Assembly (NCBI GenBank): GCA_963812775.1
Contig: CAWEWH010000008.1
Location: 60,468 to 124,467, forward strand
Origin: an uncultured Alphaproteobacteria bacterium
GTDB taxonomy: Bacteria > Pseudomonadota > Alphaproteobacteria > Rhizobiales > Beijerinckiaceae
DNA length: 64,000 nucleotides
Direction of reading: 5' to 3'
Part shown: piece by piece, positions 1 to 64,000 of the stretch
How the letters are laid out: each line of letters begins with the position of its first letter
How positions within the stretch are numbered: position 1 is the first letter of the stretch
Position numbers and translations under genes: made by a program
The notes under the pieces: generated by a model
Seen by the model: only the letters and a program-made list of their open reading frames with translations
Told to the model about the DNA's origin: nothing
The model's database searches: none

Positions 1-101
1 TTGTTGCCCGCTTCGCGCAGATCGGGCGCCAGGTTCCCGTCGATGAAGGCGCGCACCTCCTCGCGGAAGGCGGCGTCCTCTTTGCTGAGAGCGAGCTGCA
101 T
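1..101 (-). CDS. acyl-CoA dehydrogenase, N-terminal fragment; the gene runs off the window start
   Basis: Minus-strand translation from the ATG at 101 reads MQLALSKEDAAFREEVRAFIDGNLAPDLREAGN, a typical acyl-CoA dehydrogenase N-terminus. It is masked in the ORF track by a spurious 846-aa plus-strand ORF. Confidence 0.5.
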   Translation of the reverse strand, partial: MQLALSKEDAAFREEVRAFIDGNLAPDLREAGN

Positions 102-433
102 GGAGCGTCCTGAACGGGCTTCAAGAGACGTGCCGCCAGACTCTCATAGACTTCAACAAACTCCAAATCGTCAGACCATCTTGTTTCGGCGCGCCGAGGG
201 AGATGGGTGTGCTTTGATGCGCCAAGGCGCGCGCGTTGGTCCGCAGTGCGGACGGCACGCGCGAGCCGGCACTCTGCAAGGGACGGCATGGCGTGCGATG
301 TCCTGGGGCAGCGCCACCATCTCGGCCTCATGCGACGAGGCCCCGAAGCGCACGCGAGCATTGCCGGCGGCTTGGCGAATCCGCAAGCCGTGCCATAAGG
401 GGCGATCACGCTTGCGGTGTGGGAACGCCATCC

Positions 434-1669
434 ATGCGGCTCGAGACCGGGGGAAGATCCGAGCTGCTGCGCCGCATCGCCTTCACGCTCTGCGCGCTCG
501 TCGTCTACCGCGCCGCGACGCTGGTTCCGTTGCCAGGCATCAACCCGCTGGCATGGGCGGAGCTTGTGAAATCCCAAGCGGGCGGGGTTCTCGGACAAGC
601 CAGCGCCCTCTCCGGCGGCGCGGTCAGCCGCTTGGCCATCGTCTCGCTCGGCATCCTGCCGTTCATCTCGGCCGCCGTTCTCGTCCAGCTCGCCGGCATC
701 TTGTCCACCTCGTTGAGGGAATTCAGCCGACAGGGACGCCACGGACGCGCCATCATCGACCGCACGACCCGCGTCCTTGCCGTCTTCCTGGCGGCCATCC
801 AGGCCTATGCCGTCGCGGTAGGGCTCGAAGGTGTCGGCGGCGTTGTCAGCGAGCCGGGCGCTCTGTTCCGCGTGTCGACAGTGCTCACCCTTGTCGCCGG
901 AACCATGCTCGTTGTCTGGCTCGCCGACCAGATCACCTTGCGTGGCATCGGCAACGGGCTTGCGCTCATCCTCTTCACCGCCGTCGTCGTCGAGATACCG
1001 AGCGCCGCCATCGAGACTCTCGCATTGAGTCAAAGCGGCTTCCTTTCAGGGCGGCACATCGCCGCCGCGGTGGCGTTCTGCGTCGCAATCGTCGTCCTAG
1101 CCGTGGTCATGGAGCGGGCCGAGCATTCCATCGCAATCCGCTACCGCAAGCCGGGCGTCGCCGACCCATCGGGAACAATGCCGTCTCGTCTCCGGGTGAA
1201 GCTCAATCCCGCCGGCATCATACCGGTGATCCTGGCGACGTGGAGCGGGCTGATTGTCCTCACGCTATTGAGCTTCGTCGATGGCCCGGCTTGGCTCATG
1301 TCCATCGTGGCTCAATTCGGTTACGGCCGCCCCGTCTATTGGTCGCTCTACAGCCTGCTCATCTTTCTCTTTGTCTTCTTCTATACGGCGTTTCTCCTCG
1401 ATCCGCAGCGGATCGCGGGAGACATCGCGAGGCGCGGCGGAGCCATCGAAGAGGCAGCATCGGTCGGAGACACGGCGCAGCGGCTCGACCACGCCGTCTC
1501 GCGCGCGACCTTCATGGGAGCCGCCTACCTGACCATCGTGTGCGTCGTGCCCGAGATGGTGATCCGCTATTTGGATATGCCGTTCTACGTCGGCGGGATG
1601 TCGCTGCTGATCGTCGTCTGCACGGTCCTCGACGTTGTCGATCGGGTGCGCGCCGAGCGCGCGAGGTAG
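434..1669 (+). CDS. SecY-family protein translocase subunit paralog (412 aa); not in the ribosomal-protein context
   Basis: It aligns along its whole length with E. coli SecY. The plug/TM2 region LSGGAVSRLAIVSLGILPFISAAVLVQL matches [28 protein letters not shown]. TM5 MLVVWLADQITLRGIGNGLALILF matches [23 protein letters not shown]. The C-terminal FFYTAF...PFYVGGMSLLIVV matches FFYTAL...PFYFGGTSLLIVV. I set the start at the in-frame ATG at 434 (MRLETGG...). Confidence 0.75.
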   Translation: MRLETGGRSELLRRIAFTLCALVVYRAATLVPLPGINPLAWAELVKSQAGGVLGQASALSGGAVSRLAIVSLGILPFISAAVLVQLAGILSTSLREFSRQGRHGRAIIDRTTRVLAVFLAAIQAYAVAVGLEGVGGVVSEPGALFRVSTVLTLVAGTMLVVWLADQITLRGIGNGLALILFTAVVVEIPSAAIETLALSQSGFLSGRHIAAAVAFCVAIVVLAVVMERAEHSIAIRYRKPGVADPSGTMPSRLRVKLNPAGIIPVILATWSGLIVLTLLSFVDGPAWLMSIVAQFGYGRPVYWSLYSLLIFLFVFFYTAFLLDPQRIAGDIARRGGAIEEAASVGDTAQRLDHAVSRATFMGAAYLTIVCVVPEMVIRYLDMPFYVGGMSLLIVVCTVLDVVDRVRAERAR

Positions 1670-1698
1670 GCCTGCCGCGCCAACGTGAGGATCGAGCC

Positions 1699-2310
1699 TC
1701 ACGCCGCCTTGCGCTTGTGCTCCAGCGCGGCGCGGATGAGCGGCATGCGATCGTTGCCGAAATACATGTCGTCCTTGTCGACGAAGATGGTGGGCGAGCC
1801 ATAGCCGCCGCGCGCCATCACTTCGTCGGTGTTGGCCTTCAGCTGGTCCTTGATGCCCTGCTGGGCGATGCCGGCGAAGAAGCGCGCCTCATCGATGCCG
1901 ACCTTGCGGCAGATGTCGGCCAGGACCTCGTCCTTGGAGATATCCTTGTCGTCGCCCCAATAGGCTTCGAAGGTGGCGCGCGCCAAGGGCACGAGCTTGC
2001 CGTCCGGCTCGACCAGGATGCAGCCGCGCATCGCCTTGACGCTGTTCACGGGGAACACTGTCGGCCGGTGCTTGATGCGCAGGCCCGCGACCCGCGCCCA
2101 GTCGCCGAGGTCCTTCTTGGCGTAGGCCTGCTTGGCCGGCACCGGTTTCTCGCGCGAATTGTAGACGCTCGGATTGATGGTGTTGAAGATGCCGCCCACC
2201 AGGATCGGGCGATAGCGGATGTCCTCGCCGAACTCCCGCGCCAGGGGTTGGAGATTGTGGAACGCCAGATACGTCCACGGACTCGAACAGTCGAAGAAGA
2301 ACTCGATCAT
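1699..2310 (-). CDS. 2-hydroxychromene-2-carboxylate isomerase / DsbA-like thioredoxin-fold protein
   Basis: MIEFFFDCSSPWTYLAFHNL... carries the CxxP/CSSPW thioredoxin-fold motif of the HCCA-isomerase family. Its ATG overlaps the upstream GST stop (ATGA), which indicates translational coupling. Confidence 0.7.
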   Translation of the reverse strand: MIEFFFDCSSPWTYLAFHNLQPLAREFGEDIRYRPILVGGIFNTINPSVYNSREKPVPAKQAYAKKDLGDWARVAGLRIKHRPTVFPVNSVKAMRGCILVEPDGKLVPLARATFEAYWGDDKDISKDEVLADICRKVGIDEARFFAGIAQQGIKDQLKANTDEVMARGGYGSPTIFVDKDDMYFGNDRMPLIRAALEHKRKAA

Positions 2311-3014
2311 CGTTGCACACTCGCTGCCGTCTGGCCGAAGAGGATTTTCTTGGCGTCGTCGCTCATGCCCGATGAGGTGCGGCCGCGCCAGTCCTTGCCG
2401 ACCGCCATGCCCCGCTCGACGCCGGGCCGCACCCGCATGGTGGCAAACCAGCGCTTCACGTTCGGGAACCTGTCGATGTCGACCTGCTGGGCCTTGTGGG
2501 TGACGACCCAGGGGAACGAGGCCATGTCGGCGATGGAATAGTCGCCCGCGACCCAGGCGCCGGTCCTGGCAAGCTGCGCATCGAGCACACCATAGAGCCG
2601 GTCGGTTTCGTCGCCGTAGCGCTTGATCGCATAGGGGATCTTCTCGGGCGCATAGAGCTTGAAATGGCCGTTCTGGCCAAGCATCGGGCCGAGCCCGCCC
2701 ATCTGCCACATCACCCATTGGATGACGCTGAAGCGGCCGCGCAAGTCCTTCGGCAGGAACTTCCCCGTCTTCTCGGCGAGATAGATGAGAATGGCGCCCG
2801 TCTCGAACACGGCGACCGGCTCGCCGCCGCCCGGCGGATCGTGATCGATCATGGCCGGCATGCGGTTGTTGGGACTGATCTTGAGGAAGTCAGGCTTGAA
2901 CTGATCGCCCTTGCCGATATTCACCGGCACGAGCGAGTACGGGAGGCTGCACTCCTCCAGCATGATGCTGATCTTCCAGCCGTTCGGCGTCGGCCAATAA
3001 TGGAGCTCGATCAT
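2307..3014 (-). CDS. glutathione S-transferase (Nu-class, YghU/YfcG-like)
   Basis: MIELHYWPTPNGWKISIMLEE... with an N-terminal GST thioredoxin fold and a C-terminal alpha domain, 235 aa. Confidence 0.75.
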   Translation of the reverse strand: MIELHYWPTPNGWKISIMLEECSLPYSLVPVNIGKGDQFKPDFLKISPNNRMPAMIDHDPPGGGEPVAVFETGAILIYLAEKTGKFLPKDLRGRFSVIQWVMWQMGGLGPMLGQNGHFKLYAPEKIPYAIKRYGDETDRLYGVLDAQLARTGAWVAGDYSIADMASFPWVVTHKAQQVDIDRFPNVKRWFATMRVRPGVERGMAVGKDWRGRTSSGMSDDAKKILFGQTAASVQR

Positions 3015-3032
3015 CGGGTCGCCTCGTGCGCG

Positions 3033-3851
3033 TCAGGCCGCCAGGTCGGGATCGGCGAAGTTCGGCGCGCGCTTGGCGAGGCTGGCTGCCACCGCCTCGC
3101 GCTGGTTGGCGCTGCCGATGAGCCCAGCCTGCTCCTTGGCCTCGGCCTTGAGTCCCGACGCCACATCGGACGTGACGGCGGCATTCAGCAGCCGCTTGGC
3201 GGCCCGCACCGCGTCAGGATTCTTGCCGGCGATGTCGCGCGCTACCTCGAGCGCCTCGGCGCGCGGATCGGCGCATAGCCGCGTGGCGAAGCCGTACTTG
3301 AAGGCTTCCTCGCCCGAGAACATGCGGCCCGTATAGGTCAGCTCGCGCACGATATCCTCACGCACCAGATGCCGCATGAGCTGCGTGCCGGCCATGTCGG
3401 GGATGAGACCCCACTTGATCTCCAGCACCGCCAGCCGCGCATCGGGCGTGACGAAGCGCATGTCGGCGCCGAGCATCAGCTGGAAGCCGCCCCCCAGCGC
3501 GACGCCGTGCACGGCGGCGATCACCGGCACGGGAATCTCGCGCCACACCCACACGGCCTGCTGGGCGCGGTTGGCGACCCCTTGGGTGCGGCTCAGCAGG
3601 CGCTCTTGCGTGGCGCCGGTGGGCTGGCCGGCCGCCATGCTGGCGAAGCGGCCCATGTCGAGGCCGGCGCAGAAGGCGCGGCCCTCGCCGGAGAGGACGA
3701 CGGCGCGCAAGCCCGCCATGCTCTTGAGCTTCTCGCCTGTCGCCACCAGCGCTTCGAACATGGCATCATCGAGGGCGTTCATTTTGTCGGCGCGCGTCAG
3801 CCGCACGTCGGCGACGCCAGCCTCGAGGTTGATCGAGATGCGGTCGGTCAT
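3033..3851 (-). CDS. enoyl-CoA hydratase/isomerase (crotonase) family protein
   Basis: GEGRAFCAGLDM and the crotonase fold; 272 aa. Confidence 0.8.
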   Translation of the reverse strand: MTDRISINLEAGVADVRLTRADKMNALDDAMFEALVATGEKLKSMAGLRAVVLSGEGRAFCAGLDMGRFASMAAGQPTGATQERLLSRTQGVANRAQQAVWVWREIPVPVIAAVHGVALGGGFQLMLGADMRFVTPDARLAVLEIKWGLIPDMAGTQLMRHLVREDIVRELTYTGRMFSGEEAFKYGFATRLCADPRAEALEVARDIAGKNPDAVRAAKRLLNAAVTSDVASGLKAEAKEQAGLIGSANQREAVAASLAKRAPNFADPDLAA

Positions 3852-3961
3852 GGGAATACTCCCTTGCTAGACGCGTAGCGGATATCAGTGCGGCCGGGAA
3901 GGCATCGGAGGCATCCCCGGCGAGCCGCTTTCGGAGCGCGCGCGGCCATTTTCGACGATCG

Positions 3962-4837
3962 TCAAGCGCTCCTCGCCGCCCGGTCCTTGGCGTTCTGGGC
4001 CATGATGGAGTCGCGCGCCGCCTGCCATTGCGCGTCGCTCCATTGGCGTAGCTCGTAGAAATTGCCGCCGGTGGCGAGCGCCTGGGCGCCGTCCATGGCG
4101 ATGGTCTCGCCGGTGAGCCAGCGGCAGCCGTCCGACAACAGGAAGGTGGCGAGGTTCTGCAACTCCTCCATGGTGCCGGCCCGCCCCATCGGGTTGCGCG
4201 AGGCGGTGCGCTCCCCCGGCGTCTCGCCGGGATTGAGGCGCTTGCTCATGCCCTCGGTCGGGATTTCCCCGGGCGCGATGGCGTTGAGCCGGATGCCGTG
4301 CGGTCCCCATTCGGTGGCCAGCGACATGGTCATGGCGTGGATGGCTGCCTTGCTCATCGCCGACGGCACCACGAAGGGGCCGCCGTTCCTGAGCCAGGTG
4401 ACCACGATGGACACGACGTTGCCTGGCTGCTTGCCGGCGATCCAGCGCCGCCCCACCGCGTGCGTGACGTAGAAGGTGCCATGCATGACGATATTCGCGA
4501 CAGCATCGAAACCGCGCGGCGACAGGTCCTGCGTGCGCGAGATGAAATTGCCGGCGGCATTGTTGACGAGGTCGGTCAACGGGCCATTGGCGAAGATCTC
4601 CTCCACCATGGCGTCGACGCCCGCCGCGTCGCGGATATCGACGCCGTAGCCCATGACTCGACCGCCGTGCGTGTCCATCAATTCCTTGGCGGTGGCGTCG
4701 ACTACCGCCTTGCGGCGGCCGCAGATGTAGATGTCGGCACCGAGGGAGAGAAACTTCTCGGCCATGGCCCTGCCGAGGCCGGTGCCGCCGCCGGTGACGA
4801 GAATGCGCTTGCCCTGAAATAATCTGTCCTTGAACAT
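3962..4837 (-). CDS. SDR-family oxidoreductase, 2,4-dienoyl-CoA reductase-like
   Basis: Rossmann motif TGGGTGLG followed by an SDR catalytic region. The start is taken at MFKDR because a GGGAGG Shine-Dalgarno precedes it; the ORF could instead extend to 4870. Confidence 0.75.
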   Translation of the reverse strand: MFKDRLFQGKRILVTGGGTGLGRAMAEKFLSLGADIYICGRRKAVVDATAKELMDTHGGRVMGYGVDIRDAAGVDAMVEEIFANGPLTDLVNNAAGNFISRTQDLSPRGFDAVANIVMHGTFYVTHAVGRRWIAGKQPGNVVSIVVTWLRNGGPFVVPSAMSKAAIHAMTMSLATEWGPHGIRLNAIAPGEIPTEGMSKRLNPGETPGERTASRNPMGRAGTMEELQNLATFLLSDGCRWLTGETIAMDGAQALATGGNFYELRQWSDAQWQAARDSIMAQNAKDRAARSA

Positions 4838-4890
4838 GGCGGCCTCCCGGTTCTTATCGGCGCTTGCCATTGGCCACGGGGCGGGGCTTC

Positions 4891-5748
4891 ATGGCAAGTC
4901 AGGACAGGATGAGCAAAATGCAAACCGAGCGAGCCAATCTGGACCCCAAGGGTGGGACCAAGGTGAATTTCGAACGCGTCAAGCTGGATATGGAAGAGCA
5001 GGTGGCCGTCCTGAAGTTCAACCACCCGGAGGTGTTGAACGCCGTCTCGGCCGAGATGCTCGGCGGCCTGAAGGACGCCCTCGATTTCGTCGAGGACCAA
5101 AGCGGCGCGCGCTGCCTGGTGATCACCGGCGAGGGCCGCGCCTTCTGCGCCGGCGCCAACCTGCAGGGCCGCGGCCAGCAGGGCAATCGCCGCGATCCAG
5201 GCGCCACCCTGGAGACAGGCTACCACCCGATCCTGCGCCGACTGCGCAATCTGCCCATGCCGATCGTCACCGCCGTCAACGGGACGGCGGCCGGCGTCGG
5301 CATGAGCTTCGCGCTTATGGGCGACATGGTGCTGGTGGCGCGCTCGGCCTATTTCCTGCAGGCTTTTCGCCGCATCGGCCTGGTGCCGGACGGCGGCTCC
5401 ACCTGGATCCTGCCGCGCCTCGTCGGCCGCGCCCGCGCCATGGAACTGTCGCTCATGGGCGAGCGGCTGCCGGCCGAGACGGCGCTGCAATGGGGACTGA
5501 TCAACCGCGTCTATGACGACGCGGCCCTGATGGACGAGGCGATGAAGCTGGCGCGCGATCTCGCCAACGGCCCGACCGTGGCGCTGAGCCTCATCCGCCG
5601 CCTCTATTGGGAGAGCCCCGAGAATTCCTACGAGCAGCAGCTCGATCTGGAGCGGCAATCGCAGAAGATCGCCGGCAACAGCGAGGATGCGCGCGAAGGC
5701 GTCACCGCCTTCCTCGAGAAGCGCCCGGCGCAGTTCAAGGGACGGTGA
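4891..5748 (+). CDS. enoyl-CoA hydratase/isomerase family protein
   Basis: VITGEGRAFCAGANL crotonase motif. The start is ambiguous among in-frame ATGs at 4891, 4909 and 4918. Confidence 0.75.
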   Translation: MASQDRMSKMQTERANLDPKGGTKVNFERVKLDMEEQVAVLKFNHPEVLNAVSAEMLGGLKDALDFVEDQSGARCLVITGEGRAFCAGANLQGRGQQGNRRDPGATLETGYHPILRRLRNLPMPIVTAVNGTAAGVGMSFALMGDMVLVARSAYFLQAFRRIGLVPDGGSTWILPRLVGRARAMELSLMGERLPAETALQWGLINRVYDDAALMDEAMKLARDLANGPTVALSLIRRLYWESPENSYEQQLDLERQSQKIAGNSEDAREGVTAFLEKRPAQFKGR

Positions 5749-5750
5749 TC

Positions 5751-6612
5751 ATGGAGGCGCCAGCCGGCCACGCCCTCAACGCCGACCAGGTCGCCTATTG
5801 GAACGGCACCGGCGGGCGGCATTGGACCGAGCGCCAAGCCTCGCAGGACGCCATGCTGGCGCCCGTCGCCGACCTGCTCATCGCTCGCGCCAGGCCGGCG
5901 GCGGGCGAGCGCGTCATCGACGTGGGCTGCGGCTGTGGCGCCACCACCATCGCTCTCGCCGCCAAGGTCGGGCCCAAGGGGCACGTGCTCGGCGTCGACA
6001 TCTCGGCCCCCATGCTGGCGCGGGCGCGCACGCTCGCCCCGCCGAATGCGCCGCTTGAGTTCGTCCTCGCTGACGCCACGGTGCATGGCTTCGAGCCCGA
6101 AAAATTCGATCTCCTCGCCTCGCGCTTCGGCGTCATGTTCTTCGCCGAGCCGGCGGTGTCGTTCGCCAATCTGCGCACGGCCCTGAAGCCGGGGGCGCGC
6201 GTCGCCTTCGCGTGCTGGTGCGAGCCGCGCGACAATCCCTGGATCATGACGCCGCTGCAGGCCGTCTATAAGCACGTGCCGCGCCCGCCTCGGCCGGGTC
6301 CCGATGGAGCCGGGTCCGTTCTCGTTCGCGTCGGAGGAGCGCGTGCGCGGCATCCTCACAGCGGCGGGCTTCGCCGAGGTGGCGATGCAGCCGCAAAACA
6401 TCTCCCTCGACATCGCGGCGGGCGGCGGCCTCGAGGCCGGCGTCGACACGGCGCTCAGCGTGGGGCCGGCCGCCCGCGCGCTGCAGGATCAGCCACGCGA
6501 GGTCATCGAGGCGGCGCGCGTCTCCGTGCGCGAGGTGCTGGCGCCGCTCGTCAAAGGCGACGGCATCCTGCTGCCCGCCTCGTTCTGGATCGTGACGGCG
6601 CGCGCGCCCTGA
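5751..6612 (+). pseudogene. class I SAM-dependent methyltransferase, interrupted by a +1 frameshift near 6290-6305
   Basis: The N-terminal part (VIDVGCGCGATT, SAM-binding motif I) is in one frame up to ...HVPRPPRPGP. The C-terminal part (MEPGPFSFASEERVRGILTAAGF...) continues in the +1 frame as ORF 6304..6612. Confidence 0.6.
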
Positions 6613-6650
6613 ACAACTCGCGGCTTCGGTCGCGGGCGCTCGTGAGCCTA

Positions 6651-7022
6651 TCAGATCTTGAACCATGCCGTGGCGCTGTCATAGAAGAAGCGCTCATGCA
6701 GGATGCGGTCCCCGCTCCACCGCTGCAACGCGACCTCTTCCAGCCTTGTGACCGCGTCGTTGTTGTCGATCCTGTCAAATGTCCATCTTATCGCGACGTT
6801 GTCTCCATCCACGAGGATCACCTCCGGCTGGTGCGTGTGCATTCGTTTGATCCGGCTCAACGCTCGCTCCTCGTGTGCGGCTAGCACGTCGCGTCCGCGC
6901 CGCGGCTCATGGCGATTTTCCTGCATCGTCGCATTCTCGTGATAAAAATCCTTGATCGCGCGGACATGGTCGCCGGACACCACGACAGAAACGAACTCGG
7001 TAACGCGGGCGCGATCAGGCAT
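6651..7022 (-). CDS. SnoaL-like / NTF2-fold protein (ketosteroid-isomerase-like)
   Basis: 123 aa from MPDRARVTEF...; NTF2-like pattern. Confidence 0.5.
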   Translation of the reverse strand: MPDRARVTEFVSVVVSGDHVRAIKDFYHENATMQENRHEPRRGRDVLAAHEERALSRIKRMHTHQPEVILVDGDNVAIRWTFDRIDNNDAVTRLEEVALQRWSGDRILHERFFYDSATAWFKI

Positions 7023-7168
7023 CGCAAGGTTTCCTTTCATTGGTGGAGCGGGATGCTCGTGCTCGATCTTGAATCCTGCACGGGCGATGGCACGATACGA
7101 CCTCGACGTGCTATGCACCACCCAGATGGGCCCGGAGGTTGGGCCGTGGGCAGCAGGGGGCGCACGAA

Positions 7169-8134
7169 ATGTCGACCGTCATCGTGGGCGGCGCTGGCTT
7201 CATCGGCCGTCGCCTTATTCCGCTTCTCCTTGCACGCGGCGAGAGCGTCGTGTGCTTCGACATCAATGTCACCGGCGCGAGCACCTTCGGCGACGGCGTC
7301 AAGCTCGTGCGTGGCGACGTGACCCAGTTCGACGATGTGATGGCGGCGGTGGCCGAGGCAAAGCCTGAACGCCTCGTCAATTTATCCTATCATATCGGCA
7401 GCGACCTGCCGCCGCATATCGCCACGAAGCTCAATGTCCTCGGCATGGACAATTGTTTCGAGGCGGCGCGCCTTTGCGGTGTCAAGCACACGATGTACGC
7501 AAGCTCGCTTGCGGTGAACGGTCAGCAGCGGCACTTCGGCGAACGCCCCCTCACCGAGGACGACTTCCGTCACGGCGACTACCAGTATGCCGTCTGCAAG
7601 ATTTTCAACGAATGGCAGGCCAAGGATTACCGCGACAAGTACGGCATGATCATCACCGGCCTGCGTCCCGCCAACGTCACGGGTCCCGATAAGCTCCGCG
7701 GCTCGGTCGATCACGTCAACTGCATCGTCCAGCCGGCACGCGGCAAATCCGTCACGTTCCCGCATCGCGACGCCATGCGCTGCCCGATCCATGTCGAGGA
7801 CATCGCCGAAGTGTTCGCGCGCCTGATCATGGCCGAAAAGCCCAAGCACGCCATCTACAATTCCGGCGGCCACGCGATCAGCCTCGGCGACCTTGCCGCC
7901 ATGGTGCGCGAGTTCCTGCCCGACGCCGACATCCGCTTCGAGCGCGACAGCGGCGGCCGCGAGATATCCGGCAACTTCCTGATCGACAACACCCGGCTCG
8001 TCGAGGAGTTCGCCGTGCAATACGCGCCCTTCCGCAGCCGGGTGCTGGAAATCATCAACGACATCCGCCGCGAGGAGGGGAAGCCGCCGATCGGCGATCG
8101 CACGGCGGCGGCGCCGAGGGCGGCGCGCGGCTGA
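7169..8134 (+). CDS. NAD-dependent epimerase/dehydratase family protein
   Basis: MSTVIVGGAGFIGRRL Rossmann motif and a YxxxK active site (YAVCK). Confidence 0.8.
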   Translation: MSTVIVGGAGFIGRRLIPLLLARGESVVCFDINVTGASTFGDGVKLVRGDVTQFDDVMAAVAEAKPERLVNLSYHIGSDLPPHIATKLNVLGMDNCFEAARLCGVKHTMYASSLAVNGQQRHFGERPLTEDDFRHGDYQYAVCKIFNEWQAKDYRDKYGMIITGLRPANVTGPDKLRGSVDHVNCIVQPARGKSVTFPHRDAMRCPIHVEDIAEVFARLIMAEKPKHAIYNSGGHAISLGDLAAMVREFLPDADIRFERDSGGREISGNFLIDNTRLVEEFAVQYAPFRSRVLEIINDIRREEGKPPIGDRTAAAPRAARG

Positions 8135-8144
8135 ACGGCCCGTT

Positions 8145-8498
8145 TCAGATGTCGATGCCGTAGTGCTCCGCGCCGGCCGACTTGAAATTCTGCGTGAGCT
8201 CACCGGCGCGTCGGAAGGCTTTGACCGTATCGCCCGCCGACAGGGCGACCGTCGTGGTGATGTCGGTGAGGCTGCCTCCCGCGGCGGCCGCGAGCACCGC
8301 CGATATCATCGTCGGCTCGTCGGGAGCTTCCGCGATGATGAGCCAGTCGTATCGCCCGAGCGTCAGATACCACCCGATGAGGCGCGCACCGGCTGCGTTG
8401 AACAGCTCGGTGACGGCTTCCGATCGATCTTCGGGTTTTGCGGTCATCCCCTTGATGGCACGAGCCGTATATCGGCCTTGACAGATATAGATCGTCAT
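8145..8498 (-). CDS. GYD domain-containing protein
   Basis: MTIYICQGRYTARAIKGM... matches the GYD family; a GGGAGGA Shine-Dalgarno precedes the start. Confidence 0.65.
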   Translation of the reverse strand: MTIYICQGRYTARAIKGMTAKPEDRSEAVTELFNAAGARLIGWYLTLGRYDWLIIAEAPDEPTMISAVLAAAAGGSLTDITTTVALSAGDTVKAFRRAGELTQNFKSAGAEHYGIDI

Positions 8499-8752
8499 CC
8501 TGGTCCTCCCGCGTACGGAGCCAGGGGGATGATGCGCTTGCGCCCAGGCGCGCGCAACGGCCCGCGCCCTGCCGTCGTCCGCCATATGATCCGCCACATG
8601 ATGCCACATGAGCAAAATGCGGCAGGGGACGCGCGAATTCGTTTGCGCCCGAAAGCTAAATTACCCTAACGTTTTGGACAACGCCGCCGGGGGCGCGAGC
8701 CCGGCCGCGGCTGGTTGATCTCGCGCACGAAGAAGCGCGAGGCACGAGGCAA

Positions 8753-9871
8753 ATGAACTTCGATTTTTCCGACGACCTGAAGATGCTGCGCCAGGAGGCC
8801 AAGAAATTCCTCACCGAGCGCTCGCCGCCGGCGGCGGCGCGGCGCATCCTCGAAGGCCCCGAGCCTTACGACAAGGCGCTCTTCGACGAGATGGCCAAGA
8901 TGGGTTGGACGGGCGCCGCGATCCCCGAGGAATTCGGCGGCGCCGGGCTCGGTCATCTGGCGCTTTGCGTGCTGGCCGAGGAAATCGGTTATGCGGTCGC
9001 CCCGGTGCCGTTCTCGTCGTCCGTCTATCTCGCCACCGAAGCGCTGCTTCTCGCCGGCAGCAACGAGCAGAAGAAGAAGTGGTTGCCGAAGCTCGCCTCC
9101 GGCGAAGTCATCGGCACCCTCGCCATGGCGGAAGTGCCGCCGGTCTCCGACCCGCGCCGGCTGCGCACCACGGTCGACGGCGGCAAGGTGAACGGCACCA
9201 AGGTGCCCGTGCCGGACGGCGACGTGGCCGATATTGCGGTCGTGGTCGGGCGCTCCGATCGTGGCGTCAGCCTCGGGCTCGTCGACCTCAAGGGCGCGGG
9301 CGTCAAGCGCGAAGCCGTCACCACGGTCGATCCGACGCGCTCGCATGCCCGCGTCAGTTTCGACAACGCCGCCGCCGAGCCGCTCGGCGCGCCGGCCGAC
9401 GGCCAGGCGCTCTTGCGCAAGCTGCTCGATCGTGCCGCCGTGCTCATCGCCTTCGAGCAGGTGGGCGGCGCCCAGGCGGCCCTCGACATGGCCTGCAATT
9501 ATGCCCGCGAGCGCTATGCCTTCGGGCGTCCCATCGGCTCGTTCCAGGCCATCAAGCACAAGCTCGCCGACATCTATGTGTCGACGGAGCTGGCGCGCTC
9601 CAACGCCTATTACGGCGCCTGGGCGCTGTCGACTGACGCCAAGGAGCTGCCCATCGCCGCGAGCGCGGCGCGCGCCTCTGCCAGCGACGCCTACTGGCAC
9701 GCCGCCAAGGAGAACATCCAGACGCATGGCGGCATGGGCTACACGTGGCAGTTCGACTGCCAGTTCTACTTCCGCCGCGCCAAGCTCTTGGCGTTGTCGC
9801 TGGGCAGCGCGCGTGAATGGAAAGACCGGCTGATCAGCGAGCTCGAGACGCAGAACCGGGCCGCCGCCTGA
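8753..9871 (+). CDS. acyl-CoA dehydrogenase family protein (372 aa)
   Basis: Acyl-CoA dehydrogenase N, middle and C domains (GGMGYTWQFDCQFYFRRAK near the C-terminus). Confidence 0.8.
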   Translation: MNFDFSDDLKMLRQEAKKFLTERSPPAAARRILEGPEPYDKALFDEMAKMGWTGAAIPEEFGGAGLGHLALCVLAEEIGYAVAPVPFSSSVYLATEALLLAGSNEQKKKWLPKLASGEVIGTLAMAEVPPVSDPRRLRTTVDGGKVNGTKVPVPDGDVADIAVVVGRSDRGVSLGLVDLKGAGVKREAVTTVDPTRSHARVSFDNAAAEPLGAPADGQALLRKLLDRAAVLIAFEQVGGAQAALDMACNYARERYAFGRPIGSFQAIKHKLADIYVSTELARSNAYYGAWALSTDAKELPIAASAARASASDAYWHAAKENIQTHGGMGYTWQFDCQFYFRRAKLLALSLGSAREWKDRLISELETQNRAAA

Positions 9872-9881
9872 GGAGGGCACG

Positions 9882-11114
9882 ATGGATTTTGACGACACTC
9901 CCGAGGAAGCCGTGTACCGGGCCAAGGCGCGTGCCTTTCTCGACGCCAACGCCAAGCGCGAGGTCGGCGTCGTGCAGGGCTACCGCGCCGGCCACGACAA
10001 GCCCGACGCGCTGAAGTGCGCCAAGGATTGGCAGGCCAGGAAGGCTGCCGCCGGCTATGCCGGCATCACCTTGCCGAAGGAATGGGGCGGCCAGGCGGGC
10101 ACGGCTATCGAGCAGGTCATCTTCAACCAGGAAGAGGCCAACTACGACGTCCCGCGCGGTTTCTTCACCATCGGCATCGGCATGTGCCTGCCCACCATCG
10201 GCACGTGGGGTACACAGGCCCAGCGCGACAGCCACATCCCCAAAATGCTCACCGCCGAGGAGGTGTGGTGCCAGCTCTTCTCGGAGCCGGCCGGCGGCTC
10301 CGATCTCGCGGCGTTGCGCACGCGTGCCGTTCGCGACGGCGACGAATGGGTCGTCAACGGCTCGAAAATCTGGACCTCCGGCGCCCATTACAGCGACTGG
10401 GGCATCCTCGTGGCGCGCACGGACCCCAACGTTCCGAAGCATGAGGGTCTGACCTTCTTCTTCCTGTCGATGAAGTCTCCAGGCATCGAGATCAGGCCGA
10501 TCAAGCAGATGTCGGGGGCATCGAACTTCAACGAGGTGTTCTTCACCGACGTGCGCATCCCGGACAGCCAGCGGCTCGGGCCCGTGGGCGCCGGCTGGAA
10601 GGTGGCCATCACCACCCTCATGAACGAGCGCACGGTGGCGGGTGGTGCCGGGCCCACGGCTGAAGATCTGCTCGAACTCGCCCGCCACATCGAGCTCGAG
10701 GATGGGCCGGCCATCAAGAACAAGGCGGTGCGCGAGAAGATCGCCGACTGGTATCTCAAGTATCAGGGGCTGAAGTTCACGAAATTCCGCTCCATGACGT
10801 CGCTGTCGCGGGGCGACACGCCAGGTCCCGAGGCCTCGATCGGCAAGCTGGTCAGCGCCCCCATGACGCAGGACATCGCCGCCTATGCGCTTGATCTCTA
10901 CGGCATGTCGGGCTCCATCATGAACGGCGACGACATGCCCATGAGGGACGTGTTCCAGGAGGCGCTGCTCTATTCGCCCGGCATGCGCATCGCCGGCGGC
11001 ACCGACGAGGTGATGCGCAACATCATCGCCGAGCGCGTGCTGAAGCTGCCGCAGGATGCGCGCGTCGACAAAGGCATTCCCTTCAAGGACGTGCCGACGG
11101 GACCGCGCCAGTAG
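9882..11114 (+). CDS. acyl-CoA dehydrogenase family protein (410 aa), copy A of a tandem pair
   Basis: Acyl-CoA dehydrogenase fold; it starts 10 nt after the upstream dehydrogenase stop. Confidence 0.8.
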   Translation: MDFDDTPEEAVYRAKARAFLDANAKREVGVVQGYRAGHDKPDALKCAKDWQARKAAAGYAGITLPKEWGGQAGTAIEQVIFNQEEANYDVPRGFFTIGIGMCLPTIGTWGTQAQRDSHIPKMLTAEEVWCQLFSEPAGGSDLAALRTRAVRDGDEWVVNGSKIWTSGAHYSDWGILVARTDPNVPKHEGLTFFFLSMKSPGIEIRPIKQMSGASNFNEVFFTDVRIPDSQRLGPVGAGWKVAITTLMNERTVAGGAGPTAEDLLELARHIELEDGPAIKNKAVREKIADWYLKYQGLKFTKFRSMTSLSRGDTPGPEASIGKLVSAPMTQDIAAYALDLYGMSGSIMNGDDMPMRDVFQEALLYSPGMRIAGGTDEVMRNIIAERVLKLPQDARVDKGIPFKDVPTGPRQ

Positions 11115-11166
11115 GGGTCTTCACCCTTCCCCCGAGGGGAGTGTGAAGAACAGAGAGGCCAGGAAC

Positions 11167-12399
11167 ATGGACTTCGAAGATACCGCCCAAGAGGCAAAAT
11201 TTCGTGCCGAGGTGCGCGCCTTCCTCGACGCCAACGCCAAGCGCAAGGATGCGTCCGCCGTGACCGGTTATCGCGCCGGCCACGACCGTCCGGAGGCCCT
11301 GACGCGCGCCAAGGAGTGGCAGGCCAAGAAGAGCAAGGCCGGCTATGCCGGCATCACCTTGCCGAAGGAATGGGGTGGCCAGGGCGGCACGCCCATCCAG
11401 CAGGTGATTTTCGACCAGGAAGAGCAGAACTACCAGGTGCCCCGCGGCTTCTTCGACATCGGCATCGGCATGTGCGTGCCAACCATCGGCACCTGGGGCA
11501 CTCAGGCTCAGCGCGACCGGCACATCCCCGCGACCTTGTCGGCCGCCGAGGTGTGGTGCCAGCTCTTCTCGGAACCGGCCGGCGGCTCCGATCTCGCTGC
11601 GCTACGCACCCGCGCCGTCCGCGACGGTGACGAGTGGGTCGTCAACGGCTCGAAAATCTGGACGTCGGGTGCTCACTACAGCGACTGGGGCATTCTCGTC
11701 ACGCGCACCGACCCCAACGTGCCCAAGCACGCCGGCCTCACCTTCTTCTTCCTGTCGATGAAGTCGCCCGGTATCGAGATCAGGCCGATCAAGCAGATGT
11801 CGGGGGCGTCCAACTTCAACGAGGTGTTCTTCACCGACGTGCGCATTCCCGATAGCCAGCGGCTCGGCCCGGTCGGGGCCGGCTGGAAGGTGTCGATCAC
11901 GACGCTCATGAACGAGCGCTTCACTGTCGGCGGCTTCGGGCCTGACGCCTCGGACCTCTTCGAGCTTGCCCGGCACGTGGAACTCGAGGACGGGCCGGCA
12001 ATCAGGAACAAGGCCGTACGCGACAAGATCGCCGACTGGTACCTCAAGCATCAGGGTCTGAAATACACGAAGTTCCGCACCATGACGGCGCTGTCGAAAG
12101 GCGCGACGCCCGGACCGGAGGCGTCGATCGGCAAGCTGGTCTCCGCCCCGGCCATGCAGGACATCGCCGCCTACGCGCTCGATCTCATGGGCATGTCGGG
12201 CGCCTTGATCGAGACCGACGAGATGCCCATGAGCGACGTGTTTCAGCAGGCGGTGCTCTACTCGCCGGCCTTGCGCATCGCCGGCGGCACCGACGAGGTC
12301 ATGCGCAACATCATCGCCGAGCGCGTGCTCAAGCTGCCGCAGGACGCGCGCGTCGACAAAGGCATCCCGTTCAAGGATGTGCCGACCGGCCCGCGGTGA
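11167..12399 (+). CDS. acyl-CoA dehydrogenase family protein (410 aa), copy B, roughly 85% identical to copy A
   Basis: The start at the in-frame ATG at 11167 (MDFEDTAQEAKF...) is inferred from its collinear paralogy with copy A. Confidence 0.8.
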   Translation: MDFEDTAQEAKFRAEVRAFLDANAKRKDASAVTGYRAGHDRPEALTRAKEWQAKKSKAGYAGITLPKEWGGQGGTPIQQVIFDQEEQNYQVPRGFFDIGIGMCVPTIGTWGTQAQRDRHIPATLSAAEVWCQLFSEPAGGSDLAALRTRAVRDGDEWVVNGSKIWTSGAHYSDWGILVTRTDPNVPKHAGLTFFFLSMKSPGIEIRPIKQMSGASNFNEVFFTDVRIPDSQRLGPVGAGWKVSITTLMNERFTVGGFGPDASDLFELARHVELEDGPAIRNKAVRDKIADWYLKHQGLKYTKFRTMTALSKGATPGPEASIGKLVSAPAMQDIAAYALDLMGMSGALIETDEMPMSDVFQQAVLYSPALRIAGGTDEVMRNIIAERVLKLPQDARVDKGIPFKDVPTGPR

Positions 12400-12430
12400 C
12401 CCGCGCCCGTTTTCTGTTCAGCGAGGCAAC

Positions 12431-13480
12431 ATGACAACTCACATCTACGGCCGCCTGACTTCGGACATCGCCGGCGCCGCGCGCGAGGCAAAGGAGTTCG
12501 AGGAGCTGGGATTCGACGGCGTGGCCAGCGCCGAGACGGCGCACGATCCCTTCTTTCCGCTCCTCATCGCTGCCGAGCATACCAAGCGACTCCGCTTGGA
12601 GACGGGCGTGGCCATCGCGTTTGCGCGCACGCCCATGACCATGGCGAACTTGGCGCATGATCTGAACGCCTTCTCGAAGGGCCGCTTCACGCTCGGCATC
12701 GGCTCGCAGATCAAGACCCATATCGAGCGGCGCTTCGGCATGCCGTGGTCGCATCCGGCGCGGCGCATGCGCGAGTTCATCGAGGCCACGAAGGCCATCT
12801 TCGCCACCTGGTACAAGGGCGAGAAGCTCGAGTTCAAGGGCGAGTTCTACAGTCATACGTTGATGACGCCCTTTTTTGCGCCGACCGACACCGAGCACGG
12901 ACCGCCACCGATCTCGCTCGCCGCCGTCGGGCCGCTGATGACGCAGGCGGCAGGCGCAGTGGCCGATATGCTGTCGGTCCATGGCTTCACCACCGAAGCC
13001 TATCTGCGCAATACGACGCTGCCGCATGTGCGCACCGGCGAGGACAGCACCGGGCGTCCGGCCGGCAGCTGCCGGCTTCATCTCGGCCCCTTCATCGTGA
13101 CCGGCACGAACGAGAAGGGCTTCAAGGAGGCGCGCCGCGTCGCGGCCGATCGCATCGCCTTCTATGCCTCGACACCGGCCTATCGCGGCGTCCTCGAGGC
13201 GCATGGTTGGGGCGACCTGCAGCCGCTCTTGCAGGGCATGACGCGGCAGGGCCGTTGGGCGGAGATGGGCGCGCAGATCACCGATGAGATGGTGAAAACC
13301 TTCGCCGTGGTGGGCGAGGTTCGTGACATCGGGCCGGAGATCTGGAAGCGCTACGGCGACATCGTCGCCGATTTCGGCCTGTCGAGCACGACGGTCGACC
13401 GCGCCACCCTGGCTGAGATCGGCGCCGATTTGCGGGCGCTGGCGGCGGGCGCGGCGCCGAAGCAGAAGGCCGCAGGCTAA
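12431..13480 (+). CDS. luciferase-like (LLM) flavin/F420-dependent oxidoreductase
   Basis: MTTHIYGRLTSDIAGAAREAKEFEELGFDGVASAETAHDPFFPL... shows the LLM TIM-barrel signature. Confidence 0.75.
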   Translation: MTTHIYGRLTSDIAGAAREAKEFEELGFDGVASAETAHDPFFPLLIAAEHTKRLRLETGVAIAFARTPMTMANLAHDLNAFSKGRFTLGIGSQIKTHIERRFGMPWSHPARRMREFIEATKAIFATWYKGEKLEFKGEFYSHTLMTPFFAPTDTEHGPPPISLAAVGPLMTQAAGAVADMLSVHGFTTEAYLRNTTLPHVRTGEDSTGRPAGSCRLHLGPFIVTGTNEKGFKEARRVAADRIAFYASTPAYRGVLEAHGWGDLQPLLQGMTRQGRWAEMGAQITDEMVKTFAVVGEVRDIGPEIWKRYGDIVADFGLSSTTVDRATLAEIGADLRALAAGAAPKQKAAG

Positions 13481-13553
13481 CGAAGACGGCTGTCATCCCG
13501 GCGCGCGAGGAACGCCCCTCGCTTGCGGGAGCCAGTCGCACTGCAGCGGAACC

Positions 13554-13582
13554 ATATCCCTCCCCCTTGCAGGGAGGGTGAT
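13554..13582. repeat. G/C-rich palindromic repeat (REP-like) ATCCCTCCCCCTTGCAGGGAGGGTGAT
   Basis: A perfect CCCTCCC/GGGAGGG dyad in a convergent intergenic region. The same core recurs at 11119-11148 and 40960-41200. Confidence 0.6.
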
Positions 13583-13586
13583 GCGC

Positions 13587-14075
13587 TCACTCCTCCTTGT
13601 ATCCGTATTCCGGCGTGTCCTTGTCGTTGCCGTAATATTTGTACGGCAGGAATTTGCCGTGCATGGTGATCTTGACGCGGTCGCCCTTGGGATTGGGCAG
13701 ACGCTCCATCTGCATGTCGAAATCGATGGCCGACATGATGCCGTCGCCGAACTCTTCCTGGATCAATTCCTTCCAGGTGGTGCCGTAGACCTGCACGAGC
13801 TCGTAGAAGCGATAGATCAGCGGATCGGTCGGCGGGCCGGGCGGCAGTGATCCGCGATAGGGCGCCTCGTTGAGCAGCGCCTCCTCGCTCTTGCTCAGCC
13901 CGAACAGTTTTGCGGCGCGCTTGGCCTGCGGCTTGGTCAGCTTCATCTGCCCAAGACATGCGGCGCTGATCAGGATCGGCGAATAGCCGCCGATCTGCTT
14001 GGCGATCTCGGCCCAGGTCAGGCCCTTCTCCCGCTTGATGTCGAGAATCTTCTCGGTGAGGTCTGTCCGCTGCAT
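13587..14075 (-). CDS. cynS: cyanate hydratase (cyanase)
   Basis: 162 aa with an N-terminal HTH (LTWAEIAKQIGGYSP) and a C-terminal cyanate-lyase domain; it closely resembles CynS. Confidence 0.85.
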   Translation of the reverse strand: MQRTDLTEKILDIKREKGLTWAEIAKQIGGYSPILISAACLGQMKLTKPQAKRAAKLFGLSKSEEALLNEAPYRGSLPPGPPTDPLIYRFYELVQVYGTTWKELIQEEFGDGIMSAIDFDMQMERLPNPKGDRVKITMHGKFLPYKYYGNDKDTPEYGYKEE

Positions 14076-14117
14076 GGATGCTCTCTCCTTGCGTCTTGGC
14101 GTTGACGGATTGGTTCA

Positions 14118-15032
14118 TCAGGACGCGGCGAGCTTCAGCCGCGGCATCTCGGCCTCCGCGGCCTTGCCCAAAACCTGGAGCCCCGCCTGTCCCGGCCGGA
14201 CGGCCGGCGGATGCCGGCGATCGAATCCCGGCGGCGGCGCGTCGCGGAATGTGCGGCTGCGCGTGACCAGGAAATCGATGAGGTGGTTGCGGATGGCGTA
14301 GTAGTCCGGGTGGTGGTGGAAATCGTCGCGCCGCCGGTCCGCCGGCAGCGGATTGACCACCATCTCGGCGATCATGGCGCCGGGCCCGTTGGTCATCAGG
14401 AGGATGCGGTCGGCGAGGAATATCGCCTCGTCAACGTCGTGGGTGATCATGAACACTGTCTGGCCTGTGTCGCGGCAGATGCGCCGCGCTTCTTCCTGCA
14501 GCGTGCCGCGGGTGAGCGCATCAAGCGCCGAGAACGGCTCGTCCATGAGCAGGATTTTCGGCTCGATGGACAGCGCCCGGGCGATGCCGACGCGCTGCTT
14601 CATGCCGCCCGAGAGCGCGGCCGGGTGCTTTGCCTCGGAGCCGGAGAGACCAACCTTGGCGATGGCGGCCTGGGCACGCCGATGCACCTCGTCGCGCTTG
14701 GCCTTGCGCCAGCGCGACGACACCGCGTAGGCGACGTTGCCGAGCACCGTGCGCCACGGCAACAGCGCGTGGCCCTGGAAGATGACGGCGCGGTCGAGGC
14801 TCGGCCCCTCGATGGCCTGGCCGTCGACCACGACGACGCCCTCGCTCGGCGCGTCGAGGCCGGCCAGGATGTTGAGCACCGTCGTCTTGCCGCAGCCGGA
14901 ATGGCCGATGACGCACACGAACTCGCCGCGCGCCATCGAGAACCAAAGATCCTCGAACACGGCCACCGGCTGGCCACCCGGCGACGGAAAGCGCTTGGCG
15001 ATGCCCTCGATGGAGATGAACTTGGTGCTCAT
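14118..15032 (-). CDS. ABC transporter ATP-binding protein (nitrate/sulfonate/cyanate NrtD/CynD type)
   Basis: Walker [10 protein letters not shown], signature LSGGMKQRV, Walker [12 protein letters not shown]. Confidence 0.85.
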
Positions 15033-15041
15033 TGCCGCGGC

Positions 15042-15881
15042 CTATTCCGGATAGGTCACGAGGCGGGCGAAGCGCGCCAGCGCCTGGTCGAGCAACATGC
15101 CGACAAGGCCGATCACCAGGATCGAGGTGATGACGTTGGTGATCGAGAGGTTGTTCCACTCGTTCCATACGAAGTAGCCGATGCCGGTGCCGCCAACCAG
15201 CATCTCGGCTGCCACGATGACCAGCCAGGCGATGCCGATGGAGATGCGCATGCCGGTGACGATGGTCGGCGCCGCGGCCGGCAGGATGACCGTGAAGGCG
15301 CGCCTGATCGGCCCGACCTCCAGCGTGCGCGCCACGTTGAGCCACTCGCGCCGCACGCTTGCCACCCCGAAGGCCGTGTTGATGAGCATCGGCCACAACG
15401 AGCAAATGAAGATGACGAAGATCGACGAGATGCTGGAATCCTTGATGGTGTAGAGCGCCAGCGGCATCCAGGCGAGAGGCGACACCGGCTTCATCACCTG
15501 GATGAACGGATCGAGCGCCCGGCTCATCAGCGGCGACATGCCGATGAGGAAGCCGATGGGGATCGCCACCAGGACGGCGATGAGGTAGCCGATGGCAACG
15601 CGGCCGACCGAATAGGCAAGTTGAATGCCGATGCCCTTGTCGTTGGCGCCTTTGACGTAGAACGGGTCCTTGACGTGGCCCCAGATGGTGGCCGCCACGT
15701 CGACGGGCCCGGGCATTGCCGACTTGCCCTGCGTGGCGGTGGCGCCCATGAGCTTGGCGTATTCCGGGTCGACCTTCATGGCGGTGCCGCCGCCCGAGAC
15801 GCCGATCTGCCAGGCGGTCAGAAACACCACGAGCAACATGAGCGAGACGAGGCTCGCCCGGAAGGCCAGCGATCGCGCCAT
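15042..15881 (-). CDS. ABC transporter permease (NrtB/CynB type)
   Basis: 279 aa from MARSLAFRAS...; it ends in a binding-protein-dependent inner-membrane component motif. Confidence 0.8.
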   Translation of the reverse strand: MARSLAFRASLVSLMLLVVFLTAWQIGVSGGGTAMKVDPEYAKLMGATATQGKSAMPGPVDVAATIWGHVKDPFYVKGANDKGIGIQLAYSVGRVAIGYLIAVLVAIPIGFLIGMSPLMSRALDPFIQVMKPVSPLAWMPLALYTIKDSSISSIFVIFICSLWPMLINTAFGVASVRREWLNVARTLEVGPIRRAFTVILPAAAPTIVTGMRISIGIAWLVIVAAEMLVGGTGIGYFVWNEWNNLSITNVITSILVIGLVGMLLDQALARFARLVTYPE

Positions 15882-15883
15882 GG

Positions 15884-17095
15884 TCAGACCCGCTTGATCG
15901 CGAAGCTCTTGAGATATTCGTCGGGCTTCGAGGGATCGAAGGGCTTGCCCATCACCGAGAAGGATTTCGACGTGGTGGTGGGCGGCGTCAGTCCCGCCTC
16001 CTTCATGAGCTTGGCCGCATCGGTGGCGAGGAACACCTGCTGGGCCACCGCCTTGTAGTCCACGTCGCCCTTGATCTGGCCCCAGCGCTTCATCTGAGTG
16101 AGGATCCAGATGGCGAACAACTCCCACGGGAAGGGATCGAAGTCGATGCGGTTGGGGTCCTTGCGGATGTTGCCGAGCCCGTCCGCGAAGGTGCCGGTGA
16201 GCACCTGCTCGACCACGGTGGGCGGCTGGTTGAGATAGTTGGCCGGCGCGATCGCCTCGGCGATCTGCTTGCGGTTCTCCTGCTTGGTTGCAAAGGCGGT
16301 GGCTTCGATGATCGACTTCAGGAGCGCCGCGTAGGTGTTGGGCATCTGAGTGACGAACTCCCGCGATGCCGCAAAGGCGCAGCACGGGTGCCCGTCCCAG
16401 ATCTCCTTCGACAACGTGTGGATGAAGCCGACGCCGTCATAGACGGCGCGCTGGTTGACCGGGTCGGGCGCCAGGAAGCCGTCGATATTGTCGGCCCTGA
16501 GATTGGCCACCATCTCGGGCGGCGGCACGGCACGGATCTGCACGTCGGTATCCGGATCGATGCCGTGCTCGGCGAGGTAGTAGCGCAAGAGATAGTTGTG
16601 CATCGAGTAGTCGAACGGCACCGCGAACTTGAATCCCTTCCAGCCCTTGGGGTCGCGCTTGTCCTTGTGCCGGATGGCGAGCGTGATGGCCTGGCCGTTG
16701 ATGTTCTCGACCGCCGGCATGGTGTACGGAATGGCGTTGGAACCGACGCCCAGCGAGATGGCGAGCGGCATCGGCGACAGCATGTGGGCGGCGTCGTATT
16801 CCTTGTTCAGCGTCTTGTCGCGGATCACCGCCCATCCCGCCGTCTTCACCACTTCGACGTTGAGACCCTGCTTGGAGTAGAAGCCCATGGGGGCCGCCAT
16901 GATGATCGGTGTCGCGCAGGTGATGGGGATGAAGCCGACCTTGAGGTCCTTCTTCTCGAGTGCGGCACCCTGCGCGAAGGCGTCGGTCACGCCGCGCAGC
17001 GGCAGGAACTGCGATATGGCGGCGAGCGCCGTCGATGCGCCGACCGTCTTCAGCAAAGCGCGCCGTGTTGCATCCTGCGGGAAGAGGGCGCGCAT
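15884..17095 (-). CDS. ABC transporter substrate-binding protein (NrtA/CynA-like) with a Tat signal
   Basis: The start MRALFPQDATRRALLKTVGASTALAAISQFLP has a twin-arginine motif. It is NrtA/SsuA-like. The listed ORF extends upstream, but that extension is probably spurious. Confidence 0.75.
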   Translation of the reverse strand: MRALFPQDATRRALLKTVGASTALAAISQFLPLRGVTDAFAQGAALEKKDLKVGFIPITCATPIIMAAPMGFYSKQGLNVEVVKTAGWAVIRDKTLNKEYDAAHMLSPMPLAISLGVGSNAIPYTMPAVENINGQAITLAIRHKDKRDPKGWKGFKFAVPFDYSMHNYLLRYYLAEHGIDPDTDVQIRAVPPPEMVANLRADNIDGFLAPDPVNQRAVYDGVGFIHTLSKEIWDGHPCCAFAASREFVTQMPNTYAALLKSIIEATAFATKQENRKQIAEAIAPANYLNQPPTVVEQVLTGTFADGLGNIRKDPNRIDFDPFPWELFAIWILTQMKRWGQIKGDVDYKAVAQQVFLATDAAKLMKEAGLTPPTTTSKSFSVMGKPFDPSKPDEYLKSFAIKRV

Positions 17096-17504
17096 GACCG
17101 CGCCGTTGACCACGCCCTCAAATCGCCGGTCCTCGCTCGCAACCGCCTCGGCCACGAACTTTGCTCGCGCCTCGCCGTCGTGTTCGGCCTGCGAGCCATG
17201 CAGGCCGCACGGACAGGAGCGGCCGAGCGGCCGGCCCGCGGCAAATGCGTCGTCGAACGTGGACATGGACAGCTTCCCCTATGTTTGTTGAGGCGAGGGG
17301 GAGCAACGGCTGTGCCAATGTGTGCACGACGCGATCATTGCGGCCGGCTGCCAAAGGACTGAGCAGCCAGAACGGCTTAGCCGCACCGGCGGCGCGGACG
17401 GCGCCTAAAACTCAAGCACCTTTGGGTAAATTGTATGCAAGATTCGGTTCCGCAAGCCGCCTTTGAGGGGGAGCGAATGGCGGCCCGAAAACTCGCGAAC
17501 CGCC

Positions 17505-17891
17505 TTAGATTTTCTTCCCGTCCGGCCCGAACTGCTTCAGGAAGGCGATCACGTCCTCGATCTCCTTCTCGTCCTTGAGGCCCGGGAACACCATCTTGGT
17601 GCCCGGCATCTTGGCGCGAGGATCCTTGATGTAGTCGCGGAACGTCGCCTCGCTCCAGGTGATGTCGGAATTCTTGTTGGCCTGCGAATAGGCGAAGCCG
17701 GGGATGGTGCCGGCCTTGCGGCCGAACAAGCCGTTGAGCGGCGGCCCCGCGAAGGCCTTCGCGTTCTCGCCGACCTGATGGCACGGGCGGCATTTGGCGT
17801 AGGCCTTCTCGCCGGCCGCCGCGTCCTGGGAGGTGGCCGTTTGCGGCCATGCCGCGAGGGCAAGCAACAAAGCCCCGGTCAAGCAACGCAT
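17505..17891 (-). CDS. cytochrome c (class I, c2/c550-like)
   Basis: Only the last 128 codons of the 454-aa ORF are coding: MRCLTGALLLALAAWPQTA (signal peptide) ... CRPCHQV heme-binding motif. An AGGAGA Shine-Dalgarno sits 6 nt upstream. Confidence 0.8.
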   Translation of the reverse strand: MRCLTGALLLALAAWPQTATSQDAAAGEKAYAKCRPCHQVGENAKAFAGPPLNGLFGRKAGTIPGFAYSQANKNSDITWSEATFRDYIKDPRAKMPGTKMVFPGLKDEKEIEDVIAFLKQFGPDGKKI

Positions 17892-18032
17892 CGCAATTCT
17901 CCTCATGAACCCAGCCGGGCTGCCCATGCCACGGGCAGCGCCGGGCTGCAACTGCCCGCCAGATGCGCCGATGGCCTCATTGGGGTAAGGTCTGGGCGAG
18001 GTCGCGGACCTCGCCAGCACTGAGACAACCCG

Positions 18033-19472
18033 ATGACGGCTCTTGCCTTTCCGCCCCCGAAGGCGGCGACCCTCGAGCGGCGCGCCGAGATCGTGGCGGC
18101 ACTTGCCGCTCTCGTGCCGCCCGAGGCCCTGATCGTCAGCGAGGATGAGCGCCGCGCCTTCGAGACCGATGGCTTCACCGCCTACCGGCGCATGCCGCTT
18201 GCCGTCGTGCTGCCCTCGACGACGGCCGAGGTCGCGGCGATCCTCAGATATTGCCACGCCAACGGTGTCGTCGTCGTGCCACGCGGCGCCGGCACTTCGC
18301 TGTCCGGCGGCGCCATTCCGCAGGAAGACGCCATCGTGATCGGCATCGCCAAGATGAACCGCGTGCTTGCCGTCGACTTCGCCAATCGGACGGCCCGCGT
18401 CGAGGCGGGCATCACCAATCTCGCCATCTCGGGCGCCGTCGCACATGCGGGCTTCTTCTACGCGCCAGATCCCTCGAGCCAGCTCGCCTGCACCATCGCC
18501 GGCAACGTGGCGATGAATTCCGGCGGCGCCCATTGCCTGAAATACGGCGTCACCACCAACAACCTCCTCGGCGTCACCATGGTGCTGGTCGACGGCACCG
18601 TGGTCGAGATCGGCAGCGAGGCCCTCGACAGCCCCGGCTACGATCTCCTCGGGCTGATCACCGGCTCGGAAGGCCAGCTCGGCATCGTCACCGAGGCCAC
18701 GGTGCGCATTCTGCGCCAGGCCGAGGGCGCCCGCCCTGTGCTGCTCGGCTTCGACGACAGCGCCACGGCCGGCGCCTGCGTGGCCGCCATCATCGCGGCC
18801 GGCATCATTCCTGTCGCCATCGAGTTCATGGATCGTCCGGCCATCAAGATCTGCGAGGATTTCGCCCATGCGGGCTATCCGCTCGATGTGGACGCCATGC
18901 TGATCGTCGAGGTGGAAGGCTCGCCGGCCGAGATCGACGACATGCTGTCCCGTATCGTCGCCATCGCGGCGCCGTTCAAGCCGAAGACCGTGAAGGTGTC
19001 CCAGTCAGAAGCCGAGAGCGCCGCCATCTGGAAGGGCCGCAAGTCAGCCTTCGGCGCCATGGGACGCATCTCCGACTATCTGTGCATGGACGGCGTCATC
19101 CCCACCGGCCAGTTGCCGCTGGCGCTGACGCGCATCGCCGACATCTGCGCCCGTCACGGCCTCGGAGTCGCCAACATCTTCCACGCCGGCGACGGTAATC
19201 TGCACCCGCTCATCACCTATGATGTGAACAAGCCGGGCGAGCTTGAGAAAGCCGAGGCGGCGGGCGCCGAGATCCTGAAGCTCTGTGTCGAACTGGGCGG
19301 CTGCCTCACCGGCGAGCACGGCGTCGGCATCGAGAAGCGCGACCTCATGCGCCATCAATTCGGCGAAGCCGATCTTGGCCAGCAGATGCGCGTGCGCGGC
19401 GTCTTCGATCCGCAATGGCTGCTCAATCCCGCAAAAGTGTTTCCCCTCGATGGCCGGACGCCGGCGCGGTGA
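18033..19472 (+). CDS. glcD: glycolate oxidase FAD-linked subunit
   Basis: FAD-binding PCMH domain; 479 aa; first gene of glcDEF. Confidence 0.85.
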   Translation: MTALAFPPPKAATLERRAEIVAALAALVPPEALIVSEDERRAFETDGFTAYRRMPLAVVLPSTTAEVAAILRYCHANGVVVVPRGAGTSLSGGAIPQEDAIVIGIAKMNRVLAVDFANRTARVEAGITNLAISGAVAHAGFFYAPDPSSQLACTIAGNVAMNSGGAHCLKYGVTTNNLLGVTMVLVDGTVVEIGSEALDSPGYDLLGLITGSEGQLGIVTEATVRILRQAEGARPVLLGFDDSATAGACVAAIIAAGIIPVAIEFMDRPAIKICEDFAHAGYPLDVDAMLIVEVEGSPAEIDDMLSRIVAIAAPFKPKTVKVSQSEAESAAIWKGRKSAFGAMGRISDYLCMDGVIPTGQLPLALTRIADICARHGLGVANIFHAGDGNLHPLITYDVNKPGELEKAEAAGAEILKLCVELGGCLTGEHGVGIEKRDLMRHQFGEADLGQQMRVRGVFDPQWLLNPAKVFPLDGRTPAR

Positions 19473-20653
19473 AGGTGCTTCAGCCGACATCGGAGCTGGA
19501 AGCCGTCGCCATGATCACCGAGGCGGCCGCGCGTCGCATGCCGCTCTCCATCGCGTCGGGTGGCAGCAAGGCGAGCCTTGGCCGGCCGGCGCAAAGCGAG
19601 GCGACGCTCAGCGCAACGGGCCTGTCGGGCGTCACGCTCTACGAGCCGGGCGAGCTGGTCATCGCCGCGGCTGCCGGCACGCCGCTCGCCGAGGTGGAGC
19701 GCACGCTCGCCGCGAGGGGCCAGGAACTGCCGTTCGAGCCCATGGATTGGCGTGCACTGCTCGGCCACGACGGTCCGCCGACCATCGGCGGCGTGGTGGC
19801 CAGCAACAGCGCCGGCCCGCGCCGCATTCAGGCCGGCTCCTGCCGCGATGGCTTGATCGGCGTCAGGTTCATCAATGGCCGCGGTGAGGCCGTGAAGTCG
19901 GGCGGCCGCGTCATGAAGAACGTCACCGGCCTCGACCTGGTGAAGGTCATGGCCGGTTCGTGGGGCACGCTCGGATTTCTCACCGCGGCGACGTTCAAGG
20001 TGCTGCCCAAGCCGGAGCAGGTCGCCACGCTCGTGCTTACCGGCCTTGACGATGCCCGCGCTGTCGAAGCCTTGACGTTGGCGCTGGCCTCGCCTTTCGA
20101 GGTGACGGGCGCCGCGCACCTGCCGGGCGCTGACGCCGCGCCGGCCCGCACGCTGGTCCGTCTGCAGGGGTTCGAGGCTTCCGTCGCCTACCGGCTCGGT
20201 GAGCTGCAAAAGCATCTCGCCGCCTTCGGCGCGGTCGAGCGGATGCCGCGACGGGAAGCCGACGAGCTTTGGCGGAAGGTACGCGATGCGATGCCGCTTG
20301 CAGAGCCGCGCGCCGATGCGGTGTGGCGAATCTCGGTGGCGCCCACCAAGGGGCCGGCGGTTGTGGCGGCGGTCCGCCGGATATTTGCCGCGCGCTGGTT
20401 CTACGATTGGGGCGGCGGCCTCGTTTGGATCGCCGTTGCGGCCAGCCGCGATGCGGGCGCTTCCGTTGTCCGCGGCGCGGTGGCCGAGGCGAGAGGTCAC
20501 GCGACGCTGGTCCGCGCGCCGGCCGAGGTGCGCGCCGTCGTCGATGTGTTCGAGCCGCTGGCGGAGCCGCTGATGCGGCTGAGCCGCGGCATCAAGGAGG
20601 CTTTCGATCCCGCCGGTATTTTCGAGCCCGGCCGCATGTATGCCGGGATCTAG
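19469..20653 (+). CDS. glcE: glycolate oxidase FAD-binding subunit
   Basis: Collinear with E. coli GlcE. The GTG start overlaps the glcD stop (GTGA). Confidence 0.75.
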   Translation: MKVLQPTSELEAVAMITEAAARRMPLSIASGGSKASLGRPAQSEATLSATGLSGVTLYEPGELVIAAAAGTPLAEVERTLAARGQELPFEPMDWRALLGHDGPPTIGGVVASNSAGPRRIQAGSCRDGLIGVRFINGRGEAVKSGGRVMKNVTGLDLVKVMAGSWGTLGFLTAATFKVLPKPEQVATLVLTGLDDARAVEALTLALASPFEVTGAAHLPGADAAPARTLVRLQGFEASVAYRLGELQKHLAAFGAVERMPRREADELWRKVRDAMPLAEPRADAVWRISVAPTKGPAVVAAVRRIFAARWFYDWGGGLVWIAVAASRDAGASVVRGAVAEARGHATLVRAPAEVRAVVDVFEPLAEPLMRLSRGIKEAFDPAGIFEPGRMYAGI

Positions 20654-20655
20654 CG

Positions 20656-22014
20656 ATGCAGACGAACTTCCGCCCCGAGCAGCTCGCCGATCCGCACATG
20701 GAGACGTCGGAGCGCATCCTGCGCTCCTGCGTGCATTGCGGATTCTGCACGGCGACCTGCCCCACCTATTTACTGCTCGGCGACGAGCTCGATAGCCCGC
20801 GCGGCCGCATCTATCTGATGAAGGACATGCTGGAATCGGGAAAGCCGGCCACGCCCGAGGTTGTGAAGCATGTCGACCGCTGCCTTTCGTGCCTCGCCTG
20901 CATGACCACCTGTCCGTCGGGCGTGCACTACATGCATCTCGTCGATCACGGCCGCGCCTATATCGAGGCGACCTATCGGCGGCCCTGGCATGACCGGCTG
21001 ATGCGCACGCTCATCGCCCGCATCCTGCCCTATCGCGGGCGCTTCCGCGCCGCCCTCGTCTTGGCGCGGCTCACGCGGCCGCTCGCCCCGCTGCTGCGGC
21101 GCCTGCCCTTCGTGGGACGCCGTCTCGGGGCGATGCTCGATCTGGCGCCGCGGGCAGCGCTGCCGCGCCTTGCGGAGACGCCGGTCCTGAAGCCCGCCGG
21201 CTCTCGCAAGGGCCGCGTTGCGCTGCTCAGCGGCTGCGCCCAGCCGGTGCTGGCGCCGGACATCAACGCGGCGGCCATCCGTGTCCTCACCGGCCGCGGC
21301 ATCGAGGTTGCGCTGCCGGAAGGTGAGGGCTGCTGCGGCGCCCTCGTCCATCACATGGGCCGCGAGGCCGAGGCGCTGGCAATGGCCCGCCGCAACATCG
21401 ACGCCTGGACGGCGGAGATCGAGCGCGGCCTCGACGCAATCCTGATCACCGCCTCAGGCTGCGGCACGACCATCAAGGATTACGGATTCATGTTTCGCGA
21501 CGATCCGGCCTACGCCGCCAAGGCGGAGCGGGTCTCGGCATTGACCAAGGATATTTCCGAGTACCTCGCGGCCGAAGCCGTGGTACCGGCGCGTCCCACC
21601 GGACAGGTCGTCGCCTATCACTCCGCCTGCTCCATGCAGCACGGGCAACAGATCGGTCCCGAACCGAAGATGCTGCTGCGCCAAGCCGGGTTCATCGTGA
21701 AGGATGTGCCGGAGGGGCATGTCTGCTGCGGCTCGGCCGGCACCTACAATCTGCTGCAGCCAGAACTGGCGGCGCGGCTGCGCGACCGCAAGGTGGCCAA
21801 CATCGCGACAACCGGAGCGGCGATCATCGCCACCGGAAACATCGGCTGCATCACACAGATCGCCAGCGCGAGCGACATTCCGGTCGTCCACACGGTGGAG
21901 CTGCTGGATTGGGCCACCGGCGGTCCGCTGCCGCGCGCCTTTGCGGGGCATGAGCCCGCACCGCGACGAGCCGACGGGCCGGCATCTGAGGCGGAGCGGA
22001 CAGTCGCGACATGA
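20656..22014 (+). CDS. glcF: glycolate oxidase iron-sulfur subunit
   Basis: Two 4Fe-4S ferredoxin motifs (CVHCGFCTATCP, CLSCLACMTTCP) and CCG domains; the ATG lies 2 nt after the glcE stop. Confidence 0.85.
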   Translation: MQTNFRPEQLADPHMETSERILRSCVHCGFCTATCPTYLLLGDELDSPRGRIYLMKDMLESGKPATPEVVKHVDRCLSCLACMTTCPSGVHYMHLVDHGRAYIEATYRRPWHDRLMRTLIARILPYRGRFRAALVLARLTRPLAPLLRRLPFVGRRLGAMLDLAPRAALPRLAETPVLKPAGSRKGRVALLSGCAQPVLAPDINAAAIRVLTGRGIEVALPEGEGCCGALVHHMGREAEALAMARRNIDAWTAEIERGLDAILITASGCGTTIKDYGFMFRDDPAYAAKAERVSALTKDISEYLAAEAVVPARPTGQVVAYHSACSMQHGQQIGPEPKMLLRQAGFIVKDVPEGHVCCGSAGTYNLLQPELAARLRDRKVANIATTGAAIIATGNIGCITQIASASDIPVVHTVELLDWATGGPLPRAFAGHEPAPRRADGPASEAERTVAT

Positions 22015-22018
22015 AAAA

Positions 22019-22050
22019 ACCGCGTGCGGCAAGGCCACACGCGGTTCGGC
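22019..22050. terminator. intrinsic terminator hairpin ACCGCGTG-loop-CACGCGGT, flanked by A6 on the plus strand and T6 on the minus strand (bidirectional)
   Basis: Seen directly in the sequence immediately after the glcF stop. On the minus strand it is followed by TTTTTT. Confidence 0.6.
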
Positions 22051-22083
22051 GAAAAGTCCGAAATCGAACCGGCGATGCCGGCA

Positions 22084-22118
22084 CGAAAAAAGACTTGCGC
22101 GTCGCTTAGAGCGACGCC
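22084..22118 (-). terminator. intrinsic terminator downstream of the lysine-rich micro-gene
   Basis: Minus strand: GGCGTCGCTCTAAGCGACGC hairpin, then GCAAGTCTTTTTT. Confidence 0.6.
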
Positions 22119-22124
22119 GGCGCC

Positions 22125-22199
22125 TTACTTCTTCTTCTTCTTGGCGGTCTTCTTCTTCGTAGCCTTCTTCGCGGTCTTCTTTTTCGCAGCTTTAGCCAT
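22125..22199 (-). CDS. 24-aa lysine-rich micro-protein MAKAAKKKTAKKATKKKTAKKKKK
   Basis: ATG preceded by a GGAGAG Shine-Dalgarno at 8-nt spacing, a TAA stop, then two tandem terminators. 14 of 24 residues are Lys. It is not in the supplied ORF track because it is too short. Confidence 0.55.
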   Translation of the reverse strand: MAKAAKKKTAKKATKKKTAKKKKK

Positions 22200-22399
22200 G
22201 TTGAGCTCTCTCCAATGGTTTCGAGATTGCGAACAGGAGCTTGATCGAGCGGACAGCGCGAGCGACGGGCGTCGCTTCGGGGTCCGGTCGATGCCGTTGC
22301 CTCAAGTCCGGCCCCGCAGCTTGCGGGCCCGAGATAACGACAACGACGACGCCAACAATTTCTCCTTCAGCTCCTGCCAGCCATTCGCGGTTGTGCGAA

Positions 22400-23030
22400 C
22401 ATTGGTAAATTAACACATATGGCATGAATATCCAAATCACCCTGCAAGGAAGCCAAGGCTTCCGAGGGGCAATGACTTGTCAACGAACGCGTTCATCAAG
22501 TATTAAATTGGCTGTTATTGCGCCGAACACTTTGTCAAGCACAGAATAGTACGATGAAATACTTGCGCCTTGCAGCAACGATTGGCTGACCCGCAACTGC
22601 TAGAGGCATCGACATCGCGAATCACAAAATGTGGGGCAGTATTTTGTCATAACAGGGCACATATTTACTGCGGATTCGACCATCGCTCCCGCCCCGAGAC
22701 GACGCGCGCGAAGTATAAATTCTTTGCAACGAACCTGCTGTGGACAAGTGCGAGGATCGTTTTTGCGCGCGTCGTCGTGTCGTCGCGTCGACAAAGAATC
22801 GCATCAGCGCTGATTCGCAAGGCGCGTCGTCACGACGCGATCACGCGCACAACGTCATCGCGCGGCGTCCATCACGTTCGAAGATGTGTCGGTCGCCCGC
22901 AGCGCGTGTCGCTCTCTGCCTCCGTCGCGCCTTGCCGCCGCGAGACGCGTGGCGGGATGACAAAGCCGAGGTGCCTTCCTATGTCGTATCGGGAGCGACG
23001 GCCGGTGCCGCCGGCATGAACGAGGAGGGA
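22400..23030. promoter_or_regulatory. unusually long AT-rich non-coding region with three adjacent palindromes (GGAAGCCAAGGCTTCC, TGACTTGTCA, GAACGCGTTC at 22447-22494) and a structured GC-rich 5' leader
   Basis: There is no credible ORF. GC content drops sharply relative to the flanks. The palindromes are seen directly. The region lies upstream of the DUF2076 gene. Confidence 0.45.
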
Positions 23031-23035
23031 TGGCC

Positions 23036-23726
23036 CATGAATTCGCAGGAACGCGACGTCATCAGCGGCATCTTCGAGCGCTTGAGGTCGGTCGCCGACG
23101 CACCGCGCGATCCGGAAGCGGAGCGCTTCATCGCCGAGCTCGTGGCGCGCCAACCCTACGCGCCTTACGCCATGGCCCAAGCCATCTACGTCCAGGAGCA
23201 GGCGCTCAAGGAGCTCAACGACAAGGTGCGCGATCTGGAAGCGCAGCTGAAGGCGGCAGGCGGCGGCGAGCAGCGCGGCTTCCTGGGCTCCTTGTTCGGG
23301 GCCGGGACATCGGAGCAGGCGCCGACGCCGGCGCAAACCTCGCGCACCAGCGTGCCGCAAGCCGGCATGGGCACCGCTCCGCAATACGGATCGGCTCCAG
23401 GCTCGAGCGTGCCGCAACAATTCCCGCCCGTCGATCAGCCGGCCGGTGGTGGCGGGTTTCTGCAGGGCGCGTTGGCGGCTGCTGCCGGCGTAGCCGGCGG
23501 TGCCCTGCTCTATCAGGGATTGAAGGGGTTGCTCGGCGGCGGCGACGAGCAGCGCGCTGCCCATCGTTTCGGCGACACCGGACGGGCGAGCGATGATCGG
23601 GCAAGCGGTTTCGGCGATCCCGACAATTTCCTGCGCAATGCCTCGCATGCGCACGACGGCGAGGACAACGGCGGCAGCGATGACAGCCTCGACTTCGACC
23701 TGGGCGGCGACGACGACCTAGCTTGA
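23036..23726 (+). CDS. DUF2076 domain-containing protein (Gly/Ala-rich C-terminus)
   Basis: MNSQERDVISGIFERLRSVADAPRDPEAERFIAELVARQPYAPYAMAQAIYVQEQAL fits the conserved DUF2076 N-domain. A GAGGAGGGA Shine-Dalgarno lies 7 nt upstream. Confidence 0.7.
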
Positions 23727-23800
23727 TCGAACGAACGACGGCCGGCGGGCCACAGAGCGCCTCGCGCTCCTCCCTTCTCGGTCAGCCGTCCTCCGTCGTC

Positions 23801-24538
23801 CTATGTGACGACCACCTTGGTGCCGACCTTGACGCGCTCATAGAGATCGAGCACGTCGTCGTTGAGCATGCGAATGCAGCCCGACGAGACGTTCTGGCCG
23901 ATCGTGTGCGGCTCATTGGTGCCGTGGATGCGGTAGAGCGATGAGCCGAGATAGAGCGCGCGGGCGCCGAGCGGATTGTCGGGACCCCCCGCCATGTGGA
24001 GCGGCAGATCCGGGCGTCGCTTGCGCATCTCCGCCGGTGGCCGCCAATCGGGCCATTCGCGCTTCATGCTGACCGACTGCACGCCGCGCCAAGTGAAGCC
24101 TTCGCGGCCGACGCCGATGCCATAGCGGATGGCCTGTCCGCCACCTTGCACGAGGTAGAGAAATTTGTTGTCGGTGTCGATCACGATGGTGCCGGCGCCT
24201 TCCTTGCCGGCATAGGCGACCGATTGGCGGCGAAAGTGCGCGGGAATCTCGCGGACCGCCGGGAGCAGCTCGTTCGTCGGCTGACGTGCGGCATGGGCGT
24301 GGCGGCCGAAGGGATCGGAGCCAGGCGCGTTGAACCCCGGCGGGCCAAAGCCGCCGCGATGGAAGGGGCCGGGGCCGGGATCGCGGCCCGTCATGAGCAT
24401 CTCGATGAAGCCGCCGCCGAAATCGCCGGCCGCGGCGTGCTGGCGGGAGCCTGCCGGACCTGGCTCGGCATTGGCCGTCGGTGAACCCAACGCCGACAAG
24501 ACGAGAATGGCGACTGAGATGAGGGTGATGTGTTTCAT
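23801..24538 (-). CDS. L,D-transpeptidase (YkuD domain) family protein
   Basis: Signal peptide MKHITLISVAILVLSALG; the catalytic YkuD motif HGTNEPHTIGQNVSSGCIRM is at the C-terminus. Confidence 0.8.
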   Translation of the reverse strand: MKHITLISVAILVLSALGSPTANAEPGPAGSRQHAAAGDFGGGFIEMLMTGRDPGPGPFHRGGFGPPGFNAPGSDPFGRHAHAARQPTNELLPAVREIPAHFRRQSVAYAGKEGAGTIVIDTDNKFLYLVQGGGQAIRYGIGVGREGFTWRGVQSVSMKREWPDWRPPAEMRKRRPDLPLHMAGGPDNPLGARALYLGSSLYRIHGTNEPHTIGQNVSSGCIRMLNDDVLDLYERVKVGTKVVVT

Positions 24539-24761
24539 GTCCGACCTACGCAACTGCGTCGACAACTGGTCGCCACCTTGCCGGAGGGGGACAATCAAAT
24601 GGTGAATTGAACGTAGGGATCGCCGCGCAAAGCCCTGGCGTGCCGGAAACCTCCGATTATGGTTATCGGGCTCTGAGCATTCATCGTTAAGCCCTCGTTA
24701 AGTCGCTTATTGAGTGCGTAAGGGCGTCGCTTCGTGCGATTACGGCTGACATATTTAGTTT

Positions 24762-25575
24762 ATGTCAAAGTTTTCCCACCACGATAGCGTCTCCTGCGGA
24801 ACTGCACCCATGACGACGAGCCGGACTGCCTATCGCATCGAAAGAATGGACGGGCTCCTGAAGCCTGCCGCTTCGGCGCACCAACTCGGCAAGATGAACG
24901 GGGCGACCGATCCGCGTCTCGATGCGGTCATCGCCGGCCTGCAGGAGTTGAAGCAGCTTATCGGTCCGGCGCAGCGCCAGGCGACGGACGTCATCGAAGC
25001 CTACCGGACCCAGCTCCAGGAGATATTCGAGCTCAAGCTTGAGTTCGATCGCATGAAGGAGGCGATCGAAAGCACAAAGGCCCAGCTCGCCGCCATCCGT
25101 CGCCTGGAGAGCGAAGGACGCGGCATGCGCCGGGTCAACAGCGAGCTCGACGAGGTCGTCGTCGACACGGAACGGGCGACAACGTCCATCCTGTCGGCGA
25201 CCGAGGCGATCGAGGCGCAGGTGCGGTCCCTCCGCGCTGGCATGGGCGACGCAACCGACCAGGCGCGCGCCGACATCGTGCTGCAGAAGGTGGTTGAGCT
25301 CTACGAGTTCGTGCAATTTTCATGACGTGACCGGGCAGCGCATCGCCAAGATCGTCGGCGTGCTCATATTTCTCGAGGAACGGCTGCAGACGGTGATCGA
25401 TGCGTGGGCCGGGCTCGATGCCTTCCGCGGATTTCAGAACGTCGCGCCCGCAGCCGCCCTCGTCGCGGCTCCCGTCGTCCCAGGCCCGAAGCACGAGGAA
25501 CTGCTGCACGGACCGCGCTTGGCCATCGACAGCGGGCATGCCTCCCAGGACGACATCGACGCGATGTTCGGCTGA
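24762..25575 (+). pseudogene. CheZ-like protein phosphatase, frameshifted at ~25315-25325 inside a TTTT run
   Basis: ORF 24762..25325 ends ...VVELYEFVQFS*. The overlapping +1 ORF 25294..25575 carries the CheZ signature FHDVTGQRIAKIVGVLIFLEERLQ (the D-x-TGQ active-site motif). Confidence 0.55.
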
Positions 25576-25625
25576 CCTGAATTGGGCTCGAGAAAATTCG
25601 ATGCCCTGGCGACGTCCCAAAACGT

Positions 25626-27071
25626 CTAGGCGGCGCGCTCGGCTCGGCCGGGCCCCAGACGCCTGCGCAGCTCATCGCGCAGTCCGGCGACGTTGAAGGC
25701 CGCCACGATCAGCGCGAAGATGGCGACGCCCGCCACAATCAGCAACGGCAAGACCAGCACTGCCGGCTCATGATGACGGAAGGGAGCGAGCGCCCCCATC
25801 ATCACCGCCGCCGCGCCCACGATTATGGCAACGTCGCGCAGCGGCAGGGAGAAACGCGTGCGCAGACTAGCCAGCGTGAACAAGGTGGCGAGCGCCGCCA
25901 GCATGGCGCCGCTCTGCGCCAGCGCGAAGCCGTCCGCTCCGAAGCGCGGCGGCAGCGCGACGGCGAGGGCGGCGTTGACGGCAAGGCCGACCAACGAGGC
26001 CGCTACCGCCGGCCCGGTGCCTTTGGCCAGTTGGAAGACGGGGTTCAGCGCATACTGGATGATCGCAAAGGCGAATAGACCGGGCATGAGAAGGGTCGTG
26101 TAGGTCGCGAAGGATCCACGAAACGCTGCCGGCACGATCACCGCTTCGAACGACGGCAGAACGAGCCAATAGCCCGCCGCGGTTGGCAGCAGAAAGGCGA
26201 GGACCACGACGGCGTTGCGATTGATCTGATGCTCAGCCTTTTCCCGGCCATGCAACTCGTCGGTCCTGACCGCGATCTGGAACAACAGGATATCGAGGGC
26301 CGAGCCGGCGACGGCGAACATCCTGACGCCGAGATCGGCCGCCAGCGAGAAGCGACCCGCCTCGGCATAGCCATAGAGAGCGGCCACCGCCGTGCGATTG
26401 ATGAACGGCAAGAGCGTGTAGATCGTCACCGCGACGACGATGGGCATGCCGTAGCGCAGGAAGGTGAGCGCCAGCCGAGCGTCGGCGCTGCGCCACATGT
26501 TGCGCCCCGTCGACCCGTCATCGGCGAGCGCCCGTCGCGTGACCAGGAGGGCGGCGGCGACGCTGAGACACGTGCCGACAAGCACGATGCTCGCGCTCTG
26601 GAACAGGAAGGCCCCGCCGACCATCAGAACGAAGGCCATCACATTCTTGACGATGACGATGAGCGCGTAGACGCGCTCCTGGAAGCGGGCACGCGCCAAG
26701 GCGGCGTGGTAGTCGAAAAGACCGCTGCATACGCCGGCGCCCGTCGCCGCGGCCGCCAGTGCCGCCGGCAGGCGGAAATCCACCCCTGCCACGATGGCGA
26801 CCGCGAGCAGCGACACGAGGCCGAGGGAGATCGACGCCACCAACGTATCGAGCGTGGCACGCACCCTCGGCTCTTCGCGGCCGGTGCGCTCCGAGTAGAA
26901 CCGCGCCGCCGAGAGCCGCAACCAATCGAGAAATGTCGCGTTCAAGACGGTCGCAATAGCTGCCGCAATCGCGTAGCGGCCGAACTCCTCGGGTCCCAGG
27001 AACTTGGCGACCAGCAGGCCGAGCACGAAGTTGAGCCCGGCATTGATGAAGAAGGTGAGGACGATGGTCAT
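25626..27071 (-). CDS. polysaccharide biosynthesis protein / Wzx-like flippase (MOP superfamily)
   Basis: About 12-14 transmembrane helices in the MATE/Wzx-like arrangement; 481 aa from MTIVLTFF. Confidence 0.65.
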   Translation of the reverse strand: MTIVLTFFINAGLNFVLGLLVAKFLGPEEFGRYAIAAAIATVLNATFLDWLRLSAARFYSERTGREEPRVRATLDTLVASISLGLVSLLAVAIVAGVDFRLPAALAAAATGAGVCSGLFDYHAALARARFQERVYALIVIVKNVMAFVLMVGGAFLFQSASIVLVGTCLSVAAALLVTRRALADDGSTGRNMWRSADARLALTFLRYGMPIVVAVTIYTLLPFINRTAVAALYGYAEAGRFSLAADLGVRMFAVAGSALDILLFQIAVRTDELHGREKAEHQINRNAVVVLAFLLPTAAGYWLVLPSFEAVIVPAAFRGSFATYTTLLMPGLFAFAIIQYALNPVFQLAKGTGPAVAASLVGLAVNAALAVALPPRFGADGFALAQSGAMLAALATLFTLASLRTRFSLPLRDVAIIVGAAAVMMGALAPFRHHEPAVLVLPLLIVAGVAIFALIVAAFNVAGLRDELRRRLGPGRAERAA

Positions 27072-27320
27072 GACGGCGCGCCGCCCCGACGGGCACACGG
27101 CCCCGAAAAGTGTGCACGGCTTCCGGACGGCATCATGCGCAAATCAAAGGGCTAGAGGACGATTGCAATTCTTAGTCGCCTCGTCCTCTAGCGCATCGGG
27201 CCAAACAATGTCTTACGATGTCGGGCCACTGTCTTCGCCATTATCCATGTTCATCAAGCCTGTTTCGTTGGCCAACGGCCCGGCCGGGCCGCTTCTGCGG
27301 CCGGTGACGGCGCTTCTCCT

Positions 27321-28172
27321 ATGAGTGAGGACAGGAGCGGCGCCGTCGTGCGCGCTATCCTGGCCATCGCCGTTCTCTCGGCGATGGACGCGATCGTCAA
27401 GGATGTCTCCTTGCGCTATCCGACGTTTCAGGTTGCCTTCATGCGCTTCGCGCTTGGCGGCCTGTGCGTGGTTGGCTGGGCCGCTTGGCAGCGGCCCGGA
27501 TGGCCATCGCGCGAAACGATGATTGCCAATTCGCTCCGCAGCCTGCTCGTCGTGGTCACCGGGACGGCGTTCTTTTATTCCCTCGCGCGGCTGCCCATGG
27601 CCGAGGCCTTCGCGCTTTCCTTCCTGGCGCCGATCTTCATGGCGGTCCTTGCGGTTCTGGCGCTCGGCGAGCGGCTCGACCGCCGCATCGTCGGCGGCTT
27701 GGCGGCCGGCCTCGCCGGCATGCTCGTCATGGTGGTTGCACCAGGAGCCTCGCCGGCGGAGCGCGCGTGGGACGGCATCGCCGCAGCATTGCTCTGCGCG
27801 CTGACCTACGCTGTCTCCATGGTGCTGCTCAGGGCGCGGGCGACGCGCGACCGCATCGAGATCATCTTGCTGTTTCAGACCGTCGGCCCGGCCCTCATCA
27901 TGGCTCTGCCGGCCGCCAGCGTGTGGATGCCCCTTCAAGCCGCGGACCTGCCGCCGTTTGTGGCCATCGGCATCATGGGAACGACAGGCCAGATCCTCTT
28001 CGCCCAGGCCTTCGCGCGCGCCCCCGCTTCGGCGCTGGCGCCGCTCGAATACACCTCGCTCGTTTGGGCGGTGGCGTTCGGCTACGGGTTCTTCGGCGAA
28101 GTGCCGAGCGTCGCGATGTTCGCCGGTTCAGCGCTCATTATCGCCGGCTCGTTTCTCGCGGCGCGGCGCTGA
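27321..28172 (+). CDS. EamA/DMT family transporter
   Basis: A 10-TM protein with duplicated EamA domains. Confidence 0.75.
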   Translation: MSEDRSGAVVRAILAIAVLSAMDAIVKDVSLRYPTFQVAFMRFALGGLCVVGWAAWQRPGWPSRETMIANSLRSLLVVVTGTAFFYSLARLPMAEAFALSFLAPIFMAVLAVLALGERLDRRIVGGLAAGLAGMLVMVVAPGASPAERAWDGIAAALLCALTYAVSMVLLRARATRDRIEIILLFQTVGPALIMALPAASVWMPLQAADLPPFVAIGIMGTTGQILFAQAFARAPASALAPLEYTSLVWAVAFGYGFFGEVPSVAMFAGSALIIAGSFLAARR

Positions 28173-28176
28173 ACCA

Positions 28177-28659
28177 TCAGCGGCCCTTGCCGAGCGTCAT
28201 GATCATGCAGGTCTCGGTGCCATGCGCGAGGAGCTTGCCGTTGGCATCGAGGAGGCGACCTTCGGAGGTGGCGATGGTCTGGCCGCGATGGATGACGACA
28301 CCCTCGCAGCGCACCTTGCCGGTGCTCGGCAGGATCGGCCGCACCATGTTCACCTTCATCTCCACCGTCGTGTAGGCTTGGCGAGCCTCGAGCGTCGTGT
28401 GCACGGCGCAGCCCATGGCTGAGTTGAGGATGGCGCCGGTCCAGCCGCCGTGCACCGTGCCGAGGGGGTTGAGGAAGGCGGCTGACGGCACGCCTTCAAA
28501 CACCACCTTCCCGACCTCCGCCTCGACGAGGTAGATGCTGGTCGTCTGGCTGAAGGGCGGGTTGGGATGCCGGCGCTCGATCAGGCCCCGCAGCAGATCG
28601 ATGCCCTTTTCGGTGAGCAGGACCTCGCGCGGCACGACGCCGTGGTTCAGCGCATCCAT
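28177..28659 (-). CDS. PaaI-family hotdog-fold thioesterase
   Basis: The GTVHGG motif, typical of PaaI/YbgC-type 4HBT thioesterases; alternative start at 28686. Confidence 0.7.
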   Translation of the reverse strand: MDALNHGVVPREVLLTEKGIDLLRGLIERRHPNPPFSQTTSIYLVEAEVGKVVFEGVPSAAFLNPLGTVHGGWTGAILNSAMGCAVHTTLEARQAYTTVEMKVNMVRPILPSTGKVRCEGVVIHRGQTIATSEGRLLDANGKLLAHGTETCMIMTLGKGR

Positions 28660-28718
28660 TGCGGCCTCCAATGTGTAGATACACACCTAGGAAGAGGCCG
28701 CCAAGCCGTCAAGGCGGA

Positions 28719-29156
28719 TCAGGCGGCCTCGAGAGCCGCCTTGCGCAGCGCGCGCAAATGCTGACGGGTCGCGTCCCACTCGGCTGGCCCAAGCCGCGAC
28801 TCGATCCTGGCTTGCGCCTTCTTCCAAAGTGGAACGGCTGCCGCGATGGCCTTTTGACCCTTTGGCGTCATCGCGTAGGCCACCGCCCGGCCGGTTCCGC
28901 CCCGCGGGGTGATGAAGCCGGCGTCTTTGAGGAGTTGCAGGTTTCGCGTCAGCGTCGTGCGTTCGAACGCCAGCCGCTCGGCCAAATCACTGATCGACCC
29001 CCCGATACCCATATCGATGGCCGCCAAGAGTGCGAACTGGGTGATTTTCAGCCCGATCGGCCTGAGCGCCTCGTCATAGGCACGCGTCACCGCCCGTGCC
29101 GTCATGCGGATATGAAGACAGGCGCAATTCTGGGGGATGTCCACCAAAACCGTCAT
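28719..29156 (-). CDS. MarR family transcriptional regulator
   Basis: Winged HTH LKITQFALLAAIDMGIGGSISDLAERLAFERTTLTRNLQLLKDAGFI; start chosen at MTVLVD. Confidence 0.7.
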   Translation of the reverse strand: MTVLVDIPQNCACLHIRMTARAVTRAYDEALRPIGLKITQFALLAAIDMGIGGSISDLAERLAFERTTLTRNLQLLKDAGFITPRGGTGRAVAYAMTPKGQKAIAAAVPLWKKAQARIESRLGPAEWDATRQHLRALRKAALEAA

Positions 29157-29286
29157 GCGCCGACGATGGGGAGCTAGGCCGCGTCCGTCAAGTGAGCCGC
29201 CGAGGGGGTAGTGGATTCGGGCTGTCTTGCCATCGCGGCCCGAACCCCTTGACTCGGCCAAGGCCGGGACCTATGTCCGGGGCGCC

Positions 29287-29313
29287 TTAGCACTCGCCGT
29301 GGGGGAGTGCTAA
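29287..29313 (+). promoter_or_regulatory. CIRCE element (HrcA operator) TTAGCACTC-N9-GAGTGCTAA upstream of groES
   Basis: A perfect match to the established CIRCE consensus, read directly from the sequence, 80 nt upstream of groES. Confidence 0.9.
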
Positions 29314-29392
29314 CAGCGATTTCCACAAGAGGCGCTTGCCTTAACACCAACCTGAAGCGCCCGCCAGGGTGCCAAAGAGAGGAAAACATCAC

Positions 29393-29707
29393 ATGAAATT
29401 CCGTCCATTGCACGACCGCGTGGTCGTTCGCCGGCTGGAAAGCGAAGAGAAGACCAAGGGCGGCATCATCATTCCCGACACCGCCAAGGAGAAGCCGCAA
29501 GAGGGCGAGATCGTCGCCGTCGGTCCGGGCGGCCGCGACGAAAACGGCAAGCTCATTCCCATCGACGTGAAGCCGGGCGACCGCGTCCTTTTCGGCAAGT
29601 GGTCGGGCACCGAGGTCAAGATCGACGGCGAAGAGCTCCTCATCATGAAGGAGTCCGACATCATGGGCGTCCTCGAGGGGACGGTCGCCAAGAAGAAGGC
29701 CGCCTGA
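29393..29707 (+). CDS. groES: co-chaperonin GroES
   Basis: [46 protein letters not shown]... Confidence 0.95.
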
Positions 29708-29750
29708 TCGGCCGATAGATCCCGACATGAAACACGAGACATTGGAGTAG

Positions 29751-31394
<1,644 letters not shown>

Positions 31395-31418
31395 GTCTCG
31401 CGCCTTAACGCAACAATC

Positions 31419-31460
31419 GAAGGGCCGCCGGGAATCCGGCGGCCCTTCTGTTTGTGGCTC
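31419..31460. terminator. intrinsic terminator AGGGCCGCCGG-gaat-CCGGCGGCCCT, then TCTGTTTGTGG, after groEL
   Basis: An 11-bp perfect stem followed by a T-rich tract; it is convergent with the SPFH gene. Confidence 0.7.
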
Positions 31461-32611
31461 ACGTCTCCTGCGGCGTCTTCAGCCGCACGAGCTTCGTCAG
31501 CAGCGCATCGAAGCCGCCGGCCTCGCCGGCGTGCAGGTCGATACGGCCCACCTTCTCCACCAGGCGCTCGAGCGACTTCGAGCTCCTTGAGGCGGAGCAG
31601 CAGCGGGTTCTCGTCCATGAGCTTGGCGGTGTTGAGCAGCGAACGGGTCGCCGCCGTCTCCTCATGGCGACGGATCAGGTTGGCCTTCGCCGTCCGCTCC
31701 GCCTCCACCACCTTGTTGACCAGCTCACGGATCTCGCCCGGCAGGATCACATCCTTGACGCCGAGCTCCGTCACCTCGATGCCGGTGTCGGCGATGCGCT
31801 CGCGCACGAAGGCGCGCAGCTCATCGTCGACCGCCGACTTGGCCGACAGCACCTCGTCGAGCGTGCGTGCTGCCACCGCCTCGCGGATGGCGAACTGCAC
31901 GAGCCGGTACAGCCAGCCGTCGAGGTCGGCCACCACACTCACGGCCTTCTCCGGATCGACGATCCGGCGGAACGCGGTGAGCGTCACGCGCAGCGCGATG
32001 CGATCCTTGGTCAGCATCTCCTGGGCGGTGATCTCCACCGCCTGCGGACGCAGATCGAGCCGCTTCACCTCGACCTTGCGGCCGACCGTCCAGTAGGCGT
32101 GGCGGCCCGGCATGAGCCGCGTCACCAACCGGCCCTCGACGTAGAGCAGGCCCGCCTCGTGGTTCTCGACCACCGTCTCGGCCACGTAGGCCGTGAGCTT
32201 GCGGTCGATCATCGCAAGGTGGCGCGGCTCGACCGTCGGGTCGGCCGTCACGTCGATGCGCTCGACCTCCACCTTGGTGGCGACCTTCCAGAACACGCGC
32301 GTCTGCCACGGCGCCATGAGGTGCAGCGGGCGGCCATCGAGGCGCACGATGGCGAGCTCGTTGGCGCCCGTCTCCACCGCCTCGAACAGCTCGGCCGCCA
32401 GGTCCGGCCGCGCCGCCTTGATCACCGCGTAGCGGTCGGCCGGGAACTCTGTCCGCACCACGGCGAACGTCTCGACATTCAGCGCCCGCAGCGGGTCGAA
32501 CAGCCGGTGCCGGCCCGGAGCGAGCACGCCGTCCAGGCGACCGTTCTTCATCACCAGGGCGCGCTCGCCGTCCTTCACCGTCACGGCCAGTGTCAGGATG
32601 TAACGCGTCAT
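31459..32611 (-). pseudogene. SPFH/band-7 domain protein, frameshifted near 31581-31590
   Basis: The main ORF loses similarity after ...LLLRLKELEVARAPGG. The true C-terminus SLERLVEKVGRIDLHAGEAGGFDALLTKLVRLKTPQET continues in ORF 31459..31665. Confidence 0.55.
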
Positions 32612-32943
32612 GACACATCTCCTTCTTGGCCCGCGGCGATCTGCTGCCGCGCGGCCGGCTTCGTTGAGGCCAAGGACGTGAGGTCCCGGACGCGTCTCCC
32701 CTTAGAGACGGCGGGCCTGGGCTTGAGCTCGCACCATGACAGGCGTGCGCGCACGCACCGCGCCGAAGCGCGGTGGCACGAACGCTCAACCTGCCATGCG
32801 CGCGGGCGGTATCCGCCCCGGCGCAGAGCCGGCATTTAGGTGTCTGGTACGGACGAGGAGCGAAGGGCTCGACGGCCGGACCGCGACTGAAGCGCGCGTC
32901 CGGTCCCCCTTCAGGTGGAATTCAGCTTAAGAGGCTGAACCGG

Positions 32944-33017
32944 AGCGTAGAGCGGGAATCGAACCCGCGACCCGATGATTGGCAGTCATCTGCTCTGACC
33001 AACTGAGCTATCCTCGC
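32944..33017 (-). tRNA. tRNA-Gly (anticodon GCC)
   Basis: Minus strand: GCGAGGATAGCTCAGTTGGTCAGAGCAGATGACTGCCAATCATCGGGTCGCGGGTTCGATTCCCGCTCTACGCT. It has a GCTC/GAGC D-stem, a GATGA/TCATC anticodon stem with loop CTGCCAA, and a GCGGG/CCCGC T-stem with TTCGATT. Acceptor pair 4:69 is an A-A mismatch and CCA is not encoded. Confidence 0.7.
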
Positions 33018-33269
33018 GTTAGGTCGAGTTTCACCTCGACGTGACCTTTCTCAGCGGAACACGAAACCACAGTGCGGCCCGCGCCAGCCGGGACAGGCGA
33101 GCCCGGACCCGAGGCTGAGCAAGGGAGCGGGCTTATGATCCCGCGCGCACGAAAAGGCAAGGGGGTTCGCAAGATTTTTTTGAGCCGCCCCGCGTTCACG
33201 ATGAGCAAACGTTCATTATTTGACTCCGTCAACTAATTGCGCTGAAGCTGCCAAGCCAGGGAGGCAATC

Positions 33270-34220
33270 ATGCGCCGGTCAAACCGTAAGCTCGCCCCGC
33301 GCCCCAAGGCCACCGATGCCGCCGTGGTCGCGGTACGAAAATTCAGCCGCTTCTATACGCGTCGCTTGCGCATCGTCGGCGACAACTATCTCGGCAGCGA
33401 CTTGTCGCTGACCGAAGGTCGCGTCCTCTATGAGCTGTGCAACCGCGAGGCACCGAGCGCCCGCGATATCGGCCGCGACCTCGGCCTCGATGCGGCATAT
33501 CTCAGCCGCATCCTGGCGCGCTTCGTGCGCCGCCGGCTCATCAGGCGCGAGCCATCGCCCGACGATCGCCGCGAGAATCGCATCGCCGTGACAGCGGCCG
33601 GCCGCCGTCTCTTCGCCACCCTTGACCGGCGCTCGAGCGACGAGGTCGGCGCCTTGATCGCGACGCTTGGCAGCGGTGACCGCGAGCGGCTGGTCGGCGC
33701 GCTCAATACGATCGAAGCGCTGCTTGGTACGGGCGACGCCAAGAACTATCGCCTGCGCGGCCCGCGCGTCGGCGACATCGGCTGGGTGATCGAGGCGCAT
33801 GGACGCATCTATGCGCAGGAATTTGGCTGGGACGAGCGTTTCGAGGCGCTGGCAGCGGAGATCGCCGCCGCCTTCGTCAAGAATTTCGATGCGGCACGCG
33901 AGCGCTGCTGGATCGCCGAGATAAACGGATTGCGCGCCGGCTGCGTCTTCCTCGCCGATGCGGGCGACGGCGTGGCCAAGCTGCGCCTCCTCATCGTCGA
34001 GCCGTGGGCCCGCGGATCGGGTCTGGGCCGCCGCCTTGTCGACGAGGTGATCGGCTTTGCAAAAGAGGCCGGCTATCGCAAGCTGACGCTGTGGACGCAG
34101 CAGAACCTGGAGGCGGCGCGCCGCATCTATGCGGCGGCGGGTTTCCGCAAGACCCATGAGGAACCGTACACCGGCATCGGCCGCGACCTCGTCAGCGAGA
34201 CTTGGGATCTCGAGCTTTGA
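33270..34220 (+). CDS. MarR-type HTH / GNAT N-acetyltransferase fusion protein
   Basis: N-terminal MarR wHTH (LSLTEGRVLYELCNREAPSARDIGRDLGLDAAYLSRILARFVRRRLI) and a C-terminal GNAT fold (RGSGLGRRLVDEVIGFAKEAGYRKLTLWT). Confidence 0.7.
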   Translation: MRRSNRKLAPRPKATDAAVVAVRKFSRFYTRRLRIVGDNYLGSDLSLTEGRVLYELCNREAPSARDIGRDLGLDAAYLSRILARFVRRRLIRREPSPDDRRENRIAVTAAGRRLFATLDRRSSDEVGALIATLGSGDRERLVGALNTIEALLGTGDAKNYRLRGPRVGDIGWVIEAHGRIYAQEFGWDERFEALAAEIAAAFVKNFDAARERCWIAEINGLRAGCVFLADAGDGVAKLRLLIVEPWARGSGLGRRLVDEVIGFAKEAGYRKLTLWTQQNLEAARRIYAAAGFRKTHEEPYTGIGRDLVSETWDLEL

Positions 34221-34227
34221 CCTGCCC

Positions 34228-34398
34228 TTACGACCCGGCGCCCCGTTCCTCGCGCAAGGTCATGACGAAGTCGTAGATCAGCAGCGCCATCACGGCGACC
34301 ACGATGATGATCAGCGGCAGCGCCTTCACCCACCACAGCATGATGCCGAGAAAGCCGAGCACCATAGCAATGCCGATGATCCCCGTGATCAATGTCAT
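34228..34398 (-). CDS. 56-aa two-transmembrane micro-membrane protein, translationally coupled to the amidase
   Basis: MTLITGIIGIAMVLGFLGIMLWWVKALPLIIIVVAVMALLIYDFVMTLREERGAGS. Its ATG overlaps the amidase stop (TGATGA). Confidence 0.5.
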   Translation of the reverse strand: MTLITGIIGIAMVLGFLGIMLWWVKALPLIIIVVAVMALLIYDFVMTLREERGAGS

Positions 34399-35793
34399 CA
34401 CACCCTGCCTTTCTTGCCGGCTGTCTCGTTGGGCCGGGCAGGTGCCCGCTTGGTCCTGGAGCGCGCACCGCTCTTCAGATTCTTGACCAGCCAATGGGCG
34501 GTGCGCAAGAGCCTTGCATCATTGCCGCGCCTGCCGACGAGCTGCGCGCCGATGGGCATTCCTGATTGCCCCTCGAGCAGCGGTAGGGACACCGCTGGGG
34601 TGCCAAGATAGGTCCAGATCGTGCAGAAGACGGGGTTGCCCGTCGAACTCGAGGCCACGCGGCGCCTCGCCCGGCGCCGCCGGCGTGAGGATGGCGTCGT
34701 ACTCGTCAAAGATGGGATCGAGCGCCGCGTAGAGTCGCTCCCGGCTCGCCACGGCCGTCAGGTAGTCGACGGCCCGTGCCTGGCGTCCGCGCTCGATCAG
34801 CTGCCGCAGACGGGAGCTGAGCTGCTCGCCGCCCTTCTCGTAGTCGCGGTGGAGATTGTGCGCCATCTCCACTTCCATAACGGTGCGGTGCATGTCGATG
34901 GCGGCCGCGAAGCTTTCCCCGACCTCCACTTCGCTCGCCTTGTCGCTAAGAGCCGCGACAAGCTCGGGAAACGCCTTTGCGGCGTCCTGTTCGACGTGCG
35001 TCCAGGCCGGCGACTTGACGAAGGCGAAACGCGGCGGCAGCGGCGGCGCCGCGATGGCCACGCTCGCCAGCGGCGGGCGCGCCAGCGGCCGCGTGTCGGC
35101 GTCGTCCTCGTCGAAACCCGCCAGCGTCTCGGCCAGCAGCGCCGCGTCCTCGACGCTGCGCGTGAACGTGCCGACGTGATCGAGCGTGCGTGACAGAATG
35201 AGCGCGCCGCTGCGCGGGATGAGGCCATGGGTCGGTTTGAAGCCGACGACGCCGCAGAAGGCCGCCGGCCGGATCACCGAGCCGTTGGTCTGCGAGCCGA
35301 TGGCGCCAGGCACCATGAAGGCCGCCACGGCCGCCGCCGAGCCGCTCGACGATCCCCCGGGCGTGCGGGCCGGATCGTGCGGGTTCTTCGTCTTGCCGGG
35401 ATGGAAGTAGGCGTATTCGGTGGTCACCGTCTTGCCGATGATCACCGCTCCCGCGGCGCGCAGGCGCGCCACGGCGGCGGCATCGCGCCGCGGCGTGCGG
35501 CCGGCCCATAGCGGCGAGCCGAGCTCAGTCGGCATGTCACCGGTGTTGAAAATATCCTTCACGCCGACTGGCACGCCATGCAGCGGCCCCGTCGCCTTGC
35601 CGTGCCTGCGCCAATCGTCGGCGGCTTCGGCCTGGCGCATGGCGTGCTCGGGATCGAGGAAGGCCCACGCCTCGATGTCGGCATCGACCTCGCGGATGCG
35701 CGCGAGGCAATCGCCGACGAGCTCGACGGAGGTGATGCGTCCCTCGCGGATGTCCGTTGCCGCCTGTGCGAGGCCGAGGGCCGAGAAGCTCAT
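34398..35793 (-). pseudogene. amidase (amidase-signature family), frameshifted near 34630-34710
   Basis: The main ORF carries the signature GGSSSGSAAAVAA. Its C-terminal segment (GNPVFCTIWTYLGTPAVSLPLLEGQSGMPIGAQLVG...) is found in a different frame, ORF 34398..34709. Confidence 0.6.
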
Positions 35794-35824
35794 ACGGAAC
35801 GTCCCGGTGCGCGTGCCACGTTAG

Positions 35825-37174
35825 CTAGCGCGGCGTGTAAAGGTAGTCCGGCAGCCACAGCGCGATCTGCGGGAAGATGTAGACGAGCGCCATGGTCGCG
35901 AACACCATGAACACGAACGGCAGCGCCCCGCTGAAGATGTCGGTGAGCTTGACGTGCGGCGGCGCCACGCCCTTGAGGTAGAAGGCCGCCATGGCGACCG
36001 GTGGCGTGTTGAAGGCGGTCTGCGTGTTCAGCGCCACCAGGATGCCGAAGAAGATCGGATTGATGCCGAAGTCGTCGAGCAATGGCAGGAAGATCGGCAC
36101 GAAGATGATGATGATCTCGGTCCATTCGAGCGGCCAGCCGAGCAGGAAGATGATCACCTGGGTGAGCAGCAGGAACATTGTCGGCGAGAGGTTCAGCGCC
36201 AGGATGAACTGCTCGACGAGCCCCTGCCCGCCGAGCAGCGCAAACACCGACGAGAACGTCCACGAGCCGATGAACAGGTAGCACACCATCGCGGTGGCGC
36301 GGACGGTGAGGTAGACCGATTCCTTCAGCATCTCGAAATTCAGCGCCCGATAGGCCGCTGCCAGCACGATGCTGCCGAGCGCTCCGATCCCCGCCGCTTC
36401 CGACGGCGTCGCCAACCCGAACAGAATTGCCCCGAGCACCGAGACGATGAGAATGGCGAGCGGAAAGAACGAGGTGAGCAGCGCCCAAGCGACCTCGGTG
36501 AAAGGGATGTCGGTCTGCTCGCGCGGCAGCTTCGGCGCCAGCGCTGGGTTCAGCGTGGTGCGGACCACGACATAGAGAATGTAGAAGCCGGTGAGCAGGA
36601 AGCCCGGCAGAAACGCCGCCGCGTAAAGCTTGACCGCCGAAACGCCGGCCGTGGCCGCGTAGACGATGAGCAGGATGCTCGGGGGAATGAGGATGCCGAG
36701 GCAGCCGCCGGCGCACACGACGCCGGCCGAGAGCTTCACGTCATAGCCGGCGCGCAGCATCGCCGGGAAGGCCAGCAGCCCCATCAGCGTCACAACTGCC
36801 CCGACGATGCCGGTCGCCGTGGCGAACATGGCGCAGGTGACCAGTGTCGCAACAGCAAGCGCGCCCGGGACATTCTTCATCGAAATCTGCAGCGAGTGAA
36901 ATAATCGATCGAGGATGTTGGCGCGTTCGACCAGATAGCCCATGAACAAGAACAGCGGTACCGCGACCAGCACGTCGTTCAACGTCACCTCGAAGGTCTT
37001 CTGCACGAGCAGGGTGAAGACGCGGTTCTGGAAGAGTTCCTGGCCGGGCGTGTAGTAGGCGTAGAAGCCGAAGCCCACGCCCATCGCGATCAGCGTGAAG
37101 GCGATGGGGAATCCCAGCATGATGATGAAGATGAAGAGGACCAGCATCGACATGCCAACTTGCGCGTCGGTCAT
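35825..37174 (-). CDS. dctM: TRAP transporter large permease
   Basis: 449 aa with 12+ transmembrane helices in the DctM family. Confidence 0.85.
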   Translation of the reverse strand: MTDAQVGMSMLVLFIFIIMLGFPIAFTLIAMGVGFGFYAYYTPGQELFQNRVFTLLVQKTFEVTLNDVLVAVPLFLFMGYLVERANILDRLFHSLQISMKNVPGALAVATLVTCAMFATATGIVGAVVTLMGLLAFPAMLRAGYDVKLSAGVVCAGGCLGILIPPSILLIVYAATAGVSAVKLYAAAFLPGFLLTGFYILYVVVRTTLNPALAPKLPREQTDIPFTEVAWALLTSFFPLAILIVSVLGAILFGLATPSEAAGIGALGSIVLAAAYRALNFEMLKESVYLTVRATAMVCYLFIGSWTFSSVFALLGGQGLVEQFILALNLSPTMFLLLTQVIIFLLGWPLEWTEIIIIFVPIFLPLLDDFGINPIFFGILVALNTQTAFNTPPVAMAAFYLKGVAPPHVKLTDIFSGALPFVFMVFATMALVYIFPQIALWLPDYLYTPR

Positions 37175-37788
37175 GCTCCGGTCTCCTTGTGGCCCGGCAG
37201 CGGCTTGGCTTCATTAAGCTCGGCCAAATGCTGCTTCTCGCGGATAACGACCGATTCGGTCTCCTCCACGTCGTGCAGCCGCTGCGGCCAGTAGCCCTGA
37301 CGGATGCACAGCACGCAGCGGATGATCTCCGCGATCCCCTGCAGCAGGAGGAAGAAGCCGGTGAGCGGGATGAGAGCCTTGAGCGGAAACACCGGCACGC
37401 CGGCCGGGCTGAAGATGCTCACTTCGCGGAAGCGCACCGACATCTCGGCGAAGTTCCAACCGGCATAGATCCATGCGCCGACCGCCGGCAGGAAGAAGAT
37501 GATGTAGAGGACCAAGTCCACCGAGGCCTGCACGCGGGGCCGCCAGAACCGGTAGAGCACGTCGCCGCGCACGTGGTTGTTGCGGGAGAGAGCGTAGGCG
37601 CCGGCCATCAGGAACATGGCGCCGTAGTTGATGTAGCTGAAATCGAACGCCCACGTGGTCGGGGCGCGCAGGGCATAGCGGACGAAAACCTCGTAGCTGA
37701 TGCCGAGCGTCAGCACCAGGATCAGCCAGGCAAACGCCTTGCCGACCCAAGTGCTGAGCGAGTTGATGAAATAGAGGAAGCGAGTCAT
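37171..37788 (-). CDS. dctQ: TRAP transporter small permease
   Basis: MTRFLYFINSLSTWVGKAFAWLILVLTLG...; its 3' end overlaps dctM by 4 nt. Confidence 0.8.
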   Translation of the reverse strand: MTRFLYFINSLSTWVGKAFAWLILVLTLGISYEVFVRYALRAPTTWAFDFSYINYGAMFLMAGAYALSRNNHVRGDVLYRFWRPRVQASVDLVLYIIFFLPAVGAWIYAGWNFAEMSVRFREVSIFSPAGVPVFPLKALIPLTGFFLLLQGIAEIIRCVLCIRQGYWPQRLHDVEETESVVIREKQHLAELNEAKPLPGHKETGA

Positions 37789-37893
37789 TCGTCGTTGAAC
37801 CGCGGACGTGCCGCATTGCCCCCACAAAGGTCGGGCGGCGTGGTTGCTCGCCGCCCTCCCGAAGTCATTACCACACGCCTTCCGGCGCTGACG

Positions 37894-39024
37894 CTAGCTC
37901 TTCAACACCCCTGGGAAGTGGTGATCGAAGGCACCGCGATAGTCGGTGGCGTTGTTCATGCCGTAGTAGACGACCCGCCGCACCCATTCCTTCTGCGAGT
38001 CCATGACTTTCTTCATGAAGGGGTCGGTGCCGAGCTGGGCAATGAGCCCGTCCCAGGCCTTGATCTGCGCCGCGAACACATCCTTCGGCGTGCGCTGGAC
38101 GTTGACCTTGTCCTTGGTGATGAGCTCCTGCAGGTCCTTGGAATAGTAGTCCATGGCCTTCCACTCGTTGGCGGACGACACCGCTTCGGCGCCGTATTGC
38201 AGGATGGCCTGCAGCTCCTTCGGCAGCGCGTTGAACTTCGTGCGATTGAACATGATCTCGAAGTACTCGGTCGCCTGATGGTGCGATCCCATCATGTAGT
38301 TCTTGGCCACGTCCTGGGCGCCGAATCTCCGGTCCGAGGTCGGGTTGTTGAACTCGAAGCCGTCGATGACGCCGCGCTCCATGGCTGGCACGATCTCGCC
38401 GCCGGGAAGCTGCGCCACCGCAAGCCCCATGGCCTGCATCAAGTCGGCCGCGAGACCCACCGTGCGGTACTTGAGGCCGTTGAGGTCCGCCGCGCTGTTG
38501 ATCGGCTTCTTGAACCAGCCGAGCGGCTGCGTCGGCATCGGCATGACGAAGAAGCTCTTGATGTTGACCTTCATGATCTGGGTCTGCAGCTCCTCAAAGA
38601 GCGCATAGCCGCCACCGTTGTGAATCCAGCCGAGGCCCTCGTTGGCGTTGAAGCCGAACACCGGCCCGGTGCCGAACAGCGAGGCCGCCTTGTGCTTGCC
38701 GTACCAGTAGACGGTGACCGTGTGGGCGGCGTCGATCTGGCCGCCGTGGACGCCGTCGAACACCTGGAACGGATGCACCACGGCGCCGCCGACCAGATAG
38801 TCGATCTTCAGCCGCCCGCTCGCCATGGTGTTGACGCGCTCGACGTAGTCCATCGCCATCTCGTTGAACACGTCCTTGGCGCCCCACGAGCCCTGCATCC
38901 TCAGGGTGGCGGTCTGGGCGCGCGAGATTTGCGGCATCGCAATCGTTGCAGCAGCGGCAACGCCGCCCGTCGCGAGGAATCGCCGACGGCTCGTCGATGT
39001 CGCGTCAGTGCGCGTCTTGGTCAT
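37894..39024 (-). CDS. dctP: TRAP transporter substrate-binding protein (DctP family) with a Tat signal
   Basis: SRRRFLATGGVAAAATIAMP twin-arginine leader followed by the DctP fold. Confidence 0.85.
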   Translation of the reverse strand: MTKTRTDATSTSRRRFLATGGVAAAATIAMPQISRAQTATLRMQGSWGAKDVFNEMAMDYVERVNTMASGRLKIDYLVGGAVVHPFQVFDGVHGGQIDAAHTVTVYWYGKHKAASLFGTGPVFGFNANEGLGWIHNGGGYALFEELQTQIMKVNIKSFFVMPMPTQPLGWFKKPINSAADLNGLKYRTVGLAADLMQAMGLAVAQLPGGEIVPAMERGVIDGFEFNNPTSDRRFGAQDVAKNYMMGSHHQATEYFEIMFNRTKFNALPKELQAILQYGAEAVSSANEWKAMDYYSKDLQELITKDKVNVQRTPKDVFAAQIKAWDGLIAQLGTDPFMKKVMDSQKEWVRRVVYYGMNNATDYRGAFDHHFPGVLKS

Positions 39025-39266
39025 GGTTCCTCTCCCTATTCGTGGCGGCTCTCGAGGCCGCTCGCTCGTTGACCTGACCAGCCCTGGTCAGAGTCGATTG
39101 TCACAGTGTGGCGAAACTGGCCGCGTTCCACAAGGATTCTTGGAGGCCGCCAACTCGTTCCTTTGGCCTAATACGCCGGCGACGGAGCGATCGTCCGCCC
39201 TGGGACTTGGACTATTCTGGTTGCGGCATGGATGGCCACACACAAAAAATTGACCGGCCGACCGTC

Positions 39267-40847
39267 TCAAGCATCGACGGCATACAATCGCGGCGTGCCG
39301 CCGCGGTAATCGCGGAAGCGCTTCAGCGTCTTAAGGTCCGCGCGGCCTGGGTCGCGAAGGATTTGCGGCGCGCCGTTGAGCTCCATGGTGGTGCGCTCCG
39401 GCAACCCGTACGGGCGCCAGCTGGGCAGCGCAGCATTGTTCGGATCGCCGGTGCGCGCGAAGGCGAGCCATGTCGCCATCATCGTGTCCATCAGCGCCGC
39501 CCGATCGGGACCGCTGCCTGTGGTGGGAACGGCGATGTCGATGGTGCCGAACACGTACGGGATCTCAACCGTGTGCGGCGACTTGAGAACGCCGCCGAGG
39601 ATCGGCGTGCGCCAGGTGAAGAGATAGGCGTAGGCCGGGGCGCCGCCCTGGGCGGCCTTGCGTTCGGCGAGCCCGACGGCGGTGCCGCGATACATGCGGT
39701 CGCTCGCCATGGCGATGAGGATATCGGCCGGCGAGTCGCCGGGCCGGCGCGCGCGGTACTCGGCGATGGCGTCGCGGACGCTTGCCGCATCGGCGCCGAG
39801 GAAACGCACCAGGCGGCGCTCGACCTGCTGTTCGCTGAGGTCGAAGTTGCCCATGTCGGGCAACAGGAAGAACGTCGCCTCCGTGTCGGTGGAGCCGACC
39901 AAGAGGGGCACGTCGGGGGATTCATCGGCGGCGCCGAGATCGAACGGCTGATGCGGCAGCGCGCGCCCGTCGACCACCGGGAAGAAGTCGTCGTAGCCAC
40001 CGTTGGCCGCAATGGCGGCCGTCATGGCGGTGAGCAACGCGCCGGCCGGCACCGTGGCCAGCGCCTCTGGTCCTTTGCCGGCGAGGCCGAGCTCGCTCAT
40101 CAACCGACGCGACGCTGCGAGCGCCACGCCAGGGGTCGGCATGCCGAGCGCCGATGACGCGCTCTGGGCGATGGCCTTGTGAAACAGCCCCTTGGCGGCC
40201 GGCATGTTCATGAGCAGCGCCACCTTGGTGGCACCCCCGGACTGGCCGAAGATGGTGACGTTCCCGGGGTCGCCGCCGAAGCTCGCGATGTTGGTTTTGA
40301 CCCATTGCAACGCCGCCACGAGGTCGAGCATGCCGGCATTGCCGCTGTCGGCGAAGCGCTCGTCGCCATCGCCGAAATATGCGTACCCGAAGGCGTTGAG
40401 GCGATGGTTGACCGACACGACGACCACGTCGCCATGCCCGGCCAGGATGGTGCCGTCGATGGCCGGGCCGCTGCCGGAGCCGACCGCGAGCGCGCCGCCA
40501 TGCAGCCACACCATCACCGGCCGCCGCGCCCCGTCGAGGCCGGGCGTGAACACGTTGGCCACCAGGCAATCCTCGCCGATCGGCACGGCGCGGCGCGTCC
40601 AGGCGAAGATCGGATGCGGCGGCGTCACCACCTGCGGCGCCGTCGGCCCGTAGTCGATCGCCTCGCGCACGCCGCTCCATGGCGCGAGCGGCCGCGGCGG
40701 GCGGAAGCGGTTCGCGCCACCTGTCGTCGCGCCGTACGGGATGCCTTTGAATATGTGGATGCCCTCGCGCACCACGCCGCGCACGCGCCCGCCGGTCGTC
40801 TCGGCGATGGTGGTGTCGGCGAGGTCGAGGGCTTGGGCTGTGGCCAT
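39267..40847 (-). CDS. carboxylesterase type B (para-nitrobenzyl esterase-like)
   Basis: GQSGG nucleophile elbow and the characteristic HGGAL oxyanion region; 526 aa. Confidence 0.85.
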   Translation of the reverse strand: MATAQALDLADTTIAETTGGRVRGVVREGIHIFKGIPYGATTGGANRFRPPRPLAPWSGVREAIDYGPTAPQVVTPPHPIFAWTRRAVPIGEDCLVANVFTPGLDGARRPVMVWLHGGALAVGSGSGPAIDGTILAGHGDVVVVSVNHRLNAFGYAYFGDGDERFADSGNAGMLDLVAALQWVKTNIASFGGDPGNVTIFGQSGGATKVALLMNMPAAKGLFHKAIAQSASSALGMPTPGVALAASRRLMSELGLAGKGPEALATVPAGALLTAMTAAIAANGGYDDFFPVVDGRALPHQPFDLGAADESPDVPLLVGSTDTEATFFLLPDMGNFDLSEQQVERRLVRFLGADAASVRDAIAEYRARRPGDSPADILIAMASDRMYRGTAVGLAERKAAQGGAPAYAYLFTWRTPILGGVLKSPHTVEIPYVFGTIDIAVPTTGSGPDRAALMDTMMATWLAFARTGDPNNAALPSWRPYGLPERTTMELNGAPQILRDPGRADLKTLKRFRDYRGGTPRLYAVDA

Positions 40848-40959
40848 GGCGGGCTCCCGTGGGTGGCGGACCTGGCGATTGTAGTCTTGCGCGATGACGG
40901 GCGACAGAGGACATGCGCGGTGTCGTCCCGGCCGAGCGAGCGGCGGCCACGCGCGCCAC

Positions 40960-41200
40960 CCTCCCCATCCGATGTCGGCAGAGCCGACATCGGCACCACA
41001 ATGGGCAAGTCGGGCAGGCCCGACTTGCCTGGGGGAGGGTCGGCGAGAATGCGAAGCATTCGAGCCGGGGTGGGGTGATCACCGAAGCAGATCTCGTTTC
41101 TCACCCCACCCCGATCGCGCTTCGCTGCGCTCGCTGCGATCGACCCTTCCCCTCAAAGGGGAGGGTGAAGGAAGAGGCCACACCCTCCCGTTTTCGCGGT
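40960..41200. repeat. cluster of nested G/C-rich palindromic (REP/RIME-like) elements
   Basis: CCACCCTCCCC...GATGTCGGC-aga-GCCGACATC...CAAGTCGGGC-agg-CCCGACTTG...GGGGGAGGG; GGGGTGGGGTGA-N22-TCACCCCACCCC; CCCTTCCCCTCAAAGGGGAGGGTGAAGG; CACACCCTCCC. Confidence 0.6.
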
Positions 41201-41776
41201 TCGTGAGAACCCGAAGCCTGGGAGCGGTGCGGCCCGAATTCAGGAAGGGCCCACGCGGGAGGTCCGAGCGGCGGGCGCCAACGGCGCGAGCGCTCAGAAG
41301 AACGTAGTCATTTCAGGAGCCGCCGGGCCAAGCGCCCAGACCTCCCGCGCACGGTGTTTTGTGGCCAGTACGCTTGACGAGATCGCGCGTTGCCTCCCGC
41401 AACCGTCCACGGCGTTGACGTGCCGCTTCTCCCGGCAGAGGGCCGGGTCGATCCGTAAAGCGCCTTAGCCGCCCCGTCTCCCGTCTGCGAACGGGCGTTG
41501 GAGCCACCGCCCAACCCGCACTGGCGTGTCCCTCGCGGGCCACCAGCACTGGCCATTGAGACATCGCCCACGCGTCACCGCGGGTCCTGCCTCGCCGTCG
41601 TCACCCACACCTGGCTCGCAAGGCCTTGCGCGCCCTTCCGGGGACGTGGTGATCTCAACATAGCCTGAGAGGCAACCTGAGTCAAGCTTTGTTTCTCCAG
41701 CAGAGACATAATTCTCCGGGCGCCATGGCGGGGCTGCCCCCGGCCATCCACGCTGGCGGGGCGCCGTCGCCAGAAG

Positions 41777-42409
41777 CTACCGCCCGAAAATGCCCTTGAA
41801 GAACTGGGCCACGGAATTGCGCTTCTTCTTGCGCGCCAGCTCGGCGGCGTCCTTCACCCAGGCAATCTGCACCACCTTGCGCTCGCCGGTGAACGGCCGG
41901 TGGCCGTGCCAGGATTTGTCGGAGCGCAGGAAGCCGAACACCGTGCCCATGGTGGGCGGCACTTCCATCGCGTAGGGCTCGAAGTGATCCTCGTCGTAGA
42001 GCACGCGCAGGCGGCCGCCGTCGTCCTTGCTCCAGTCGTCGTTCATGTAGACCAGCATGGTCATGACCTTGGACGGCCCGTCGGTGTGGATGGCGCCGTA
42101 CTTGGTCTGCGAGCGCTTCATGATGGTGGTGAGGCGCGGATAAGGGTGCAGGTCCTTGCCGAACTTCTTCGACAATTCCTCGGTCAGCTCCTCGCCTTCG
42201 AGTTCCTCGATGAGCGTCTTGAAGCGACCCTTGAGATCGACCTCGTCGACCGTGAGGTAGCCGGGCTTGGCGATACTCGGAAAATCGCGCTTCAAATCTT
42301 CGATAGCGTCCCTTCTGAGAAAGCCGCTGCCGAGGAAGAAATCATAGGGCTCCCGCGACAAGGCGGCGCCGCGGATGGCCTGCGGTTCGAGGAGCGTGAG
42401 CGCCATCAT
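41777..42409 (-). CDS. 2OG-Fe(II) oxygenase superfamily protein
   Basis: 210 aa from MMALTLLEP with an AAGGAG Shine-Dalgarno. It has an HTD...HGH facial triad (HTDGPSKV ... SWHGHRPF). Confidence 0.65.
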   Translation of the reverse strand: MMALTLLEPQAIRGAALSREPYDFFLGSGFLRRDAIEDLKRDFPSIAKPGYLTVDEVDLKGRFKTLIEELEGEELTEELSKKFGKDLHPYPRLTTIMKRSQTKYGAIHTDGPSKVMTMLVYMNDDWSKDDGGRLRVLYDEDHFEPYAMEVPPTMGTVFGFLRSDKSWHGHRPFTGERKVVQIAWVKDAAELARKKKRNSVAQFFKGIFGR

Positions 42410-42611
42410 TATCTCCTTGATCGGCCGGCATATAGCGCCGCCCGGGAGGGCGAAACAAGGGTGGTCAAGGGCGGCCTTTTCGGGCAGAAGTCGCCAAGAT
42501 GTCGCCAAGATGCCGCCACGACGGCCATGACATGACGGCCATTGACATGACGCCGGCTCGCATCGACAGCCTCGGGCTGGCGTAAGCGCGGCAGAACCCA
42601 CGGAGACCCAG

Positions 42612-44726
42612 GTGAAAGAACGCAGCGGAATCTTGACACTGGCGCTCGTCGTTGCCGCCTTTTCGATTGTCGCTCTTCTTGTCTCCGCCTTCGCCGCGAA
42701 ATCCCTGCCGCTCTACGTGTCGGTGAGCGGCCTCGCTCTGGCCGGCATCCTCTATGCCGCGCGCGGCATCTCGCCCTATGTGCGCGTCTTCATCATCATG
42801 TACGCGTTCGGTTACCTCGGAATGGGGACCCTGGGGCTGCTCTCGGCGCTGGGCTGGCTGCCGGCCATCGTCGAGGCGATGCGACCGCCGGATTTCTCCG
42901 CCACGGCGGCGGCGGTCTTCGCCGCGATCGTCTACGGCGTCTCGTTCCTGCCGGTCATTCGCCGCATCACCGATATGGCCGATCCCTACTATCAATCCGA
43001 CGAGCCGGCGACGCGCGCCACGGGCGCCTTCAAGTGGATGGGCAACACTGAAGGGCAGATCGGCCAACGTCTCGTCGCCCTGTCGATCTTCATCAGCTTT
43101 GCCCAGGTGGCGATGAACATCAGGGTCAATCTCTGGTACCGCGACCTGTTCAACGCGCTCCAAGACAAGAACGCCGACGCCTTCTGGTATCAGCTCCTCG
43201 GCGTCTTCGTGCCCCTCGCCACGGTGTGGATCATCATTGGCGTCTATGACGTGTTCGTCGATTATTCGCTGTGGATCCGCTGGCGCGCCTGGCTGACCAA
43301 GAAGACGTATGGGCGCTGGCTCGGCCACGGCACGCACTATCGCGTTTCGCTGGCCGGCGACGGCACCGACAATCCCGACCAGCGCATCCAATACGACATC
43401 AATCAATTCGTGCAGCAGACGATGAGTTTCTCGATCCGCCTCATGTCTCAGGCGGCGACGCTGGTGTCGTTCATCGTCATCCTGTGGGGGCTGTCACGCG
43501 ACTTCATCATCCCGGGCACGGATTCCGTCATTCCCGGGCTGCTTGTCTGGATGGTCATCGCCTGGGCGCTCATGGGTACCTGGCTGACGCACCTCATCGG
43601 CCGCAAGCTCATCGCCCTCGATTTTCATCAGGAGCAAGTCGAGGCCGATTTCCGTTTCTCGCTGGCGCGCTTGCGCGAATATACCGAGCAGGTGGCGCTG
43701 CTGCGCGGCGAGCGGGCGGAGGAGGCGCGGCTCGGCCACAGCTTCAGCGCCATCATCGCCAACTTCCTGCAGATCATCAACCGACGCATGAAGATCACCG
43801 CCTTCACGGGCGGCTACAACCAGTCCAGCGTCGTCTTCCCCTACATCCTGGCCGCGCCCTCGTTCTTCCTCGGCAAGATCACCCTCGGCGTGTTCCAGCA
43901 GACGGCGTCGGCCTTCAATCGGGTTGACACGGCGCTGTCGTTCTTCGTCAACGCCTACACGTCGCTCGCCGCCTACAAGGCGACGACCGAGCGCCTCGCC
44001 ACGTTCAACGAGTCGATGCGGCGCGCCGAAAGCCTCGCCGGCGGCGGGGCGGGCGTGGCCATCAAGGATCACCGCGCCGGCGACGTGGTCATCGAGAACC
44101 TGAAGCTCGCCGTGCCCGACGGCCGCACCATCGTGCGGGCCGACGAACTCATCTTGCGCGGCGGCGAGAGCGCCCTGCTGACCGGCCCGTCTGGCTCGGG
44201 CAAGTCGACGCTGTTCCGGGCGCTTGCCGGCATCTGGCCGTATGCGTCGGGTGACGTGCGGGTGCCGGGCGGCAAGGACGTGATGCTGGTCCCGCAGCGG
44301 CCCTATCTGCCGACAGGGTCGCTGCGCACGGCGCTCGCCTATCCCGGCGTCGAGATGCAATATCCCGACGCGGAGATCCGTGGCGCGCTCGATGCGGTCG
44401 GCCTTGGCCAGCTCGCCGACAGCCTCGACGTCCACGACAATTGGGGACAGCGGCTGTCGGGCGGCGAGCAGCAGCGCGTCGCCATCGTGCGCGCGCTTCT
44501 CGCCAAGCCCGAATGGCTGTTCCTCGATGAATCCACCGCCTCCCTCGACGACGAGATGGAGGAGCAGGTCTACGCCACGCTGCGCCAGCGCTTGCCGGGC
44601 ACCACCATCGTGTCCATCGGTCACCGCGCGACCCTGAAGCGGCTGCATCAGCGGCGCATCGAGATGCGGCCGTCGGCCGACGGCACCTTCGCGCCGGCCG
44701 ACGCCAAGCAGGCGGTGCCGGCCTAG
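42612..44726 (+). CDS. ABC transporter permease/ATPase fusion of the SbmA/BacA-like (YddA / Rv1819c-type) family
   Basis: N-terminal SbmA_BacA-type membrane domain (NIRVNLWYRDLFNALQDKN...) and a C-terminal nucleotide-binding domain (Walker A GPSGSGKST, signature LSGGEQQRV). Confidence 0.8.
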   Translation: MKERSGILTLALVVAAFSIVALLVSAFAAKSLPLYVSVSGLALAGILYAARGISPYVRVFIIMYAFGYLGMGTLGLLSALGWLPAIVEAMRPPDFSATAAAVFAAIVYGVSFLPVIRRITDMADPYYQSDEPATRATGAFKWMGNTEGQIGQRLVALSIFISFAQVAMNIRVNLWYRDLFNALQDKNADAFWYQLLGVFVPLATVWIIIGVYDVFVDYSLWIRWRAWLTKKTYGRWLGHGTHYRVSLAGDGTDNPDQRIQYDINQFVQQTMSFSIRLMSQAATLVSFIVILWGLSRDFIIPGTDSVIPGLLVWMVIAWALMGTWLTHLIGRKLIALDFHQEQVEADFRFSLARLREYTEQVALLRGERAEEARLGHSFSAIIANFLQIINRRMKITAFTGGYNQSSVVFPYILAAPSFFLGKITLGVFQQTASAFNRVDTALSFFVNAYTSLAAYKATTERLATFNESMRRAESLAGGGAGVAIKDHRAGDVVIENLKLAVPDGRTIVRADELILRGGESALLTGPSGSGKSTLFRALAGIWPYASGDVRVPGGKDVMLVPQRPYLPTGSLRTALAYPGVEMQYPDAEIRGALDAVGLGQLADSLDVHDNWGQRLSGGEQQRVAIVRALLAKPEWLFLDESTASLDDEMEEQVYATLRQRLPGTTIVSIGHRATLKRLHQRRIEMRPSADGTFAPADAKQAVPA

Positions 44727-44864
44727 CGGAAAGAGGACTACAGGTAACGACAGCATTCGCGGTCCGCCGTCGTCCGCTACCCCGTCTGCTGGCTCGAGCT
44801 CGGAACCATGCTGTGGCGGCTCAACGGCAGTGCGGTGAGGCCGCAGCGTCAGGGATGAACCCCT

Positions 44865-47000
44865 ATGAAATATCTCAGCTTGGCCGTCGGCCTGTTCGCT
44901 GTCCTCGCCCTCGTGTTCGGGGTGTACGGCGAGGACGGATTCGTCATCGCCCTCGGCGTCGCTGCCGCCATCTGCGCGGCCACGACCTATCTGTCGCAGG
45001 CCATGTCGAGCTTCCTCAAAATCTTTGCGGCCATTTTCGCCGTCGAGACGGTGCTGTTCGGTGCCGCCTTTCTTCTGGGCAAGACCCCGTACTGGCCGGA
45101 AGGCTACGACGCCTATCTGATCCCCGAGTCGCTGCCCCTGACCATCGCCCTGTTCGGCATCCTGGTCTACGCCGTCTCCCACATTCCGGTCATCAAGGCG
45201 ATGACGCGCATCGCCGACCTTTACTACGACAGCGACGAGATCGGTCGTGCGCGGCTTCTTCCCGGCTTCGAGTTCCAGGCCCTGGAGCGGCGCATCGCCG
45301 CCGCCATGGTGGTGTTCGTGGTGCTCGTGAACCAGGCGCAGGTGGCGATCAACGTCCGGCTCTCCTTCTTCAACCGCGACTGGTTCAACGCCATCCAGGA
45401 CAAGCGCCAGGACGATTTCTGGCAATTGCTGATCTGGGTCTTCACCCCCTTGGCCTTCATCTATGTGGCGAGCGCTGTCGTCGAGTTCGTCGTCCAGTCG
45501 ATGCTCGTCATCCGCTGGCGCCGCTGGCTCACCGACTACTATGTGACACGCTGGCAGTCGGCAGGTGTGCACTATCGCATGGGACTGGCCGACGGCGGCG
45601 CCGACAATCCGGACCAGCGCATCGCCGAGGACGTGAACCGTTTCATCGCCGGCGGCACCTCGTCGGCCGCTTCCGGCTACGGCATCTACTCATATTCGAT
45701 CCTGCTCATCTCGACCCTGAGCTCGCTCGTGTCGTTCTCGATCATCCTGTGGACGCTGTCGGGCAACTACGAGGTGCCGTTCATCAACAGGCCGGTTCCC
45801 GGATTCCTGTTCTGGGTCGCGCTCGTCTATGCGGTCATCGGCACGCTCGTCACCCATCTGATCGGCCGGCCGCTGGTGCGTCTCTATTTCGCGCGCCAGC
45901 GCTACGAAGCCGACTTCCGCTTCTCGCTGGTGCGGCTCAGGGAATATGCCGAGCAGATCGCGCTGATGCGCGGCGAGCCGACCGAGCGCGCCACTTTGCG
46001 CCAGCGTTTCGGCGGCGTGATCCGCAACTATGTCGACATCGTGCGGCGGCGGAAATGGCTGCTGTTCTTCACCAACATATACGGGCAGATCAGTCCGATT
46101 ATTCCCTACGTGTTCACGGCGCCGTTCTACTTCGCCGACAAGATCCAGCTCGGCGTCATGACGCAAACGGCGAGCGCCTTCGCGCGCGTCGACGAGTCGC
46201 TGAACTTCTTCGTCACTTATTACGTCGAGCTGGCCGACTTCAAATCCGTGCTCGACCGGCTCACGTCGTTCGACAATGCCATCGAGCGGGGCAGGGCGCT
46301 TGGCGCCACGCCGCCGCGCATCGACATCGCCGAGCTGAAGGATGACAACCTGCATATCGAGGACCTCGATCTGAGGCTGCCGCAGGGAACGAGCATCGTC
46401 ACCATTCCCTCGCTCACCCTGCGGCCCGGCGAGACCACCTTGGTGACCGGTCCATCGGGCTCGGGCAAATCGACGCTGTTTCGCGCGCTCGCCGGCATCT
46501 GGCCGTTCGGCGAGGGCCGTGTCACGACGCCGGCCGGCAAGAGCCTCATGCTCCTGCCGCAGCGGCCATACATTCCCGTCGGCACGCTGCGCGGGGCCAT
46601 CGCCTATCCGTCGGAGCCGAGCACCTATGACGACGGCGCCGTCACGCAGGCGTTGATCGCCGCGCGCCTGCCGCAGCTGATTGGCCGGCTCGACGAGGAG
46701 GCGCAATGGGCCCAGATGCTGTCCCTCGGCGAGCAGCAACGCGTCGCCATTGCGCGCGCGCTCCTCGCCAAGCCCGATTGGCTGTTCCTCGACGAGGCGA
46801 CGGCGGCCCTCGACGAGGATCTGGAGGAGGATGTCTACAAGCTCTTGGCCGAGCGCCTGCCCAAGACGACGATCGTCTCCATCGGCCACCGATCGACGCT
46901 GCGCGCCTTCCACACGCGGCGCATCGAGATGCGTCCGGAGCCGGGCGGCGGCTTTTCGCCGACCGATGCGCGCGGGACGGTCTGCCGGCGTGTACGGGAC
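44865..47000 (+). CDS. second SbmA/BacA-like ABC permease/ATPase fusion (tandem paralog). The 3' end is unresolved because no in-frame stop is found until 47690
   Basis: It is collinear with the upstream paralog (SFFNRDWFNAIQDKR..., GPSGSGKST, LSLGEQQRV). By homology the protein should end shortly after ...RRIEMRPEPGGGF; the stop has probably been lost to an indel. Confidence 0.7.
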
Positions 47001-47003
47001 CGG

Positions 47004-47584
47004 CTAGATCGACCGGTCGAACACGATCTCGCCGTTCGGGCCTTTGAACACCAGGCGGCCGGCCACGAGGTCCCATTTCTGCGCCGTGCGCAGCGCCGTC
47101 AGGAACGCCGTCTCGGTGTCCATCAGCTCCTTGGCGCAGCTGCGCTTGGTGAAGGTGATCGGCCCGACCACGATGCCCTGCTGCTTCAGCGGGTAGGCGA
47201 CCGCCGTGTAGGCGTTGCAGCCGCCGAAGCCACGGGCGCGGAACTGCTTGTCGAGGGTGAAGCCTGGTTTCTCGGCGCTGGTGAACGGCTTGCCGTTGAG
47301 GCTGACGGCCACATAGGTATTGCCGAGCGGGAACTGCTTGTCATCTTTCTTGGAAGGCGGCGGGGTGGAATCTCGGGGCCCTTGTTCTCCTGTTCCTTGG
47401 GGAAACCCTTCTGCGCATCGGCCGGCAGCGCCAGCGCGACGGCCAGGAGAGCCGGCAAGACAGAGATGAGAATTCGGCTCGCGATCATGGCAAGTGCCTC
47501 TACCCACGGCACTCTACGAAATGAGGCCCCCGTCCGGCAACGGTGCGATAGGCCGCGAGCGTGGCAATTCGGGGGCGGGGGCAT
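47004..47584 (-). pseudogene. META-domain (HslJ-like) secreted protein, frameshifted in a C-run near 47370-47400
   Basis: The signal peptide MIASRILISVLPALLAVALALPADAQ is in ORF 47186..47584. The META domain (FPLGNTYVAVSLNGKPF...RLVFKGPNGEIVFDRS) is in ORF 47004..47507, shifted by one base. Confidence 0.55.
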
Positions 47585-47623
47585 TGCGGCGTCGTGCCTG
47601 CGCTTGTCGACGCAACACCGGCT

Positions 47624-48628
47624 CTATCGGGAATTTCCCAGCCGTCGGAACAGCCGCTCGCTCAACGCATCGTTGCGGCGGAACGCATAATCGAGCTGGC
47701 GCACGCTGACCCCCTCGGCGCCGGCTCCCGTCAGCGCCTCCACGAGGCCGAACACGCCCTCGAGCGGGCAGATCAGCGCCACAGCGCCGTCCGCAGCCGG
47801 CGCACCCGGCGAGGGGCGGGCGGCGAATTTTGCCGCAAGTGCCCCAACTTGATTTGCCCCGAGATTCGGCGCCCGCGCCGTGACCTCGCGGGTGGTGCGC
47901 GCCTCTTCCTCGGCCGCGATGCGTGCCAGGATGGCGGCCGCGGCCTGCCGGGCGGTGTCGCTCCAGCAGGCCTTCAGGGAGGCCACGAGATTGGCCTGCG
48001 ACTTCAGGATGGTGCCGTCGTCCAGCACCTTGAGGCCGTTGGCCGCCAGCGTCGCCCCGGTGGTGGTGATGTCGACGATGATCTCGGCCGCGCCGGTGGC
48101 GGGCGCGCCTTCCGTCGCCCCGAGGCTTTCGACGATGCGATAATCGGCAAGCCCGTGCTGGGCGAAGAAGCGCCGCGTCAGGTTCACGTATTTGGTGGCG
48201 ACCCGCATCTTGGTGCCGTGGCGGGCGCGCATGTCGGCCGCCACCTCGTCGAGATCGTCCATCGTTCTCACATCGATCCAGGCCTGCGGCACGGCGACCA
48301 CGACGTTGGCCTGGCCGAAGCCGAGCGGCGTCAGGAGCTCGACACTCGTCTCGGCGGCGGCGATCTTCTCGCGCACCAGGTCCTCGCCGGTGACGCCGAT
48401 ATGCACCGAGCCCGTCGCCAATTGCCCGACGATCTCGGCGGCCGACACGAACAGCACCTCGACGCCCTCGAGGCCGGCGACCGCGCCGCGATAGTCGCGG
48501 GCGCCGCCCGGCTGCACGAGGTCGAGGCCGGCGCGGGCGAAGAAATGCGCCGCGTTCTCCTGCAGCCGCCCTTTTGACGGCACGGCAAGGACGAGCTTGG
48601 CGCCACCGCCGTTGCTGGACATGCTCAT
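47624..48628 (-). CDS. hisG: ATP phosphoribosyltransferase (extended ~330-aa form)
   Basis: [13 protein letters not shown]...[13 protein letters not shown]...[11 protein letters not shown] is the HisG catalytic core. Confidence 0.85.
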
Positions 48629-49744
48629 GCGCTGCCCTCGAAGCGCTCGAGCCACAGCGAGCAGCCGACCGCCGGGACCGGCCGCGACGCGCCGAGGCGG
48701 GCGATAAGGCCGTCATAGCGGCCGCCGCCGGCAACGGCCCGCTCGTCGGCTGTCGGCGGTCGGTGCATCTCGAAGATGAAGCCGGTATAGTAGTCGAGAT
48801 TGCGCGCGAAGCTCGCCGAGAAGTCGAGCTCGCCGACATTGATGTCGCGTGCCGCCATGAAGCCGGTGCGCGCCTCGAAGGCATCGACCACCTGGTCGAG
48901 ATCGAGCTTGGCTTCCGTTGCGAGACCGCGCACGGCCAGCGCCACGGTGTCGGGGTCGCCGTTGATGGCGAGATAGCGTTCGAGCACGGCGCGCGCCTCG
49001 TCGCCGACCGCACCCGAGCGGCGCGCCGCGCGCTTCAGGAACCGCTCGGCGATCTCGCCGGCGGTGCGGCCGCCGACGCGGCTGATGCCCGCGATGGCGA
49101 GCACGTCCTCGACGAAGGCATGCGCCGCCTTCTCGTTCTTGCCGTCGATGGCGGCGAGCAGCCCGGCATAGTCGCCGCTGCGCGTCGGCCGGCGCCGGCG
49201 CGGGCGCGGCGTCGAATTTCGGCAGGCCCCTGCCGCGCACGATGCGGCGCGTGAGCCGGCGCTTGCGTCGGGGCGTCGAGGCCGAGCTGGTCGATGAGGC
49301 GATCGAGAATGCGCCATGTCGCCGATCGCGATCGACGGCGCGGTCAGGCCCATGAGCGCCGCCGCCTCGATGGCGAGCGACAGCACCTCGGCGTCGGCAG
49401 CGTCGGCGTCGATGCGGCCGATGGACTCGATGCCGGCCTGCGCGAACTCGCCGGTCTCGCCCGAGCGCAGCCGGAACACCGGTCCGGCGTAGCTGCAAGG
49501 CCGCGACGCGCTCCGACCTCGTGCGCGGGCGAGGTAATGGCGGCAGACCGGAATGGTGTATTCCGGCCGCAGGCACAGCTCCTGGCCGTCGGCCTCCTCG
49601 GTGATGAAGAGGCGCCGGCGGATGTCCTCGCCGGAGAGGTCGAGGAACACGTCGGCGGGCTGCAGCACGGGCGGCTCGAGCGCGCGCGTAGCCGTCGCGC
49701 GAAAAGAGCGCGATCAGGGGCTCCGTCATGTCGGTCGCGGCCAC
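48625..49744 (-). pseudogene. hisZ: ATP phosphoribosyltransferase regulatory subunit HisZ, split by at least two frameshifts
   Basis: The N-terminus (MAATDMTEPLIALFSRDGYA) is in one frame and the middle (LQPADVFLDLSGEDIRRRLF...RPEYTIPVCRHYLA) in another. A nonsense stretch follows, then ...FIFEMHRPP...[14 protein letters not shown]. Confidence 0.6.
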
Positions 49745-49850
49745 GATAAACTCCGTCGCCTCGTCGTCCTAACAGCCGTTGGTTCGGATTTTCGACGCTT
49801 TTGAGCCGCCACAGTGCATTGGGTGACACGTCAGCACGTGAACGGACTGC

Positions 49851-51464
49851 TCAGGGCCGCGCGGCGGGAGAAAAGGATTGGTTAAAGCTTGGCGTGCCGG
49901 GACAGCACTTTCCACACGGCGTCGAGGAGATGCTCCTCCGCCGACCGCGAACTGCGCCTCCGCCTGCTTCTGGCGGTGGTCGTCGCGGTCCTTGCCGCAG
50001 CGCCGCGAGCTCGGCCCCGAGGATGAGATCCTTAACGGTGACCTGATTCCTGGCCTTCTCGTCCGACCCCTGGATGACGGCGCAGACCGCGCCGCGCCGG
50101 TCGGCATATTTCATCTGCGCCCTGAAGCCGGACGTCGCCGAGATACATCTCGGCGCGGACCAGCGGGTTGCTGGCGGGGCCGCGCATGTCGCGCAGCTGC
50201 GTGACCATCTTCTGGTAGTCGCCGATGCGGCGCCGTTATCCATGACGGTGACGACGACGAGCGGCCGCAGCGTCTCGCCGCGTGACCAACGGCGAGCTCA
50301 CCGCCTTCAGCGCCGCGACGAGGCGCGACACGCCGATGGAGAAGCCGGTGGCCGGCACGTCCTCGCCGCGGAAGCGGCCGACGAGGCCGTCATAGCGCCC
50401 GCCGCCGCCGACCGAGCCGAAGCGCACCGGGCGGCCGTCGTCGTTCGTCACCGCGAAGGTGAGCTCGGCCTCGTAGACCGGGCCGGTGTAGTATTCGAGG
50501 CCGCGGACGACGGAGGGGTCGACTGACGACGCGGTCGCCGTAGCCGGCGGCCTGCGACCAGCGTCGCCGATCTCGCGCAGCTCGGCGCACGCCTTCGATC
50601 CGGTCGCAGAGCTGACGTCATCGCGCCAGCGTCGAAATTCGCGAGCGCCGTCCGCTCGAGCTCGCGCTGCACTTGTCGCGACGCTCTGTCCTCGACCCGA
50701 GCCGGTGAAATGCAGGACCCGAGTCGATAGCCTGACTCGGCCGCTCAGCCCCGCGCCCTTCGTGAAGTCGCCGCTTTCGTCCTTGCGGCCCTCGCCGAGC
50801 AGCAGCTCGCACGCCCTCGACCCGAGCCGGTCGAGCTTGTCGATCGCGCGCAGCACGGTCGAGCCGCTGGCCGGCCTTCTCCGCGCCCGCCAAGGCCGAT
50901 CGCCTCCATCACGCCGTCGAGCACTTTTCGGTTGTTGACCTTGATGACGTAGTCGCCGCGCTTGATGCCGAGCCGCTCCAAGCGTGTCGGCCGCCATCAT
51001 GCACATCTCGGCGTCGGCCGCGACGGAGGACGCGCCGACCGTGTCGGCGTCGAACTGCATGAACTGGCGGAAGCGGCCGGGGCCCGGCTTCTCGTTGCGG
51101 AACACGCAGCCGGCGCGATAGCTGCGATAGGGCTTGGGCAGCGGCGTCGAAATTCTCGGCGACGTAGCGGGCGAGCGGCGCGGTCAGGTCGTAGCGCAGC
51201 GACAGCCACTGCTCGTCGTCGTCCTGGAACGAGAACACGCCCTCGTCGGGGCGGTCCTGGTCGGGCAGGAACTTGCCGAGCGCGTCGGTGTATTCGACGA
51301 ACGGCGTCTCCACGCGCCTCGAAGCCGTAGCGCTCATAGGTGTCGCGGATGGCGACAAGCATGCGCTCGGTGGCCGCGATGTCCTCTGCCTCGCGGTCCA
51401 TGAAGCCGCGCGGCAGCCGCGCCTTGGGCTTGTTGGTCTTGTCCGGCTTCTGCTGTTGCGACAT
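49851..51464 (-). pseudogene. hisS: histidyl-tRNA synthetase, split by at least four frameshifts
   Basis: The fragments lie in three frames. The N-terminus is [50 protein letters not shown]. Motif 2 is [14 protein letters not shown]. Motif 3 is [14 protein letters not shown]...[13 protein letters not shown]. The anticodon-binding fragment is [34 protein letters not shown]. Confidence 0.6.
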
Positions 51465-51607
51465 GGCGCGGCATAGCAAGCCGGGCGCCAGAAGTCAGTA
51501 ATCAGCGATGAGAAAAGGTCGGAATTCCGCCGTCGGCTATGGGCGCGCGCCTGCGCTCGGAGGCCGGTCGGCCTCCGATTGCCGTCACGGCTCGCCGATT
51601 GCTGGAA

Positions 51608-51822
51608 TCAGATCAGCTGGATGTTGCCGGCGGCCTGCTTGCCGCGCTCGGTGACGATCTCGTACTTGATCTTCTGTCCCTCCCGCAGGGGCGGGATGCC
51701 GGCGCGCTCGAGCGCGCTGATATGGACGAAACGTCCTTCGAGCCGTCATCGGGCTGAATGAATCCATAGCCCTTTTGGGTGTTGAAGAACTTTACAGTGC
51801 CCTGCGCCACAATGGCCTCCAT
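51608..51822 (-). pseudogene. cspA: cold-shock protein CspA-family, with a 1-nt deletion in a T homopolymer
   Basis: VAQGTVKFFNTQKGYGFIQPDDGSKDV is followed by a frameshift. Reading 'gttttc' in place of 'gtttc' restores FVHISALERAGIPPLREGQKIKYEIVTERGKQAAGNIQLI*. Confidence 0.6.
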
Positions 51823-52182
51823 GAAGTGAGCAGGTGCGCCTCCCGCATCTGCTTCCGCCGTCAAATTGTCGGACGGCGGCCGACAATCGCAGTTTTTGGG
51901 GAGTGACTTGTAGCGCGGCCCCAAGAGGGAAGCGGCAGAGCAAGGCAGCCAAAAAACCTGATCGAGCAAAACCTGAAGCCGAACCGGTCGAATGTCAATA
52001 ATGTCGCAGGCACAAGGGTTGAGCAGCGCCGACCATGCTCGCAATCGGTTCAATTTGCTGCGAGTTTTCGGCGCTCTTCAAGGCCGCCTTCGGCGGGTGG
52101 CTACCCCCGGCAACGCGCCGGCGCAGCCCATGCCCGCAGGGCCAGGCGCTGGCCTTGCGTCAGTCCGGCGAGGCTGCCGGGT

Positions 52183-53535
52183 TCACGCGACGGCCGTGAT
52201 GAGCCGCTTCAGTTTGTCGGCGATCTCGCCCATGTCGCTTTCGCTGACGATCAAGGGCGGCGACAGGGCCAGGGTATCGCCGGCGATGCGCACCATGATG
52301 CCTTCCTCGTGGAAGCCCTTCTCCATGGCCGCGTAGCCGCGTTTGCCCGGCGCATCCTTGATGGGCGCGAGGTCGATGCCGGCCGTCAGCCCGACGGTGC
52401 GCACGTCAAGAACACCCGGCAGGCCGGCGACCCCGTGGATGGCGTCGGCCCACACTTCCTCGAAGGCGCGGGCGCGCGCGAAGAGGTCCTCCTGGCGATA
52501 GAGGTCGAGGGTCGCGAGCCCCGCCGCGCAGGCGAGGGGATGGGCCGAATAGGTGTAGCCGTGGAACAATTCGATGACGTGGTCCGGGCCTTTCATGAAG
52601 GCGTCGTGGATGGACTTGCGCACGATGACGCCGCCCATCGGCACGCTGCCGGAGGTGACGCCCTTGGCGAAGGTGATCATGTCGGGCACCACGCCGTAGC
52701 GCTCCGCCGCGAACGCAAAGCCAAGTCGCCCGAAGCCGGTGATGACCTCGTCGAAGACGAGCAGGATGCCGTGCTTGTCGCAGATGGCGCGCAGGCGCTC
52801 GAGATAGCCCTTGGGCGGCGGCAGCACGCCGGTCGATCCGGCCACCGGCTCGACGATGACGGCCGCGATGGTGGAGGCGTCGTGCAGCGCGACCATGCGC
52901 TCCAGCTCGTCGGCGAGGTGGCCGCCCCATTCCGGCTCGCCGCGGCTGAAGGCCTGTTCGTCGCGATTGTAGGTGGCCGGCAGATGGTCGACGCCGGCCA
53001 GCAGCGAGCCGAAGAATTTGCGGTTGTTGACGATGCCGCCCACCGACGTGCCGCCGAAGCCGACGCCGTGATAGCCGCGCTCGCGGCCAATGAGCCGCGT
53101 CTTCGACCCCTTGCCGGAAATGTTCCAGTAGGCGAGTGCGATCTTCAGCGCCGTGTCGACGGCCTCCGAGCCTGAGTTCGAGAAGAAGACGTGGTCGAGA
53201 TCGCCAGGTGCCAGCGCCGCGACGCGCGCCGCAAGCGCGAAGGCCTTGGGGTGCCCGAACTGGAACACGGGCGCGAAATCGAGTTCGCCGGCCTGCTGCT
53301 GGATGGCGCGCACGATGGGGTCGCGGTTGTGCCCGGCGTTGCAGCACCACAGGCCTGCTGATGCGTCGAGGATCTTGCGGCCGTCCGGCGTGAAGTAGTG
53401 CATGTCCTTGGCGCCGGCGATGAGCCGCGGGTTCTTCTTGAAGGCGCGGTTGGGGGTAAACGGCAGCCAGAAGGCTTCGAGATCGTTGGGAACGGCCGCC
53501 GGAGCCTGGCGGCGTTGATCGTGCGCGAGGGACAT
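52183..53535 (-). CDS. class III aminotransferase (omega-amino acid / beta-alanine--pyruvate transaminase-like)
   Basis: The PLP-lysine motif FAKGVTSG and the region DEVITGFGRLG; 450 aa. Confidence 0.85.
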   Translation of the reverse strand: MSLAHDQRRQAPAAVPNDLEAFWLPFTPNRAFKKNPRLIAGAKDMHYFTPDGRKILDASAGLWCCNAGHNRDPIVRAIQQQAGELDFAPVFQFGHPKAFALAARVAALAPGDLDHVFFSNSGSEAVDTALKIALAYWNISGKGSKTRLIGRERGYHGVGFGGTSVGGIVNNRKFFGSLLAGVDHLPATYNRDEQAFSRGEPEWGGHLADELERMVALHDASTIAAVIVEPVAGSTGVLPPPKGYLERLRAICDKHGILLVFDEVITGFGRLGFAFAAERYGVVPDMITFAKGVTSGSVPMGGVIVRKSIHDAFMKGPDHVIELFHGYTYSAHPLACAAGLATLDLYRQEDLFARARAFEEVWADAIHGVAGLPGVLDVRTVGLTAGIDLAPIKDAPGKRGYAAMEKGFHEEGIMVRIAGDTLALSPPLIVSESDMGEIADKLKRLITAVA

Positions 53536-53598
53536 GTCTCAAACCTTCCGCAATGCCTGAAGCGACCATCATCTAGCACGGACCCCGGCCGCAGTGAC

Positions 53599-55326
53599 AT
53601 GCGGCAGGATCGGACCTGCAACAGAATCGATACGGGACATCTGTGGGCGCGATGCCGGGGCGGCAATGGCGTCCAGGCCGGTTTGGCGTCAGAATCGGAG
53701 CCTGAATTCGCGGCGACGCGAAGGCGGAGGCGAGGGACGGCATTGGCGCACATTTCGGGTGACCGGCGGGCGGGGCGGGGCAGGCGCCGCACGATCCTCG
53801 CTATCCTGGCCGGCATCCTCGCATGCGCGAGCGCGACCGTCCTGGTCGGGGCCTGGCAAGCGGCCTGGGGCGCGGCCGCCGCCCTCGGGCTTGCGCTTCT
53901 GGCCGCCTTGGCGGCCGGCGCCGCCATCCCCAGGGCGCGGCCGGCCGCGCCCGCGCCGCGCAACACCCGCGCCGAGGACGACGCCATGCTGGCGGCCCTC
54001 GACGAGGTGCTGCAGCGGCTCGGCACCGTGGAAGCCCGCATTGCCGCGGTGGAGCGCCACGGCACCGCCAGCACGCGCAACAATCTGAGCGAGCTGACGG
54101 CCGAGATCGGGCTCCTCGGGGGCCTGATGAAGGATATTGCCGAGACGGTTGCCGCCCACGACGAGCATCTCGGCGGCAAGCCCGCCGCCGGCGACAAGCC
54201 CGGGCCCGCCGAGGCGCCAGCCGAGACGCGCGAGCCGGTTCGACACTTGGCCGAAAGTCCGGAGGCTGCCGCCCCCGCGCTCGTCAAGGCTGAGGAGGCG
54301 GCGCCACCACCCTTCAAGGCCGAGCCTGTGCCGGCCGTCGCGGCGGCGGTGACGACCGCCGAGGCCGACGGCGCCGAGCAGGGGCTGTTCGAGCAGCCTC
54401 ATGAGGCGGGCCCGGCGCGAGAGCCGCAGCCGCAAGTGGCGGCGCACGACAGTGCCCGGGAAAATGCGGTCCTCGCCGCCATCAGTGCCGATCGGATCGA
54501 AATTCACCTGCAGCCCGTGGTCACCCTGCCGCAGCGCAAGGTGAGGCTCTACGAGGCGCTGGGCCGCGTGCGTCTCGACGCCTTCGAGCTTCTGGCGCCG
54601 GCCGAGTTTCTCGGGCTCGCCGAGCGGCGCGGCATGTCGGCGTCCCTCGACGAGCGCATCGTCACCCGCACGCTGAAAATCGCCAGGTACCTCTCGCGCG
54701 GCGGCGCCGCCTCCGTCGCCTGCAATATCTCGCCCGTCGCTGTGGCGCAACCGGGCTTCCTGCGCGTGCTGCTGCGGCTCGCCGAGAGCGACGCCGAGAC
54801 CATCGCGCGGCTGATCTTCGAGTTGCCGCAGCGCGCCTTCCGCACCCTGGATGCCGAACGCTCCGGCGCCCTTGCGTCCCTGGTCGACAAGGGCGTGCGC
54901 CTCTCCATGGACCGCGTCCAGGACTTGCGCCTCGACCCGGTGCTGCTCGCCGACAAGGGCGTGCGCTTCGTGAAAATCCCAGCCGCCATGCTGCTCGGCG
55001 ACGGCGCCGGCGTGGCGGCCGAAATTCATCCCGCCGACATCCCGGCCATGCTCAAGCGCGCCGACATCGCGCTCATTGCCGAGAAAGTGGAGAGCGAGGC
55101 GACGGTGGCCGAGCTCCTCGATCTCGACGTGCCGCTGGCGCAGGGTTTTCTGTTCGGCGCGCCGCGTCCGGTGAGGGCCGAGGTCTATGCGCCGGGCGCC
55201 GCCGCGGGCACCAGGGCGGCCGGCGCCGCAAGGCCCGCCGCCGAGGCGCCGTCCGAGCCCGCGTCTGCGCCGGCACCTTCCGACCGGCGGCCCTTCCGCG
55301 CCTTCCTGCGCCGCGCCGGCGCTTGA
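53599..55326 (+). CDS. membrane-anchored EAL-domain protein with a degenerate active site
   Basis: TM helix ILAILAGILACASATVLVGAW, an Ala/Pro/Glu-rich linker, and a C-terminal EAL domain (YEALGRV ... ACNISP ... FELPQ ... KIP ... GFLFGAP). The DDFGTG motif is replaced by SMDRVQD. The start codon is uncertain. Confidence 0.65.
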   Translation: MRQDRTCNRIDTGHLWARCRGGNGVQAGLASESEPEFAATRRRRRGTALAHISGDRRAGRGRRRTILAILAGILACASATVLVGAWQAAWGAAAALGLALLAALAAGAAIPRARPAAPAPRNTRAEDDAMLAALDEVLQRLGTVEARIAAVERHGTASTRNNLSELTAEIGLLGGLMKDIAETVAAHDEHLGGKPAAGDKPGPAEAPAETREPVRHLAESPEAAAPALVKAEEAAPPPFKAEPVPAVAAAVTTAEADGAEQGLFEQPHEAGPAREPQPQVAAHDSARENAVLAAISADRIEIHLQPVVTLPQRKVRLYEALGRVRLDAFELLAPAEFLGLAERRGMSASLDERIVTRTLKIARYLSRGGAASVACNISPVAVAQPGFLRVLLRLAESDAETIARLIFELPQRAFRTLDAERSGALASLVDKGVRLSMDRVQDLRLDPVLLADKGVRFVKIPAAMLLGDGAGVAAEIHPADIPAMLKRADIALIAEKVESEATVAELLDLDVPLAQGFLFGAPRPVRAEVYAPGAAAGTRAAGAARPAAEAPSEPASAPAPSDRRPFRAFLRRAGA

Positions 55327-55359
55327 CATCGCGGCTGCGATCGGCGACGGCGCCTCGCC

Positions 55360-56241
55360 ATGCCTGAGCCATCATCGACAAGCGTGCCGGCGCTCGCCGG
55401 CCTCGCGGCCGTCGCCGACCAGTTCGATCTCATCATCTGCGATGTGTGGGGCGTCGTGCACAACGGCCGGCGCGCCTATCCGGCCGCCTGCGCGGCGCTC
55501 GAGCGTTTTCGGCAGAAGGGCGGCACCGTCATCATGGTGTCCAACGCGCCGCGTCCCGCCGACCGCGTCGCCGCCATGATCGAACGGCTGGGCGGCGACC
55601 CTGCCGCCTACGACGACATCGTCTCGTCGGGCGATCTCACCCGCATGGAGGTGACGGCGCGGCCCGGCCAAGCTGTCTTTCATATCGGGCCGGAGCGCGA
55701 CCAGCCCATCTATGCCGGCCTCGATGTCCGCTTCGTCGGGCCGGCCGACGCCGCCTACATCGTGTGCACGGGCTTCGATGACGACGAGACGCAGACGCCG
55801 GAGGACTACCGCGGCGCGTTGGAGATCGCCGCGGCACGCGGCCTCACGATGATCTGCGCCAATCCCGACCTCGTGGTCGAGCGCGGCGAGAAGCTCATTC
55901 CCTGCGCCGGCGCCATCGCCGCCTTCTACGAGACGCTCGGCGGCGCCGTCATCTATGCCGGCAAGCCGCACGCGCCGGTCTACGAGGAGACGCTGCGGCG
56001 CGCCGCCAAGCTGCGCGGCGCCGCCGTTGCGCACAATCGGGTGCTGGCCATCGGCGACGCCTTGCGCACGGACGTGGCTGGCGCCGCCGCTATGGGCTTT
56101 CCGTGCCTGTTCGTGGCGCGCGGCATCCACGCCCACGAGCTCGGCCTCGCCGACGGTCCCCTCGATGCGGCGCGCATCGCGACCTGGGCCGGGAGGCAGC
56201 AGCCGCGCCCCTGGGCGGTGATCGAGACGCTGGTGTGGTGA
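55360..56241 (+). CDS. HAD-superfamily hydrolase, subfamily IIA
   Basis: DxD-type motif FDLIICDVWGVVHNG and a C-terminal GDALRTDV. Confidence 0.75.
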   Translation: MPEPSSTSVPALAGLAAVADQFDLIICDVWGVVHNGRRAYPAACAALERFRQKGGTVIMVSNAPRPADRVAAMIERLGGDPAAYDDIVSSGDLTRMEVTARPGQAVFHIGPERDQPIYAGLDVRFVGPADAAYIVCTGFDDDETQTPEDYRGALEIAAARGLTMICANPDLVVERGEKLIPCAGAIAAFYETLGGAVIYAGKPHAPVYEETLRRAAKLRGAAVAHNRVLAIGDALRTDVAGAAAMGFPCLFVARGIHAHELGLADGPLDAARIATWAGRQQPRPWAVIETLVW

Positions 56242-56251
56242 TCTGGGTCCG

Positions 56252-56965
56252 ATGACCTTCGCGGCCCGCGCCCTCGACTTCTACCGCCGTCTGAAGCTCA
56301 CCGCCCGCCTGCCGGCCGGCATCGCGCTGCTCAACCCCTACGCCGAGCCCGCCACCATGGCGCTGGTCGAGAAATTCCTGTTCGCCTTCTTCAGCGACGA
56401 GCGGCCGCGCACGCTCGTGCTCGGCATCAATCCAGGACGCTTCGGCGGCGGCACCACCGGCATCGCCTTCACCGATCCGGTGGCGCTCGAGGCGTCCTGC
56501 GGCATCGACAACGATCTTCTGAAGCGGCGCGAGCTGTCGTCGGAATTCGTCTACCGCGTCGTCGCCGCTTGCGGTGGGCCCCAGCAATTCTTCGGCGGCG
56601 TCTATCTCTCGGCGCTCTGCCCCTTTGGCTTCACGCGGGCCGGCAACAATTTCAACTTCTATGACGACCCCGCTTTGCTGAAGGCGGTGCGTCCGTTCAT
56701 CGTCGAGACGCTTCAGGCGCAGATCGCCTTCGGGGCGCGGCGCGACGTGGCCATCATCCTCGGCACCGGCAAGAACAAGCGCGTCATCGACGAGCTCAAC
56801 ACCGAGCACGGCTTCTTCGCGCGCATCGAGGCGCTGGAGCATCCCCGCTTCATCATGCAGTATCGGCGCCGGCAGCTCGACGCCTATGTGGCGCGCTATC
56901 GAGAGGCATTTTCAGCGGCGCTCGCGGTCGAACACGGATCGCAGGACGGTCGGACGCGATCCTGA
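56252..56965 (+). CDS. uracil-DNA glycosylase superfamily protein (DUF4918/SMUG2-like)
   Basis: LVLGINPGRFGGGTTGIAFTDP resembles the UDG family-4/-5 G(I/E)NPG motif. Confidence 0.5.
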   Translation: MTFAARALDFYRRLKLTARLPAGIALLNPYAEPATMALVEKFLFAFFSDERPRTLVLGINPGRFGGGTTGIAFTDPVALEASCGIDNDLLKRRELSSEFVYRVVAACGGPQQFFGGVYLSALCPFGFTRAGNNFNFYDDPALLKAVRPFIVETLQAQIAFGARRDVAIILGTGKNKRVIDELNTEHGFFARIEALEHPRFIMQYRRRQLDAYVARYREAFSAALAVEHGSQDGRTRS

Positions 56966-57283
56966 GGCGGCTCGCGATCGAATGCGTCGACACAGTTCGT
57001 GAACCTGGCCTTGCGCCAAACAAGTCGGTCACGGAACCGTCGCAGGATTGGGCCGTTGCAATAGCATGATGCGGCGTGTCCTAAGGGACAAAGGGGTCGC
57101 CCAGGGTCACGATCCGGGTGGCCCTTTGCTTTTTCGGCTTGTCGATAGGCTCGCGCTTGCCCGGATCCTGCGGCTTGCGGCGCTATGCGCGCGAAGCACC
57201 GACCCAGGCGGCCTGGAACACGGCCGTGACGTTCCTATATTCACCTGTATCTCGGCTTTATCCAGGCGCCCTGTCTCGCGGTC

Positions 57284-57634
57284 GTGGGTGCTCCGCATGA
57301 GCTTCGAGCACGCATAAATCGACCTTACGCCAGCTTGAAGACGCACTACCTTTTCCTTCGCATCTTCGCGGTTGTCGGCCAGGCCCGGCGGCCAATCAGC
57401 GTGGAGCAGATTGCCGGAAAGCTGAACGTCGCGCCCGACGTGGTGGCGCACTGCATCGGCTTGCACCTCTACCTGGACAGGACGCATCAGGAGCGCCTGA
57501 CACTGCCCGTTGCCGCGGATTATTGGGTGCCGGGGCCGAGCCAGCCGATCAGCCGCGAGCTGCTCGACCCGAAAAGCGCTGGCGCCATGGCCATCGTCGA
57601 CGCGGTGCTGAAGCGAGCCGCTCAGCAGAGCTGA
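57284..57634 (+). CDS. small predicted HTH protein, paralog of the gene at 62038
   Basis: HYLFLRIFAVVGQARRPISVEQIAGKLNVAPDVVAHCIGLHLYLDRT...ADYWVP parallels YHLFLDIVAAVARSPDGLTVREIGRVLDLQPELVAHCIAVHFYLETR...ADYRVP. It starts on GTG; the N-terminus may be truncated. Confidence 0.45.
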   Translation: MGAPHELRARINRPYASLKTHYLFLRIFAVVGQARRPISVEQIAGKLNVAPDVVAHCIGLHLYLDRTHQERLTLPVAADYWVPGPSQPISRELLDPKSAGAMAIVDAVLKRAAQQS

Positions 57635-57774
57635 GTGTCCGAACCTCGATCCGAGAGATGCGGTTGCCTTCAGGCAATTTGTGTTATGACAGGGCACTGC
57701 CTCAAAAAAGTGTTGTCGAACAAGAAATCACGCCGTGATGAGGGTTTCGACCAAGACAAACGTTGGACGTTCAA

Positions 57775-58080
57775 TTGCAGGTTCTCGTCCGTGACAACAA
57801 TATCGACCAAGCTATGCGGGTGCTGAAGAAGAAGATGCAACGGGAGGGCATCTTCAGGGAGTTGAAGCGCCGCAAGGCCTACGAGAAACCATCCGAGCGA
57901 AAGGCGCGGGAAAAAGGCGAGGCGATCCGTCGCGCCCGCAAGCTCGCCCGCAAGAAGGCCCAGCGCGAGGGATTGTTGCCGGCGCCCAAGCGACCGGAAC
58001 GCACCCGTCCTGGCGCAGGTCCGGCAAGGCCGGGCGCCTTCCGCGGGCCGCCGCGCGAAGGCGGCAGCAGCTTCGGCTGA
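57775..58080 (+). CDS. rpsU: 30S ribosomal protein S21 (alphaproteobacterial long form)
   Basis: (M)[65 protein letters not shown]. It probably starts on TTG at 57775 (alternative TTG at 57763). Confidence 0.8.
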
Positions 58081-58580
58081 GCGCATCGCGCTGCGCCGCG
58101 TCCTGCGGCGATCTCGTCCTTGGCAATCTCGCCGACGATTTCCTAGGGGTTGCAATCCTTCAATTGGCGCATGGCGGTTTGTGCGTCGTCTTTCGTTCGA
58201 TGCACGGTGCCGTTGCCGACAACGATCAACGGCGCCCCCCTCGGTCCCGCCGGGTCGATGCCAGCAGCGCCCCTCAAAAGTGAGCAATAGTGCTCAGAGG
58301 GAGCAGCCTCGCTTGTGCTATGATGAAGCATCACCGGCAACGAACCGAGGCGCCGGTGGCTGAGAGACGCTTCTGCGCTCCCGCCTGCGGAGAGCGCATG
58401 CGCACCCAATCACCTTGTCCTGTTTTGTCTTGAAGCGCCCCTTTGTCCCTCTGCGAGGACCTGGGCGCTTGGCTTGCACGGGCAGCCGGTGCATTGGACG
58501 CGACATGTCGGCCGTTCACTGGGTGCCGGACCGGCGGCGCGCATAAGCCTTAGTCCGAACAACCAGCAAGGGAGGATGAC

Positions 58581-58934
58581 ATGAAATTTCCTGCAGAGTT
58601 CAAACCCGCCGTGTGGGGCGCCATAGGCGGCGCGGCGCTGACGATGATCGTCGGATTCGGCTTCGGCGGCTGGACCACCGCCAGCTCGGCGGATCGGGAG
58701 GCTGGCCAACGCGTCCAGGCGGCCGTCGTGAGCGCGCTCGCGCCGATCTGCGCCGACCGCTTCCTGCAACAAGTCAACGTTGCGGCAAGCCTCGCCGAGC
58801 TCAACAAGGCGAATTCGTGGGACCGCGACACCGTCGTCACGAAGAGCGGCTTCGCCACGATGCCGGGAAGCAAGGACGCGACCTTTGGCGTGGCGCGTGC
58901 TTGTGCCGAGATCCTAGCAAAGTCGAAGATTTAG
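58581..58934 (+). CDS. hypothetical protein with a single N-terminal TM/signal anchor
   Basis: AGGGAGGATGAC-ATG Shine-Dalgarno; MKFPAEFKPAVWGAIGGAALTMIVGFGFGGW... Confidence 0.5.
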   Translation: MKFPAEFKPAVWGAIGGAALTMIVGFGFGGWTTASSADREAGQRVQAAVVSALAPICADRFLQQVNVAASLAELNKANSWDRDTVVTKSGFATMPGSKDATFGVARACAEILAKSKI

Positions 58935-59078
58935 CCGAAGTCCAGCGGGTATGCGCGGCGGCCAGCGCGGCTGCATCGAGCGCCCTTGTCTCCCGGCGCA
59001 CCATCATCGCGCTGGTGGCTATGTCGCGAACCCTATGATACCAGTGGCCGCTCAGGCTCTTGAGGTTGGCTCGCCATT

Positions 59079-59342
59079 GTGACGCTGAGTTTTCCCAATC
59101 ACAGCCGCGCCTATGACGCGACGCGTCGTGCCGTCCAATTCTGGGGGCACGATACCTCCATGGAACGATCGTTCTTTGTGACGGCTGATGCCCTGATGAA
59201 AGTCGACCCTCACGCCTCCGCGGACGAGGCAGGGCTGCTGCACGCCTTCGACGTTAACCGTGATCGGATTTGCGCGGCCGCCGCCAGGGTCTATGCGCGT
59301 GGGCCGCGCGGTTCCTATGAAGTGGCACTACCGGATTTCTGA
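59079..59342 (+). CDS. DUF1488 domain-containing protein
   Basis: (GTG)TLSFPNHSRAYDATRRAVQFWGHDTSMERSFFVTADALMKV matches the DUF1488 family pattern. Confidence 0.6.
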   Translation: MTLSFPNHSRAYDATRRAVQFWGHDTSMERSFFVTADALMKVDPHASADEAGLLHAFDVNRDRICAAAARVYARGPRGSYEVALPDF

Positions 59343-59365
59343 GACTCTCGAACGCTGGCGGGAGG

Positions 59366-59611
59366 GTGGCCTTATGCTATTCCTGTCTTGTCATCACCGC
59401 GGACCCTCCATCCACCGCTCAACCTGAGACCGATTTCGTGAAAGAGACCAAACAGCGCTTCGCGCGCAAGCCTTCGAAAAAGTCAGCACCCGTCAAGCGC
59501 GTCTCGCTGTCGACCGAGGAACAGCAGGCCTACGAGACCTTGGCGCAGGAACGCGGCAAACGAGAGAGCGACTACAGCCGCCACCTGCCGCGCGACGCCA
59601 AGACCAGATAG
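59366..59611 (+). CDS. small hypothetical protein, possibly ribbon-helix-helix/MobC-like
   Basis: KPSKKSAPVKRVSLSTEEQQAYETLAQERGKRESDYSRHL has an RHH-like beta-strand (KRVSLS) and a MobC-like S-x-S-x-Y-x-R tail. The call is weak. Confidence 0.3.
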   Translation: MALCYSCLVITADPPSTAQPETDFVKETKQRFARKPSKKSAPVKRVSLSTEEQQAYETLAQERGKRESDYSRHLPRDAKTR

Positions 59612-59654
59612 GTCGGTGCGCTTGGCTATAGGCGCCATGCCCAAGGGGCGCACG

Positions 59655-59975
59655 ATGACCGACAAGACGATCGATCTCGACAGTCACCGCGGCATGGTCG
59701 CCCAGAAGGCGACTGACCTTCGGCGCCTGCTCGCCGACGTGGCTGCCGATCGCGAAGCGCTGCGCACGCGCCAAGACGAACTCGAGACGCAGCTGATTGC
59801 CTCGCCAGCCGAAAACTGGCACGACGCCGCCGCGAAGGCGCGCTACCTGCTGAACCTTTTCGCCGCCTCGCTGGCGGCCGAGGATCCGCGCAGGCAGAAG
59901 CTGATCGCCGCGGTTATCGCGGACTTCGAGCGGCTCTCGCACGAGAGCGATGACGGCGGCCAGCCGCACGCGTGA
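59655..59975 (+). CDS. hypothetical protein
   Basis: ORF starting MTDKTIDLDSHRGMVAQKATDLRRLLADVAADREALRTRQDELETQL..., predicted coiled-coil. Confidence 0.4.
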   Translation: MTDKTIDLDSHRGMVAQKATDLRRLLADVAADREALRTRQDELETQLIASPAENWHDAAAKARYLLNLFAASLAAEDPRRQKLIAAVIADFERLSHESDDGGQPHA

Positions 59976-60170
59976 CGTGGCCTGCGCCGTTACTTTTGTT
60001 GACGCGGATCGGTCAAAGGCGTACGAGAGCGCGTTCAAGTTTTTCGGCCTGCCTTGCCGCTCGGTCCCTTGGGATCGCCTTCCAAGACACCCAAAAACTC
60101 GGATCGTCGGCCTGACGCGCTTTGTGGCGCGGCAGAACGCGCCTTCGTGCGCACAACCAAGGAGGCCAGC

Positions 60171-60374
60171 ATGGCTCAAGGTACGGTTAAGTTCTTCAAT
60201 ATGCAGAAGGGGTTCGGTTTCATCCAGCCGAACGACGGCTCCAAGGACGTATTCGTGCATATCAGCGCGCTCGAGCGCGCCGGCATTCCGATGCTGAGCG
60301 AGGGCCAGAAGGTGCAGTTCCAAGTGGTCAGCGAGCGCGGCAAGCAGGCCGCGAGCGACATCGAGCTGATCTGA
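60171..60374 (+). CDS. cspA: cold-shock protein CspA-family (intact)
   Basis: MAQGTVKFFNMQKGFGFIQPNDGSKDVFVHISALERAGIPMLSEGQKVQFQVVSERGKQAASDIELI, preceded by an AAGGAGG Shine-Dalgarno. Confidence 0.9.
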   Translation: MAQGTVKFFNMQKGFGFIQPNDGSKDVFVHISALERAGIPMLSEGQKVQFQVVSERGKQAASDIELI

Positions 60375-60442
60375 CCGGCGCCTCTGAAATGCCCGGCATG
60401 TCCCGGCCGCCGGGACATGCCGGTCGCTTGCTGGAGGACACG

Positions 60443-60634
60443 ATGACCCACAAGTTCAACGTCGGGCAGTCGGTGGTGTTTGCCGGCATGCCGTCGCAGT
60501 TGCGGCCGAACGGTCAGTTCCAGATCATCCGGCAATTGCCTCCCGACATGCGCGGCGAGCCGCTCTACCGCATCAAGACGGCGGGCGAGAGCTATGAGCG
60601 CATGGTGCGCGAAAGCCAGATCAAGCGCAGCTAG
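60443..60634 (+). CDS. small conserved hypothetical protein (63 aa)
   Basis: GGAGGA Shine-Dalgarno; MTHKFNVGQSVVFAGMPSQLRPNGQFQIIRQLPPDMRGEPLYRIKTAGESYERMVRESQIKRS. Confidence 0.5.
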   Translation: MTHKFNVGQSVVFAGMPSQLRPNGQFQIIRQLPPDMRGEPLYRIKTAGESYERMVRESQIKRS

Positions 60635-60833
60635 AGCACGTCCGGCTTATCGTCGCGGGAGAGCCGCCCAGGGGGCGTTCCGCATTGGCCAGATCGTGTC
60701 TCCCGCAGGCTTCATCGCCGCCATCCCGCCGCTCTCGTTGTTCTTCCTCATGCAGCAGCATTTCATCGCCGGCCTGACGCTGGGCGGTGGAGGAGTGGCA
60801 GCGGGGCAATCGCGGCGAGGCGCGCCAGCGCTA

Positions 60834-61556
60834 CTAGCAATGCAGATAAGTCGGGTCGAACTCGGCGCGCCGTTGCAGGCCGCCCCAGTCGACAATGGTG
60901 ACGAGCCCATCGCGGATGCGGATCAGCCCCTCGCGCTTCAGTTTCTGAATGCTGCGGTTCACCTGCACGAGCGACAGGCCGAGGGCGTCGCCGAGCTCCT
61001 GCTGGGTCAACGACAGCTGGAAGCTGTTGGAGGTGGTCAGGCCGGCTGTGCGGAAGCGATGGAACAGCTCGCACAGGAGATGTGCCGTGCGCCCCGCCGC
61101 CGGGCGGCCGCCGACCACGACGATCCATTCGCGGAACACCGCCGCGTCGACCAAAGTGTCACGCCAGAACGTCTGGCCGATGCGCGGGAAGCGGGCGATC
61201 AACTCGCGCACGCGCTCGTGGCGGATCAGCGCCACCTTGCTCGGCAGCAGCGTCGCCAGACCATGATCCATGATCTTCAGGTGCAGGCTCTGCAGATCGG
61301 GGATATCGCCCGGCAGGTGAAACGACAGGATCTGTCGCCGGCCGCTCGCCAGCATCTTGTAGCGGCAGGCAAAGCCGTCGAGCAGGATGGCGCACTCGGT
61401 CGGGATGTCGCCCTCGCGCACCACGTCCTCGTCGGCATCGAAGTCCTTCAGCGTCACCGGCAGCGCCGTGATGGCGGCCCGCTCCTCGCGGGCGAGCGGT
61501 CCCACCTGGCTGAGCTTGCGGGCGAGAACGTCGATCTCGGCCAGTCGTGCATGCAT
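60834..61556 (-). CDS. Crp/Fnr family transcriptional regulator
   Basis: A cNMP-binding-like beta-barrel plus a C-terminal HTH LSLTQQELGDALGLSLVQVNRSIQKLKREGLI; 240 aa from MHARLAE. Confidence 0.75.
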   Translation of the reverse strand: MHARLAEIDVLARKLSQVGPLAREERAAITALPVTLKDFDADEDVVREGDIPTECAILLDGFACRYKMLASGRRQILSFHLPGDIPDLQSLHLKIMDHGLATLLPSKVALIRHERVRELIARFPRIGQTFWRDTLVDAAVFREWIVVVGGRPAAGRTAHLLCELFHRFRTAGLTTSNSFQLSLTQQELGDALGLSLVQVNRSIQKLKREGLIRIRDGLVTIVDWGGLQRRAEFDPTYLHC

Positions 61557-61727
61557 GGTGCCAATACCTTCAACGCCCGAGCTCGAGGCCCGGCTTCCGA
61601 TGGATGAGCCGGAACGGTACGCAATTGTTCCAGGAATTGTTCCGAAGGCGCGGTCACCGACCCGCGGCGTCTCTGGAACCACGGCAGTTTCGCGTCGTTC
61701 CCTCACCGGGGAGGCCCGAGGAGCGAC

Positions 61728-61978
61728 AAATGCCCCGGTATTTCTTCCATCTCCGGGAAGCCGACGCGACCAGCAAGGACGAGGAAGGGCGGGAGCTTCC
61801 CGACGAGGCCACCGCTCGCCGGCAGGCCGCCGAAGCCGCCCGGGAGCTCGCCGCCCAGGCGGTGCTCGAAGGCGAGGTCATCAATCGCCAATGCGTCGAG
61901 GTCATCGACGGCTCCGGCAAGCACGTGACCACCGCCATGCTGCGGGATGCGGTGCGGCTCGCGCCGCAGCAACGATAG
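61728..61978 (+). CDS. DUF6894-like small protein (MPRYFFH family)
   Basis: MPRYFFHLREADATSKDEEGRELPDEATARRQAAEAARELAAQAV... Confidence 0.55.
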
Positions 61979-62037
61979 CCATAGCCACGTCAACCATCGT
62001 GCTCATGCCGGCGTATGTCTTTTGACATACGCAATCG

Positions 62038-62559
62038 GTGCGCGAGCCCTTAGAGCAGATCGCCGCCGCGCGCTTCGATGAGGCGTGGCTCTCGGCAATG
62101 GCGATCGGGACAAGCGTTGTGACAGTGCGCGGCAAGAACGGCTCGAAGGCCTATCATCTCTTTCTCGACATCGTCGCCGCCGTGGCGCGCTCGCCGGACG
62201 GCTTGACGGTGCGCGAGATCGGCCGCGTGCTCGATCTGCAGCCCGAGCTTGTCGCGCATTGCATCGCGGTGCATTTCTATCTCGAGACGCGGCCGCGCGA
62301 GCCGATCCCGATACCGACGCCAGCCGATTACCGCGTGCCCGGTCTCGATGAGCGAATCGACCGCGCGCGGCTCGAAATCCTGGGCATCGGATCTTGCCGG
62401 CCGCGGCGGCGACGAGCCGCGCGGCAACGGCCGTCGGCAGCACTGAGCCAACGCATGGATGCGCCGTTGCCGCGGCGGCCCATGCGTCGGGCCGCTCCTT
62501 TCGCATCGATGCGATTGGGAACCTTCGCGGGCCTGTCGCCATTTTTCAGTGGTCCTTGA
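62038..62559 (+). CDS. small predicted HTH protein, paralog of the gene at 57284; the C-terminal extension is probably artefactual
   Basis: See 57284. The last ~60 aa are Arg/Pro-rich and low-complexity, which suggests read-through after a lost stop or frameshift. Confidence 0.4.
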   Translation: MREPLEQIAAARFDEAWLSAMAIGTSVVTVRGKNGSKAYHLFLDIVAAVARSPDGLTVREIGRVLDLQPELVAHCIAVHFYLETRPREPIPIPTPADYRVPGLDERIDRARLEILGIGSCRPRRRRAARQRPSAALSQRMDAPLPRRPMRRAAPFASMRLGTFAGLSPFFSGP

Positions 62560-62598
62560 CCGTTCCGGCATGCGACGCCGCCAGCGAAGGAGAGCGAC

Positions 62599-62850
62599 AT
62601 GGCAAAGTACTCCCGCGCAGCCTCGAAGACCGTCGAGAGCGCCATGCGCCGGCGCAAGAAGGGAACGCTGAAGAGCGGCCGGAGCGGCAAGACGGTGAAG
62701 AGCCGCAAGCAGGCAATCGCCATCGGGCTCTCAGAGGCGCGGCGCAAGGGCAAGAAGGTGCCGGCGCGGCGGCGTTCGAGCCGCCCGTCGGCGCGGCGCG
62801 CCACCCGCAAGTCGACGCGCACCTCGGCCCGGAGGTCGAGCCGCCGATAG
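62599..62850 (+). CDS. small highly basic conserved hypothetical protein (83 aa)
   Basis: GAAGGAGAGCGAC-ATG Shine-Dalgarno; MAKYSRAASKTVESAMRRRKKGTLKSGRSGKTVKSRKQAIAIGLSEARRKGKKV... Confidence 0.55.
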   Translation: MAKYSRAASKTVESAMRRRKKGTLKSGRSGKTVKSRKQAIAIGLSEARRKGKKVPARRRSSRPSARRATRKSTRTSARRSSRR

Positions 62851-62868
62851 GCACGGCGCGTCCCGCAA

Positions 62869-62900
62869 ACGAAAAGGCCGGCGCTGAGGCCGGCCTTTCG
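62869..62900 (+). terminator. intrinsic terminator AAAAGGCCGGC-gctga-GGCCGGCCTTTCGAAAAT
   Basis: A GC stem followed by a T-tract, directly after the 62599..62850 gene. Confidence 0.65.
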
Positions 62901-62910
62901 AAAATCCCGT

Positions 62911-63086
62911 TGATGCTGGGGCTAGTGTGCCGAACTTGAAGTTCGCTACATTGCCTGGATCAGCTAGCTCGCGAACTTCAAATTCGAAAAGCACACTAGA
63001 AACAATCTCTTCTAGTGTCGCTTTGATTCCAAAATTCGCTACGAGGCCTCCATCAAGATCATGCGAATTTTGGAATCGCGACACTA
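62911..63086. repeat. two tandem ~80-nt palindromic elements built from GAAyTTnAAnTTC dyads and CTAGTGT(G/C)GC...GC(A/G)ACACTAG arms
   Basis: Element 1: CTAGTGTGCCGAACTTGAAGTTCGC...GCGAACTTCAAATTCGAAAAGCACACTAG. Element 2: CTAGTGTCGCTTTGATTCCAAAATTCGC...GCGAATTTTGGAATCGCGACACTAG. A third arm copy lies at 63715-63765 on the opposite strand. Confidence 0.6.
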
Positions 63087-63467
63087 GCCGCCGCACACCG
63101 CTTCGATCTTCGCCTTCAGGGTCTGCGCGTTGAAGGGCTTGACGATGTAATTGTTCACGCCGGCCTTCTTGGCGGCGATGACGTTCTCGGTCTTCGATTC
63201 CGCCGTCACCATGATGAAGGGCACGCTGCGCAGCCCTTCGTCGGTGCGCACCTGCCGCAAGAGCTCGTAGCCCGTCATCGGCTCCATGTTCCAGTCGGAG
63301 ATGACGAGCGAGTACTTCTTCTCTTTCATCTTGGCCAGCGCGCTCGATCCGTCGGGCGCATCGTCCACGTCTTCGAATCCAAGCTGTTTCAAGAGATTGC
63401 GGATGATCCGAACCATGGTCTGGTAGTCATCGACCACGAGGATCGGCATCGACAGATCAAGAGCCAT
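63084..63467 (-). CDS. CheY-like single-domain response regulator
   Basis: 127 aa from MALDLSMPILVVDDYQTMVRIIRNLLKQLGFEDVDDAPDG...ISDWNMEPMTGYELL...VKPFNAQTLKAKIE; it closely resembles E. coli CheY. Confidence 0.8.
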   Translation of the reverse strand: MALDLSMPILVVDDYQTMVRIIRNLLKQLGFEDVDDAPDGSSALAKMKEKKYSLVISDWNMEPMTGYELLRQVRTDEGLRSVPFIMVTAESKTENVIAAKKAGVNNYIVKPFNAQTLKAKIEAVCGG

Positions 63468-63863
63468 GATTCGCTCCGCTCGCACCGAAAGTCGGCCGGC
63501 GCGTCCCTGAAATGAGGCGCGCTCGCGCCTTACCCACCGGGCCACGTTATAAAAAGGCCGTTTCGAAGCAGTTAATGGGACCTGCCGCAACAGTGTATGG
63601 TGACTTTTGCGTATTGATCGGTCCGCCGCTACGGCACCCTGAGGCCGTTGCAAGTGTGACAGTTCCGCGATTCGCCTGTCGTTGAGGCGGCATTGGATCA
63701 AGTTTCGCACCGTGAGCGACACTGTAAAAGGCTTGATTCTCGTGTGCTTTTTGAATTTGAAGCTCGCCGGACGCCAATCGATGGCTTGGCGGACCTCAGA
63801 TTCAGCCCGCTAGCCCCGGCAAATCGGTCATAAGGGCGGGGTCCACCGGAGCAGAACCGCGAC

Positions 63864-64000
63864 ATGTTGCGCACCTATGCCTTCGAAGATCTCAGCATCG
63901 GCATGCGCGAGACCCTGATGCGGACGGTGATGGAAAGCGACGTAACCAGCTTCGCCAGCGTCACCGGCGACAACAACCCGATCCACCTCGACGAGCGCTA
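63864..64000 (+). CDS. MaoC-like (R)-hydratase / hotdog-fold dehydratase, partial at the window end
   Basis: MLRTYAFEDLSIGMRETLMRTVMESDVTSFASVTGDNNPIHLDER. Confidence 0.6.
   Translation, partial: MLRTYAFEDLSIGMRETLMRTVMESDVTSFASVTGDNNPIHLDER

What the first reader, a model, noticed from the sequence alone, without database searches (positions are those of the whole stretch)
434..1669. Stand-alone SecY paralog outside the ribosomal-protein/secY operon context
A full-length, 10-TM SecY homolog (412 aa) retains the plug/TM2 block (GGxxSRLxIxxLGIxPxISAxxxxQL) and the lateral-gate TM7 and C-terminal blocks. It lacks SecY's N- and C-terminal tails. It sits between an acyl-CoA dehydrogenase and a DsbA-like/GST/beta-oxidation cluster, with a 330-bp upstream non-coding region. 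Accessory SecY2 systems are described for Gram-positive SecA2/SecY2 glycoprotein export; an extra SecY in a Gram-negative chromosome, with no nearby SecA2 or Asp genes, is not a standard feature. It could define a dedicated translocon or a plug-variant regulator of Sec.
Basis: partly seen in the sequence, partly recalled or inferred. Interest (0 to 1): 0.7.

Follow-up and report, generated by a model that had tools for sequence, protein, structure and literature searches.

The report
Divergent extra SecY lacking docking loops
This is a real, fast-evolving extra copy of the protein-export channel SecY from an uncultured soil alphaproteobacterium; it keeps the membrane pore but has lost the cytoplasmic contact points that normally couple SecY to SecA, FtsY and ribosomes, and it belongs to a rare, apparently undescribed paralog family that started as a tandem duplicate beside the housekeeping secY.

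Summary
Window 434-1669 (+) encodes a 411-aa SecY-family protein (Pfam 232 bits; SecY fold, TM ~0.8), alone between an acyl-CoA dehydrogenase and a DsbA-family/GST/enoyl-CoA hydratase block. It is not SecY2: it falls below both SecY2 cut-offs, has no SecA2/Asp genes nearby, and is nested among alphaproteobacterial SecYs. It is almost certainly not the housekeeping SecY: 41-46 % identity to canonical alphaproteobacterial SecYs, which are 60-100 % identical to each other.

It groups (NJ bootstrap 300/300) with rare short 'SecY-prime' proteins. In five contigs these lie directly after a canonical 443-aa secY in the spc operon (rplO-secY-secY'-adk), usually with a 4-bp overlap. All lack the N-terminal ~19 residues, the basic C-tail and the C5-loop arginine (E. 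coli R357).

The window clade has moved to a new locus with its own conserved promoter-like block. It has also lost the whole PGxRPG tip and the C4 basic residues. Replaced conserved positions concentrate on the cytoplasmic face (P = 9e-6), while the pore ring stays hydrophobic.

Selection is purifying but relaxed (omega ~0.35 versus 0-0.17 in neighbours).

Most likely role: an accessory channel subunit that SecA or the ribosome cannot drive directly. That mechanism is inferred. A canonical secY in this genome was not shown directly.

The parts
434..1669 (+). CDS of the SecY paralog ('SecY-prime', 411 aa plus stop)
   Evidence: ORF and translation. Pfam SecY 232.5 bits. TIGR00967 263.3 bits against a 253.6 cut-off; SecY2 models far below their cut-offs. 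SecY fold with TM ~0.8. No indels versus L157 and omega 0.35.
599..691 (+). Plug (TM2a) and TM2b block, aa 56-86. The plug hydrophobics are changed (E. coli F64 to A, M66 to A, F67 to L); pore-ring positions I82 and I86 are kept as V/I
   Evidence: Alignment to E. coli SecY and 96-99 canonical alphaproteobacterial SecYs.
1118..1201 (+). C4 cytoplasmic hairpin (aa 229-256) with a remodelled tip: 'YRKPGVADPSGTMPSRLRVK' instead of canonical 'YPKRQVGNRMFEGQSSHLPLK'. The R251, Q252, G254 and R256 equivalents are lost
   Evidence: The beta-hairpin is predicted at aa 230-238 and 248-256.
1436..1471 (+). C5 cytoplasmic loop tip (aa 335-346): 'GGAIEEAASVGD' replaces canonical 'GGFIPGIRPGER'. The invariant Arg (E. 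coli R357), P358 and G359 are lost
   Evidence: R357 is R in 97 of 99 canonical sequences and A/T in 9 of 9 window-clade sequences.
1634..1669 (+). Truncated C-terminus: the protein ends 7 residues after TM10, and the basic tail '...HQYEGLIKKSKLRGRR' of canonical SecY is absent
369..412 (+). Conserved promoter-like block upstream of the gene (TTGGCG 372-377, 16-nt spacer, CATAAG 394-399)
   Evidence: The block is conserved in the window, L157, L072 and L077 although the upstream genes differ and synonymous divergence of the CDS reaches dS 0.6. The strict sigma-70 consensus scan did not call it, so function is inferred.
101..433 (.). Intergenic spacer shared with the divergently oriented acyl-CoA dehydrogenase gene. 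The in-frame ORF extension 236-433 is not coding
   Evidence: Six frame-breaking indels versus L157. Synteny with the P0001 contig, which has a 333-bp gap.
1..100 (-). 5' end of the acyl-CoA dehydrogenase gene. This is a conserved neighbour (context only), with no evidence of a functional link
   Evidence: Synteny.
1699..2310 (-). Convergent DsbA-family gene, annotated as 2-hydroxychromene-2-carboxylate isomerase. It is the first gene of the GST/ECH/SDR block (context only)
   Evidence: It is 100 % identical in L157 and 94 % in L072.

Best explanation
Identity (high confidence, about 0.9). The gene encodes a second, non-housekeeping SecY. It belongs to a rare paralog family of uncultured Hyphomicrobiales, here called SecY-prime. 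The family arose by tandem duplication of secY inside the spc ribosomal-protein operon (rplO-secY-secY'-adk, usually overlapping by 4 bp). In the lineage of this window the copy moved to a metabolic neighbourhood, acquired or kept its own promoter-like element, and diverged further.

Mechanism (inferred, about 0.35-0.4). The protein still folds as a 10-TM hourglass channel with a hydrophobic pore ring, a plug helix and well-conserved TM1, TM9 and TM10. By recollection (not tested) these lie on the SecE-facing side. It therefore probably still inserts in the inner membrane and may pair with the cell's SecE/SecG.

Its cytoplasmic face has been rewritten. The C5 tip with the invariant arginine, the basic C4 tip and the C-terminal tail are gone or changed. 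In E. coli, C5 residue 357 contacts SecA, FtsY and uL23 and is needed to couple SecA's ATPase cycle to plug opening. The C4 loop is a binding site for FtsY and the ribosome. The role of the C-terminal tail is recalled, not checked here. SecY-prime should therefore not be drivable directly by SecA or a translating ribosome.

The most likely role is an accessory, dispensable channel subunit. It could work beside, or in hetero-oligomers with, canonical SecYEG, with the canonical copy supplying the docking site. Alternatively it serves a narrow, low-flux task. The changed plug and lateral gate (TM2b, TM7) would give it different gating or substrate preference.
For: SecY family and fold.

Not the housekeeping orthologue. 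It is 41-46 % identical to 99 canonical alphaproteobacterial SecYs, which are 60-100 % identical to each other (median 76 %). E. coli SecY is 56 % identical to those but only 35 % to this protein. The same organism's GroEL is 88-90 % identical to named genera.

Coexistence with a canonical SecY and a tandem origin are documented in five contigs: L073 and L074, L078, and L158 and L159. L079 and L082 show SecY' followed directly by adk.

Common ancestry of the window clade with these copies rests on NJ bootstrap 300/300 and on nesting with Xanthobacteraceae-type canonical SecYs in 285/300 replicates. Shared derived characters add support: N-terminal truncation, tail loss, R357 loss, S89A, S188A, I191L and S282W.

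The gene is maintained. It is intact in 9 clade sequences. Omega is 0.35 at dS 0.09 (binomial P = 9e-5 against neutrality) and 0.36 at dS 0.62, with no indels versus L157. A conserved upstream block is present.

Cytoplasmic remodelling. Of 214 positions that are at least 95 % conserved in canonical SecYs, 80 are replaced in the clade. That is 45 of 79 on cytoplasmic segments against 35 of 135 elsewhere (OR 3.8, P = 9e-6). TM9 has 0/9 replaced, TM1 2/13, and periplasmic loops P2-P4 0/8. The pore ring stays V/I/L.

Published function of the lost residues. Residue 357 cross-links to FtsY, SecA and uL23, and C4/C5 are ribosome and FtsY sites (PMC4602035). R357E keeps SecA binding, but the plug stays closed and the channel fails to open (PMC6021171). 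A defective SecY can be rescued by a linked wild-type copy (PMC3432775).
Against: No canonical secY was seen for this very genome; only 64 kb of the contig was available and look-ups of the contig failed.

No expression data exist.

High omega (0.35; 0.4-0.5 in tandem relatives) and the rarity of the family also fit a gene drifting toward loss.

The hetero-oligomer idea rests on in vitro E. coli work. In vivo, a single SecY copy suffices (PMC3432775).

R357E did not abolish ribosome-induced gating in one study (PMC3689939), so loss of R357 alone need not block ribosome docking.

No partner or substrate gene is conserved beside the window clade.

The tree is NJ only, so long-branch attraction among fast-evolving copies cannot be excluded. 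The P0098/P0101 pair, which shares the signature, did not join the clade.

The structure model has moderate confidence, and its plug region has pLDDT below 50.
Confidence: 0.6

Rival explanations
1. A duplicate on its way out. After duplication the copy lost its essential contacts and now evolves under weak residual constraint, with little or no present function (slow non-functionalisation).
For: Omega is 0.35, against 0-0.17 for flanking genes. In the tandem genomes SecY' evolves 5-6.5 times faster than canonical secY. Residues that are 95-100 % conserved in canonical SecYs, including R357, are lost. GC3 (0.80) is lower than in the neighbours (0.87-0.89). The family is rare: 0 of 70 alphaproteobacterial secY loci have a second copy, and the window clade collapses to one 50 % cluster among 1.84 billion representatives.
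Against: Omega is significantly below 1 (P = 9e-5) at two divergence levels. The ORF is intact with only in-frame indels across 9 sequences down to 64 % identity. The adjacent spacer accumulates frame-breaking indels while the CDS has none. In total 181 residues are invariant within the clade, including the pore and TM cores. The upstream block is conserved. The family has persisted long enough to reach 41-55 % identity among members while staying full length.
Confidence: 0.2
2. An independent dedicated translocon. SecY' forms its own channel with SecE/SecG or unknown partners, and is driven by a different cytosolic factor that recognises the rewritten cytoplasmic face. It exports or inserts a specific client set, analogous in logic to SecY2 or plastid SCY2.
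For: The replaced cytoplasmic residues are themselves conserved within the clade: P240, G241, S343, D352/H353/A354 and the acidic 'IEEAAS' or 'LVGATS' tip. That fits a new interface rather than decay. The lateral-gate helices TM2b and TM7 and the plug are changed. The gene has its own promoter-like element.
Against: No SecA-like, Asp-like, SecE/SecG-like or candidate-substrate gene is conserved next to the gene in any of five contexts or detected among the window ORFs examined (small ORFs were not scanned). In the ancestral arrangement the gene is translationally coupled to the canonical secY. That suggests joint rather than separate action.
Confidence: 0.13
3. A conflict-related decoy or resistant spare. 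Some contact-dependent-inhibition toxins exploit SecY to enter target cells (title and abstract of PMC7858069, listed). A fast-evolving SecY look-alike could titrate or resist such agents.
For: The whole family evolves fast. Conserved periplasmic-loop positions P2-P4 are retained, 0 of 8 replaced. SecY-dependent import of two CDI toxins is reported in the title and abstract of PMC7858069.
Against: There is no match to any PADLOC defence model. The gene does not sit in a defence island or mobile element; its neighbours are metabolic and syntenic. No positive-selection test was done. The idea is purely speculative.
Confidence: 0.05
4. It is the organism's only SecY, i.e. a highly derived housekeeping gene in a rearranged genome.
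For: It scores just above NCBI's SecY equivalog cut-off (263.3 against 253.6). No other secY lies in the 64-kb window.
Against: Identity to relatives is far below the orthologue range. R357 and the C-tail are missing. The gene evolves rapidly relative to its neighbours. The clade nests within paralogs that sit beside canonical SecYs. GroEL shows that the organism is an ordinary Hyphomicrobiales member.
Confidence: 0.02

Closest known systems
Housekeeping bacterial SecY (TIGR00967; E. coli SecY, PDB 5abb/6r7l)
   Same: Same superfamily and the same 10-TM fold (TM 0.76-0.82). It has a plug helix, a hydrophobic six-residue pore ring, the GIGNG motif and the conserved TM10 'PFYxGG'.
   Different: Only 35 % identical to E. 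coli SecY and 41-46 % to alphaproteobacterial SecYs. It is not in the spc operon. It lacks ~19 N-terminal residues, the basic C-tail, the C5 'PGIRPG' tip (R357) and the basic C4 tip. Plug residues F64 and F67 are replaced. It evolves 3-6 times faster.
Tandem short SecY paralogs of Xanthobacteraceae-type MAGs ('SecY-prime', defined here: P0078/L073, P0081/L074, P0379/L158, P0370/L159)
   Same: Shared truncations, loss of R357, shared substitutions (S89A, S188A, I191L, S282W, and 'VVCT' in TM10) and one clade in the tree (300/300).
   Different: Those copies sit directly after the canonical secY and keep the 'PG(V/I)xPGE' frame and the C4 arginines. The window clade is relocated, has lost the PG frame and the C4 basics, and lies on the longest branch.
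SecY2 of the Gram-positive accessory Sec system (TIGR02920 / NF009082)
   Same: A second, divergent, non-essential-looking SecY in one genome.
   Different: Scores are 134 and 136 bits against cut-offs of 250 and 353. There are no SecA2 or Asp genes. It is an independent duplication inside the Alphaproteobacteria.
Plastid SCY2/SECA2 and the Bacillus-type SecY2 duplicates
   Same: These show that SecY duplicates can specialise for subsets of clients. For plastid SecY1E1/SecY2E2 see PMC8662606. The Bacillus case rests on my own knowledge and was not checked.
   Different: Plastid SCY2 works with its own SecE2 (PMC8662606); that it also uses a dedicated SECA2, and that the Bacillus duplicates pair with their own or the general SecA, is recalled only. 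Here the SecA-coupling residue is absent and no second SecA or SecE was detected among the window ORFs examined or listed in the syntenic contigs (small ORFs were not scanned).
E. coli SecY R357E / secY39-type C5 mutants
   Same: The same position is altered. In E. coli this leaves SecA binding intact but prevents plug opening and translocation (PMC6021171).
   Different: Those are laboratory loss-of-function alleles of the only SecY. Here the change is natural, fixed in a whole paralog family, and accompanied by plug and lateral-gate substitutions that might compensate.

Membership tests
SecY/Sec61-alpha superfamily (Pfam PF00344) | Significant full-length match to the family profile | tested here: met
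   232.5 bits against a 32.2 cut-off, profile positions 2-306 of 306.
SecY/Sec61-alpha superfamily (Pfam PF00344) | 10-TM hourglass fold with plug helix and C4 hairpin | tested here: met
   The AF2 model (pLDDT 67) matches bacterial SecY structures with TM 0.76-0.82. The hairpin is at aa 230-256. The plug segment itself has low confidence. Hydropathy is consistent.
SecY/Sec61-alpha superfamily (Pfam PF00344) | Hydrophobic pore ring (E. coli I82, I86, I187, I191, I278, I408) | tested here: met
   V/I, I, L, L, V/I, V/I in all 9 clade members.
Housekeeping SecY (NCBIfam TIGR00967 equivalog) | Score above the curated equivalog cut-off | tested here: met
   263.3 against 253.6 bits, which is marginal.
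Housekeeping SecY (NCBIfam TIGR00967 equivalog) | Location in the spc operon between rplO and adk | tested here: not met
   The gene lies between an acyl-CoA dehydrogenase and a DsbA-family/GST/ECH block. The same site is used in five clade contexts.
Housekeeping SecY (NCBIfam TIGR00967 equivalog) | Conserved C5 loop 'PGIRPG' with the invariant Arg (E. coli R357) | tested here: not met
   The sequence is 'AIEEAASVG'. R is present in 97 of 99 canonical sequences and in 0 of 9 in the clade.
Housekeeping SecY (NCBIfam TIGR00967 equivalog) | Basic C-terminal tail and full N-terminal segment | tested here: not met
   Both are truncated.
Housekeeping SecY (NCBIfam TIGR00967 equivalog) | Orthologue-level conservation and strong purifying selection | tested here: not met
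   Identity is 41-46 %, against 60-100 % among canonical copies. Omega is 0.35, against 0.09-0.15 for canonical secY in related genomes.
Housekeeping SecY (NCBIfam TIGR00967 equivalog) | Sole secY of the genome | not testable with these tools
   Only 64 kb of a 451,858-bp MAG contig is available and the contig look-ups failed. Family members do coexist with a canonical SecY.
Accessory Sec SecY2 (TIGR02920 / NF009082) | Score above the SecY2 model cut-offs | tested here: not met
   133.8 against 249.6 bits, and 136.5 against 353 bits.
Accessory Sec SecY2 (TIGR02920 / NF009082) | Linked secA2, asp1-3(5) and glycosyltransferase genes plus a serine-rich substrate | tested here: not met
   None among the Pfam-listed called genes of the syntenic contigs, and none among the large window ORFs examined; not every window ORF was scanned.
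Accessory Sec SecY2 (TIGR02920 / NF009082) | Phylogenetic affiliation with Firmicutes SecY2 | tested here: not met
   The clade nests with Xanthobacteraceae-type canonical SecYs in 285 of 300 replicates. No SecY2 sequence was included in the tree, so this rests on the HMM scores plus the nesting.
   NJ bootstrap 300/300 for 31 sequences. The caveats are the NJ method and long branches.
   The window clade is relocated. Another stand-alone case is L076.

The most novel reading that the evidence does not exclude
SecY-prime is a naturally evolved 'non-docking' SecY. It is a pore-forming protomer that cannot itself engage SecA, FtsY or the ribosome. It functions only in hetero-oligomers with canonical SecYEG, or with an as yet unknown cytosolic driver. 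If so, it would be a natural experiment on the long-debated question of whether a second SecY copy contributes to translocation. The window clade would be the extreme end-point, having become an independently transcribed, specialised channel.
Probability: 0.25. Interest if true: 0.8.

Novelty: new variant of a known kind. Interest (0 to 1): 0.55.

Why it matters
SecY is among the most conserved and usually single-copy bacterial genes, and it is routinely used as a phylogenetic marker. The extra copies described so far in the searched literature are the Gram-positive SecY2 (with SecA2/Asp) and the plastid SCY2.

Here a separate paralog family appears in Gram-negative Hyphomicrobiales. It is born in tandem inside the ribosomal operon and is defined by loss of the cytoplasmic residues, notably C5 R357, that contact SecA, FtsY and the ribosome and couple SecA to plug opening in E. 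coli. Three consequences follow:

- It offers natural material for testing what those loops, and SecY oligomers, contribute to translocation.
- It warns that automatic annotation labels two very different proteins 'preprotein translocase subunit SecY'. This matters for marker-gene phylogenies and for MAG completeness or contamination estimates.
- It shows a trajectory from a translationally coupled tandem duplicate to a relocated, separately promoted, strongly remodelled gene.

The limits are real. All members come from uncultured organisms, the function is unknown, and relaxed selection leaves open that the gene does little.

Tried and rejected
1. SecY2 / accessory Sec. Rejected on HMM cut-offs, the lack of SecA2/Asp genes and the phylogenetic placement.

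2. Sole, rearranged housekeeping secY. Rejected as very unlikely.

3. Pseudogene or chance ORF in high-GC DNA. The window does contain long spurious ORFs (for example 1..2541, 846 aa). For this gene the idea is rejected by the HMM and fold matches, omega below 1, and the absence of indels next to an indel-rich spacer.

4. Functional link to the neighbours ('DsbA-like' as a secretion partner). Rejected. JGI annotates it as 2-hydroxychromene-2-carboxylate isomerase, inside a GST/ECH/SDR catabolic block. The genes inserted between SecY' and its neighbours vary: fumarylacetoacetase, MarR, YkuD and an unannotated ORF, possibly luciferase-like judging by its sequence (not scanned).

5. Genome scan for close orthologues in GTDB representatives. 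It returned only canonical SecYs (70 loci, all with IRPG and the tail) because the peptide patterns were window-specific. This gave no direct hit, but it did show that 0 of 70 loci carry a second copy.

6. Metagenome scan. It added one partial clade member (L077) and a few tandem copies; the other loci were only 27-36 % identical and were not examined further, presumably SecYs of unrelated lineages.

7. Exact look-up of the window's own contig, to reach beyond the window and find the canonical secY. It failed twice, although the protein is in the collection.

8. Consensus sigma-70 promoter and terminator scan. Nothing was called upstream of the gene. The conserved block was found only by comparative alignment.

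9. Rfam scan of the window. Only tRNA-Gly was found, and no RNA element lies near the gene.

10. Defence-system models (PADLOC). No match.

11. Literature searches for alphaproteobacterial or tandem secY duplicates. Nothing relevant was found.

12. Structure. The shallow 22-sequence alignment gave only pLDDT 67 with an unreliable plug. I therefore read the pore and plug residues from alignments rather than from the model.
Full report
OBSERVATION. The + strand carries an ORF 236..1669. Read from ATG-434 it encodes 411 residues. This start is supported in two ways. The 94 %-identical metagenomic homologue P0001 is also 411 aa. In the close relative L157, the 333-bp spacer upstream differs from the window by six frame-breaking indels, whereas the 1,233-bp coding part has none.

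The protein matches Pfam SecY over the whole profile (232.5 bits, E 9.5e-69) and E. coli SecY chains at E 1e-75. An AlphaFold model (pLDDT 67, built on a shallow alignment) superposes on bacterial SecY structures with TM 0.76-0.82.

The neighbours are as described: a divergent acyl-CoA dehydrogenase, and a convergent DsbA-family gene followed by GST, enoyl-CoA hydratase and SDR genes. JGI annotates the 'DsbA-like' protein as 2-hydroxychromene-2-carboxylate isomerase, so it is annotated as a metabolic isomerase (that it is cytoplasmic is my recollection) and not a secretion factor. The window has no second SecY homologue. Its largest ORFs, the only ones near SecA's size, are ABC transporters or an EAL-domain protein, not SecA; not every ORF was scanned.

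WHICH SECY IS IT? NCBI's SecY equivalog model is passed only marginally (263.3 against 253.6 bits), and both SecY2 models are missed by a wide margin. In a search of 5.8 billion proteins there are eight close relatives (64-94 % identity, 411-421 aa), all from metagenomes. After them comes an abrupt drop to about 45 % identity with canonical 442-446-aa alphaproteobacterial SecYs.

Ninety-nine such canonical sequences are 60-100 % identical to each other (median 76 %), and E. coli SecY is 56 % identical to them. The window protein is 41-46 % identical to them and 35 % to E. coli. The GroEL encoded in the same window is 88-90 % identical to GroEL of named Hyphomicrobiales genera such as Chelatococcus, Microvirga and Alsobacter. 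The organism is therefore an ordinary, if uncultured, member of that order, and only its SecY-like gene is aberrant. The window derives from a 451,858-bp NCBI/ENA MAG contig.

THE FAMILY AND ITS ORIGIN. Scattered among the canonical hits are other short proteins of 398-422 aa. All of them share three features with the window clade:
- they lack the first ~19 residues;
- they lack the basic C-terminal tail ('...HQYEGLIKKSKLRGRR');
- they lack the arginine of the C5 loop (E. coli R357; canonical 'PGIRPG' becomes 'PG(V/I)(A/E/D/T)PG').

Their genomic context settles the paralogy question. On five contigs a canonical 443-aa secY is followed at once by the short copy and then by adk, inside the ribosomal spc operon. 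These contigs are L073 (1.06 Mb), L074, L158 (590 kb), L159 (257 kb) and L078. In three of the four fully resolved junctions the genes overlap by 4 bp (ATGA). L079 and L082 also show the short copy followed by adk. Within one genome the two copies are about 55 % identical.

A bootstrapped NJ tree puts 31 short sequences, including the window clade, in one group (300/300). That group is nested with Xanthobacteraceae-type canonical SecYs (285/300). The window clade (200/200) sits on the longest branch. Shared substitutions (S89A, S188A, I191L, S282W, 'VVCT' in TM10) argue that this grouping is not only long-branch attraction, but an ML analysis is still needed. One pair (P0098/P0101) has short-type ends and a canonical-like centre, and it looks like a gene-conversion mosaic.

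An exhaustive profile search of 1.84 billion representatives shows the window clade as a single 50 % cluster. About 28 further clusters carry the full signature. All members checked are metagenomic and are named only 'preprotein translocase subunit SecY'. None of 70 canonical secY loci from GTDB species representatives has a second copy. I found no paper describing such a duplication. I call the family SecY-prime (SecY').

THE WINDOW CLADE. All five contexts available for the clade show the same chromosomal site: the window, P0001, L072, the P0006 contig, and L077 (L157, a sixth, short contig, agrees as far as it extends). The order is acyl-CoA dehydrogenase, a variable insert, SecY', another variable insert, then DsbA-family/GST/ECH/SDR. 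The inserts include fumarylacetoacetase, MarR, YkuD and an unannotated ORF that I did not scan (possibly luciferase-like). This is vertical inheritance of a relocated gene, and nothing in the neighbourhood is secretion-related.

A 44-nt block just upstream (window 369-412: TTGGCG, 16 nt, CATAAG) is conserved in the window, L157, L072 and L077, although their upstream genes differ and synonymous sites have diverged to dS 0.6. I read this as the gene's own promoter; that is an inference, and the strict consensus scan did not call it. In L072 and L077 the start codon lies 6 nt after the -10-like hexamer, which suggests a leaderless mRNA. In the window that ATG is ATC, and translation must start at ATG-434, which explains the shorter N-terminus.

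SELECTION. Against L157 (dS 0.09) the gene shows 28.7 synonymous and 28.3 non-synonymous differences. Omega is 0.35, significantly below neutrality (binomial P = 9e-5). The adjacent DsbA-family gene has no amino-acid change, and GST has omega 0.08. Against L072 the protein is 68 % identical (omega 0.36), while the neighbours are 90-94 % identical (omega 0.16-0.17).

In the tandem genomes, canonical SecY is 87-89 % identical between genomes (omega 0.09-0.15). SecY' in the same genome pairs is 41-55 % identical (omega 0.39-0.54). The gene is therefore maintained but under much weaker constraint than any housekeeping SecY, and this is a property of the whole family.

WHAT CHANGED. Of 214 positions that are at least 95 % conserved in 96 canonical alphaproteobacterial SecYs, the window clade keeps 101 and has completely replaced 80. 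The replacements concentrate on the cytoplasmic face:
- N-tail 6/9, C2 7/12, C4 12/21, C5 11/21, C6 7/10;
- in total 45 of 79 there, against 35 of 135 elsewhere (odds ratio 3.8, P = 9e-6).

TM9 (0/9), TM1 (2/13), TM10 (4/17) and the periplasmic loops P2-P4 (0/8) are preserved. The lateral-gate helices TM7 (7/15) and TM2b (5/14) are more altered. The six pore-ring positions remain V/I/L. Plug residues F64, M66 and F67 become A, A and L. The C5 tip reads 'GGAIEEAASVGD' instead of 'GGFIPGIRPGER'. The C4 tip reads 'KPGVADPSGTMPSR' instead of 'KRQVGNRMFEGQSSH', so the R251 and R256 equivalents are lost.

Published E. coli work assigns functions to these elements. Residue 357 cross-links to FtsY, SecA and uL23, and C4/C5 are the ribosome and FtsY binding sites (PMC4602035). 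R357E still binds SecA, but the plug stays closed and the channel fails to open (PMC6021171). One study saw ribosome-induced gating persist in R357E (PMC3689939).

MECHANISM (INFERRED). The conserved membrane core suggests that SecY' still folds and inserts as a channel. TM1 and TM10 lie on the SecE-facing side as far as I recall the SecYEG structures (not tested here), so it may still pair with SecE/SecG. The rewritten cytoplasmic face predicts that neither SecA nor a ribosome/FtsY complex can drive it in the normal way.

Because the ancestral copy is translationally coupled to secY, the two proteins were presumably made together. The simplest model is therefore an accessory protomer acting beside, or in hetero-oligomers with, canonical SecYEG. 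This echoes the in vitro finding that a defective SecY is rescued by a linked wild-type copy (PMC3432775), although the same paper shows that one copy suffices in vivo. The weakened plug might offset the plug-stabilising effect of losing R357; this is speculation.

The rivals, in order of weight, are:
- a duplicate drifting toward loss (high omega, rarity);
- an independent translocon with an unknown driver (the new cytoplasmic residues are themselves conserved within the clade, but no partner gene is linked);
- a conflict-related decoy (fast evolution, and SecY-dependent toxin import reported in the title and abstract of PMC7858069, but no PADLOC match);
- the sole SecY of the cell (very unlikely).

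COMPARISON AND NOVELTY. The protein is a member of the SecY superfamily. It fails several defining features of the housekeeping SecY (operon position, C5 arginine, tails, conservation) and all tested features of SecY2. It fits a paralog family delineated here, of which it is a relocated and extreme member. I rate it a new variant of a known kind.

Its value lies in providing natural 'non-docking' SecY variants for the debate on SecY loops and oligomers. It is also a caution for annotation, marker-gene phylogeny and MAG quality metrics.

The main gaps are these: no direct proof of a canonical secY in this very genome, no expression data, an NJ-only phylogeny, and a purely inferred function.

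Noticed in passing
L073 8673-11245; L074 8673-11248; L159 4673-7239; L158 4465-7239; L078 1-1507: A tandem secY-secY' pair lies inside the spc ribosomal operon of uncultured Xanthobacteraceae-type MAGs. Three junctions overlap by 4 bp (ATGA), which suggests translational coupling. L158 instead has a 204-bp spacer.
   Followed up: yes
proteins P0098 and P0101 (400 aa, metagenomic): These are mosaic SecY-like proteins. The N- and C-terminal ends carry the short-paralog signature, but the central ~300 residues are 85-97 % identical to a canonical SecY (P0018). This suggests gene conversion between tandem copies, or a recent independent truncation.
   Followed up: partly
L072 9985-10003 and L077 ~5005-5026; window 394-412: In two clade members the start codon lies only 6 nt after the conserved -10-like hexamer CATAAG, so the mRNA may be leaderless. 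In the window and L157 that ATG is mutated to ATC and the start has shifted 30 nt downstream to ATG-434.
   Followed up: partly
window 1-2541 (+ frame 1) and many other long ORFs: Spurious ORFs of up to 846 aa run across real genes on both strands, as expected for 65-70 % GC DNA. ORF length alone is not evidence of coding here. Genes were picked by GC3 above 0.78.
   Followed up: yes
window 29393-29707 and 29757-31394 (+): A groES-groEL operon. GroEL is at most 90 % identical to that of any named genus (Chelatococcus, Microvirga, Alsobacter) but 99 % identical to three JGI metagenome proteins. The host is therefore an uncultured Hyphomicrobiales lineage.
   Followed up: yes
window 42546-44726 and 44865-47690 (+): Two adjacent large SbmA/BacA-type ABC transporter fusion proteins (726 and 941 aa; ABC_membrane_2 plus ABC_tran). 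The second has an extra ~290-residue C-terminal extension with no Pfam match.
   Followed up: no
window 13587-17278 (-): A cyanase gene (cynS, 162 aa) lies next to an ABC-transporter ATPase and a 464-aa ORF that may be a substrate-binding protein. This looks like a cyanate/nitrate-type uptake and detoxification cluster; Pfam was not run on these ORFs.
   Followed up: no
window 8753-12399 (+): Three consecutive ORFs (372 aa and stop-to-stop ORFs of 427 and 452 aa). The first is annotated by JGI as an acyl-CoA dehydrogenase / AidB-like protein. The other two share an N-terminal motif (MDF.DT..EA.(F/Y)R...RAF) and an identical C-terminal motif (KGIPFKDVPTGPR) with each other, but their family was not tested. 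They lie downstream of the ECH/SDR/methyltransferase block, in what appears to be a fatty-acid or aromatic catabolic island.
   Followed up: no
L072 (ENA ERZ25039591 contig_164784), whole locus: Many genes on this contig are split into fragments (TctA, TctC, GST, SDR, and an ECH-methyltransferase fusion). That is typical of frameshift errors in a long-read assembly. The SecY' gene on it is nevertheless intact at 420 aa.
   Followed up: partly
window 32942-33017 (-): A single tRNA-Gly(GCC). It is the only Rfam or ARAGORN hit in the 64-kb window.
   Followed up: yes
L076 3541-4803: A second, independent stand-alone SecY' (P0061, 420 aa, a different subclade). It lies between an AraC/GyrI-like regulator gene and a DUF2231... 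rather DUF2147 gene, so escape from the spc operon happened more than once.
   Followed up: partly

Follow-up and report, generated by a model that had tools for sequence, protein, structure and literature searches.

The window analysed here, a 64,000-nucleotide stretch of DNA from an uncultured alphaproteobacterium, contains nine disrupted genes: a class I SAM-dependent methyltransferase (MTase; 5751–6612, + strand), a CheZ-like phosphatase (24762–25575, + strand), an SPFH/slipin protein (31459–32611, − strand), an amidase (34398–35793, − strand), the second of two SbmA/BacA-type ABC transporters (44865–47005, + strand), a META-domain lipoprotein (47004–47488, − strand), hisZ (48625–49729, − strand), hisS (49882–51464, − strand) and cspA (51608–51822, − strand), which encodes a cold-shock protein of 71 amino acids from an ATG at 51822. 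All nine had been listed as disrupted in an earlier note on this DNA, and in each the reading frame is indeed broken by a frame change or the stop codon is gone. We counted indels with a frameshift-aware aligner, using ten intact neighbouring genes as controls; no frameshift was detected in the controls apart from one doubtful pair in a poorly conserved EAL gene. Over 40 further genes of the window are undamaged; its GC content is 66%.

Several of these genes carry isolated events. The MTase, which has Pfam methyltransferase domains and was read in three frames, contains one extra base within GATGGAG (6300–6306); its repair yields a 285-aa protein, consistent with homologs of ~280–290 aa that read ...PGPEDPGPFAFA... 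at the junction. In the CheZ-like gene, one extra base lies within CGAGTTCG (25304–25311), and one possible repair is CGAGTCG, which contains a GANTC site. This shift had been assigned to a TTTT run (~25316), a placement contradicted by homologs in L064 and L077, which read FEACNFQDLTGQR: AAT TTT CAT, encoding N-F-H, belongs to the frame that follows the shift, and the true shift site lies upstream of TTTT, at GAG TTC G TGC. The SPFH gene has one extra base within 31573–31580 (+ strand CGACTTCG; coding strand CTC GA[A/G] TCG) and is restored to 383 aa by its repair. The amidase likewise has one extra base within 34644–34651 (+ strand CGAACTCG; coding strand CTC GAG [T]TCG ACG), and the Pfam Amidase profile is matched from 1 to 445 of its 445 positions across the junction. 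Two frame changes in the Viterbi path, at 34408 and 62762, were rejected as frameshifts, both being ordinary gene junctions, the first of them between the amidase gene and a gene for a 56-aa membrane protein.

The two remaining genes outside hisZ, hisS and cspA are adjacent. The second ABC transporter is orthologous to the one ABC gene that L005 has, and it aligns to residues 1–706 of 708 in one frame at 85% identity; it carries two extra bases relative to this ortholog about five codons before the expected stop (46965–46985) and, with its stop codon missing, reads on to 47690. After this gene, ~50 nt of the intergenic hairpin of relatives are absent from the window. The META-domain lipoprotein gene lacks one base at 47373/47374, directly 5′ of GATTC; this GANTC site has the + strand position 47368. 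The proposal that this shift lies in a CCCC run (~47385) conflicts with L005 and L006, both of which read GGC GCT GAC GAT TCC, identifying the lost base as the C of GAC.

Events are far denser in a 2,999-bp island (48,734–51,732) covering hisZ, hisS and cspA, where we found at least 26 single-base indels, or 1 per 115 bp, comprising 23 insertions (+1) and 3 deletions (−1). The hisZ and hisS genes had been listed among the split genes, and the frameshift-aware alignment shows that neither has just a single frameshift: hisZ carries at least nine indels (+1 near 49684, 49527, 49511, 49498, 49314, 49268, 49183 and 48768; −1 near 48734) and hisS at least 16 (+1 near 51317, 51145, 50985, 50897, 50863, 50688, 50571, 50558, 50527, 50283, 50237, 50233, 50130, 50000 and 49942; −1 near 50615), and additional compensating pairs are probably present in hisS near 50810–50821. 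At nearly every +1 site in the island, deletion of one base gives back the close relative's peptide exactly, and most of the window-unique residues of HisS lie directly beside indels. The cspA gene has a single −1 event at 51731/51732, where the third base of a Val codon is absent (GAC GT- TTC); this variable third codon position is occupied in GTC in L005 and in GTA in the window's own paralog. As had been claimed, one base suffices to restore the CspA C-terminus: a base added after GACGT gives DVFVHISALERAGI exactly. The flanking gene hisG (47624–48655, − strand), an intact control, shows no frameshift and no window-unique residue.

The island thus holds 79% of all events, at a density 76-fold that of the rest of the window (binomial P = 8.5 × 10⁻²⁹), where ~7 single-base indels occur in 61 kb (1 per 8.7 kb). 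Insertions make up 88% of the island events, a significant bias (P = 4 × 10⁻⁵). A high frameshift density across 5751–51822, as the earlier note had described it, therefore applies to the island and not to the remainder of the window. As an observation, its list of disrupted genes stands, whereas single shifts in hisS and hisZ, a generally raised density and most homopolymer placements do not. The extreme clustering, the allele-like C/G insertions and the GANTC-linked isolated errors described below had gone unnoticed there.

Apart from the indels, the affected genes look like genes under normal selection. After frame correction, the disrupted reading frames are whole and colinear with their orthologs over full length, with zero stop codons left. 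Their dN/dS values (hisS 0.20, hisZ 0.15, CSD 0.05 and META 0.15) are indistinguishable from those of intact neighbours (0.11–0.32), and their dS is likewise not elevated. An independent assembly from JGI sample 3300078620 represents a near-identical strain, with 98.5% identity in HisG; it has the same gene order as the window and encodes intact CSD (71 aa), HisS (518 aa; P0133) and META (162 aa) proteins, in a comparison made at the protein level with a near-identical strain, not the same one; the closest DNA comparator is ~84% identical.

These observations bear directly on whether the lineage is undergoing real gene decay, for example as a host-restricted symbiont, such that hisS, hisZ, cspA and the other genes would be true pseudogenes. 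The indels do exist in the deposited record, in which at least one gene is annotated in frameshifted form, and sampling of the lineage is sparse, with HisG of the nearest named genera ~70% identical. Against decay, the genes contain neither nonsense codons nor large deletions, their dN/dS and dS values lie in the normal range, more than 40 genes around them are intact at 66% GC, and the near-identical strain retains intact copies. Bacterial pseudogenes typically show a deletion bias, the opposite of the 23 insertions and 3 deletions seen here. Moreover, the essential gene hisS is struck at least 16 times, whereas adjacent hisG has no indels and no unique substitutions. We therefore consider decay very improbable, and the earlier claim that these are errors and not pseudogenes is strongly supported.

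Two further biological explanations fare no better. Programmed recoding, in which ribosomal frameshifting or transcriptional slippage would restore the products, draws on nothing beyond the presence of frameshifts, whereas each affected gene has orthologs that keep to one frame throughout, one gene contains at least 16 shifts, the sites share no common slippery motif, and no single shift site is conserved in orthologs; we assign it a negligible probability. The 3-kb insertion burst in hisZ, hisS and cspA might alternatively be real, the product of a very recent localized mutational event, for instance repair synthesis of an error-prone kind, or recombination in which a diverged allele was resolved by insertions at mismatches. 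We regard this scenario as highly unlikely; under it, hisS would have become a pseudogene only recently, and another locus in the genome would supply its function.

What is observed directly is the indels with their clustering and surrounding sequence, a selection signature of the normal kind, and orthologs that are intact. The explanation that very probably accounts for the frameshifts is that they are consensus-sequence errors in the deposited assembly, an NCBI/ENA contig of 451,858 bp, arising from two error processes, and not mutations of the organism. The broken genes are present in the deposited sequence, yet they are almost certainly sequencing or assembly mistakes, an artefact to be repaired and not biology. 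The concern that annotation would wrongly call such genes pseudogenes is borne out in a related form, as the source record already contains a wrong SPFH call: its extended product (P0253; 100% identity over 90% of the query) is 406 aa long, compared with 383 aa in ~120 homologs.

The mechanism proposed for these errors in the earlier note, homopolymer indels, is not supported; as generic run-length miscalls, they would be spread genome-wide in proportion to homopolymer content. The cspA event does fit TTTT read as TTT, and each isolated +1 event also admits a reading as the extension of a two-base run (TT in the CheZ-like gene and the amidase, AA in SPFH and GG in the MTase). Within the island, however, the first 18 +1 events include at least 12 in which any base that could be the extra one belongs to a run of length 1, and just one event lies unambiguously beside an identical base, compared with ~50% expected even under random insertion. 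The TTTT and CCCC placements in the CheZ-like and META genes are, as described above, contradicted by orthologs. Across all ~33 events, at most one or a few fall in runs of three or more bases, with cspA alone compatible with an indel inside such a run. Nor does frameshift density track homopolymers within the window: the island has 6.0 runs of at least four bases per kb and the whole window 6.3, despite the 76-fold difference in indel density, which homopolymer miscalls leave unexplained, and the run-length spectrum of the window equals that of the relative. Homopolymer miscalling is accordingly an improbable general cause.

The island events, nearly all of which are a single additional C or G lying outside homopolymers, have a different signature, in that the extra base and its neighbour resemble two alternative alleles of one site. 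Read in this way, the allele pairs are synonymous in 15 of 23 cases and conservative in 21 of 23, and the +1 events fall at codon positions 1, 2 and 3 in 5, 0 and 18 cases, respectively; the third-codon base is also the one missing in all four −1 events analysed. Random insertion would yield 30–36% synonymous pairs (p ~ 2 × 10⁻⁴), and a strict null that allows only insertions creating CG or GC would yield 33% (p = 0.002–0.02). Individual sites conform to this picture: column 51 of the HisS family contains only V (103) and L (16), the residues encoded by both alleles of [C/G]TG, and column 201 contains T (100) and A (9), fitting [G/A]CC. The island indels thus lie at polymorphism-like sites, with synonymous or conservative alternatives at codon positions 3 and 1. 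We propose that the island consensus may derive from a mixture in which two strains or haplotypes, closely related to each other, were combined, or from a patch with low coverage and poor polishing. Differences by substitution would then have become insertion or deletion columns, such that an extra base and its neighbour would be the two alleles of a polymorphic site written side by side, and the few deletions would be polymorphic third-codon bases that were dropped. The presence of two strains in the island is suggested by these patterns in the sequence itself.

The spectrum of the putative allele pairs qualifies this proposal. C/G pairs account for 19 of the 23 extra bases and C/T pairs are almost absent, whereas in the natural spectrum of the lineage 35–48% of differences are C↔G and 21–31% are C↔T. 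A technical C/G insertion bias may therefore contribute part of the allele-like signal, because the C/G excess and the near absence of C/T depart from the natural spectrum. Taken further, the island could be an unpolished or low-coverage long-read consensus patch from a single strain, for instance a gap bridged by a few long reads in a hybrid assembly, with an intrinsic C/G insertion bias and no second strain involved. Sharp-edged clustering between clean genes, the skewed pair spectrum, the closely spaced compensating −1/+1 pairs and the few extra window-unique residues beside indels would all agree with such a patch. Set against it are the synonymous and conservative enrichment, which persists under the CG/GC-restricted null, the absence of events at codon position 2, and the match at columns 51 and 201 of HisS, where the second residue implied is exactly the natural alternative. 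We consider a noisy single-strain patch a possible but less likely origin of the island.

The isolated errors outside the island point to a second process. GANTC is the N6-adenine methylation motif of CcrM in Alphaproteobacteria, and three of the four isolated +1 events, in the CheZ-like, SPFH and amidase genes, can each be repaired to CGAGTCG, which contains GANTC as GAGTC, although each of these three sites can be repaired just as validly by assuming the extension of a 2-mer (TT or AA) or the presence of two alleles. With a null probability of 0.010–0.016 per event, at least three of four such events would be expected with p = 4 × 10⁻⁶ to 2 × 10⁻⁵, for a link that was noticed post hoc and with repairs that are not unique. 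The META deletion lies 1 nt from GATTC. By contrast, the MTase, cspA and ABC transporter events have no GANTC nearby, and six copies of CGAGTCG or CGACTCG in the window are intact. GANTC is depleted in the window (82 observed versus ~200 expected), a value consistent with a CcrM-bearing alphaproteobacterium. Errors in the motif or within ~5 bp of it are thus more frequent than expected by chance, which supports but does not prove an association. We suggest that the isolated errors in or next to GANTC, namely the three +1 events and the META deletion, would be nanopore base-calling or polishing errors of the kind known to arise near methylated bases; both the nanopore platform and GANTC methylation are here deduced from sequence context.

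Comparison with known systems helps to place these two processes. Pseudogenes that accumulate in host-restricted bacteria such as Mycobacterium leprae and Sodalis are accompanied by nonsense codons, deletions and relaxed dN/dS, and essential genes are spared; the window resembles these genomes in that many genes are broken by frameshifts, and differs in that relaxed selection, nonsense codons, deletion bias and essential-gene sparing are all absent. There is also a likeness to the gene-fragmenting indels of long-read bacterial and metagenome-derived assemblies, for example those addressed by Kastor (PMC12007338) and Trycycler (PMC8442456): single-base indels split genes that are otherwise conserved, annotation would label them pseudogenes, and the genes give no sign of decay. 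Such indels are usually described as deletions associated with homopolymers and distributed genome-wide, whereas here 79% of events fall within a single 3-kb island, where insertions make up 88% and the events lie outside homopolymers.

For the island, a parallel is Trypanosoma brucei Tb427, in which collapsing the alleles of a long-read assembly produces indel errors, and with them spurious frameshifts, close to allelic variants; these errors vanish once the haplotypes are separated (PMC8445201). In that case the organism is a diploid eukaryote and reads served as verification, whereas the island would involve co-assembled bacterial strains proposed from sequence alone, and its C/G excess is not predicted by a natural SNP spectrum. 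The two cases agree in the central step: in Tb427, allelic substitutions lead to misaligned reads and so to indels and false frameshifts in a collapsed consensus, and the island indels lie at polymorphism-like sites. For the isolated events, nanopore assembly errors have been tied to methylation motifs, including GATC, CCWGG and, in Brucella, the CcrM motif GANTC, with only some copies of each motif affected (PMC12392509). Those errors are mostly substitutions, with methylation confirmed by signal-level calls, whereas ours are indels recognized from sequence; in both, the errors lie within the motif or a few bases from it, as three of the four isolated +1 events can be repaired to GAGTC and one deletion adjoins GATTC.

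All nine genes that the earlier note had listed as disrupted proved to be so, both in a codon-usage Viterbi frame map of the window and with our own frameshift-aware protein-to-DNA aligner, which supplied the frameshift counts. The aligner was used in place of blastn gap counts against L005, a syntenic JGI metagenome locus, which were too noisy at ~82% identity; at the frameshift penalty used, ten intact neighbouring genes yielded zero events, the exception among these controls being the poorly conserved EAL gene, with one doubtful frameshift pair. The frame changes that the Viterbi map showed at 34408 and 62762 are not frameshifts but ordinary gene junctions, and candidate hidden frameshift islands at 21.9–23.7, 40.9–41.8 and 56.9–64 kb were dismissed as small or low-complexity intact genes or stretches with no family match. 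The low-coding-signal stretches of the window yielded no additional broken genes.

The window has a GC content of 66% and is from a poorly sampled Hyphomicrobiales lineage; its closest named HisG proteins, those of Camelimonas, Chelatococcus, Beijerinckiaceae, Bosea and Methylobacterium among them, are only ~65–71% identical. Its HisG matches deposited protein P0132 at 100% identity over 334 aa and its frameshifted SPFH ORF is identical to the 406-aa P0253, both encoded on an NCBI/ENA contig of 451,858 bp; the window is thus a piece of the deposited assembly, whose record carries the frameshifts. The closest DNA comparator, L005 (~80–88% nucleotide identity), is syntenic in reverse orientation with window 35.8–61.9 kb and has intact genes for an aminotransferase, the cold-shock protein CSD, HisS (517 aa), HisZ (363 aa), HisG, META (167 aa), one ABC transporter, a 2OG oxygenase and an esterase. 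A much closer strain, from JGI sample 3300078620 and compared by proteins only, has a HisG (P0123) 98.5% identical to that of the window and a 518-aa HisS (P0133) with ~96% identity once the variable insertion domain is set aside. Its genes run HAD, EAL, aminotransferase, CSD (71 aa) and HisS on one contig (6,671 bp) and HisG, META (162 aa) and ABC on another (3,916 bp), every one intact. Metagenome contigs searched with the repaired HisS gave no match above 71% identity.

Outside hisZ, hisS and cspA, most disrupted genes carry an extra base. The methyltransferase gene reads CCC GAT [G] GAG CCG at 6300–6306, where its ~285-aa homologs read PGPEDPGPFAFA. In the CheZ-like gene, whose catalytic helix lies 3' of the shift, the insertion had been placed inside a TTTT run; that run already belongs to the frame that follows the shift, and homologs at comparator loci L064 and L077, reading FEACNFQDLTGQR, put the extra base at 25304–25311, in GAG TTC G TGC. 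A PDB search with the CheZ-like protein returned no match. The SPFH/slipin gene (31459–32611, minus strand) has its extra base within CTC GA[A/G] TCG, and ~120 homologs of 383 aa match the repaired length exactly; in the amidase gene, which reads GAG [T]TCG, the Pfam Amidase profile spans the junction (1–445 of 445). The second of two tandem SbmA/BacA-type ABC transporter genes (44865–46985, plus strand) has lost its stop, as had been noted: residues 1–706 of the 708 in its ortholog align in a single frame, two extra bases stand shortly before the expected stop, and on the 3' side ~50 nt of the relatives' intergenic hairpin are missing. META lacks a base, which had been assigned to a CCCC run; both relatives, L005 and L006, read GGC GCT GAC GAT TCC, which identifies it as the C of GAC.

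The first of the two tandem ABC genes (42612–44726, plus strand; ~46% protein identity to the second) is an extra paralog absent from relatives, L005 having an ortholog of the second only, and a search with its octapeptide words across 185,579 species-representative genomes gave distant ABC ATPases only and no close relative. Relatives separate the convergent ABC and META genes by a GC-rich, inverted-repeat-like spacer of 56–67 nt (L005 12079–12145) that may be a bidirectional terminator; the window (46985–47004) has ~15–18 nt there, with the ABC stop codon lost too, through real deletion or mis-assembly. L005 (11146–11442), L006 and another contig have a hypothetical gene of 98 aa between hisG and META; the window has none there (47489–47623, a gap of ~135 nt), and none is called in the 98.5% strain (hisG–META gap 266 nt). 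SPFH/slipin is 80–84% identical to homologs from taxa as different as Bradyrhizobium, Xanthobacteraceae, Stellaceae and 'Candidatus Acidoferrum'; no homologs above 84% were found, though neighbouring genes have relatives at 85–98%, a pattern that may point to exceptional conservation or to horizontal transfer. The 3.9 kb at 56965–60835 form a block of small intact genes that L005 lacks, UDG and Crp being neighbours there; the block holds rpsU (S21, 57763–58080), a second cspA (60171–60374), a small membrane protein and several 80–120-aa proteins. Paralogous small ORFs at 57284–57634 and 62038–62559 share a motif, VAHCIGLHLYLDRT versus VAHCIAVHFYLETR, followed by ADYWVPG versus ADYRVPG. Two stretches of ~0.8–0.9 kb each, 40908–41787 and 22186–22960, gave no coding signal, Pfam match or Rfam match; the first is missing from L005, where the esterase–2OG oxygenase gap is only ~110 nt. 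The sole match of the Rfam search was a tRNA-Gly.

The main concentration of frameshifts lies in hisZ, hisS and cspA, all on the minus strand. High frameshift density had been described across 5751–51822, with hisS and hisZ listed as split between frames; the disruptions are clustered instead, and multiple in these two genes, hisS carrying at least 16 single-base events and hisZ at least 9. With cspA the total comes to 26 or more events within 2,999 bp (48,734–51,732). Only ~7 fall in the remaining 61 kb, a 76-fold difference in density (binomial P = 8.5e-29), and the flanking hisG has 0 frameshifts and 0 window-unique residues. Extra bases outnumber missing bases within this island by 23 to 3 (P = 4e-5). 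The cspA frameshift itself stands, at a Val codon without its third base (GAC GT- TTC); loss of a T from TTTT, as had been proposed, is possible but not established, the codon being GTC in L005 and GTA in the window's own second cspA. Elsewhere, a 24-kb ENA contig from a 91%-related organism encodes a 651-aa hisZ–hisG fusion (P0131) through a frameshift at almost the same 3' spot of hisZ (window about 48734–48768), just before the GGCGGCGGC stretch, which suggests a position prone to errors in different assemblies.

The disruptions are present in the sequence, yet they are almost certainly errors and not a real biological feature, in agreement with the earlier note. Frame correction left no in-frame stops. 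Against L005, dN/dS was normal (hisS 0.20, hisZ 0.15, CSD 0.05 and META 0.15; intact neighbours 0.11–0.32) and dS of the frameshifted genes was not elevated. A relative-rate test gave a small excess of window-unique HisS residues, which was rejected as a sign of decay since, in the three-way comparison, the majority directly adjoin indels. Histidyl-tRNA synthetase is essential, and the usual indel bias of bacteria is towards deletions. At least 16 hisS frameshifts without substitutional decay, the insertion bias and the intact copies in the 98.5%-identical strain together argue against real pseudogenes. The comparison with a closely related genome that had been proposed as a check came out for error at protein level, in the strain of JGI sample 3300078620.

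The homopolymer mechanism proposed for these errors did not hold. For 12 or more of the first 18 insertions, all candidate extra bases stand in runs of length 1, the homopolymer content of the island is no higher than that of the rest of the window, and the disruptions are mostly insertions rather than homopolymer deletions. At almost all insertion sites, deleting one base gives back the exact close-relative peptide, and in every case the extra base and the one beside it can be taken for alternative alleles of a single site: CTC[G/A]CC encodes the Ala of P0133 or the Thr of L005; [C/T]TG is Leu both ways; and third-position G/C pairs are numerous. The alternative allele is synonymous in 15/23 events and conservative in 21/23, compared with only 30–36% synonymous for random insertions into intact window genes (p~2e-4). 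Codon positions 1, 2 and 3 hold 5, 0 and 18 insertions (natural window–L005 differences, 20/15/64%), and all four of the missing-base events analysed lack a third-codon base. Among 119 homologs, HisS column 51 contains V and L only and column 201 mostly T and A, matching the pairs encoded in the window. This allele-like pattern fits a consensus spanning two strains or haplotypes that were assembled together, whose substitution differences would have been turned into insertion or deletion columns, an indel effect described in long-read assemblies that collapse alleles (PMC8445201). An unpolished, noisy patch biased towards inserting C or G, likewise an artefact, is a serious rival for the island: the allele-like pairs are C/G in 19/23 and almost never C/T, a departure from the natural substitution spectrum, and a strict null, limited to non-homopolymer insertions that yield CG or GC, can be rejected at no better than p = 0.002–0.02. 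The loose random-insertion null had overstated support for two alleles; with the stricter null and the natural spectrum added, our confidence in the two-strain consensus was reduced.

The isolated sites may have a different origin. The CheZ-like, amidase and SPFH events have a common 8-mer on their coding strands (CGAGTTCG, CGAGTTCG and CGAAGTCG), each repairable to CGAGTCG, which contains the GANTC site GAGTC. GANTC is the CcrM methylation motif of Alphaproteobacteria, and bacteria that methylate through CcrM are typically depleted in it. The window shows strong depletion, with 82 sites against ~200 expected from base composition, only 26 of them GAGTC or GACTC. In simulation, 1.0–1.6% of random insertions were repairable to GANTC, so at least three of the four isolated insertions being so has p = 4e-6 to 2e-5; set against all 22 insertions known at test time, the value is roughly 1e-3 to 5e-3. 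The META deletion lies 1 nt from GATTC. Each GANTC-linked site can also be repaired otherwise, with the extra base taken as lengthening TT or AA or as one of two alleles, and six intact CGAGTCG/CGACTCG copies occur in the window. The isolated errors may be linked to putative GANTC methylation, an association that we spotted post hoc.

Biological interest is low, these being errors for repair and not gene decay, but the deposited record already has at least one incorrect protein, the SPFH product of 406 aa. Pseudogene or fragment miscalls are to be expected for the essential hisS, hisZ, cspA, META, the amidase, the CheZ-like phosphatase, the methyltransferase and the ABC transporter, and would depress completeness estimates and mislead metabolic reconstruction of this poorly sampled lineage. 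A 'frameshift plus homopolymer' rule would overlook most of these errors. Two other patterns, both visible in the sequence by itself, could serve to flag unreliable parts of long-read assemblies: tight clusters of C/G insertions outside homopolymers at synonymous positions, and indels that fall on the methylation motif of the lineage. Nanopore assemblies are reported to carry errors in or near methylated motifs, GANTC in Brucella included, in some copies only, and the same work also links GANTC to CcrM (PMC12392509).

Follow-up and report, generated by a model that had tools for sequence, protein, structure and literature searches.

RUP of Streptococcus pneumoniae is linked to IS630-Spn1, and intergenic palindromic repeats of about 100 nt are known in Alphaproteobacteria as RIME (Rhizobium-specific intergenic mosaic elements) and, in Brucella, as Bru-RS. 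RUP and Nezha of cyanobacteria are listed as MITEs in PMC3733652. The same paper describes Correia/NEMIS of Neisseria and ERIC of enterobacteria, palindromes of about 100–160 nt that are often co-transcribed with adjacent genes and whose long hairpins can alter mRNA stability, as well as REP/BIME/REPIN sequences with RAYT, extragenic palindromes that often form inverted doublets and occur in the same bacterial groups as the family analyzed here. IS630-family elements cut and paste into TA, duplicating it (PMC2170065), and IS630 prefers a TA inside 5'-CTAG-3' (Tenzen and Ohtsubo 1991, as cited in PMC2170065).

We analyzed the palindromic repeats around a cheY-like gene in a 64-kb window (the whole stretch of DNA under analysis). 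The sequence at 62922–63087 is very probably a single 166-nt copy of a non-autonomous MITE of the IS630/Tc1-mariner superfamily.

The 166-nt unit at the cheY stop codon

The following features were located in the window.

62599–62850, plus strand: DUF6496 gene, convergent with cheY (Pfam, E=2.3e-25)
62877–62896, unstranded: G+C-rich hairpin GGCCGGC-N6-GCCGGCC, followed by TTTTCGTTTG on the minus strand (direct reading of the sequence)
62922–63087, minus strand: intact double-hairpin unit, very probably a MITE (nhmmer match to the unit profile)
62922–62925 and 63084–63087: terminal CTAG boxes of the 166-nt unit
62922–62999: hairpin B, 78 nt, the first hairpin (H1) of the original prediction
62922–62946, minus strand: outer right arm BR, an IRR-type terminal repeat, GCGAACTTCAAGTTCGGCACACTAG
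62947–62970, minus strand: loop of hairpin B
62971–62999, minus strand: inner arm BL, an inverted copy of BR
63000–63011, minus strand: 12-nt spacer separating the hairpins, AAGAGATTGTTT
63012–63087: hairpin A, 76 nt, the second hairpin (H2) of the original prediction
63012–63039, minus strand: inner arm AR, an inverted copy of AL
63040–63062, minus strand: loop of hairpin A, 23 nt
63063–63087, minus strand: outer left arm AL, an IRL-type terminal repeat, CTAGTGTCGCGATTCCAAAATTCGC
63084–63467, minus strand: gene of a cheY-like single-domain response regulator, 127 aa, outside the MITE
about 63651–63813, plus strand: decayed second unit (relic) between cheY and maoC (nhmmer, E=1.5e-8, profile positions 20–165)

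Positions 1–166 of the nhmmer profile built from 61 units of other genomes matched 63087–62922 with an E-value of 4.8e-32 and a score of 105.9 bits. G+C content of the unit was 45% versus 66% for the window. No coding capacity was found in the 166 nt, the open reading frames overlapping it being spurious only. Profile and pattern searches of the window revealed no copy beyond the intact unit and the relic. A transposase gene was also absent from the window, the partner IS being found in other genomes; the window copy is thus a passive passenger.

Hairpin A consists of AL, its loop and AR, with arms of 15 nt that are 100% complementary, and hairpin B of BL, its loop and BR, with arms of 16 nt that are 94% complementary. 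Folded as single-stranded DNA, H1 and H2 reached −22.7 and −25.1 kcal/mol (z = −6.6 and −8.75, respectively), and none of 200 shuffles was equally stable in either case; the RNA fold of the 201-nt region had −97.6 kcal/mol (z = −8.35). Two tandem, strongly folding hairpins of 78 and 76 nt just 3' of the receiver gene are therefore present, as had been predicted from the sequence. Each opens with CTAGTGT and closes with ACACTAG. The heptamer CTAGTGT occurred four times in the window (chance expectation, 0.8), and all four occurrences were hairpin ends. GTAG-like tetranucleotides lie beside the stems in both loops (GCTAC). Neither the consensus of the alphaproteobacterial LexA box nor that of the FNR/FixK box fitted the arms when compared by eye.

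Several details of the original prediction required correction. Its arm formula, GAAyTTnAAnTTC, fits H1, but the arms of H2 read GATTCCAAAATTCGC and GCGAATTTTGGAATC. The GAAC-N5-GTTC dyads, counted as five, do exist, but occupy only three sites, because two of them are self-palindromic and were counted on both strands. The two hairpins were taken for separate elements, but they are halves of one 166-nt unit that recurs whole. All four arms are mutually related, so the unit can be folded either as two hairpins or as one long hairpin.

The product of the cheY-like gene matched Pfam Response_reg with an E-value of 1.4e-29. The unit is placed between this gene and the convergent DUF6496 gene. Read as its reverse complement, 63084–63086 is the TAG stop codon of cheY, which falls within the CTAG at 63084–63087; the predicted location of the receiver stop codon within the terminal CTAG box is thereby confirmed by the coordinates. 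The unit begins at this stop codon and runs in the direction of cheY. Beyond it, the G+C-rich hairpin at 62877–62896 is followed on the cheY strand by a T-run, TTTTCGTTTG, and from its sequence is a probable shared terminator of the DUF6496 gene and cheY; the list returned by a consensus terminator scan did not include it. Because the MITE lies between the stop codon and this G+C-rich hairpin with a T-run, it is probably transcribed as a 166-nt structured 3' UTR of cheY. A consensus promoter scan of 62500–64000 failed to find a sigma-70-type promoter; hence, no promoter role is assignable to the relic upstream of cheY.

Dispersal of the family and its IS630-family relatives

A degenerate pattern of arm AL was scanned once against one genome per species (185,579 species) and found at at least 120 loci. 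Among the matches listed, nearly all belonged to Alphaproteobacteria, including Xanthobacteraceae, Bradyrhizobium, Hyphomicrobium, Mesorhizobium, Caulobacter, Paramagnetospirillum, Rhodospirillaceae and others, and a few came from Solirubrobacterales or Acidobacteria. Several assemblies among these matches had 3–4 contigs each with the pattern, e.g., Hyphomicrobiales Dino_bin40 and Xanthobacteraceae SPRUCE 291. Sixty-one of the listed loci could be aligned with an identical 166-nt two-hairpin layout: CTAG-arm-loop-arm-CTAG, a 12-nt spacer, and again CTAG-arm-loop-arm-CTAG. Similarity among the 61 aligned units ended exactly at the outer CTAGs, and the flanks were unrelated. In the scan and in profile searches of the fetched sequences, the unit profile HMM found at least 126 places, at least 93 of them full length; 63 of these 93 units, among the matches listed, bore CTAG at both ends. 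Single-hairpin forms of the family also occur. The density of units was about 1 per 100 kb. Uniqueness to this locus had been named as the outcome that would favor plain terminators; the opposite was found, the element being widely dispersed.

A BLAST search of 72,556 plasmids with the window element and the family consensus returned only one site, on Roseibium/Labrenzia plasmids; at blastn sensitivity, no unit was found on rhizobial megaplasmids, including those of Sinorhizobium. Rfam 15 gave no relevant match, either at gathering score in the window (tRNA only) or at E≤10 in 62800–63900 (chance-level hits). No description of the family was found in the searchable literature, also when arm sequences were used as text; ISfinder and Dfam lie outside that search.

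Information content in the 93 full-length units was 1.30–1.75 bits per position in the arms, where the value of AL is inflated by ascertainment as AL was the search pattern, 0.44–0.48 bits in the loops and on average 0.78 bits in the spacer. The consensus spacer, found at the equal position and also 12 nt long, reads GCAACTTATGAT, and that of the window unit agreed with it at only 5 of 12 positions. Arm positions were Watson–Crick paired in 93% of cases. Stem mismatches comprised 45 G:T and 69 A:C; as G:T did not exceed A:C, there was no sign of selection on one RNA strand. Changes on both sides were seen in at least three sequences at 33 of the 65 predicted pairs, and subfamilies differ in this way, a pattern to be expected where a single transposase has to fit both arms. 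A divergent subfamily with the ends GTGTCGC and GTGTGC is represented by the window copy; its AL shared 26 of 30 positions with the consensus left end.

The description of the element as MITE-like was well founded: it is a short, non-coding, dispersed repeat that shares its ends with IS630-family insertion sequences, where they form the terminal repeats. Four loci fetched via the arm pattern alone hold IS copies that share the ends of the unit. One of them is complete (L043: 1199 bp, a 365-aa ORF, ends CTAGTGTCCCGAATCTAAACTTCGC...GCGAACTTTCGGTTCAGGACACTAG), while the others are frameshifted (L025), internally deleted (L051) or reduced to a remnant (L115). The L043 ORF scored 264.9 bits with NCBIfam NF033545, "IS630 family transposase" (cutoff, 100), and matched Pfam DDE_3 with an E-value of 1.6e-19; HTH domains were also present. 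Plasmids of Bradyrhizobium, Sinorhizobium and Rhizobium commonly carry relatives of this transposase. In the Bradyrhizobium barranii plasmid pBb1S5a, an IS of 1214 bp, whose transposase is annotated as IS630 family, starts with CTAATGTCCCGAGTCACAAGTTCGC and ends with GCGAACTTCTGGTCCACCACACTAG. The family consensus agreed with this IS at 24 of 30 positions for the left ends and at 27 of 30 for the right ends, versus 21–22 of 30 in the crossed comparisons; with the ends of the L043 IS, the values were 25 and 21 of 30. For the window unit itself, AL matched the left end of the B. barranii IS at 20 of 30 positions and BR matched the right end at 23 of 30. Since the unit and the IS correspond left to left and right to right, the asymmetry between hairpins A and B is that of the ends of the parent IS.

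The unit is built as IRL, loop, inverted IRL copy, 12-nt spacer, inverted IRR copy, loop, and IRR. The outer arms are its terminal inverted repeats, which would be bound and cut by the transposase of a related IS630-family element, so that mobilization would proceed in trans. Each outer arm pairs with its own internal inverted copy, and for this reason the element reads as two tandem hairpins. A partner IS630-family IS in this organism would be expected to have the ends GTGTCGCGATTCC... and ...GTTCGGCACAC. The CTAG boxes would follow from the insertion of the IS630 family at TA, preferably within CTAG. The duplicated target would probably be TA rather than CTAG; with CTAG at the unit ends, duplications of 2 bp (TA) and 4 bp (CTAG) give identical sequence. 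The sole unusual trait of the element is its conserved double hairpin, in which each end has an inverted copy further inside.

The position of the element exactly on the cheY stop codon can be explained by the preference of the IS630 family for CTAG, which is rare here and in some cases lies on TAG stops. The window contained 27 CTAGs, whereas a Markov model predicts 72 and base composition 200; the intact unit and the relic account for six of the 27, and two others also coincide with TAG stop codons. A TAG stop preceded by C may be one refuge of the depleted tetranucleotide. Insertion at the TA of the stop would regenerate TAG and so leave CheY unchanged. On the Roseibium plasmid, the unit adjoins the TAG of an SDR gene, as in the case of cheY. 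When unit ends were examined for enrichment at TAG stop codons, 61 of 186 closed an open frame of at least 80 codons, but shifted-frame controls averaged about 40, long frames being common in G+C-rich DNA.

Allelic forms and the cheY locus in relatives

The insertion upstream of cheY is strongly decayed. Its ends read CAAG...CTAG, and its folding was no better than that of shuffles (z = +0.70 and −0.51). The inverted copy of the arm that had been predicted upstream of the gene is real: 35 nt at 63733–63767 are 89% complementary to 62971–63005. However, this is a mere fragment of the relic at 63651–63813, which extends beyond the stretch originally assigned to it. In L001, a close relative, conservation of the relic was 98%. 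It is an independent, older insertion that has since decayed; the great difference in decay indicates that the intact unit and the relic arrived at different times.

To compare cheY in relatives, as had been suggested with the original prediction, 80 loci of CheY orthologues (77–90% identity) were fetched from metagenomes. In all 80 loci, the cheY stop codon was free of any match to the unit profile, and the downstream sequences differed among themselves. Units elsewhere were found in four loci (L143, L162, L164, and L176); that of L143, about 205 nt upstream of cheY, is an independent insertion. The divergent order of maoC and cheY was kept in 13 orthologue loci with no unit between the genes, which indicates that cheY is native and was not carried as cargo. 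The spacer between maoC and cheY was about 282 nt in these 13 loci versus 396 nt in the window, an excess comparable in scale to a single insertion (163 nt). Thus, cheY is a native gene, and the intergenic regions on its two sides received separate insertions of unequal age. The idea of a mobile cassette carrying the receiver gene is not supported, given the absence of the element at the stop codon of orthologues, the retained maoC–cheY pairing and the independent origin of the upstream copy.

Presence/absence polymorphism was observed between related genomes in two pairs, L164/L185 and the window/L001. In L164, positions 4852–5009 are filled by a unit, where the syntenic L185 has a single CCAG, and the boundaries lie exactly at the tetranucleotide; the empty site reads CCAG, not CTAG, and the two loci are only about 78–88% identical. 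Another candidate filled/empty pair, L009 versus L061, was rejected, as its alignment was not convincing. The metagenomic locus L001 is 97–99% identical to the window around cheY, with only 87% in the flank on the DUF6496 side. At the same site, it carries a 33-nt derivative, CTAGTGTCGCGAATTTCAAATTCGGCACACTAG, in place of the 166 nt, 133 nt being lost. The derivative comprises the first 12 nt of the left arm and the last 21 nt of the right arm, joined across a shared GCGA. Judging by gene spacing, three other contigs encoding an identical CheY have the same short allele. Deletion derivatives consisting of the two outer arms recur in L024, L070, L082, and L117.

Alternative explanations and comparison with known repeats

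An RNA-level explanation would make the unit primarily a functional RNA, i.e., a structured 3' UTR or a 3'-derived small RNA that stabilizes, terminates or processes the cheY transcript and was spread by selection. The unit does share the strand of cheY, where it separates the stop codon from the probable terminator, its predicted hairpins are very stable (z = −8.35), both-side changes affect 33 of 65 predicted pairs in at least three sequences, and other transcribed bacterial MITEs are reported to act in this manner (PMC3733652). We nevertheless regard this explanation as improbable: no Rfam match was at or near gathering score, the 45 G:T and 69 A:C mismatches reveal no strand-specific RNA selection, the element is absent from the 80 orthologous cheY loci and L001 lacks 133 nt of it, and co-variation of arms is expected anyway for paired transposase-binding sites. 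A role at the RNA level fits the MITE origin if it is secondary, but not if it is what the element chiefly is. An ambitious extension of the MITE reading, in which this is an undescribed Alphaproteobacteria-wide design whose inner arms are needed for propagation, perhaps as extra transposase-binding sites or by extruding a cruciform, and which repeatedly occupies TAG stops as an mRNA-altering 3' UTR, is unlikely. It is also doubtful in the extreme that the dyad-symmetric sequences on both sides of cheY are operators for a dimeric regulator of cheY and its neighbors, or that the hairpins are a simple terminator pair of convergent genes. The operators proposed in the original prediction are contradicted by the presence of the same 166-nt sequence beside unrelated genes at more than 100 loci in many genera; moreover, it is absent from orthologous cheY loci, and the upstream copy is degenerate. 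Regarding terminators, the stems are A+T-rich, a T-run is missing after both hairpins, and the sole terminator-like match of the scan is an alternative pairing across the spacer.

Two other transposition mechanisms deserve consideration. In a composite transposon, the inverted units at 62922–63087 and 63651–63813 would have carried cheY into the locus; the complementary 35-nt arms do flank the gene, and IS630-associated composite transposons are known, according to a title cited in PMC2170065. This origin is very improbable, as maoC and cheY remain paired in 13 loci devoid of any unit, the excess of 396 nt over about 282 nt in the spacer is comparable in scale to one unit (163 nt), and the arrival times differed, since one unit is intact and the other no longer folds. 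Just as improbable, in our view, is a palindrome of the REP/REPIN type, which RAYT, an IS200/IS605-type tyrosine transposase, would move in the form of single-stranded DNA hairpins. The hairpin-doublet appearance of the unit and the GTAG-like tetranucleotides adjoining the stems in the window loops resemble such palindromes, and GTAG and CGTC REP families are present in Bradyrhizobium and R. palustris (PMC3733652). However, the GTAG of the window loops is not conserved (the family consensus reads TTCGCATCATT), the conserved tag being the terminal CTAGTGT; in full-length elements that share these ends, the enzyme encoded is an IS630 DDE transposase and not a tyrosine transposase; and a density of about 1 per 100 kb is far below that of typical REPs.

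Thus, the element is a common kind of selfish DNA, in kind an ordinary IS630-type MITE, and not a regulatory device of cheY. For annotation, a false lead is removed: the dyads are transposon ends, not the control system of a chemotaxis-type regulator. A usable profile was gained for a repeat family common in soil Alphaproteobacteria, with hosts among Bradyrhizobium, Xanthobacteraceae, Hyphomicrobium, Caulobacter and relatives of Magnetospirillum. The link between CTAG targeting and stop codons is a possible follow-up, and the two alleles that occur naturally after cheY, of 166 and 33 nt, may be a test case for the reshaping of 3' UTRs by MITEs. Current understanding of transposons is unchallenged by these results.

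Among known systems, IS630-family insertion sequences (IS630, ISY100, and the copies of L043 and pBb1S5a) have the same ends, CTAGTGTCC...TTCGC and GCGAACTTC...CACACTAG, and CTAG flanks. In contrast to them, the window element has 166 nt instead of about 1.2 kb and lacks a transposase gene, and compared with the full-length IS copies it alone contains an internal inverted copy of each end. Correia/NEMIS and ERIC are comparable to the present family in forming hairpins but differ from it in their unrelated sequences, and the stem mismatches of the present family have no RNA-strand bias. Unlike REP/BIME/REPIN, the family has no conserved GTAG/CGTC tag, has a DDE transposase as partner and reaches a far lower copy density. 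Identity of the unit with RIME is unlikely, judging from the Sinorhizobium megaplasmids, which lack the unit by BLAST. RUP and Nezha, thought to be moved by IS630-type transposases, are likewise short, non-coding, dispersed, mostly intergenic and hairpin-forming, with terminal repeats that copy those of an IS and with mobilization in trans. By description, the present family differs from them in sequence and in its hosts, here Alphaproteobacteria, and its double hairpin has four related arms rather than one pair of terminal repeats.

The cheY stop codon and orthologous loci

The C-terminus and stop codon of the CheY-like response regulator gene (cheY, minus strand) read ...EAVCGG-TAG in the window (63087-63095) versus ...VCGA-TGA in its closest orthologues (L122-L126, loci from other genomes or metagenomes, as are all L-numbers here). 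The last residue and the stop codon thus differ precisely at the insertion point of the MITE. At another cheY orthologue locus (L143, 82% identity), one unit (5630-5796) lay about 205 nt upstream of cheY and a second (7317-7482) about 940 nt downstream. The first is a member of another subfamily (GTGG... ends) and lies in the orientation opposite to that of the window relic, the decayed second unit between cheY and maoC; because of both differences, it represents an independent insertion near cheY.

CTAG sites and neighbouring palindromic repeats

The tetranucleotide CTAG was strongly depleted in the window: 27 occurrences were observed in the whole stretch versus 72 expected from a Markov model and 200 from base composition. 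Besides the CTAG at the cheY stop, two sites in its vicinity coincide with stop codons:
60631-60634, TAG stop of an ORF (60389-60634, plus strand)
60834-60837, TAG stop of a Crp/FNR-family gene (60834-61706, minus strand)

An additional CTAG (GATCAGCTAGCTCG, 62964-62967) was located in the loop of hairpin B of the window MITE, and the family consensus lacks it; this site could act as one more insertion target within the element.

A distinct CTAG-bounded palindromic repeat (...GAGCATGATCTTTTCCGAAAACCGGTTCCCACTTTTCGGGATCATGCTCTAG) directly adjoined MITE units at no fewer than ten loci (L061, at 5085-5176, as well as L121, L093, L033, L089, L062, L146, L052, L131, L036, and L043). The CTAG of the neighbouring ...GAGCATGATCTTTTCCGAAAACCGGTTCCCACTTTTCGGGATCATGCTCTAG repeat seems to be the target used by the MITE. 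This repeat was not found in the 64-kb window.

Other inverted repeats of the window were as follows:
22698-22776, 15-nt inverted repeat GACGACGCGCGCGAA / TTTGCGCGCGTCGTC, arms 93% complementary, with 49 A+T-richer bases between them
60393-60423, perfect 15-nt palindrome CCGGCATGTCCCGGC / GCCGGGACATGCCGG, just past the end (60374) of a cold-shock-protein-like ORF

The former, which contains the sole other near-match to the GAAnTTnAAnTTCGC dyad in the window, was unrelated to the MITE profile; the latter is probably the terminator hairpin of the cold-shock-protein-like ORF.

Altered ends and occurrence outside Alphaproteobacteria

In one subfamily of units, the ends CTAGTGGTCC.../CTAGTGGAGC... 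replace CTAGTGTCCC.../CTAGTGTGG..., the partner arms being changed to match. Some copies were in tandem with a canonical unit. The copies were:
L164, 4852-5009
L108, 7730-7877
L009, 1291-1458
L143, 5630-5796

Among the matches listed, the 24-nt terminal motif of the unit also occurred outside Alphaproteobacteria, in Solirubrobacterales (L012, L016, L023, L088, L112) and Acidobacteria (L005, L014). L005 and all the Solirubrobacterales loci had a G+C-rich interior that differed from that of the unit; in L016, two copies of the motif faced each other in inverted orientation at a distance of about 170 nt. The canonical two-hairpin unit was present in L014. These occurrences suggest that the IS630-type ends in these groups are related, or that transfer across phyla has taken place.
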